Virus record (IMG/VR): IMGVR_UViG_3300030673_000009
Length of the DNA: 20,000 nucleotides
DNA from: an uncultured virus (IMG/VR IMGVR_UViG_3300030673_000009)
Taxonomy: Duplodnaviria > Heunggongvirae > Uroviricota > Caudoviricetes
Strand: one strand, 5' to 3'
Program-made: the position numbers and the translations under genes
Notes under the pieces: model-generated
Databases searched by the model: none
Seen by the model: only the letters and a program-made list of their open reading frames with translations
Told to the model about the DNA's origin: nothing
In this document: positions 1-20,000 of the stretch, piece after piece
Numbering within the stretch: position 1 is the stretch's first letter
Layout: each line of letters begins with the position of its first letter

Positions 1-1515
1 GAACCGGTTCGTCGCATCCCCGGCCATCCGCACGCCGCGGCTGAAGACCTTCCCCGACGTGCTCAGCGCATCACGGCCCGAGCCCATGCCGCCAGCCATC
101 ATGGCGCTCTGCATGCCCATGCCGGCACGCTCAGCACGAGTGGCTGGAACGCCCTCCTCCGCACCCACCCCGTACGAGGCCAGCGCCGCACCCTGCCGGA
201 AGTTCTTCAGCTGCTGGGAGTTGCGCAGGGCGTTCACGCCGCCCTTGACCATCGCCGCCACCATCAGGCCCTGCATCGCCGTGGAGATGCCACCCCACGC
301 AGCCCCGCCGATCGCCCCGACTGTGCCCGCCTTCTGGTAGGCATCCGAGCCGGTCGCGCCCTCCATCAGGCCGGCGACCTTCGTGGCGATCTTCAGCTGC
401 AGGCCCATCACGCCCATCAGCGGCTTGCCGATGTTGGAGATGGTCTGGCCCATCGTCTCCTTCAGCATCGACGCCTGGTCCAGTACGCCGCCCATCGCCG
501 CCCCAGCAGCCTCCTTGGTGCTGCCACTGCCGTAGGCGCCCACGCTCGTGTCGATCGCCCCACGCACCCCGCCAGGAGTGCGGGCCAGCGCCTGCAGCGA
601 TCGGGTGTCACGCACCGAGTCGAAGCCCAGGTTCTCCAGCAGCCGCTGCGAGCCCTGCCCGGCCTTGCTCAGCGACTCCGTGAACTGGTTGAGGACCTCC
701 GTCGGGTTCGACTTGAACATGTCCCGCAGCTTGTCGCTGGTCGTGCCCATGATGTCCGCGTACGCCTTCAGCTCCGGGCCGCCGTCACGGATGGACCGAT
801 TCATGTCCAGCAGGACCTTGTTGAAGACGTTGGCGCTGCGCACCCCGTCCTCGCCCAGCGAGCTCATCGCCGCCGAGAGGCCCATCACCGAGGTCTGGCC
901 GATGCCCACCGTCGCCGCGATCGGGGCCAGCGCCTTGGAGAACGCGATCGTCGCCGGCGCACTGGCACCCAGCTTCTTGGTCACCGTCGTCAGGGAGTCC
1001 GAGAGGGCCTCGAACTGGGAGACGCCGTTGCCCATCGACTTGCCCAGCAGCGTCATGTCCCGGCCGATCGAGGCCGCATTCGTGTTCGTCGCCGCACCCA
1101 GCTGCACGAACGACTTGCCCAGCGACTTGAACTGCTGCTCCGACTTCACCCCGACGGACTGGATCGACTCCATCACGTCGACCGCGCCCTGCATGCCGAT
1201 CGGGAAGTCCCGGGCCAGCGAGCGGGTCGCCGAGGACAGGTTCGCGAACGACTTGCCCGTCACCGTGGCCGTGGCCTCGATGTTCGCCAGGGCCTTCTGC
1301 TGCGCGGCCGCCGCATCCGCAGCGATCGAGTTGATCTTCGTGAAGCCCGTCAGCCGCTGCGTCGCCTGGACGAACGCCCCCGACATGTCCGCCGTCGCCC
1401 CGCGCACGCCGGTGGCGACCTGCATGTAGTTCTGCGACACCCCGATGGCCTGACCCATCGACTGGGTGAAGCCGGCGGTGTCAGCATTCAGCTGGAAGTC
1501 GACGGGAACGCTCAT
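1..1515 (-). CDS. Tape measure protein, N-terminal ~505 aa (continues beyond window start)
   Basis: Absent from the ORF track because no stop falls in the window. ATG at 1515 overlaps the upstream TGA (ATGA). Manual translation MSVPVDFQLNADTAGFTQSMGQAIG...KSFANLSSATRSLARDFPIG... is Ala/Gly/Ser-rich and TP901-core-like. Lies directly after the frameshifted tail chaperone. Confidence 0.9.
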   Translation of the reverse strand, partial: MSVPVDFQLNADTAGFTQSMGQAIGVSQNYMQVATGVRGATADMSGAFVQATQRLTGFTKINSIAADAAAAQQKALANIEATATVTGKSFANLSSATRSLARDFPIGMQGAVDVMESIQSVGVKSEQQFKSLGKSFVQLGAATNTNAASIGRDMTLLGKSMGNGVSQFEALSDSLTTVTKKLGASAPATIAFSKALAPIAATVGIGQTSVMGLSAAMSSLGEDGVRSANVFNKVLLDMNRSIRDGGPELKAYADIMGTTSDKLRDMFKSNPTEVLNQFTESLSKAGQGSQRLLENLGFDSVRDTRSLQALARTPGGVRGAIDTSVGAYGSGSTKEAAGAAMGGVLDQASMLKETMGQTISNIGKPLMGVMGLQLKIATKVAGLMEGATGSDAYQKAGTVGAIGGAAWGGISTAMQGLMVAAMVKGGVNALRNSQQLKNFRQGAALASYGVGAEEGVPATRAERAGMGMQSAMMAGGMGSGRDALSTSGKVFSRGVRMAGDATNRF

Positions 1516-1874
1516 CCCAAGCGCCCCTTCACCCGATTCGGCTGCTCACGCATGGCCTGCGCTACCTGCTTCGGGACGAGCGTGACTCGGGCGCCGGCGA
1601 GGGAGGCATCATCCTCACGGGCCATCTCCTTGATGTAGCAGCCATGGCACTGGACCGTGATCGGCTCGTACGCATACCAGTCCTCCTCCCACTCCCAGTC
1701 GCTCGTGCCGCAGGACTGGCACTTGCTGCTGGACTCCAGGAGGTAGGCGATCAGCTTCGCCCGATCCTCCGGATCCCATCCTAGGAGCGCGGAGTGGGGA
1801 AGGCCGTGATCAGCGCACCACGACTGCTCTAGGTAGAAGGTGCTGTCGTACCGGAGCCTTCTACGGTGAAAGGG
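1512..1874 (-). CDS. Tail assembly chaperone, -1 frameshift extension (gpGT-like C-terminal part)
   Basis: The -1 frame stays open from the slippery site: PFHRRRLRYDSTFYLEQSWCADHGLPHS...CQSCG...CHGC. Position between chaperone and tape measure genes is typical. Confidence 0.8.
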   Translation of the reverse strand, partial: PFHRRRLRYDSTFYLEQSWCADHGLPHSALLGWDPEDRAKLIAYLLESSSKCQSCGTSDWEWEEDWYAYEPITVQCHGCYIKEMAREDDASLAGARVTLVPKQVAQAMREQPNRVKGRLG

Positions 1875-2266
1875 ACGTCCAGGCCCCTCGAGCACACCTC
1901 GATGCACCCCACGAAGACCTCCATCACCTCACCGCGGGACCAGTCCTCGGAGTTCCAGATCTCCAGGGCCTCATTCGGGGTCAGCCGCGGCTCCCAGCTG
2001 CACGCCGCGATCAGGGCCGGGCCGAATGTCTCCGGGTTGTACGTCGCCCCGTCCTTCTTCTGCTCCGGGGTGGGCGGGTACTTGGCCATCAGGTCGTCGT
2101 ACGCCCGCGAGCCGATCGCCTTCAGCGTGATCACGAACTCGATCACGTCGCCGTCGGCGTCCGGCACCATCAGGACGACTTCCTTCGTCCGCTTCGGCTT
2201 GGCCTGCAGGTCCGCGAACGTCGCCTTCCGACGGGTGTCCTTCTTGGCAGGGCTCGGTGCACTCAT
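1829..2266 (-). CDS. Tail assembly chaperone (gpG-like), 145 aa
   Basis: Start revised to ATG 2266 (MSAPSPAKK), with AGGAG RBS at 2279-2275. Contains AIGSRAYDDLMAKYPP...YNPETFGPALIAAC; follows the major tail gene. Confidence 0.85.
   Translation of the reverse strand: MSAPSPAKKDTRRKATFADLQAKPKRTKEVVLMVPDADGDVIEFVITLKAIGSRAYDDLMAKYPPTPEQKKDGATYNPETFGPALIAACSWEPRLTPNEALEIWNSEDWSRGEVMEVFVGCIEVCSRGLDVPFTVEGSGTTAPST
1868..1874 (-). other. -1 programmed ribosomal frameshift heptamer C CCT TTC (tail assembly chaperone)
   Basis: GTC CCT TTC in the chaperone frame fits X XXY YYZ. A -1 slip gives CCC TTT CAC, the frame of ORF 1512..1907. Confidence 0.8.
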
Positions 2267-2285
2267 CACTGGTCTCCTAGGGGTG

Positions 2286-2344
2286 AAAACGCGTCGAGGA
2301 GGAACTCCCACCGACTGTAGCGGGAGATCCTCCTCGAGCAGCGT
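2286..2344 (-). terminator. Probable intrinsic terminator downstream of the major tail gene
   Basis: Minus strand TCGAGGAGGA-T-CTCCCGC-(TACAGTCG)-GTGGGAG-T-TCCTCCTCGA forms a ~17-bp stem with one mismatch and one G-U pair, followed by CGCGTTTT. Confidence 0.7.
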
Positions 2345-2350
2345 CATGAA

Positions 2351-3124
2351 CTACGGCGTGTGGACGAGGACGCCCGTCGCCGTCTGGCCGCCGGTGCCCG
2401 TGCCGTTCACGGCAGCGACCTTGAAGAAGTAGTCGGTGCCCGTGACCAGTGCGGTGATCCGGGCGGTCGTGCCGGTCTTGGTGATGTTGGTCGTGACCTC
2501 GGTGTACGAGCCACCCAGCGTCGACGACTGGTAGACCTTGTAGCTGGTCGGCGAGCCGAGCAGCGGGGCGTCCCAGTCCAGGACGACGACCGTGGCCGAC
2601 TCCGCAGCACCGGTGAGGTTGCGCGGCACGCTCGGAACGGCAGCGACACCCGTGACGATCGCGGACTCCGCCGGCTCCTCGGGGACCGAGCCGGTCACCG
2701 TGAAGGTCTGGACGGTGTTGGAGGCGATCGCGGCCATGGTGCGCGAGACGACCATCAGCGGCCACACCTCGACGCCGTCGCCCGCACGAGGCTTCTGGTT
2801 CACGCCCGAGCCGCCGAAGCGGGAGACGAAGAAGTAGCCGTCGGCCGCACGCGGAAGGGTCTCCCACGCGGTGTCGGCCTCGTCGTCGCGGTAGAAGTCA
2901 CCGGTGAACGACGCCTGGACAGTGCCCGGGACCGAGGTCTCGAAGAGACTGTCGAGGTTGGGGGTCGGCACCGTGTTGCCCTGCGCCGAGGGGTTCAGCG
3001 AGACGATGAACGGCGTCAGCACGATGGCAGCGTCGAGCTCGGCCTCGGTGGGGGCAGCGAGGACAGCCGGACGGACAGTCGTCCACGCAATCCAGGTCTG
3101 CTCATTGGGGATGATGCGTGACAT
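2351..3124 (-). CDS. Major tail (tube) protein with C-terminal fibronectin type III domain, 257 aa
   Basis: LAAPTEAEL...LTPFI...GNTVPTPNLDSLFETSVPG resembles actinophage tail tube proteins. C-terminal PSVPRNL...LDWDAP...SYKVY...YFFKVAAVN is an FN3 signature. AAGGAG RBS upstream. Confidence 0.88.
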   Translation of the reverse strand: MSRIIPNEQTWIAWTTVRPAVLAAPTEAELDAAIVLTPFIVSLNPSAQGNTVPTPNLDSLFETSVPGTVQASFTGDFYRDDEADTAWETLPRAADGYFFVSRFGGSGVNQKPRAGDGVEVWPLMVVSRTMAAIASNTVQTFTVTGSVPEEPAESAIVTGVAAVPSVPRNLTGAAESATVVVLDWDAPLLGSPTSYKVYQSSTLGGSYTEVTTNITKTGTTARITALVTGTDYFFKVAAVNGTGTGGQTATGVLVHTP

Positions 3125-3188
3125 TGGGTTCTCCTTGTGTCGACCTCGGCGAGGTGGCTGTCGTATGTCAGTTTAGGACCGCGATCGG

Positions 3189-3644
3189 TCAGGTGCCTCG
3201 CTTCACGGCATGCAATGTGAGCGAGTCAGTGGCGTTCCAGATGGGTGGATCCACGCTGTCGTTGCGCAGCACTCCGCCCAGGGACTGCCACTCGACCCAC
3301 GTGATCTCGAAGGCATCGGGGGCGCCGAACAGCTGCTTCAGCAGCCCCGACACCGCCTGGCGGCAGGCCGTGCCCGTCCAGTCCACCTGGGCCCGCGCAG
3401 CACCGTGGTAGCGCAGCTGGAACGAGCACACCCACGCGTCCTCCTGCCGGGCCAGCGTCAGCTCAGGGGTGCGCGGCCGGGCACCGGAGAAGGCCACCAC
3501 CGCGTACGGCACGAACTGGTCCACATTCGGCTGCCCCTTCACCCAGCCGCCGGCATCCGGGGCGATCCCGTCGCCGACCTCCAGCCAGGAGATCTCCGCC
3601 AGGGCAGCGATCACGTAATCCGTCAGAGCACCGGTATCAAGCAC
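3189..3644 (-). CDS. Putative tail terminator / tail completion protein, 151 aa
   Basis: Size and position just before the major tail gene; VGDGIAP...PYAVV...FQLRYHG pattern. Confidence 0.65.
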   Translation of the reverse strand: MLDTGALTDYVIAALAEISWLEVGDGIAPDAGGWVKGQPNVDQFVPYAVVAFSGARPRTPELTLARQEDAWVCSFQLRYHGAARAQVDWTGTACRQAVSGLLKQLFGAPDAFEITWVEWQSLGGVLRNDSVDPPIWNATDSLTLHAVKRGT

Positions 3645-3906
3645 GGATGCAGCCCTCGATTCCCTTGCGGACCGAGTCGATCAGCGGCCGCCTGATCCGG
3701 GCAGCCACCTGGGCGCTCGAGGCCCGCGGGTTCACGCTGAGCACCCGCACGATGATCCCATCACCGGTGCGGCCCACCGCCACTCCCACGCCCGGGGCAC
3801 GCACCTGCCGGGCCACCTTGGAAGCCTCCGCCTCCATCGTCGCCGGCACGTCCTCGACAGCCTTCGCCAGGCGCTCCAGGTAAGCCACCAGCTCCTCCGG
3901 GGTCAC
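3637..3906 (-). CDS. Small neck-region protein, 89 aa (syntenic with HK97 gp10-like genes)
   Basis: Start revised to GTG 3906, overlapping the upstream TGA (MTPEELVAYLERLAKAVE). Function inferred from synteny only. Confidence 0.55.
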   Translation of the reverse strand: MTPEELVAYLERLAKAVEDVPATMEAEASKVARQVRAPGVGVAVGRTGDGIIVRVLSVNPRASSAQVAARIRRPLIDSVRKGIEGCIRA

Positions 3907-4370
3907 TGCCACTCCACCGGGACAGGCGGGGCACCGGTGTCGATCCAGTGGCTCGCATCCTCCACGCCCATGCACGTCATCCGGCGCACCACCGGGAACT
4001 GCCCTGCTGCCTCCGTGTCCCGGCAGCGGAACGTCCGGCCCACCATCAGCGGGTCGTCATGCGCCGTGACCTCCACCAGGTCGTCCGGGCGCGGGTCAGG
4101 CTCGTACGGCACCCCGTCGATCACCACCTGTACAGGGATAGACACGTACGTGTTCTGGAACTCCTGGCTCTCATCCCCGATGCCCAGCAGCAGGGGGCCG
4201 GCCACCGAGTAGACCCGGGCCCTGCCCTTGTAGACCCCGCCCAGGCGCTCGGAGGCCAGATAGCCGGTCACGTCGTTCAGCACAGCCTCGGCGGGCCGAG
4301 TGATCGTCACCTCGGCCGTCATGTTCATCTCCGCGTACCTGCGGGCCGTGGAGAGCGCCACCGCGTACAT
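3903..4370 (-). CDS. Putative head-to-tail stopper (DUF6093-like), 155 aa
   Basis: AEMNMTAEVTITRP...VYKGRARV...PDDLVEV pattern; follows the adaptor gene. Confidence 0.7.
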   Translation of the reverse strand: MYAVALSTARRYAEMNMTAEVTITRPAEAVLNDVTGYLASERLGGVYKGRARVYSVAGPLLLGIGDESQEFQNTYVSIPVQVVIDGVPYEPDPRPDDLVEVTAHDDPLMVGRTFRCRDTEAAGQFPVVRRMTCMGVEDASHWIDTGAPPVPVEWQ

Positions 4371-4855
4371 CAGTACCCCGGGTAGTACTCGGGATAGAAC
4401 GACGGGTACTCGCTCGGGTCGTAGTCGCCGAAGTTCTGACGGCCTGCGAGGTAGTTGTCCATGAAGCCCAGGCCGAACTTCAGCGGCTTGATCGACTCAT
4501 CCCACTGCTGGTCGAACAGCGCCCCAGAGAACGTCGGGGAGGCCATCGCCTGCTCCTGCTTGTACTGGTCCCGCAGGCTGACCGCAGCCGCCTCGAACTT
4601 GGACTGCAGCTCCGAGACGCCCACGGACACGCCGTCGGCGCTGACGGACACCTCACGGGCGTAGTGGGCCGCGATGATCTCGCAGCACACCGCCGCGTTC
4701 AGGGTGTTCGAGCCGTACAGCGGAGCCCACTTGCCGATGACGAAGGCGATCTCCTGATCGCTCAGCAGCGGCCGCGTGGAGTCCGTGTCACCGCACAGGA
4801 ACCGGACCTCGTCCTTGTCGGACGCGGCCGGGTCGCCTGAGTAGGTGAAGGTCAT
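4370..4855 (-). CDS. Putative head-to-tail adaptor, 161 aa
   Basis: Start revised to ATG 4855 (ATGA overlap). MTFTYSGDPAASDKDEVRFLCGDTD...LLSDQEI is a typical adaptor N-terminus. Confidence 0.78.
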   Translation of the reverse strand: MTFTYSGDPAASDKDEVRFLCGDTDSTRPLLSDQEIAFVIGKWAPLYGSNTLNAAVCCEIIAAHYAREVSVSADGVSVGVSELQSKFEAAAVSLRDQYKQEQAMASPTFSGALFDQQWDESIKPLKFGLGFMDNYLAGRQNFGDYDPSEYPSFYPEYYPGY

Positions 4856-5202
4856 CGGCCCGCCTTCAGGAAGTCCCCGCCCACCGGCATGAAGTGGCCC
4901 TTCGCCCGCTTGAACGCAGGCTTGCCCCGCAGCACCTTGCCCTTCGGGGTCATCAGCACCAGGCGCCGGGCCGTCGGGGTGTACGCACTCTTGGCCATCA
5001 CCGGCTTGGGGATCCGCGGGGCCTTCGCCCCCGGCACGCCAGGAGCCCGGCCGCCCGTCGGCGTCAGGCGACCAGCCTTGGGCGCGGCGATCTTCGGGGC
5101 AGCTGCCTTCGGCAGAGCCATCACCGGCTTGGGGATGGACGGCTTCGTCACGAAGCGCGACATCGTCTTGGGCGGAGCCATCACACCCGGCAGCCCCGGC
5201 AT
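4852..5202 (-). CDS. Highly basic Lys/Pro/Ala-rich protein, 116 aa, unknown function
   Basis: Fills the gap between coupled genes. Many K/R and only one acidic residue; IPKPVMA occurs twice. Confidence 0.7.
   Translation of the reverse strand: MPGLPGVMAPPKTMSRFVTKPSIPKPVMALPKAAAPKIAAPKAGRLTPTGGRAPGVPGAKAPRIPKPVMAKSAYTPTARRLVLMTPKGKVLRGKPAFKRAKGHFMPVGGDFLKAGR
4994..5136. repeat. 20-bp exact direct repeat (4994-5013 and 5117-5136) within the basic protein gene
   Basis: gccatcaccggcttggggat occurs twice, within the codons for IPKPVMA on the minus strand. Confidence 0.85.
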
Positions 5203-5204
5203 GG

Positions 5205-6542
5205 CTAGTAGTACCTGGCGTCAGTGCTCTTGCGACCCGCCCGGAACGACCCACCCAGGGCCAGGGCCCCACCGGTCACCGCCGCCGTCGTGCGCACCGG
5301 ATGAGCGGACACCGCCGCCCCACCCTGCCACAGCGGACCGGTGGTGAAGTTGTGCAGCGCGTACGACGGCTTCGGGGCCGCCGGATCACGCGTGGCAACG
5401 ATCGGGGTCTTGTACGTCAGCTTCCGCTTGCCGCTCGAGGACAGGCCCACCTCGGCCTGACGCGCTCGAGCACCGCCGATGCCCGGAGCCCGCACCAGCG
5501 AGCCCACCTTCGGCAGGCGAGCCTTGCCGACCGGCACCAGCTGGCCGGCACGCTTCTTCTTCGCACGGTGCATGGCGTACAGAGCCGCGCCGCCAGCCAC
5601 CGTGCCACCGACAGCAGCACCGATCAGGGCACCACGACGGATCTGCCGGGGAGAGGCAGAGGACCTCAGGTTCTCGTTGATGCGCAGCGCACCAGCCCGC
5701 AGCTCATCCGGCGACTGACGAGGAGCACGAGGAGCGCGAGTCCTCGGCGGGTTCGGGTTCAGGTGCAGGCTCTCGGGCACCACGGCCTTCTTGCGGGTCC
5801 GAGGCTTGCGCGGGGCAGCCGGAGCCGCCACCGGGGTCACCGGGGCCTTGCGGCGCACCGGCTTCTTCGTCGCCTGCGTCTGCCGGTCATAGGCATCCAT
5901 CACCGGCTTGTGCTCGGCCACCACCTTGTCCCGGTGATCGATCGCGGCCTGCGTCGCCTTCGCCTGACGCGCCAGCTCCGCCTCCATGCCCGCGAGATCC
6001 CTCGGCAGCTTCCGGGCTGCCTTGGACAGCGTGTACGCCTTCGCAGCAGGCATCACCACCGGGGCATACCGCTGCTTCGGCTTGTCAGAGTGCATCGCCG
6101 CAATGCCGCCAGCGCCCACAGCACCACCAGCGGCACCCACGCCCGCCCACACGTTCCGCAGCCGCTTGGCCTCGCCCACGCCACGAGTGGTCATCGAGTC
6201 CACCCGGGCATCCATGTCATTGGCATCGCGGATCGCCGCCGAGCGAGGGCCCTTGCCCGCCGCTGTCGCGTTCGCCCGCATCGCACCGGCACGACGGCCA
6301 GCCCGGCCGGCAGTGTCCAGGTAGTCCTTCACCCCGCCGGTGCCGAACACCTCACTGGCCACCCGCTTGATCGCCTTCGGGTGCGAGCCGATCCGAATCT
6401 CATTGCCCGCCGCATCCACGTCCGTCATCGACGCCGCGGACCGGTAGTTGCGGGCCAGGCTCGACACGTACCGCTGGCCCAGCTTGCGGGCCTCCAGCAG
6501 GCGGCCCTTGGCAACCTCATCGGAGTAGACGAAGTGACTCAC
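5205..6542 (-). CDS. Basic three-module protein, 445 aa (putative capsid-internal polyprotein)
   Basis: Start revised to GTG 6542 with GGAGG 7 nt upstream (MSHFVYSDEVAKG). Three Arg/Lys-rich segments each end in a Gly/Ala hydrophobic stretch. Confidence 0.75.
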   Translation of the reverse strand: MSHFVYSDEVAKGRLLEARKLGQRYVSSLARNYRSAASMTDVDAAGNEIRIGSHPKAIKRVASEVFGTGGVKDYLDTAGRAGRRAGAMRANATAAGKGPRSAAIRDANDMDARVDSMTTRGVGEAKRLRNVWAGVGAAGGAVGAGGIAAMHSDKPKQRYAPVVMPAAKAYTLSKAARKLPRDLAGMEAELARQAKATQAAIDHRDKVVAEHKPVMDAYDRQTQATKKPVRRKAPVTPVAAPAAPRKPRTRKKAVVPESLHLNPNPPRTRAPRAPRQSPDELRAGALRINENLRSSASPRQIRRGALIGAAVGGTVAGGAALYAMHRAKKKRAGQLVPVGKARLPKVGSLVRAPGIGGARARQAEVGLSSSGKRKLTYKTPIVATRDPAAPKPSYALHNFTTGPLWQGGAAVSAHPVRTTAAVTGGALALGGSFRAGRKSTDARYY

Positions 6543-6544
6543 GA

Positions 6545-6787
6545 CTAGACCTCCACAACGTCGAGGTACCCGCTCCTCACCCACGACTCCACGCGAGTCC
6601 ATGAGTTGGCCTCAGGGACCACATCCCCGATCTTGAACTTCTTAGCACCGATCTTGATCGGCTTGCGAGCGATGTACGTCACCCCGTCCGTCGGCCCGGG
6701 AGCGGCTGCAGCCTCAACCGGCTGCTTCGGCTTCCGGGTCCTCGCACGAGGACGCACCTGCTCCGAAGGAATGGTCTCCAGGTCCAT
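6545..6787 (-). CDS. Small capsid-region protein, 80 aa
   Basis: ATG 6787 lies 2 nt after the upstream stop (MDLETIPSE...YIARKPIKIGAKKFKIGDVVPEA...VRSGYL). The longer 217-aa call overlaps the FN3 gene out of frame. Confidence 0.7.
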   Translation of the reverse strand: MDLETIPSEQVRPRARTRKPKQPVEAAAAPGPTDGVTYIARKPIKIGAKKFKIGDVVPEANSWTRVESWVRSGYLDVVEV

Positions 6788-6789
6788 GA

Positions 6790-7575
6790 CTACGCCGGAG
6801 TCACGTTGACGGCCGTGGACGCCGCGCCATTGCCCGCGATGTTCACCGCACGCAGCTGGATGCTCACCTGCACGCCGTTCGTCAGGCCCGTGACCACCAG
6901 AGGCGAGCCCGTGCAGGCAGGGACCTTGGAAGTCCACGCGCCCGCGCCCACCTTGTACTGGTACTCGCTGATCGGCGCCCCGCCATCGTTCGAGGGGGCG
7001 TTGAACGCGATGCTCGCGGACGTGTTGCCAGGAGTGGCCACAAGAGCAAGCGGCGCAGACGAGGTCGTTCGCGGCGTAGCAACGGTCGCACTCGAGACCA
7101 CACCCTCCCCGAACGCGTTCACGCTGCGCAGCTCGAACGAGTACGCCTGGCCATTGACCAGGCCCGTGAACACCTGGCCGTTCGTCACGCTCGCCCACTC
7201 GCCGCCATCGATGCGCCCCTGCGTGCTCGTGGCACCACCAGCAGCCGTGAACGCCAGCGTCAGCTGCGCGTTGCCCGGGGTCACGCTGATCCCCGTCGGG
7301 GCAGCAGGAGCATCCTGCAGCTCCTCCTGCTCCAGGAAGTCCCGCAGCACCACCGCGCCGAGCGGGGTCACCGTGGGGTGCCCCGCCGGCGTACGGCGAT
7401 GGAACGGGTCCGGAGTGGCGTACAGGACGCCCTTGGACAGCAGGGCGTTCAGGGCGTTCGTCCTCGCCAGCTCCGTCACATGCGCGACGTCCAGACGATC
7501 ACCCTTCGCGTAGGAGTGACCCCGAAGGGTCACCGCCCTACCCGCCTTGATGTCCGTGGGAACCCGGCCGGCCAT
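6790..7575 (-). CDS. Putative capsid decoration protein with two FN3 domains, 261 aa
   Basis: Two FN3 repeats (APAAPTGISVTPGN...GLVNGQAYSFELRSVN and SSAPLALVATPGN...GLTNGVQVSIQLRAVN); immediately follows the capsid gene. Confidence 0.75.
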   Translation of the reverse strand: MAGRVPTDIKAGRAVTLRGHSYAKGDRLDVAHVTELARTNALNALLSKGVLYATPDPFHRRTPAGHPTVTPLGAVVLRDFLEQEELQDAPAAPTGISVTPGNAQLTLAFTAAGGATSTQGRIDGGEWASVTNGQVFTGLVNGQAYSFELRSVNAFGEGVVSSATVATPRTTSSAPLALVATPGNTSASIAFNAPSNDGGAPISEYQYKVGAGAWTSKVPACTGSPLVVTGLTNGVQVSIQLRAVNIAGNGAASTAVNVTPA

Positions 7576-7576
7576 C

Positions 7577-8557
7577 TCAGGCCACCGCGTCCTTGACGAA
7601 CACGCCCATGTCCGGGCACACGACCTTCATGTCGTAGGTCATCTCGGCCTCGACACGATCCGACGCGATGTGCTCCATGCGGAACCGCTTGATCTTGATG
7701 CCCTCGGAGTTGCCGCCGAGGTAGCCGTTCCACGTGAAGGTGTAGCCCGCCGACGGCGTCATGAGCGAGGGGCTCGCCGGCGCGTACGCCAGCAGGGCCG
7801 ACTTGCTGCTCGTCATGAAGTCGTACGTCGCACCCGCATCCTGTTCGGCCGCATCCGGGATCTGCGGGGTGTCCGCGATCGTCGCGTACGAGGTGTAGAG
7901 CTGGTCGATCCCGAACAGAGTCGCGATCAGGTCCTCGGAGACGATGCCCTTCTGGGTGTACTTGATGCGGTCGATGATGTCCGGGTGCTGCTTGAGGGCG
8001 TTCATGACCTCGGCACCGAGCACCATCTTGTTGGGCTTGAAGCCCGTCGCCCGGCGGTAGTCCAGGATCCAGCCGGCCACATCGCCGATCGGGTCCGAGC
8101 CGCCATCGCTCCACTTCGTGAAGTCCGTGGCGCCGGTGTAGTGCACGTCCCACGCGCCCTCGACGAAGAACCGTGCGTTCCAGTCCAGGTCACGCTTGAG
8201 GAGCATCTGGTTGGTGATGAACTCCGTTGCGTCGCGGTCCAGGTTGAAGTTGGAGTCCGCGTTGCTCCGCAGCTGGTCGTCGACGTCCTTGTGGACGGCG
8301 TAGACATGCGCGAAGTACTGGTCCGTGGTGACGTTCCAGCCCACGCCCGGCGACTCGGTCGAAGGGGCGCGGCGCTTGACGTCGGTACGGCGCCAGTCGC
8401 TCTTGGAGTACTTCCAGTACAGGTCCGACTGCTTCTTCACCGGGCACTTCGGGAAGACCTTGTCGGCGATGTATGCGTCCGAGGACTGCATCCATGCGAC
8501 GCTGACATTCGTCAGCGGCACATTGACGTGCAGGTCAGACTGGCTCGGGCTTGGCAT
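7577..8557 (-). CDS. Major capsid protein (lambda gpE-like family), 326 aa
   Basis: DLHVNVPLTNVSVAW...IADKVFP.CPVKKQSDLY...PNKMVLG.EV.NALKQHP pattern. AAGGAG RBS; follows scaffold and cement genes. Confidence 0.92.
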   Translation of the reverse strand: MPSPSQSDLHVNVPLTNVSVAWMQSSDAYIADKVFPKCPVKKQSDLYWKYSKSDWRRTDVKRRAPSTESPGVGWNVTTDQYFAHVYAVHKDVDDQLRSNADSNFNLDRDATEFITNQMLLKRDLDWNARFFVEGAWDVHYTGATDFTKWSDGGSDPIGDVAGWILDYRRATGFKPNKMVLGAEVMNALKQHPDIIDRIKYTQKGIVSEDLIATLFGIDQLYTSYATIADTPQIPDAAEQDAGATYDFMTSSKSALLAYAPASPSLMTPSAGYTFTWNGYLGGNSEGIKIKRFRMEHIASDRVEAEMTYDMKVVCPDMGVFVKDAVA

Positions 8558-8578
8558 CTCAGATTCTCCTTGTCAGTC

Positions 8579-8986
8579 TCAGGCCAGCAGGACGCTGATG
8601 AGTTCGCCGGCACCGCCGCCGGTGATGGCGGTCCCTGCCAGGGCCTTGCCGGAGACCCACTTGATGGCCTTGCCGGTGGTGTCCTGAGGGCTGATGGGGT
8701 CGCCCGCGGCGACTGTGGCTCCGGCCACCACGAACACGATGCCACGAATGGCGATCGTGGCCGCCTGGCCAGCGACCTGGGGCTTGGACTGGCAGACCCC
8801 GATGACCGGACCCTCGTCGGCGTCCGCGAGGCCCACAGTGGACTCCCCGGTCACCTTCACGAAGCGGTACTGGGCCTTGCCGTCGTTCGGGTTCGCCGAA
8901 CCTGGCAGGCCGGGAACACCGGTGTAGCCGGCAAGGCTCGCATCTGCGGCCAGCGAGACGGACCGGACGCCTTCCTCGAATGCCAT
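8579..8986 (-). CDS. Capsid cement/decoration protein (DUF2190-like), 135 aa
   Basis: YRFVKV...IGV...AGQAATIAIRGIVFVVAGATVAAGDPI...GKA...G.A...GELISVLL beta-rich pattern; directly upstream of the capsid gene. Confidence 0.8.
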   Translation of the reverse strand: MAFEEGVRSVSLAADASLAGYTGVPGLPGSANPNDGKAQYRFVKVTGESTVGLADADEGPVIGVCQSKPQVAGQAATIAIRGIVFVVAGATVAAGDPISPQDTTGKAIKWVSGKALAGTAITGGGAGELISVLLA

Positions 8987-8988
8987 GA

Positions 8989-10077
8989 TCAGATCCCCTT
9001 CTCAGAGATGTAGGCGTCGTAGGCCGCGGGATTGGCCTCGAACAGGGCGACGGTCGCCTGGGCGTGGGTCAGGTCGGACTTGCCGACCAGATCGTCCGCG
9101 TAGGCGTCCACAGCGTCGATGACGCTGGAGTTGGAGGACTCCCCGACGTAGCCGAGCTCGTTGTAGAGCGCGTCGCCGACGGAGTTGAAGAGCTCGTCGA
9201 TGACATCGAGCTGGTCCTCGTCGAGGACCTCCGCCATCGCCTTGAGGATCGGGCCGAGCACCTCGGGGCTGACCGGGAGGTTGTACGTCGCGGCCTTGGA
9301 GACGAACTCCTGGGTGATGCGGATCTCCCGCTCGCTATCGGCGTAGGCAAGGGCCTCGCGGGCCTCCGCCTTCGCGACCTCGACCTCACCCATCGCCTTG
9401 GCGATGATCTCCTCGCGGTCACGCTCGGTGACTGCCTTCGAGAGCTGCTCGAGCACGGTGTCTCCCAGTGACTTGTGGGTGTTGTGGCGGTGCACGGCGT
9501 ACGCGCTTCCGCCAGCGGCTGTGGTCACGGCCGCGGCCCCGCCGGCATCACGAGCGATCCGGCCCTTGTTGGCCTTGCGACCCTCGCCCTTGAACTTCAC
9601 GTCGCGCATCGACGTGCGGCGATCGCCGCGGAAGGCGATGTCGCCGGCGCCGGAGTCGGGCGCGTAGTAGTCGAGGGGGTTCTTGAGCTTGCGAGCGCCC
9701 TTGAACCCGACGTTCTTCATCTTGCCGGTGCCCCGGAAGGCCACCTGGCGCGGCGCCACGGCATCGAGAAGGCCAAGACCGGCCTTGCCGACCTCGTCGC
9801 CGTCTTCGCCGTCATCGTCATCCTCGACTGCATCCTCGACGAAGACGTACTCGTTTCCATCCTCGTCGTACACGACATCGCCGTGCTCGAGGGTGTCCAC
9901 GTCCACCGCTTCGCCCGTCTCTTCGTAAACTGCCAGATCCGGCATGGATCCCTCCAGTGGTATGTCGCCTCCAGCAGACTTGGAGAAGGCGATGAGTGAA
10001 TGCTGGTTCGCTGCGCGGTCGACTACGGAGACCTCGTCGATCTCGAGGTCGAACAGCTTCTTCACCGGCTTACTCAT
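8989..10077 (-). CDS. Scaffold-like protein with N-terminal protease-type EVSVVDRAAN strand and an internal basic insert, 362 aa
   Basis: Acidic helical C-terminal half; position between protease and capsid genes; GGGAG RBS; nine xxK[AS] motifs. Confidence 0.75.
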   Translation of the reverse strand: MSKPVKKLFDLEIDEVSVVDRAANQHSLIAFSKSAGGDIPLEGSMPDLAVYEETGEAVDVDTLEHGDVVYDEDGNEYVFVEDAVEDDDDGEDGDEVGKAGLGLLDAVAPRQVAFRGTGKMKNVGFKGARKLKNPLDYYAPDSGAGDIAFRGDRRTSMRDVKFKGEGRKANKGRIARDAGGAAAVTTAAGGSAYAVHRHNTHKSLGDTVLEQLSKAVTERDREEIIAKAMGEVEVAKAEAREALAYADSEREIRITQEFVSKAATYNLPVSPEVLGPILKAMAEVLDEDQLDVIDELFNSVGDALYNELGYVGESSNSSVIDAVDAYADDLVGKSDLTHAQATVALFEANPAAYDAYISEKGI

Positions 10078-10134
10078 GACGCTCCCATTCTGTAGCAGTC
10101 ACGAGCAGCCTGCATGAAGTCTTGAGGGGCATTT

Positions 10135-10866
10135 TCAGTTCCACGGCTTGTTCCGCTCGCTGATGCCATGGCGGTAGGCCGCTGCCGAGGCGATGGCCGA
10201 CAAGGCAGCAGCGCCTCCGTAGAGGGCGCCCTTGCGGCCGACACCGATCCGGGTGATGCCCTTGGCCTGCTTCATCCGCTCCGCCTGGGCGACCGGATCC
10301 TTCAGGGCCCGCTTCTTGCCCGCCGCGGCCACCTGCGCAGTCCGATCGATCTGCTTGCCGGTGTCCCGGTCGTGATGGGTGATCACCGTGTTCCGGCGAG
10401 CGCCCTCCCCGGCCACCAGGGCCGACCCGGCCAGCACGCCGGAGTACATCCCGATCCGACGCTGGCGATCGGCCTCCGCGTCGAAGCGGCGCTTGGCCAC
10501 GAACTCCAGGTTCGTCCCATGGTCGGACTTCACGGCCGCCTCCTTCTTCTGGTCGATCTGCGCGTTAATGCTCCGCCGGCCCATGACGTCGCCAGCCAGC
10601 TCCATGCCATGGAAGCCCACCCAGCCGGCCGCGCCGGCGAGCGCCGCCTTCTTCCCGGCACTCTTGGGAAGTCTCGGAACCCTACTGGCCACCGCAGCGC
10701 CGGCGTTCTTCACCGGCTTGGGCACCACCCTGCCCACCACATGACGCGTGCCATCCGGCAGCGAGGTGTACAAGGCGTGACCGCCACCGATGATGGCAAC
10801 CGTGTTCAAGGTGCGAGCCGTCTCCAGCTCAGCCCGGGACTGGCCCTTGCGCGGCTTCTCGCTCAC
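10135..10866 (-). CDS. Basic protein with Gly/Ala-rich hydrophobic segments, 243 aa
   Basis: Start revised to GTG 10866 (GTGA overlap, GGGGAG RBS; MSEKPRKG). Two halves are separated by AVKS...VAKR. Confidence 0.72.
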   Translation of the reverse strand: MSEKPRKGQSRAELETARTLNTVAIIGGGHALYTSLPDGTRHVVGRVVPKPVKNAGAAVASRVPRLPKSAGKKAALAGAAGWVGFHGMELAGDVMGRRSINAQIDQKKEAAVKSDHGTNLEFVAKRRFDAEADRQRRIGMYSGVLAGSALVAGEGARRNTVITHHDRDTGKQIDRTAQVAAAGKKRALKDPVAQAERMKQAKGITRIGVGRKGALYGGAAALSAIASAAAYRHGISERNKPWN

Positions 10867-11129
10867 ATCGTGCTCCCCACGCCCAAGGGCGAGTACAGCA
10901 TGCCCCGGCCCTGAGCCACGGCGTTCGCGTTGCGGGACATCCGGCGCTTCTGCCACGGCATGATCCGATGGCCCGTGCCACGGGAGATGCCGAACGCCAT
11001 CATCCGAGAGCCTGCGTACATGTCCAGGGGATCAACCACCCGAGCAGAGAACGGGGCCACGGCCCATGGAGGGATCGGCAGGGTCTCCGCCCGGCCGATG
11101 TCCAGCGCCTTGCCGATCATCTCCATCAC
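10863..11129 (-). CDS. Hypothetical protein, ~88 aa
   Basis: GTG 11129 overlaps the protease stop (ATG 11126 is an alternative start). MMEMIGKALDIG...; exactly fills the gap between coupled genes. Confidence 0.6.
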   Translation of the reverse strand: MMEMIGKALDIGRAETLPIPPWAVAPFSARVVDPLDMYAGSRMMAFGISRGTGHRIMPWQKRRMSRNANAVAQGRGMLYSPLGVGSTM

Positions 11130-11902
11130 ATGCCCACCAGCTCGGACTCGTCGACCTCGACCCGCTTGCCGCGGCCGTGGATGGAGAAGCCCGTGACCAG
11201 ACCCTTCTTGACCTTGTCCCACGTGCGGTCGTCCTCGACCTTGTAGCCCACCCACCAGCCGACCGGGGTGTCCGAGGGAAGGCCCATCTTCTCGATCTTC
11301 TCCGGGGTGATGACGAACGACTCGATCATGTTCGAGGCGTGGAATGGATTCTCCCCGTCGCGCTGATGCTGGTCCCCGCCCTTGCGGGACTTCACCACGT
11401 AGTCGTAGGCGGCCTTCTCCAGGTCCTCCGGAGTCATGTAGTCGCCCTGCCGGTCGATCACCGGCATCCCGTCGATCTCCACCACCGAGGCGTAGCCGAA
11501 CACCTGGCGCTTCTCGGCGTCCACCTTGGAAAACTCGCCCATCCAGATGATGCTCGAGGTGTCCGACTTGGATGCGGCGTCATCGGTGATGACCTTCTCG
11601 GTGTACTTCGGCCGCTTCTTCTTGTCCAGCTCGTGATGCCCGGCCGCTGCCGCGCTCACTGCCACCGGAGCAGCCACGGCCGCCACCAGACGGCCACGGC
11701 GGGTGCGCATCGCCCGGGAGACCAGGGAGTGGGTGGCCAGCTCGGAGACCTCCGGGCCCATCTTCACCACGCGCTCTGGGCCGTACAGGAACTCCCACGC
11801 GTCCTGAGGATCGACCGAGTCGCCCAGGAGCGTCTTGCACAGCTGCACGAAGCCCGGATCGACCTCGATGAGGGCGTTCACGGCTGTCCGCGAGTCAACC
11901 AC
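11126..11902 (-). CDS. Prohead maturation serine protease, XkdF-like (peptidase S78_2 type), with N-terminal extension, 258 aa
   Basis: EKRQVFGYASV...DRQGD...DLEKAAYDY...DQH...IESF...PVGWWVGYKVEDD.TW.KVKKG..TGFSIHG, with putative catalytic His and Ser. AGGAGG RBS. Confidence 0.88.
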   Translation of the reverse strand: MVDSRTAVNALIEVDPGFVQLCKTLLGDSVDPQDAWEFLYGPERVVKMGPEVSELATHSLVSRAMRTRRGRLVAAVAAPVAVSAAAAGHHELDKKKRPKYTEKVITDDAASKSDTSSIIWMGEFSKVDAEKRQVFGYASVVEIDGMPVIDRQGDYMTPEDLEKAAYDYVVKSRKGGDQHQRDGENPFHASNMIESFVITPEKIEKMGLPSDTPVGWWVGYKVEDDRTWDKVKKGLVTGFSIHGRGKRVEVDESELVGM

Positions 11903-11919
11903 GGTTCCTCCTAGGGTGC

Positions 11920-14424
11920 TCAGTCATCAGTATCCACGAACCGAAGGGCATATTCATTCACGATGAAGTCCGGAGTGTGCATGAGGACGTCCTGGCCGAT
12001 GCCGTGCTCGGCAGCCACCTCGTAGAAGGACCGGAACTTCGGCTCGCCGTAGATGACGGCCAAGGCCTTCCGTGCGCCCTTCCAGTCGGTCTTGTCACCC
12101 GTCACCATCGTGCGAGCCACCAGAGGACTGGACGGGGCGATGACCACCGGGATGTTCTTCTGCTCACCCGTGTCGAAGTCGATCCTGCGCTCGACGATCG
12201 GTGAGGCATTCGCCAGGTCGTCCACGTGGATGGACTTGCCGTTGAACAGGAACATGCCGTCCTCACCGGCGTCCTTGCTGGCGTCGACCATGTCCGAGAA
12301 GAAGTTCACGGCCATCGCGTAGGCCTCATCGACGCCAAGATTGCCAGTGTTCCTGATGACATGACGCTCGTTCGACGGCGTGCTCTTGGCCTCCCCACGG
12401 GCCTTGCCCGCCATCCGCAACAGCGCATCGGTCACCGAGGTGGTGCTGGCGTCCTTCAGCCGCAGCGTGATCTGCTGCTGCTCAGCCCACGGGTCACCCG
12501 CATCATTGAACGTGCTGAACCCGGCACCGCTGATGAAGGCAGCCTGAATGGCCGACTCCTTCGTCTCCTCGGGAGCGCTCTGGACCGCCTTCACCCGCTT
12601 GCGGGCATCGATCCTCGTCTTGCGTCCATGCGCCAGCCGGTCCTTGCGAGCACCGGCCATCCGGGCCTCCCGCTTGGAGGGCTTGCTCGAGGACAGGATC
12701 TGCGCCGTGGAAGCCTGCTCGTCGGCCTCCATCATCTGCCGCAGCACCGCGTAGTCCCGATCTGTCAGCACTGGGGCCTTCGGCGCCTTCCGCTGAGCCT
12801 GCTGGGTGCGGAACCGGTTCTTGGCCGCCTTCCGCTTCCGACGACCCTCACGGGCGTCGAACCCACTCGTCGGCTGGACACGATCCGGCTGGTCGTCGAA
12901 GCGGCCACGGGAGTCCCGGCGCACCTCGTTCTCGTCGAACTCGTCAGCCTTCGTCAAAGGGTCGTGCGGGAGATCCGGCGTCACCTTCGCGCTCGGCTTG
13001 TTCGCGTACGGCCGGTCATCCCACACCCGCGGGAACGCCCCGTCATTGTCCAGCTCCAGATGCAGCACCGGCATCGGAACGGCCAGGCCACGACGACTGC
13101 CCGGGTTCGCCGACGGCGCCCACCGCAGGAACTTGTCCTGCTGGTAGTCGTAGCCGTCGGAGTTCGTGGCGGCATTCTTCAGCGTGTTCAGACGGGCATT
13201 GCCAGCCATCGTGATCTCGGGATCACGCGGTCCGCCCTCGCTCGAGGCGAACGTGCCGTCAATGCTCAGCATGACGTACTCACTCAGCATCAAGCGCCGG
13301 TCCGGGTCCTGGTTGAGCCCCCTCAGCAGGCTCTCCATGTCATCCGGAGTCAGCCACGTCACCTTCGACGCCTTCTTGGAGTCGACGTTGCCCATGTAGA
13401 ACGACTCGCTCTTGAGCATGTGATCAGCCTGGTCCCGGGTGACCAGCGCCACCCGGTGGTCATCGAACTTGTGGCCCATGCCGCTGCCCTCGAACGGCTT
13501 GGCCAAGTCATCCTCGGGAGCATCGTCAGCACCGACTGAGCGCAGCTTGCGCTGGCCCTTGGCCTCCGCGATGCGCTGGGACCTGCGGGCGTTCAGCCGA
13601 TCCGCACGCTTGCTCCCCAGCTGCTCGGTGACCGGCTCCTGCTCGGCCTGCTGTGAGGCACCGAACTGGTGCCGGATCGCCGCAGCCAGATCCGCCAGGC
13701 CACCGGGCGCCTGCCGCTGGGAGCGCTGGGCCTTCTGCCGCCGGACGTTCACCGCGGCCTTGCGCTTGCGCCGGGCCTCCCGAGCCTCGAAGGCGCTGGA
13801 GGGCGTACCGCGCTCCGGAGCATGGGCGAACCGGCCGCGACCATCCCGCGGATGCTCGTCCGGGTCGAACTCCTCATCCATCGACTTGGAGACCATCGGC
13901 ATCGGGGTGCTCTCCCGACGGGCCACATGCGAGGCGAACTCCATCAGGACGCGATCACCGATGTCCGCACGCACGGTCGGGGCAAGCGCAGGCTTCCCCA
14001 GATCACCGTAGGCCTTCCCGAGCCTGTCCGCCGGCACCCCGTGCACCGAGGCCACCCGCTCGATCGCCGTCGGCCACGGCATCCCCGTGTTCGTCAGGGA
14101 CAGCAGCAGGCGCTCCGTGGCGTCCACGGCCTGCTGGTGCAGGTTCGAGGCCAGCAACTGCCCGTAGCGGCCCGAAGCGGCCCCCAGGACAGGCCGGGTG
14201 GCCTCACCCAGCGCTTTCGCCACCGGCTCGAGGTCCACATCGTCAAGCACCTGGTGCACCCGTGCCACATCCACCAGGGTGTGACGGCTCAACCGCTCCA
14301 GCGCCGACGAAGCGATGCCGTGGTACCCGAGTACCGCCGTACCCACGCCCTGCTCGAGATCGGAGTCGTCCACCAGCGCCAGCACCGCCCGCGACTGGTC
14401 GGCGTCCGCCCACCACCGGGTCAC
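11920..14424 (-). CDS. Large head-region protein with two tandem RDxxGRF-headed modules, 834 aa
   Basis: GTGA-coupled to the AAA gene, high GC3 frame, internal duplication visible at protein level. Confidence 0.8.
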   Translation of the reverse strand: MTRWWADADQSRAVLALVDDSDLEQGVGTAVLGYHGIASSALERLSRHTLVDVARVHQVLDDVDLEPVAKALGEATRPVLGAASGRYGQLLASNLHQQAVDATERLLLSLTNTGMPWPTAIERVASVHGVPADRLGKAYGDLGKPALAPTVRADIGDRVLMEFASHVARRESTPMPMVSKSMDEEFDPDEHPRDGRGRFAHAPERGTPSSAFEAREARRKRKAAVNVRRQKAQRSQRQAPGGLADLAAAIRHQFGASQQAEQEPVTEQLGSKRADRLNARRSQRIAEAKGQRKLRSVGADDAPEDDLAKPFEGSGMGHKFDDHRVALVTRDQADHMLKSESFYMGNVDSKKASKVTWLTPDDMESLLRGLNQDPDRRLMLSEYVMLSIDGTFASSEGGPRDPEITMAGNARLNTLKNAATNSDGYDYQQDKFLRWAPSANPGSRRGLAVPMPVLHLELDNDGAFPRVWDDRPYANKPSAKVTPDLPHDPLTKADEFDENEVRRDSRGRFDDQPDRVQPTSGFDAREGRRKRKAAKNRFRTQQAQRKAPKAPVLTDRDYAVLRQMMEADEQASTAQILSSSKPSKREARMAGARKDRLAHGRKTRIDARKRVKAVQSAPEETKESAIQAAFISGAGFSTFNDAGDPWAEQQQITLRLKDASTTSVTDALLRMAGKARGEAKSTPSNERHVIRNTGNLGVDEAYAMAVNFFSDMVDASKDAGEDGMFLFNGKSIHVDDLANASPIVERRIDFDTGEQKNIPVVIAPSSPLVARTMVTGDKTDWKGARKALAVIYGEPKFRSFYEVAAEHGIGQDVLMHTPDFIVNEYALRFVDTDD

Positions 14425-15332
14425 GAAGCGACCTTCTTCTTCCGGCTCGTCGGCACCAGGCGGCCCTTGATCGGATCCTTCACGTTGCCCGTGACGATGT
14501 AGGCGTTCATGCCGGCCTTCACGTCACCAGTGGTGATCGTGGACAGGTCACGCTTGGTCAGCGGCTTGCCCTGCGAGGTCTTCTGGTTCGCCAGGCGCAC
14601 CCGCTGGGCCGTCTCGATCTTCTCGAACAGGTTCCGCACGTCACCGGCGTTGCCCGCGCCCGTGTACTGCAAGGCATCCACCATCGCATGACGCACCTCG
14701 GTGGCCTTCTTGCCCGACCCGATCGTGTACTTGCCCTCCCGGGTCAGGCCCTGCATCACCTCGAACCGGTCATCCAGGCTCAGCTCAGGGAAGTTCAGCG
14801 TCGTCGGGAAGCGCCGGCGCATGCCCGTGTTCGAGTTCAGCAGAGTGTCCATCTCCGGGCCGTACCCCGCGAGGATGACCACCGTGTTGTCCCGGTGGTT
14901 CTCCGCCTGGCGCAGCAGCTCGGCCACGGCCTGCTGGCCGTACTCGTCGTTGTCGCCCGACACCATCGAGTAGGCCTCATCGATGAAGATGACGCCGCCG
15001 ATCATGCCGCCGTCGCCGGTCTTCTCGTCCCCCTCGAACAGGGCGCGGACCTTCGCCCCCGACTGGCCCTTGTACCGGGCAATCAGGTCAGGCCCGGAGA
15101 TCTCCCGGAAGCCCTCATCCGTCGCCGGATCCTTGTCCACCAGTCCGAGGGCGTGGTACAGCCGGCCGATGTCCCTTGCCACCGTCGTCTTGCCCGTGCC
15201 CGGGGCACCCGACATCACCAGGTGCATCGTCTTGTTCGACACCGGAAGGCCCTGGCGCTTGCGATCCTGATCGACCTCAGCCGACTGCGCCAGCTCCATC
15301 ACCTGCTGCTTGACCGGGGCCAGCCCGACCAT
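14421..15332 (-). CDS. AAA+ ATPase, CbbX/SpoVK/EccA family (303 aa from ATG 15332, or the C-terminal part of a frameshift fusion)
   Basis: MVGLAPVKQQV, HLVMSGAPGTGKTTVAR (Walker A), DLIARYKGQS, GGVIFIDEAYS (Walker B), VVILAGY, GMRRRF, GNAGDVRN. No convincing RBS before 15332. Confidence 0.92.
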   Translation of the reverse strand: MVGLAPVKQQVMELAQSAEVDQDRKRQGLPVSNKTMHLVMSGAPGTGKTTVARDIGRLYHALGLVDKDPATDEGFREISGPDLIARYKGQSGAKVRALFEGDEKTGDGGMIGGVIFIDEAYSMVSGDNDEYGQQAVAELLRQAENHRDNTVVILAGYGPEMDTLLNSNTGMRRRFPTTLNFPELSLDDRFEVMQGLTREGKYTIGSGKKATEVRHAMVDALQYTGAGNAGDVRNLFEKIETAQRVRLANQKTSQGKPLTKRDLSTITTGDVKAGMNAYIVTGNVKDPIKGRLVPTSRKKKVAS

Positions 15333-15346
15333 CGCGAAGATGCGGC

Positions 15347-18300
15347 CTATCGCAGCCTGAACCCCTGCCCGGTCAGGACCCGCCCCGTCCTGTGCGGGAC
15401 GAACGGCAGGCCTTGCGCCGCCCGCCGCGCCACTGCCTTGGACAGCGGGTGGGACTTGGACAGGACCTCGACTCGGACCGGATTCGCCGCCTTCACGATC
15501 CGGTCGTCCCCTTTTGGGACTGCCTCCCCAGCATCGAAGGCATTGACCAGCCTCGTGGTCATCGCCAGCGACCATGCACGCTGCAGTGCCGCTGCCTCCT
15601 CCTCAGCCGGGAAGTTGCGGATCAGGCCGGGGATGTCGGCATCCTTCGGCAGGTTCACCATGCCGTAGTCGTCCTGCGTCAACGACCCGTACTCGAAGGC
15701 CGTCATCATGGCCTTCTGGTTCACCACGTCGAAGACGTTGTCGTTCGTGGTGTCCGGGTCCATCGCCCTCTTGGCATCGGCCACCGCCTTGAGCGCCTTG
15801 ACACGCTCGACCACCTGGTTGTTCATCTCCACCAGCGAGCGGTACTGGGTGCCGTCATCGGAGGTCACCAGCTCGCGGGCCATGTCCGCGATCGGCTTCG
15901 GCTCCTGCTTGTAGGCGTCCAGCACCTGGGCGCCGGTCTGGATCCGGTCGATGCCCGGGTACGCCTGCGGCACCGGAAGGTCCGTGGCCTTCGCCCCGTG
16001 GAACGGGTCAGAGCCCGACACGAACGGGCCGCCCGCGAGGATCAGGCCATCAGCGACATCAGCCGCGGTATCCGACACCCACTGCATCGCTGCAGCGCCC
16101 TTATGGCCGGCGATCTCGTTCTCCGCCTCGATCCAGTCCTTCTCGTTGCCGTTCGTGGTATTGATCGCCTGCTTGAACGCGCCCTGCACCGCCTTCGGGT
16201 CACCCAGTGCTCGAGCGGCCAGCAGCGCCTTGCCGCGGTCGGAGAAGATCTCGTTCATCGTCTTAAGGTTCTGGCTCATCAGCCAGCCCGCGAAGTTCAC
16301 CGGGGACGCCTGGGCAGCCTCATCGAACGACAGGCCCTCCGTCGCCTCGTCATTGACGTTGATCGCCGCCAGCTCGTTCTTCAGCTGCGTCTGCTGGGCC
16401 ATCACCGTCTCATGCAGCTGCGCCCGCTTCTTCTCCATCCGGGAGTTCAGCGCCACCGGGGCGGCCGGAGGGACGTCCTTGGTATCGGTCGGGGCCGCAG
16501 CACCCTCAGCGGCCGGCTTCGGGGTCTCCGGAGCCTCCTCCTTCGGAGCCGAGGCCTGACCCGTACGCGGCTTGTTCTGCAGCTGCGGGGTGCCACGGTC
16601 GTAGAACCCGGCCTTGATCCCCTGAGCCCGCAGCGCACCGGGCTTGGTGTAGCCGCGATCCTCGGTAAACGTGCGCCCCTTGGGCATCTCCCCGCGCAGC
16701 GACGGGCCGCCCTCGTTCACGAACGTGTTCAGGTCACGCACGCCCACCCGGCGGATGAAGTACGGGAACTGCTGCTGCAGCGTCTGCAGCGCCACCGCGT
16801 ACCCCTCGCCGTTCAGGCGCAGCTTGTTCGCCTTCGTCGAGGCCACCCGCTGGATCTCATCCTCGAGGTTCTCCTCGTAGGCCCGGGCCGCCACGCCACG
16901 CGGAGGCTTCTCCGCGGTGTAGCCCATCTCCGCGAGGACCTTCGCCGACGCGGCTGCCTCATCCTCGTTCGTGATGCGCGAGGCGTCCTGGCGGGCACGG
17001 TCCACCCGCTCGCTGTACGCCGCGAGCGCATCATCGCCCTTCAGGCCGGCGTCCCTGATCCCCGCCCGAATCCTCGACTTCTCCTGCGGGGAGACGTCCA
17101 CCAGGTACTCCCCGGAGTTCGCCACCGCATCCAGGATCTTCAGGTACCGGTCGTCCATGTCGCGGGCCTTGTCGGAGTTCCCGCGGGCACCGCGGAAGTC
17201 CGGGGCCATCTCCAGGGTGAACACCCCACTCGGGCTGATGACCTGCACGTTGCGGGCACCCATCGTCACCGCCGCGTAGATGTCCTCGCCCGTCAGGCCA
17301 CCGGACATGCGGGTGCGGGCGTACTGGCCACCCCGCAGCGATCCGAGGTTCTTCAGGTCGAACGGCAGGTAGTGGTCGTCGGTGAAGCCCACCGACTGGC
17401 TGACGATCTTGCCCTGGGCGTTGATGAGCACGCCCTGGCTGGGAAGGATCTGGCCGGACAGCTCGCTCAGCCGCGCCACCATCGGGTCCCGGGGCAGGGT
17501 CCGCGCCAGCTCGGCGCTGGCCACGTCACCACGCACCTGCATCGCCAGGGCGTCACCGGACAGGCCCTTCTTGCGGGCAGCGATGTCGAAGCCCTCCACC
17601 GGGGTGTCCGCCTGCGTGGGAGTGATCCCCGCACGCTCCATCTGGTCGATCTGCTTGAACTGGCCCACCAGCTGCTCGTCAGGAGTCGTCTCCGTGCCCC
17701 GGTAGCGGTAGGCGGCACGCTGGGCGTACGGGCCGAGCACCTGCTCCGCCTGCGGGCCCACCGAGCCGATGAACGCCGCCGTCTGCCCCAGCTTGTCCTG
17801 CCCGGTCACCTGCGACAGGACGTTGCCGCCGGACTGCAGCTGGCCGAAGAAGCGGGTCAGCTTCGACTGGTCGGGGTTCGAGCCCATCTGCAGGTTCGAC
17901 TGCAGCTCCTTCAGCCGCGCCGGGTCCACCGTCGACATCGACGCCAGGGCCGCACCGCCGCGAGCACCCAGCAGGTTGTACGTGCCGACCTTGTTGCGCA
18001 CGTCCTCGCCGGCACCGGCCGCCGGAGCCACGCTCATGGCGAAGACGGTCTCGTTCGCCGCCACCTTGACCGGAACCGTCTCGTTGCCGAAGTCGGACAG
18101 CCTGGCCGTGCGGGACACGATGTCGCCATTGTCCGTGGCGATCATCATCGTCACGTCGACCTTGTTCGGATCCACCCCGCGCAGGGCGTCCTTGAACTCC
18201 CCAGCCACGCGGATGGTCTGCTCGTGCTGGCTCTGCACTCGCTCGAGCCTCTCCCGCTCCGACGACTTCTTGTCATCGGTGAGGATGCTCGCATCGGTCT

Positions 18301-18769
18301 TCAGGGAGTTGCGCACCGACGGAGCCACCTGCTTGCTGTCAGCAGGCTTGTCGATGCCCTTGAGGTCCGTGCGGGAGGTGCTGGAGATCTTCCGGGCGAA
18401 CTGGCCCTTCGCATCGCGCTCCACGTCCACCTGGCGCTGCGTGCCGTTCATGTTGAACCACTCGAAGTCCTTGGACACCGTCTGGGCGCTGACCACGTAC
18501 TGCTCCAGCCCCGCCAGATACTCCGCGGCCTTCTGGATCTCGTCGCTGGGGTACTGGCCGCCGACGATCATCTCCACGTACGAGCGCCCCAGCTGCCGCT
18601 TGGCGACCTGGATGCGGTCGAGGTTCACCAGCGAGTACAGGCCGGTGATGTCCTTCTCGACGATCTTGGCGTAGTCCGTCAGGTAGTCGTAGACCACCGC
18701 ATCGATGAAGGCGCAGCCAGCAGCCTCGTCTGCCTTCATGACATCGACGAAGACATCCATGACGCTCAT
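15347..18769 (-). CDS. Large head-region protein, ~1140 aa, with RDxxGQF motif and a degenerate JAB/MPN-like segment
   Basis: Long high-GC3 ORF; ATG 18769 with AGGGAG RBS 5 nt upstream. Function inferred (putative internal or ejected protein). Confidence 0.8.
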   Translation of the reverse strand: MSVMDVFVDVMKADEAAGCAFIDAVVYDYLTDYAKIVEKDITGLYSLVNLDRIQVAKRQLGRSYVEMIVGGQYPSDEIQKAAEYLAGLEQYVVSAQTVSKDFEWFNMNGTQRQVDVERDAKGQFARKISSTSRTDLKGIDKPADSKQVAPSVRNSLKTDASILTDDKKSSERERLERVQSQHEQTIRVAGEFKDALRGVDPNKVDVTMMIATDNGDIVSRTARLSDFGNETVPVKVAANETVFAMSVAPAAGAGEDVRNKVGTYNLLGARGGAALASMSTVDPARLKELQSNLQMGSNPDQSKLTRFFGQLQSGGNVLSQVTGQDKLGQTAAFIGSVGPQAEQVLGPYAQRAAYRYRGTETTPDEQLVGQFKQIDQMERAGITPTQADTPVEGFDIAARKKGLSGDALAMQVRGDVASAELARTLPRDPMVARLSELSGQILPSQGVLINAQGKIVSQSVGFTDDHYLPFDLKNLGSLRGGQYARTRMSGGLTGEDIYAAVTMGARNVQVISPSGVFTLEMAPDFRGARGNSDKARDMDDRYLKILDAVANSGEYLVDVSPQEKSRIRAGIRDAGLKGDDALAAYSERVDRARQDASRITNEDEAAASAKVLAEMGYTAEKPPRGVAARAYEENLEDEIQRVASTKANKLRLNGEGYAVALQTLQQQFPYFIRRVGVRDLNTFVNEGGPSLRGEMPKGRTFTEDRGYTKPGALRAQGIKAGFYDRGTPQLQNKPRTGQASAPKEEAPETPKPAAEGAAAPTDTKDVPPAAPVALNSRMEKKRAQLHETVMAQQTQLKNELAAINVNDEATEGLSFDEAAQASPVNFAGWLMSQNLKTMNEIFSDRGKALLAARALGDPKAVQGAFKQAINTTNGNEKDWIEAENEIAGHKGAAAMQWVSDTAADVADGLILAGGPFVSGSDPFHGAKATDLPVPQAYPGIDRIQTGAQVLDAYKQEPKPIADMARELVTSDDGTQYRSLVEMNNQVVERVKALKAVADAKRAMDPDTTNDNVFDVVNQKAMMTAFEYGSLTQDDYGMVNLPKDADIPGLIRNFPAEEEAAALQRAWSLAMTTRLVNAFDAGEAVPKGDDRIVKAANPVRVEVLSKSHPLSKAVARRAAQGLPFVPHRTGRVLTGQGFRLR
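15476..15518 (-). other. Candidate -1 frameshift cassette: C CCA AAA + 6-nt spacer + 8-bp stem-loop
   Basis: Heptamer at 15518-15512 is in the correct phase of the upstream ORF. Stem arms GACCGGAT (15505-15498) and ATCCGGTC (15483-15476). The -1 frame is open through to the AAA domain. Confidence 0.7.
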
Positions 18770-18778
18770 GAGCACTCC

Positions 18779-20000
18779 CTAGCTGCGTGTGCCCGGCATG
18801 GAGCCGTGGCGTGTGCTGATCTTCCCACTCGGCGAGCGGGTCAGGCCTCCAACACGAGGCCTCGGTGTGGTCAGTCCCGCGCCGATCCTGCGGGTGTAGT
18901 TGATCTTCGGGATGCGCAGCAGAGCCTTGCCCACGCCCTTGCGGTCCAGTTCGGCCCTGACCTCCCGGTACCGCCGCACGGAGTTGTCGTCTAGCCCGCG
19001 ATAGGCCTCCGACAGGCCTGACGCCCGCAGATCCGCACGCAACCGGGTCGCGCCGTAACGGGTGTTCGACGCGGTTCCCGCCCGCTCGTAGGCGGAGTAC
19101 CTGCGGTTCTTCGGTCGCATCGCCTGATTCGCCCGGGCCTCGTCCGCCAGCCCCTTCGTCGGATTCGAGATGGTCCGCACCACCGCCGACAGCGGCTTGC
19201 GGCGCCTCACATGCGCCAGCTCGTGGTTCTTCATGTCATCGGCCAGACCGCGGACCCCCATCGGACTGCGCTTGGGGTGGAAGACGATCGCATCCGCATG
19301 CCGCTGCGACTGGCCCGGCTTCAACCCCGCCGGGAAGTACCCGCCGACCAGGCTGCCGGGATCCTTGTCGATGAACCGCGACACCTCGTGGCCGCCGACC
19401 ATGTGCTTGACCGGCTTGCGCTGGAACGTCGTACCGGCCGTCAACTCGCTCGGACTGTCCACCATCGCCCTCACGGCACGCAGTCCCTCGCTCACCTTGC
19501 GGGAGATCCGCTTGTTCTTCGCGCTCACCCCACCCAGCGACGCATGCGACGGAGCATTGCGCAGCAGCCTCTTCGGCACGCTCGACGCCGACCGGAAGAC
19601 AGCACCCTCACCGGGGATGTTCACCAACGACTTGGCGACCCGGTCCCGGCCCAGCTCGCCGACAGCGGCCCGCTGGTAGGCCTTCGCCTTGATCTTGTTC
19701 ATCCGGCGCTGCATGCCACGAGCGCTGCGGACGTTGTTGGACGCCTCGATGCCGGCCATCAGGCCACCGGCCATGTACGCCGTCGTCGCCAGCCGGTTGC
19801 CGGGCTTCACGCCGGACTTCGCGCCCATGATCCCGGCAAGGCCAGCCACCGTGCCGTTGCCGGTGCCCATGCCTACGTCGACGTTGCGACGGTGCTTGAG
19901 GTCCCGGTAGCCGCGCTCGGCATCCGTGGAGATGTTCTGGGAGTGCGTGCGCAGGAAGCGGTCCTTCTTGACCACCTCGGGGTTCTTCAGCCTCTGCTGC
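18779..20000 (-). CDS. Basic modular protein containing a HExxH zincin-like motif (5' end outside window)
   Basis: The frame stays open to the window edge (QQRLKNPEVVKKDRF...), so 19975 is probably not the true start. Contains KNHELAHV...DEARAN. Confidence 0.75.
   Translation of the reverse strand, partial: QQRLKNPEVVKKDRFLRTHSQNISTDAERGYRDLKHRRNVDVGMGTGNGTVAGLAGIMGAKSGVKPGNRLATTAYMAGGLMAGIEASNNVRSARGMQRRMNKIKAKAYQRAAVGELGRDRVAKSLVNIPGEGAVFRSASSVPKRLLRNAPSHASLGGVSAKNKRISRKVSEGLRAVRAMVDSPSELTAGTTFQRKPVKHMVGGHEVSRFIDKDPGSLVGGYFPAGLKPGQSQRHADAIVFHPKRSPMGVRGLADDMKNHELAHVRRRKPLSAVVRTISNPTKGLADEARANQAMRPKNRRYSAYERAGTASNTRYGATRLRADLRASGLSEAYRGLDDNSVRRYREVRAELDRKGVGKALLRIPKINYTRRIGAGLTTPRPRVGGLTRSPSGKISTRHGSMPGTRS

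Follow-up and report, generated by a model that had tools for sequence, protein, structure and literature searches.

A predicted Lys-directed prohead-protease motif and a conserved peptide tag at module joints in head proteins of an uncultured siphovirus

The locus considered here raises the question of whether a short hydrophobic-x-Lys motif, recurring through successive phage head genes, marks the sites at which a prohead protease cuts its substrates, and whether some of the proteins bearing it are packaged as cargo. The window, a 20,000-nucleotide stretch of an uncultured virus (IMG/VR IMGVR_UViG_3300030673_000009), holds the head module of a siphovirus with a genome of ~70 kb. Its genes run in the order portal, 629-aa protein, 1142-aa protein, AAA+ ATPase, 834-aa protein and XkdF protease, followed by the 88-aa, 243-aa, scaffold, decoration and capsid proteins (Table 1); the full length of the 629-aa protein and the Mu-type portal upstream of it come from an identical contig (L017). 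A Val/Ile-x-Lys signal marks the joints of several of these proteins. Judging from sequence, we consider it reasonably likely that the XkdF protease cuts after this Lys and so breaks down the scaffold and sets tagged cargo modules free.

Table 1. Features of the head module in the window (a slash follows the Lys of each motif)
Feature	Positions	Strand	Remarks
629-aa head protein, C-terminal 406 residues	18779..20000	-	gene after portal
629-aa motifs	VVK/K 19964-19975; VAK/S 19628-19639; VGK/A 18923-18934	-	
629-aa HELAH motif	19211-19225	-	within a lineage-specific insert
1142-aa (or 1140-aa) putative cargo protein	15347..18775	-	
1142-aa leader and site	leader 18470-18775; VSK/D 18467-18478	-	
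1142-aa tag and core	tag 18395-18466; core 16616-18394	-	
1142-aa linker and C-domain	disordered linker 16451-16615; C-domain 15533-16450	-	
1142-aa C-terminal site and tail	IVK/A 15488-15499; tail 15350-15490	-	
AAA+ ATPase	14421..15335	-	EccA/SpoVK/CbbX clade; likely start ATG 15335
834-aa two-module putative cargo protein	11920..14424	-	
834-aa N-domain, site 1, tag 1	N-domain 13894-14424; VSK/S 13882-13893; tag 13828-13884	-	
834-aa basic tract and module A	tract 13714-13794; module A 13051-13473	-	
834-aa site 2, tag 2	LTK/A 12946-12957; tag 12898-12948	-	
834-aa basic tract and module B	tract 12787-12864; module B 11941-12561	-	
Predicted XkdF-type prohead serine protease	11126..11902	-	PF14550
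Protease conserved leader	11762-11902	-	ends in VVK/M 11759-11770
Protease second motif and domain	ASK/S 11564-11575; XkdF domain 11156-11536	-	
88-aa protein	10863..11129	-	IGK/A 11106-11117 just before conserved part
243/273-aa protein	10135..10956	-	variable N-part; VAK/R 10489-10500; conserved C-domain 10138-10491
Scaffold protein	8989..10077	-	N-terminal motif 9979-10053, ending in FSK/S 9976-9987
Other scaffold motifs	9781-9792, 9433-9444, 9394-9405, 9367-9378, 9292-9303, 9238-9249, 9076-9087	-	
Decoration/cement and major capsid proteins	7577..8986 (8579-8986 and 7577-8557)	-	phrog_1005 1.6e-85, Phage_cement_2
465/445-aa and 116-aa proteins	4852..6602	-	basic, Gly/Ala/Pro-rich

Distribution and conservation of the motif

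All 32 motifs listed in the first-pass annotation are present in the minus-strand gene translations. The enrichment of head over other genes for which it had proposed a test failed at the level of whole genes, the loose motif standing at about 1.6 times expectation in head genes and tail genes alike ([VILFM]xK[ASRDG], 47 observed vs 29.3 expected and 9 vs 5.8, respectively; for [VILF]xK, 65 vs 60.1 and 16 vs 12.2). This equal frequency favors an alternative that we regard as unlikely, namely that motifs and tag are structural elements of linkers (e.g. helix caps, a small beta-hairpin and a basic helix) that persist because these joints serve recombination again and again, with nothing being cut and the large proteins acting as intact multi-domain proteins. 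The helical tape measure protein, with hydrophobic-x-Lys at 1.76 times expectation, speaks for it too, and part of the scaffold excess could accordingly reflect helix periodicity.

By gene, the scaffold alone stands out, with 8 instances of [VILF]xK[AS] against 1.0 expected and none of 1000 shuffles as high. The sharper form of the motif is [VI]-[SAGT]-K followed by A or S. Across the 23 sequences of the scaffold family [VI][SAGT]K was observed 131 times vs 14.0 expected, or 9.4 times, with a hydrophobic-x-Arg control at 1.06 times, these and the other pooled family counts being non-independent because the sequences within each family are related. In the capsid and decoration proteins the same motif is depleted, at 0.43 and 0.44 times, and in the tape measure it stands at 0.86. 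Every scaffold Lys kept in at least 15 of the 23 sequences is a hydrophobic-x-Lys-[A/S] site: the motif is found at K33, K214, K227 and K333 in 22-23 orthologues, at K279 in 17 and at K261 in 15. Distant loci, as well as the cultured Roseobacter phage CRP-6, retain the N-terminal scaffold motif too.

The interiors of the putative cargo modules show the opposite tendency. The three modules in the window hold 89 Lys, of which 6 are hydrophobic-x-Lys vs 19.95 expected (0/5000 shuffles as low), whereas the Lys residues fit the motif in 4/4 cases in the 834-aa N-domain, 5/6 in the 1142-aa leader and 4/4 in the 1142-aa C-terminal tail. Relative to shuffles, hydrophobic-x-Lys and the sharper motif stand at 0.52 and 0.18 (24 vs 134) in the 1142-aa family interior, at 0.60 and 0.26 in module A and at 0.56 and 0.53 in module B; hydrophobic-x-Arg and hydrophobic-x-Glu controls in the interiors give 0.85-1.23, while leaders and tails carry the motif at 2.5-10.7 times. 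A 2- to 5-fold depletion in modules and capsid protein, with Arg and Glu controls near 1, is hard to reconcile with purely structural linkers, which also leave the scaffold enrichment unexplained.

Of the 32 listed sites, 17 still carry the motif in 70% or more of their orthologues, 11 show weak or no conservation, and four, of which three belong to the 465-aa gene and one to the 116-aa gene, lack an orthologue. The system had been taken to span about nine head genes; seven retain their place through conserved sites, namely those for the 629-aa, 1142-aa, 834-aa, protease, 88-aa, 243/273-aa and scaffold proteins. The 465/445-aa and 116-aa proteins were rejected as members: their motif counts are at chance (4 vs 5.8 and 6 vs 3.6 expected), they have no orthologue in the related genomes G002 and G003 or in 23 close loci, and they match no family searched. 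In the 629-aa protein VVK is kept in 10/10 orthologues, and the VAKSL/VGKAL tail motif, which G002 and G003 retain, is duplicated to either side of the insert. At K102 of the 1142-aa protein 96 of 100 sequences have a Lys, in every case as hydrophobic-x-Lys, and K1095 keeps the motif in 70/98. The VVK of the protease is kept in 20/24 orthologues, and its K112 is Lys in 22/24, fitting the motif in 18/24. The 88-aa site is Lys in 9/9 orthologues and hydrophobic-x-Lys in 7/9, with a 117-aa extension ahead of it in the G003 version; in the 243/273-aa family hydrophobic-x-Lys directly precedes the conserved RRFD.EADRQRR in 6/8.

Placement of the motif is non-random, favoring predicted disordered linkers at domain borders. 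In AF2 models, K102 and K1095 of the 1142-aa protein (pLDDT 84.6 overall) lie in stretches below 50 between confident domains, as do K180 and K492 of the 834-aa protein (disordered stretches 176-186 and 487-498, pLDDT <50). Conserved motifs in confident helices or in the protease fold, such as K59 (1142-aa), K70 (834-aa), and K126 and K163 (protease), may be structural rather than cut.

A widespread tag at the module borders

Three of the sites, two in the 834-aa and one in the 1142-aa protein, are followed after 9-17 residues by a conserved tag, [FW]-x-E-x-(H)PR-x3-G-[RK]-F. This apparently undescribed and widespread HPR..GRF peptide is the strongest marker of real module borders, and was overlooked in the first-pass annotation, whose "many effectors" shrink to three tagged modules. 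The 1142-aa protein has 121 homologues (~1100-1200 aa), none with a Pfam domain, and its R120, G124 and F126 are each at least 90% conserved. Nearly all of the 29 homologues of the 834-aa protein have tags at ~190 and ~500, with the Lys near 179/180, R193, G197, F199, R503, G507 and F509 invariant or at least 90% conserved and a basic helix after each tag. Modules A and B sort into independent types, and homology breaks at the tags; the anticipated module swaps were indeed found in relatives, with homology ending at positions 200/200, 512/518 and 509/527. For such exchange sequence conservation would be enough, with no cleavage, a point in favor of uncut linkers.

A profile of the tag retrieved 3,672 protein clusters at E<=1e-3. 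The top matches have 3-22 tag copies each, and the best are giant effector proteins, either polyvalent or fused to MuF or portal, with ART-PolyVal, Kinase-PolyVal, MuF, Zeta_toxin and 2H domains; portal fusions and MuF fusions carry it as well. In other phages the tag heads ADP-ribosyltransferase, kinase, zeta-toxin, topoisomerase IB and NUDIX domains. The available portions of PMC5512222 name no shared site motif and mention no linker, HPR or GRF, and those of PMC5576092 mention no conserved motif, linker or cleavage.

Hydrophobic-x-Lys lies upstream of 85/89 tags in the 1142-aa family and 43/60 in the 834-aa family, against 17% in random windows; some Lys precedes 58/60 tags of the latter family, where the residue two before the Lys of the second tag is hydrophobic in only part of the sequences. 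Among 80 loci with an XkdF protease, the site is upstream of 54/55 distinct tags. In an IMG/VR sample drawn by pattern it is found at 13/13 tags whose locus has an XkdF gene, and at 10/29 with none seen in the 12-kb locus, although such phages may still have one. Other lineages have different conserved residues ahead of the tag, e.g. F-S-(G)/W or L-x-L-A/W, and stand-alone proteins begin with M-x(6-10) directly before it, without a Lys. That the Lys travels with XkdF proteases, gives way to other residues elsewhere and is missing before N-terminal tags of stand-alone proteins argues against structural linkers, even though the available portions of PMC5512222 treat processing solely via peptidase domains within polyvalent proteins.

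Proposed processing and the nature of the tagged proteins

The candidate protease matches PF14550 at 2.5e-21 (76.4 bits, cut-off 24) over profile positions 4-126 of 126. In the prohead, it would cut after the Lys of [V/I]-[S/A/G/T]-K, usually before A or S. The scaffold would be degraded at its 6-9 sites; helical leaders would be removed from the 1142-aa protein (1-102), the 834-aa protein (1-180) and the protease itself (1-47); and three cargo modules would be freed, each starting 9-17 residues ahead of a retained tag. Phages exchange the modules by recombination at the tags. The first-pass proposal that an XkdF-type protease cuts after Lys draws indirect support from motif statistics (scaffold enrichment, avoidance in capsid and cargo interiors), predicted disorder of the linkers, module exchange at the joints and co-occurrence with XkdF. 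These observations, along with site conservation and the spread of the tag, are what the sequences show, whereas cleavage, the protease responsible, packaging and ejection are steps that we infer. Gene position suggests the last two, prohead packaging and delivery alongside the DNA, as does the company of the tag in other phages, where it occurs with MuF, portal and polyvalent proteins. The tag probably labels proteins for loading into the capsid or for being retained there, and the tagged modules are probably carried inside it.

The two cargo genes flank that of the AAA+ ATPase, which has the same place in G002 and G003; its product has the Pfam domains AAA and AAA_lid_6 and matches the NCBIfam models EccA (6.5e-56), SpoVK (9.4e-54) and CbbX (1.2e-44), all below equivalog cut-offs. 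Neither cargo protein matches a Pfam, NCBIfam or PHROG family or, confidently, a PDB fold, and no recognized enzyme family was found in any module, one of which weakly resembles the ADP-ribosyltransferase fold (Z ~5); hence "effector" is a putative label.

These blanks, along with the position of both genes in the assembly block between portal and protease, lend something to the improbable alternative that the XkdF sites are real, with the 1142-aa and 834-aa proteins serving as assembly factors. They would then be extra scaffold/core or MuF-like portal partners, degraded and expelled like the scaffold, with the tag as a protease-docking or core-assembly element. A weak alignment of the 834-aa N-domain to the N-region of a MuF-type protein (E 2.1e-5) and weak BFVD matches between the 1142-aa model and proteins carrying the annotation "minor capsid protein" (E 1.4e-3) point the same way. 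Against it, the modules avoid sites internally, implying that, unlike the scaffold, they must survive the protease; they are swapped rapidly between close phages, as one expects of conflict proteins rather than of core components of assembly; and the enzymatic and toxin domains headed by the same tag elsewhere favor cargo.

That another enzyme cuts the sites, whether a trypsin-like protease of the host or the zincin-like HExxH insert in the 629-aa protein, leaving the XkdF protein to process the scaffold or nothing, is highly improbable: two motifs flank HELAH, and PMC5512222, in its available portions, proposes that peptidase domains in polyvalent proteins cut those same proteins, but the insert has no homologue that we found and is absent from G002 and G003 while the sites are family-wide, and the scaffold, the classic prohead-protease substrate, bears the same motif. 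Moreover, the Lys motif goes along with the XkdF gene in loci of 43% to 70% GC, a spread that implies different hosts.

Comparison with known head-processing and cargo systems

The T4 head protease gp21 recognizes a hydrophobic-x-charged motif with Glu at P1, degrades the scaffold core and trims the internal proteins IPI-III and Alt, which enter the prohead and accompany the DNA on injection. The system predicted here shares the short hydrophobic-x-charged cut motif, scaffold degradation and trimmed, prohead-loaded proteins. It differs in having an XkdF-type protease (PF14550) rather than one of family S77, and a predicted Lys instead of Glu at P1. Further, the T4 capsid-targeting sequence precedes the cut and is removed, whereas the tag follows the cut and would stay on the cargo, and the cargo modules are here strung in polyproteins.

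In HK97, gp4 (Pfam Peptidase_S78) cuts gp5 after Lys103, removing the capsid delta domain. Cleavage after Lys is common to both, as is a protease of related Pfam family, S78 being the sister family from which that of XkdF (Peptidase_S78_2) takes its name. The capsid protein of the window, however, lacks a delta domain and is motif-depleted, the predicted substrates being separate scaffold and cargo proteins.

The phiKZ-type cut motif is x-x-Glu. The available portions of the sources on the giant phages phiKZ and SPN3US describe proteases gp175/gp245 and processed inner-body or ejection proteins (PMC10052503, PMC5694885), the shared theme being one prohead protease and one short motif by which many non-capsid head proteins are cut, packaged and ejected. 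Those phages are myoviruses whose genomes span 240-280 kb and whose protease is T4-like, unlike the ~70 kb siphovirus-type genome here, with its different protease family, Lys motif and few cargo modules.

Polyvalent proteins of phages and conjugative elements, in the available portions of Iyer et al. 2017 (PMC5512222), are large, multi-module, encoded beside virion genes, fast-shuffling and predicted to be packaged and injected, and MuF polymorphic toxins share these features in those of Jamet et al. 2017 (PMC5576092). The tag lies between modules of ART-PolyVal, Kinase-PolyVal, LPD3, MuF and Zeta_toxin proteins. The two cargo proteins of the window differ in matching no Pfam domain of that class, and a shared tag with a protease-dependent site is absent from the available portions of both accounts. 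The whole would be a variant of the T4/phiKZ-type processed head cargo.

Gene order, ATPase and protease of the head block

The window has a GC content of 67%, and its real genes lie exclusively on the minus strand (table below). An identical IMG/VR contig, L017, extends it by the full 629-aa gene and a Mu-type portal gene directly upstream (PF06074, 6.9e-36), which together with the gene content of the window identifies the module as the head-and-tail block of a siphovirus-type phage. Cultured phages are distant: the capsid protein shares no more than 42% identity with those of Arthrobacter, Pseudomonas and Roseobacter phages, and megablast returned no cultured-phage DNA matching 4852-20000. 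The gene order and similar gene sizes are kept in two more distant uncultured relatives, G002 (68.6 kb, 44% GC) and G003 (17 kb, 63% GC). Phages with the same head module (L023-L051) range from 43% to 70% GC; the module has thus moved between hosts that differ widely in base composition and has retained its gene order, its hydrophobic-x-Lys sites and an HPR..GRF peptide, hereafter the tag, that follows some of these sites. The fn3, 465-aa and 116-aa genes are lineage-specific. The latter two, absent from G002 and G003, code for basic, Lys/Arg/Pro-rich proteins with mildly hydrophobic Gly/Ala-rich stretches. A C-terminal fn3 domain is also present in the major tail protein.

Features of the head-and-tail block in order of transcription; a slash marks the predicted cut
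Feature	Coordinates	Strand	Remark
629-aa protein, C-terminal 406 residues	18779-20000	-	first in transcription order
Insert in 629-aa protein	18935-19627	-	about 230 residues
HELAH motif in insert	19211-19225	-	HExxH
1142-aa protein	15347-18775	-	
Site and tag, K102 of 1142-aa protein			VSK/D
AAA+ ATPase	14421-15335	-	
834-aa protein	11920-14424	-	
Site and tag, K180 of 834-aa protein			VSK/S
Module A of 834-aa protein	13051-13473	-	
Site and tag, K492 of 834-aa protein			LTK/A
XkdF-type protease	11126-11902	-	PF14550
88-aa protein, then 243/273-aa protein		-	between protease and scaffold
Scaffold	8989-10077	-	
Conserved N-terminal motif of scaffold	9979-10053	-	
Cement-like decoration protein, then major capsid protein		-	after scaffold; capsid: phrog_1005, 1.6e-85
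fn3-domain, 465-aa and 116-aa proteins	4852-7575	-	between capsid and connector genes
fn3-domain protein	6790-7575	-	
Connector, neck, tail genes, major tail protein, chaperones, tape measure start		-	last in transcription order

Two large proteins of the block, of 1142 and 834 aa, are candidates for capsid cargo, and an AAA+ ATPase gene lies between them, a position kept in G002 and G003. Profile scores place this ATPase in the EccA/SpoVK/CbbX clade of AAA+ proteins without making it an equivalog (190, 182 and 153 bits, below the respective cut-offs of 467, 423 and 459), and it is recognized by Pfam as AAA and AAA_lid_6. An ATPase of such a type is unusual within a head-assembly block, and it could act on the cargo. 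A longer ATPase reading frame, which runs 229 nt into the 1142-aa gene, is probably artefactual, the ATG at 15335 being the better fit.

The protease gene is located between the portal and the scaffold/capsid genes, an order maintained in three lineages and 23 close loci. Its residues 123-249 match positions 4-126 of the 126-position PF14550 (Peptidase_S78_2) profile with 76.4 bits, well above the cut-off of 24 (E 2.5e-21), and the three sequences that were aligned share an unchanged GFSIHG stretch. The open-access literature yielded no description of the cleavage specificity of XkdF. An XkdF-like domain, 29% identical to the window protease over 110 residues, also forms the C-terminus of gp18 of Arthrobacter phage Salgado (L001, 11592-12713), which is annotated as an 'RNA ligase'. 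In this lineage alone, the 629-aa protein contains the HELAH-bearing insert, flanked by a duplicated copy of the protein's C-terminal VAKSL/VGKAL motif; a near-length search for homologues of the insert recovered just the 629-aa protein itself, with no family match. We rejected this insert as the processing enzyme because relatives exist without it.

Placement of the Lys motif

The first-pass annotation had proposed that the XkdF protease cuts the products of about nine head genes after a single hydrophobic-x-Lys motif. Each of the 32 motifs it listed is found in the sequence. Yet the motif is not special to head genes: head genes contain 65 [VILF]xK where 60.1 are expected and tail genes 16 where 12.2 are expected, and the full form of the motif reaches about 1.6 times the expectation in both alike. 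The scaffold alone stands out, with eight [VILF]xK[AS] against 1.0 expected. The 465-aa and 116-aa genes, which had been counted in the system, have chance-level motif numbers and no orthologues, and we remove them from it. The observation is partly confirmed, and its interpretation partly supported.

The signal resides in the placement of the motifs and not in their number per gene. In the interiors of the window's large proteins, 89 Lys residues include 6 in the hydrophobic-x-Lys context against 19.95 expected, a value as low being reached in none of 5000 shuffles; in the leader and tail pieces the Lys residues that fit the motif are 5/6, 4/4 and 4/4. The ratios for whole families, computed relative to shuffled sequences (table below), pool related sequences and hence measure conservation, not independent events. 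Control motifs stay close to 1 in module interiors (hydrophobic-x-Arg 0.85-1.0, hydrophobic-x-Glu 0.96-1.23), and hydrophobic-x-Arg is at 1.06 in the scaffold family.

Ratio of motif counts to shuffled sequences in families of head and tail proteins
Family or region	hydrophobic-x-Lys	[VI][SAGT]K
1142-aa family, interior	0.52	0.18
834-aa family, module A	0.60	0.26
834-aa family, module B	0.56	0.53
Leaders and tails	2.5-2.7	5.1-10.7
Scaffold family (23 sequences)	2.78	9.4 (131 vs 14.0)
Capsid protein	1.38	0.43
Decoration protein	1.13	0.44
Portal	1.11	0.71
Tape measure	1.76	0.86

Individual positions are likewise conserved. The scaffold Lys residues retained in at least 15 of the 23 sequences (K33, K214, K227, K261, K279, K333) are, without exception, hydrophobic-x-Lys-[A/S] sites, and the scaffold (gp54) of the cultured Roseobacter phage CRP-6, which has the same scaffold type and an XkdF protease (gp55), shows 17 hydrophobic-x-Lys against 7.5 expected. 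The 47-residue leader of the protease ends in a conserved site (20/24), a site precedes the conserved part of the 88-aa (7/9) and 243-aa (6/8) proteins, and the VVK of the 629-aa protein is retained in 10/10. The scaffold N-terminus has a strongly conserved motif, L.D..IDEVS.VDR.ANQH...[AF].K, which ends in the first hydrophobic-x-Lys site and is also present in CRP-6 and in distant XkdF loci (L053, L058, L090-L094, L225:9372-10187). We take it to resemble the C-terminal strand of HK97-type proteases; given this likeness, it is a putative docking element between scaffold and protease.

The tag and its association with the protease

At three places in the two candidate cargo proteins (K180, K492 and K102), the site is part of a composite border element: hydrophobic-x-Lys is followed, after 9-17 residues, an aromatic and several acidic ones among them, by (H)PR-x3-G-[RKQ]-F or RD-x2-G-[RKQ]-F, and in the 834-aa protein further by an Arg/Lys-rich helix. 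The same three places carry the element in G002 and G003 (9/9 counted with the window), and a pattern search of the remaining ORFs of the window with its extension, G002 and G003 found no further tags. Among 121 homologues of the 1142-aa protein, 104 of which were aligned, K102 is a Lys in 96/100 sequences, always as hydrophobic-x-Lys and with A (58), D (19) or G (8) as the next residue, and R120, G124 and F126 of the tag are conserved in at least 90%. A second site of this family near the C-terminus, IVK/A at K1095, is retained in 70/98. In the 834-aa family (29 homologues), the Lys before the first tag is at least 90% conserved and R193, G197, F199, R503, G507 and F509 are invariant or at least 90% conserved. 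A hydrophobic-x-Lys lies within 21 residues before the tag in 85/89 cases in the 1142-aa family and 43/60 in the 834-aa family, compared with 17% of random windows; any Lys is found there in 58/60 of the latter. Around the site, V/I is preferred at P3, S/A at P2 and A at P1'. When the two families are compared by hhalign, the alignment is limited to the site and tag region (E 1.7e-4), and we accordingly do not claim homology of their leaders.

AlphaFold2 models give these borders a structural setting. In the 834-aa protein (mean pLDDT 76), a helical N-domain (1-172, pLDDT 91-97) is followed by disorder at 176-186 (K180), a tag hairpin, a basic helix, the alpha/beta module A (318-458), disorder at 487-498 (K492), the second tag with its helix, and the alpha/beta module B (622-828). 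The 1142-aa model (mean pLDDT 84.6) runs from a helical leader (5-97) through disorder at 100-118 (K102), a core (130-720), a disordered linker and a helical C-domain (776-1081) to disorder at 1091-1104 (K1095). As K180, K492, K102 and K1095 all fall in disorder between domains, the four main sites are, in these models, in exposed linkers exactly at domain borders.

The first-pass suggestion that variable modules swap exactly at the motifs holds for the tag element, where exchange is seen, and fails as a rule for every motif. The N-domains of the 834-aa family form a single cluster (28/28); module A splits into clusters of 12, 7, 3 and 2 with 5 singletons, module B into clusters of 6, 6, 3, 2 and 2 with 8 singletons, and the A and B types combine independently across the 28 family members. 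Pairwise homology stops at the tags (200/200, 512/518, 509/527) or directly after the basic tract.

No fold could be assigned to these proteins. The 629-aa, 1142-aa, 834-aa, 465-aa, 273-aa and 116-aa proteins match no Pfam, PHROGs or NCBIfam family, with no Pfam match at E≤10 for the 834-aa and none at E≤0.01 for the 1142-aa protein; the latter also has no PDB sequence at E≤1, no usable ESM Atlas match and no cultured-phage match by tblastn. In Foldseek searches of the PDB, the full-size models, which test single domains poorly, had no match below E 0.08 (834-aa) or 0.3 (1142-aa). In the wide VIA search the leaders match just generic rows of helical bundles or hairpins, with Z up to 8.2, and BFVD rows labelled 'minor capsid protein' match weakly (E 1.4e-3 to 0.05). 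For module A, VIA gives a hint of a weak likeness to ADP-ribosyltransferase toxins (6drh_B Z 5.5, 6gn0_E 5.4, 6aqk_A 5.1, 6kly_A 5.0, 3u0j_A 4.6).

The association of the tag with the protease was followed in two samples. First, across 80 IMG/VR loci retrieved with the protease alignment, the tag lies upstream of the protease gene on its strand in all 29 of the closest loci, is on the opposite strand just twice in all 80, and has a hydrophobic-x-Lys upstream in 54 of the 55 distinct tags. Second, a DNA scan of IMG/VR for EHPR-x3-GRF recovered at least 80 loci, with 42 distinct in-frame tags among the matches listed. Among those matches, the site is present at 13/13 tags whose 12-kb locus contains an XkdF gene and at 10/29 tags where XkdF was not detected in the locus; 4 of the 19 site-less tags are the very N-terminus of their protein. 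In L146, with two small ORFs (176 and 230 aa), and in L132 and L144, Met and 6-10 residues lead directly into the tag, in proteins that reach 692 and 1639 aa; judging by sequence, the tag serves there as a natural N-terminal label lacking an upstream cut site. Also among the matches listed are six MuF fusions, with site and tag after the MuF C-terminal motif, and other tag carriers with ART-PolyVal, LPD3, NUDIX or 2H domains. In three loci, Phage_portal_3 is fused via the tag to a zeta-toxin, a topoisomerase IB or an unknown module (L106:4504-7767, L135:2045-4471, L103:5149-7629); a hydrophobic-x-Lys precedes the tag in 0/3 of these, and an XkdF gene was not found in their loci.

A 46-position profile built from 79 tags of the window and loci, searched against 1.84 billion representatives, matched 3,672 clusters at E≤1e-3; the stricter thresholds of 1e-10 and 1e-30 left 561 and 27. 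The best matches are proteins of 613-7334 aa with 3-22 tag copies each. Of 28 scanned, 22 contain a Pfam family (ART-PolyVal, Kinase-PolyVal, InPase, MuF, Zeta_toxin, 2H, GNAT), a predicted content that is typical of polyvalent proteins. The Lys site is bimodally distributed in these: among the best 150, the 138 proteins with at least three tags comprise 40 with the site at ≥80% of tags and 51 at ≤20%. In giant polyvalent proteins of other origin (P0152, P0153 and P0156), different conserved residues precede the tag, for example [IV]-x-F-S-(G)/W, L-x-L-A/W and x-x-K/A-F, which suggests protease-specific variants of the cut site; F-S-(G)/W and L-x-L-A/W are seen in proteins without the Lys site. 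Taken together, the data are consistent with an unvarying cargo tag behind a cut site that varies with the protease. A tblastn search of cultured phages with the tag region, a query that is too short, gave no match at E≤10. No description of the peptide was found in the open-access literature; one may exist in subscription journals or bioRxiv supplements.

Predicted processing and comparison with known systems

From these patterns, it seems fairly probable that the XkdF protease cuts after the Lys in [V/I]-[S/A/G/T]-K, with three outcomes: the scaffold would be degraded, the leader domains would be removed, and three tag-headed modules would be freed, which would resist further cutting and probably be carried in the capsid. 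It would give the XkdF head proteases, a widespread family, a first predicted specificity. More tentatively, we posit that HPR..GRF might be a general label of capsid cargo, heading modules in thousands of proteins, whether polyvalent, fused to MuF or a portal, or stand-alone; directly before it, each lineage would have the cut site of its own protease, with Lys where this is of the XkdF type and different residues in the remaining cases. The EccA-like ATPase between the cargo genes would, under this broader proposal, assist in the loading or unfolding of tagged cargo. Were it true, the arsenal of proteins injected by uncultured phages could be read from sequence, with tag and protease-specific site predicting the starts of modules, the releasing enzyme and the residues whose mutation would abolish release; the proposal also bears on the processing of polyvalent and MuF-fused effectors and on their route into the capsid.

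T4 and P1 are known examples of phages with processed head cargo. So are phiKZ and SPN3US (PMC10052503, PMC5694885). The system of T4, with gp21 and the CTS, has an S77 protease that removes an N-terminal peptide at hydrophobic-x-Glu, whereas the window has a PF14550 protease, Lys at the predicted site and a conserved peptide after it. Polyvalent and MuF-fused effectors are known through comparative genomics (PMC5512222, PMC5576092), and for polyvalent proteins the searchable text proposes self-cleavage by internal peptidase domains (Iyer et al. 2017, PMC5512222); the searchable portions of such papers name no shared signal for their processing or loading. The MuF profile (PF04233, Phage_Mu_F; H.NCRC motif) has no match in the 629-aa, 834-aa and 1142-aa proteins. 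At the same genomic place, relatives have MuF followed by the site and then the tag (L111, L113, L114, L172, L176, L177), and in hhalign residues 81-140 of the 834-aa protein align weakly with positions 63-122 of the ORF in L172 (E 2.1e-5 at a probability of 77%), a segment that does not belong to the MuF domain of that ORF. Finally, the candidate cargo proteins differ from polyvalent proteins in having no effector or LPD domains recognized by Pfam, but resemble them in their confidently modeled domains joined by disordered linkers, their location beside virion genes and their mosaic modules; common to both is the inter-module tag.

Follow-up and report, generated by a model that had tools for sequence, protein, structure and literature searches.

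A probable programmed -1 ribosomal frameshift predicted to join an AAA+ ATPase to a giant head-module protein in tailed phages

The DNA analysed here, called the window, is a stretch of 20,000 nucleotides from an uncultured peat phage, in which a giant gene lies within the head-gene block. Directly behind it, in a different frame, lies an AAA+ ATPase gene. The junction raises the question of whether the two genes give separate proteins, or whether some ribosomes change frame near the end of the giant gene and produce a fusion. A sequence-only reading had proposed the latter, with products of ~1140 and ~1450 aa. Our analysis supports this two-product reading (predicted sizes 1142 and ~1451 aa): a programmed -1 ribosomal frameshift of the dnaX type very probably joins the ATPase to the giant protein. 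The features concerned are:

15347..18775, minus strand: giant head-module protein, whose ORF runs from GTG 18775 to the stop TAG 15349-15347 (1142 aa)
15523..15529, minus strand: Shine-Dalgarno-like GGGGAGG, candidate 5' stimulator, 4 nt upstream of the heptamer
15512..15518, minus strand: C CCA AAA, the slippery heptamer (P1087-K1088); it has the phase of the zero frame, and the base after it is an invariant G
15476..15505, minus strand: candidate downstream hairpin with an 8-bp stem and a loop of 14 nt, separated from the heptamer by 6 nt (15511-15506)
15347..15511, minus strand: tail of 54 aa with which the short product ends in the zero frame, GDDRIVKAANPVRVEVLSKSHPLSKAVARRAAQGLPFVPHRTGRVLTGQGFRLR, conserved in relatives
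15333..15512, minus strand: -1-frame linker, 60 codons, rich in Gly, Pro, Ala and Arg, covering the last 54 zero-frame codons and a 14-nt gap
14421..15332, minus strand: 303-aa AAA+ ATPase (SpoVK/CbbX/EccA clade), running from ATG 15332 to the stop at 14423-14421
14424..14468, minus strand: C-terminal tail of the ATPase, ...KGRLVPTSRKKKVAS, carrying LVPT, which occurs in the -1 linker of most relatives

The zero-frame codons GTC CCA AAA GGG contain C CCA AAA at 15518-15512 in the phase of the 1142-aa ORF, as the earlier reading had it, and the heptamer has the form X XXY YYZ with both tRNAs able to re-pair in the -1 frame. Its A-ending codons had been called rare, and the counts agree: in the 19 genes of the window AAA makes up 2 of 331 lysine codons and CCA 13 of 338 proline codons. 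CCCAAAA occurs a single time in the 20 kb, both strands counted. The same heptamer reportedly serves the capsid frameshift of Lactobacillus phage A2. Codon choice at the heptamer is the sole feature of the signal that stands above chance within the window by itself. Transcriptional slippage was rejected, since a run of four A is too short for it.

A stimulator of the dnaX type is expected ~4-14 nt before the site, and GGGGAGG lies in that range. Its duplex with the anti-Shine-Dalgarno sequence, scored with a short anti-SD motif, reaches -10.7 kcal/mol, in the top 1% of positions in the giant gene. A comparable upstream element falls within the top 5% in 25 of the 28 lineages surveyed below and is not outstanding in the other 3; the glycine-rich protein sequence before Pro-Lys could alone account for part of the G-rich element. 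Downstream, the arms GACCGGAT (15505-15498) and ATCCGGTC (15483-15476) form the perfect 8-bp stem that had been described as starting 6 nt past the heptamer. This hairpin has a minimum free energy (MFE) of -18.7 kcal/mol (z -1.18; 23 of 200 shuffles fold equally well) and lies at the 7th percentile among 45-nt windows of the giant gene. Since the region directly 3' of the heptamer does not align between lineages, hairpin conservation was judged by per-sequence MFE percentiles. In 21 of 28 lineages the corresponding place has a hairpin of different sequence whose MFE ranks among the lowest 10%; in the remaining 7 none stands out against control windows.

No stop interrupts the -1 frame between a point 29 codons 5' of the heptamer and the ATPase stop at 14421, a stretch that includes ...VQAAIGRIFAMVGLAPVK...; this bears out the earlier claim of an open frame running through a Gly/Pro linker into the ATPase, and 363 codons are open from the site to that stop. 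Dual coding had been put at ~165 nt, and the overlap 15511-15347 is exactly that long. Given the -1 stop density of the giant gene, the probability that 60 codons lack a stop is 0.31. The linker has a GC3 of 0.55 in the -1 frame versus 0.91 in the zero frame, the latter being also the value for the giant gene as a whole, so the zero frame dictates composition in the overlap. With a GC content of 67%, the window has an open -1 frame and a hairpin that are both at chance level, and the weight of the case for frameshifting comes from relatives.

The survey comprised 158 sources, namely the window and 157 loci, only 2 of which came from the genome_contigs collection. In 46 sources an ATPase gene lies behind the giant gene in a different frame; grouped at 90% identity they make 28 clusters, whose GC contents are 0.42-0.72, and giant-protein identity of related loci to the window is 31-77%. 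The ATPase frame is -1 in all 46, open from an in-phase slippery heptamer, which is CCCAAAA in 45 loci and CCCTTTC in one. The sequence-only reading had named -1 stops and a missing heptamer in homologues as the outcome that would speak against it, and the 46 loci show the opposite. Among 32 lineage representatives, CCCAAAAG is invariant in 31 and the remaining one has CCCTTTCG; neighbouring third positions carry 0.1-0.4 bits. At the locus with CCCTTTC (L087) the heptamer sits at the same place, and Pro-Lys has become Pro-Phe with slipperiness retained. From the site to the ATPase the -1 frame is stop-free in 28 of 28 lineages, against an upstream -1 stop density of up to 0.16 per codon, and 19 of them have a -1 stop no more than 10 codons upstream of the site. 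The summed log10 probability of the stop-free frames is -57.9 with the 28 lineages treated as independent, a value that overstates independence because the lineages are related.

The overlap also encodes a recurrent peptide. Of the 20 occurrences of L[VA]PTG in 169,544 aa of plus-strand ORFs from 32 loci, 18 are in the -1 frame, 21-111 nt past the site. Nucleotide variation within the motif falls on -1 third positions, and over its span there are 12 kinds of zero-frame peptide versus 2 for the -1 frame. By this comparison of coding frames the -1 peptide of the overlap is under selection. The motif is absent from the window's own linker. The short form ends in [FLY]VP[THSR]. A sortase signal was considered for L-V-P-T-G and rejected, as no hydrophobic anchor follows the motif.

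These data bear on the reading that no productive frameshift takes place, the ATPase being made from its own start only and the heptamer being kept for its Pro-Lys. P1087 is nearly invariant in the protein alignment of the giant protein, as this reading would have it, and by composition the window's -1 overlap looks non-coding. Retention of the dipeptide would leave unexplained why the rare CCA AAA and the preceding C are invariant despite a GC3 of ~0.9 and why the Pro-Phe variant is still slippery. It also sits badly with a -1 phase that is constant in 46 of 46 loci, a -1 frame without stops even in low-GC lineages, and a conserved peptide motif in that frame. We consider this reading very unlikely.

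The same two parts occur as a single-ORF fusion in six distant loci (L062, L065 and L144-L147), with sizes of 1233 aa in L062 and 1288 aa in L065. Both of the latter keep the site in phase, and their -1 frame stops after 31 and 12 codons, respectively, so that slipping would yield the short form and the roles would be reversed. When the fused form from L144 was compared with phage records by tblastn, only the ATPase part was matched. The signal is also found without the ATPase: an in-phase CCCAAAA is present in 6 of the 63 loci that lack the ATPase and have at least 1500 nt downstream, and in 5 of these 6 it lies near the ORF end and opens a -1 extension of 176-274 aa of a different kind. Four lineages combine the same signal with a different extension of this length; no family above noise was found for the -1 extensions of L043, L050, L081 and L138. 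Taken as sequence observations, the existence of the signal, its phase, its conservation and the one-frame fusions is established.

The fusions weigh on two further explanations. One takes the site for a conserved element that pauses ribosomes or serves regulation, acting in co-translational folding or mRNA stability, with slipping as a rare by-product. SD-like elements and hairpins can indeed pause ribosomes without frameshifting. Pausing has no need of a slippery heptamer, an open -1 frame or a conserved -1 peptide, however, and the one-frame fusions point to the joined protein as the selected product, which makes a mere pause highly improbable. The other supposes that an assembly or sequencing indel has split one fusion gene, or that the gene is a pseudogene; the single-ORF fusions in distant relatives are what it has in its favour. 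Against it, the same split occurs at the same heptamer in 46 loci of 28 lineages from separate assemblies, and the zero-frame tail past the site is itself conserved: RVxVL, PLS and GxPxVP recur among relatives. In the window the tail contains IVKA, LSKS and LSKA, the three xxK[AS] motifs described earlier. A DNA contig of run X1, which may derive from the source sample, spans 14824-16264 without a difference. The chance that such an error or decay created the junction is practically negligible.

The ATPase has the Walker A sequence GAPGTGKTT and the Walker B sequence FIDEAY, and matches the Pfam families AAA (PF00004, 2.5e-17) and AAA_lid_6 (PF17866, 4e-9), the domain pair of the SpoVK/CbbX/EccA clade. 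Residues G102, G105, G107, K108, T109, D178 and E179 are invariant in the ATPase alignment A2. Against NCBIfam models the protein scores 190 bits for EccA (5.4e-56; equivalog cut-off 467), 182 for SpoVK (7.8e-54; cut-off 423) and 153 for CbbX (9.7e-45; cut-off 459). Since these values are far under all three cut-offs, it is a clade member and neither EccA, SpoVK nor CbbX. The ATPase of Mycobacterium phage Adler is a 633-aa EccA-like gene in a different context and was set aside.

The start codon of the ATPase is the point at which a second route to the enzyme could enter, in which frameshift fusion operates together with reinitiation at ATG 15332 to give a free 303-aa ATPase. The ATG is only 14 nt past the zero-frame stop, and a Met occupies this position in 12 of 16 frameshift lineages (alignment A2). 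RNA-library contigs bridge the stop/ATG junction, the heptamer lying outside them, and would place both ORFs on one transcript if the contigs are RNA; the libraries may also contain DNA. On the other hand, the ATG had been said to lack a clear ribosome binding site, and no SD-like sequence was found: its anti-SD duplex reaches -2.4 kcal/mol, the median for the window background being -3.6, and 72% of background positions match or beat it. In 16 of 17 lineages the candidate ATPase starts have background-level SD scores. The distance from stop to Met ranges from 14 to 65 nt among relatives, a poor spacing for coupling, and the Met is retained within the one-frame fusion L065, which marks it as a structural residue. 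In L007, L008, L011 and L021 another residue takes its place; L007 has no ATG or GTG near the start of the ATPase domain, and the first ATG of L011 and L021 comes 3 codons into the conserved motif.

The earlier reading had likened AAIGRIFA to the N-terminal helix of the family. The likeness is weak in the window, whose -1 product has the Met as residue 61 and family profile matches starting from residues 59-61. Relatives show it more clearly, with profile matches that start 5-13 residues ahead of the conserved Met. Reinitiation at ATG 15332 could still give some free ATPase in the window's phage; as a second route alongside the frameshift we hold it to be rather doubtful.

In the database the giant protein is 1140 aa long, starting at ATG 18769. 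It has 118 database homologues of 763-1225 aa, none of which is called as a fusion, although joining two frames is not something that gene callers would do. Neither Pfam nor PHROG has a family that it matches, tblastn against phage records gave no match, and the ESM Atlas contained no usable one. A mitoribosomal protein was the sole match of a PDB profile search (E 0.008) and was disregarded as weak. Residues 300-745 gave a structure model with a pLDDT of 85.4, for which Foldseek returned nothing at E <= 0.001. A JAB/MPN or cytidine-deaminase-like fold was considered for this central domain. The best Z in a wide VIA-align search with it was 5.0, and the deaminase, JAMM and Cap3 rows at Z 3.8-4.9 are below the tool's stated noise level. 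At the DNA level, 14421-15800 matched none of 50,697 phage records. The record nearest to the window's own genome (G001) is a fragment of 14 kb, and the slip site is outside its span. The frameshift site is located between portal-side genes and the protease (11902-11126), scaffold and capsid genes. Pairwise comparison of the window's 834-aa downstream protein with the MuF-like protein of L065 found no similarity. The earlier label of a head cargo protein was drawn from gene position only and is unsupported as worded.

Slipping itself, and the rate at which it would occur, are inferred. In the frameshift mechanism that we favour, most ribosomes would read the giant gene to TAG 15349-15347 and release the 1142-aa protein. 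A fraction would pause on C CCA AAA, with GGGGAGG pairing to 16S rRNA behind and the hairpin ahead, and the Pro and Lys tRNAs would re-pair one base back (CCA to CCC, AAA to AAA). The slipped ribosomes would then cross the 60-residue Gly/Pro linker into the AAA+ ATPase, giving a fusion of ~1451 aa (residues 1-1088 plus 363) with a Lys/Arg-rich junction. The predicted fusion would be laid out like EccA, a C-terminal AAA+ module behind a large N-terminal part; in EccA, a TPR domain is the N-terminal targeting or substrate domain. By analogy, the ATPase would work mainly within the fusion, and the giant protein would take the part of the TPR domain. The frameshift would fix the ratio of motor-bearing to motor-free copies in head assembly.

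The closest mechanistic precedent is E. coli dnaX, whose tau/gamma -1 cassette, in the available text of PMC5009743, consists of A AAA AAG, an upstream SD-like element and a downstream stem-loop. As far as that text goes, the two systems share a slippery heptamer and an upstream SD-like element on the bacterial ribosome, to which a candidate hairpin would here add the third part of the signal; they also share two forms (predicted here) that differ by C-terminal domains, and the involvement of an AAA+ protein. They differ in that the heptamer here is C CCA AAA, and slipping would add the ATPase (in the window and 27 lineages) instead of removing domains; moreover, this is a phage head-module gene, and its similarity to dnaX is limited to the AAA+ fold. 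The same text reports that frameshift roles are reversed in the dnaX of some bacteria (PMC5009743), which resembles L062 and L065, where the long form is the zero-frame product and the short form would arise by slipping.

Phage systems differ in what is appended. In Lactobacillus phage A2 the capsid protein is extended by a -1 frameshift (PMC5009743, available text). The major capsid protein of A2 reportedly gains an Ig-like decoration domain, whereas here an ATPase would be added to a giant non-capsid protein. In A2 as in the predicted case here, the shift is placed close to where a head gene ends, and the heptamer is reportedly the same. The tail assembly chaperone pair G/GT is likewise a conserved -1 frameshift in a structural module with short and long forms, but it involves another gene pair, its extension is a small chaperone domain and not an enzyme, and it lies directly upstream of the tape measure gene, a position that the ATPase site does not have. 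The window has a candidate G/GT site of its own, C CCT TTC at 1874-1868, in a pair (2347-1512) between the tail tube and tape measure genes. To our knowledge, the conserved frameshifts of tailed phages come mainly from the tail chaperone pair and from capsid decorations, and our literature search found no description of a frameshift appending an ATPase to a phage head-module protein.

Enzymes are appended in this way in retroviruses and totiviruses, where, according to the available text of PMC5009743, a -1 frameshift close to the upstream ORF's end adds the Gag-Pol enzyme to a fraction of a structural-module protein. Within the limits of that text, the likeness is that an enzyme would be added to a fraction of copies in a fixed ratio and could be carried into the particle. 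The present case concerns a DNA phage and an AAA+ ATPase, and packaging and cleavage are here hypothetical. A phage counterpart of Gag-Pol, in which motors are built into the procapsid at a number set by the frameshift and the site is a general module junction, is an unlikely extension. The giant protein would then be an internal head component with a few motors per procapsid, L-V-P-T would be a prohead protease site that frees the motor, or a docking peptide, and the motor would work within the head or pass into the host when the DNA is ejected.

For annotation, the findings mean that the ATPase gene should be joined to the upstream gene and that its "start codon" should be distrusted. The two parts are found in four arrangements: slipping adds the motor, slipping drops it, the parts are fused without a slip site, or slipping adds another domain. 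Together they form a natural series in which to ask what makes a fixed ratio of the two forms necessary. If the predicted mechanism is true, a frameshift attaches an AAA+ remodeller enzyme to a giant head-module protein in phages with 42% to 72% GC. The system also offers a testable approach to what this protein family does, which has over 100 members but no known domain.

The window has a GC content of 67%, and every gene lies on the minus strand, in the following order.

Gene order in the window, in reading direction
19975-18779, minus strand: 398-aa protein, the first gene
18775-15347, minus strand: 1142-aa protein
15332-14421, minus strand: AAA+ ATPase
minus strand: 834-aa protein, next after the ATPase
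minus strand: XkdF-type prohead protease
minus strand: scaffold or cement-like protein
minus strand: major capsid protein
minus strand: head-tail proteins and tail tube protein
minus strand: chaperone pair and tape measure protein

In relatives the block begins directly after a Mu-type portal gene, which, together with the gene order in the window, assigns the putative frameshift locus to a tailed phage's head-gene block. The full stretch was present in 16 peat-metagenome runs. Two proteins end in C-terminal fibronectin type III domains, likely surface decorations: the tail tube protein (2351-3124, minus strand) and a 261-aa protein encoded directly after the capsid gene (6790-7575, minus strand).

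Gene position alone suggests that the 1142-aa protein is a head component. Its 118 database homologues (763-1225 aa) carry no known domain. The conserved core (residues 300-745) gave a confident model (pLDDT 85.4), for which Foldseek returned no solved relative; in VIA-align its resemblance to deaminase or JAB-like folds stayed below threshold (best Z 5.0). In the ATPase both Walker motifs, A and B, are intact, and an AAA_lid_6 lid is present. Its scores with the EccA, SpoVK and CbbX models, 153-190 bits, fall well short of their cut-offs; it is a member of this clade, yet none of the three.

The sequence-only reading had proposed that these two proteins are fused by a -1 frameshift, and the elements it described are all present. 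The in-phase heptamer C CCA AAA lies at 15518-15512, followed after a 6-nt spacer by a perfect 8-bp stem (15505-15498 with 15483-15476); the -1 frame is open into VQAAIGRIFAMVGLAPVK, and the zero and -1 frames overlap by 165 nt. The codons of the heptamer are indeed rare, with AAA encoding 2 of the 331 lysines, and CCA 13 of the 338 prolines, in the genes of the window. The second AAA lysine codon among the 19 genes (14217-14215, minus strand) lies in the 834-aa gene, outside any slippery heptamer. We also found GGGGAGG at 15529-15523, 4 nt upstream of the heptamer. When the window is considered by itself, codon choice is the sole signal beyond chance: an open -1 frame is no surprise at this GC content (P 0.31), and 23 of 200 shuffles fold as well as the hairpin. 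Open frames alone mean little here, since long shadow ORFs are many, among them a 1200-aa frame antisense to the 1142-aa gene (15392-18994, plus strand).

The window and 157 loci, drawn from collections of viruses, genomes and metagenomes, were sorted into the following classes.

Arrangement downstream of the large gene in 158 sources
ATPase gene behind the large gene, in another frame: 46 loci
both parts in one ORF: 6 loci
at least 1500 nt of downstream sequence without an ATPase: 63 loci
large ORF runs off the contig: 37 loci
downstream sequence too short: 6 loci

At all 46 different-frame loci, which form 28 clusters (lineages) at 90% identity with GC contents of 0.42-0.72, the ATPase reading frame is -1, and this frame is open back to an in-phase slippery heptamer. 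That the split gene is an assembly error is unlikely. The heptamer is CCCAAAA at 45 loci and CCCTTTC at one (L087); CCCAAAAG is invariant, while neighbouring third positions vary almost freely. In L087, the sole lineage with a different heptamer, C CCT TTC (5024-5030) is preceded by GGTGATG, and the -1 frame is open into the ATPase. Here Pro-Lys is replaced by Pro-Phe yet slipperiness is retained, evidence against the site being kept for the amino acids it encodes. The same heptamer occurs in phase in the window at 1868-1874 (minus strand), near the end of a 172-aa gene (2347..1829) flanked by those for the tail tube and the tape measure protein. An overlapping -1 ORF (1907..1512) continues past this heptamer. 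The pair presumably represents the frameshift usual for tail assembly chaperones, the first one, to which the sequence-only reading alludes.

Low-GC lineages have a -1 stop every 6-8 codons in the large gene and none in the 46-93 codons from the site to the ATPase; on the upstream side, 19 of 28 lineages have a -1 stop no more than 10 codons from the site. Summed over lineages, the log10 probability of such stretches lacking a stop is -57.9, which bounds the significance from above, given that the lineages share ancestry. Upstream of the heptamer, at 4-17 nt, lies a G-rich element that could base-pair with the anti-Shine-Dalgarno sequence; it ranks within the top 5% of same-gene positions in 25 of 28 lineages, although Gly-rich protein sequence preceding Pro-Lys may explain part of this signal. 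The 45 nt beginning 4 nt past the heptamer fold into a hairpin that, for 21 of 28 lineages, ranks among the lowest 10% of control windows, with differing stem sequences. This three-part layout is the same as that of the E. coli dnaX site, as described in a recoding review (PMC5009743).

Four observations on the sequences suggest that the -1 frame of the overlap is translated. In the plus-strand ORFs of 32 lineage representatives (169,544 residues) there are 20 instances of the pentapeptide L[VA]PTG, 18 of them in the -1 frame 21-111 nt past the site. Variation in the underlying DNA falls on -1 third positions, and this span encodes 12 different zero-frame peptides; the instances were chosen by the -1 motif, so enrichment alone is the unbiased test. 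In relatives, the SpoVK, EccA and CbbX profiles start 5-13 residues ahead of a conserved Met, so the ATPase domain begins upstream of any candidate start. That Met, the counterpart of ATG 15332, recurs within a one-frame fusion (L065), which marks it as a structural residue of the family. Shine-Dalgarno scores of candidate starts are at background level in 16 of 17 lineages, L007 has neither ATG nor GTG at that position, and the first ATG of L011 and L021 falls inside a conserved motif. ATG 15332 itself has no Shine-Dalgarno-like sequence (-2.4 kcal/mol vs a background median of -3.6), as had been noted. Some free ATPase might additionally be made from this ATG in the window's phage, which would be compatible with frameshifting and which we consider less likely than not. 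The best account, and a very probable one, is a programmed -1 frameshift at C CCA AAA, which would yield a 1142-aa and a ~1451-aa product. Production of the ATPase by independent initiation only is unlikely, and so is a site that acts purely as a pause site.

RNA-library contigs identical to the window, from two peat and wetland metatranscriptome runs (X17 and X18), cover 15123-15416, and none covers the heptamer. The X17 contig (15266-15416) spans the zero-frame stop and ATG 15332. The phage may have been active in situ, though RNA libraries may contain DNA.

Four lineages (L043/L110, L050/L120, L081 and L138) carry the CCCAAAAG site near the end of the large gene (0-based codon starts: L043 6160, L050 6193, L081 5054, L138 2125), and in their -1 frame lies a helical extension of 176-274 aa, without an ATPase, that matches no known family. 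The L081 contig belongs to a Microlunatus MAG. In L153 an in-phase CCCAAAA is distant from the ORF end.

The motif G-x-L-[VA]-P-T-G, which may serve for cleavage or docking, is nearly confined to the -1 linker past the slip site (L014, L017, L020-L024, L026, L031, L032, L081, L089-L099) or to the ATPase C-terminus. L[VA]PTG is absent from the window's own -1 linker; LVPT is located in the ATPase tail instead (KGRLVPTSRKKKVAS; tail 14424-14468). The short form ends in a similar [FLY]VP[THSR] (GLPFVPHRTG in the window). By analogy with Gag-Pol (PMC5009743), and from the placement of LVPT, one could imagine a device that loads a few motors per procapsid and frees them at this motif, which we regard as a speculative and improbable reading.

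No description of this proposed frameshift was found in full-text literature outside subscription journals and supplements, nor in passages of PRFect (PMC10885494), the recoding review (PMC5009743), phage G (PMC12484599) or Hardycor1 (PMC7911831).

Single ORFs in L062 (1233 aa) and L065 (1288 aa) combine the conserved core of the large protein with AAA and AAA_lid_6, flanked by the same neighbours as the split pair; L144-L147 also hold both parts in one ORF. L062 and L065 retain GGTGG...C CCA AAA G in phase (5907-5913 and 5556-5562), followed by a strong hairpin in L062 (-16.7 kcal/mol) and a fold of just -7.4 in L065. The -1 frame past the site ends after 31 and 12 codons, respectively. Judged from these frames, slipping would here yield a short form and remove the ATPase, the reverse of the window and the layout that E. 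coli dnaX uses. In our view, this retention of two forms, whichever way they are arranged, is the strongest sign that selection acts on the balance between motor-bearing and motor-free protein.
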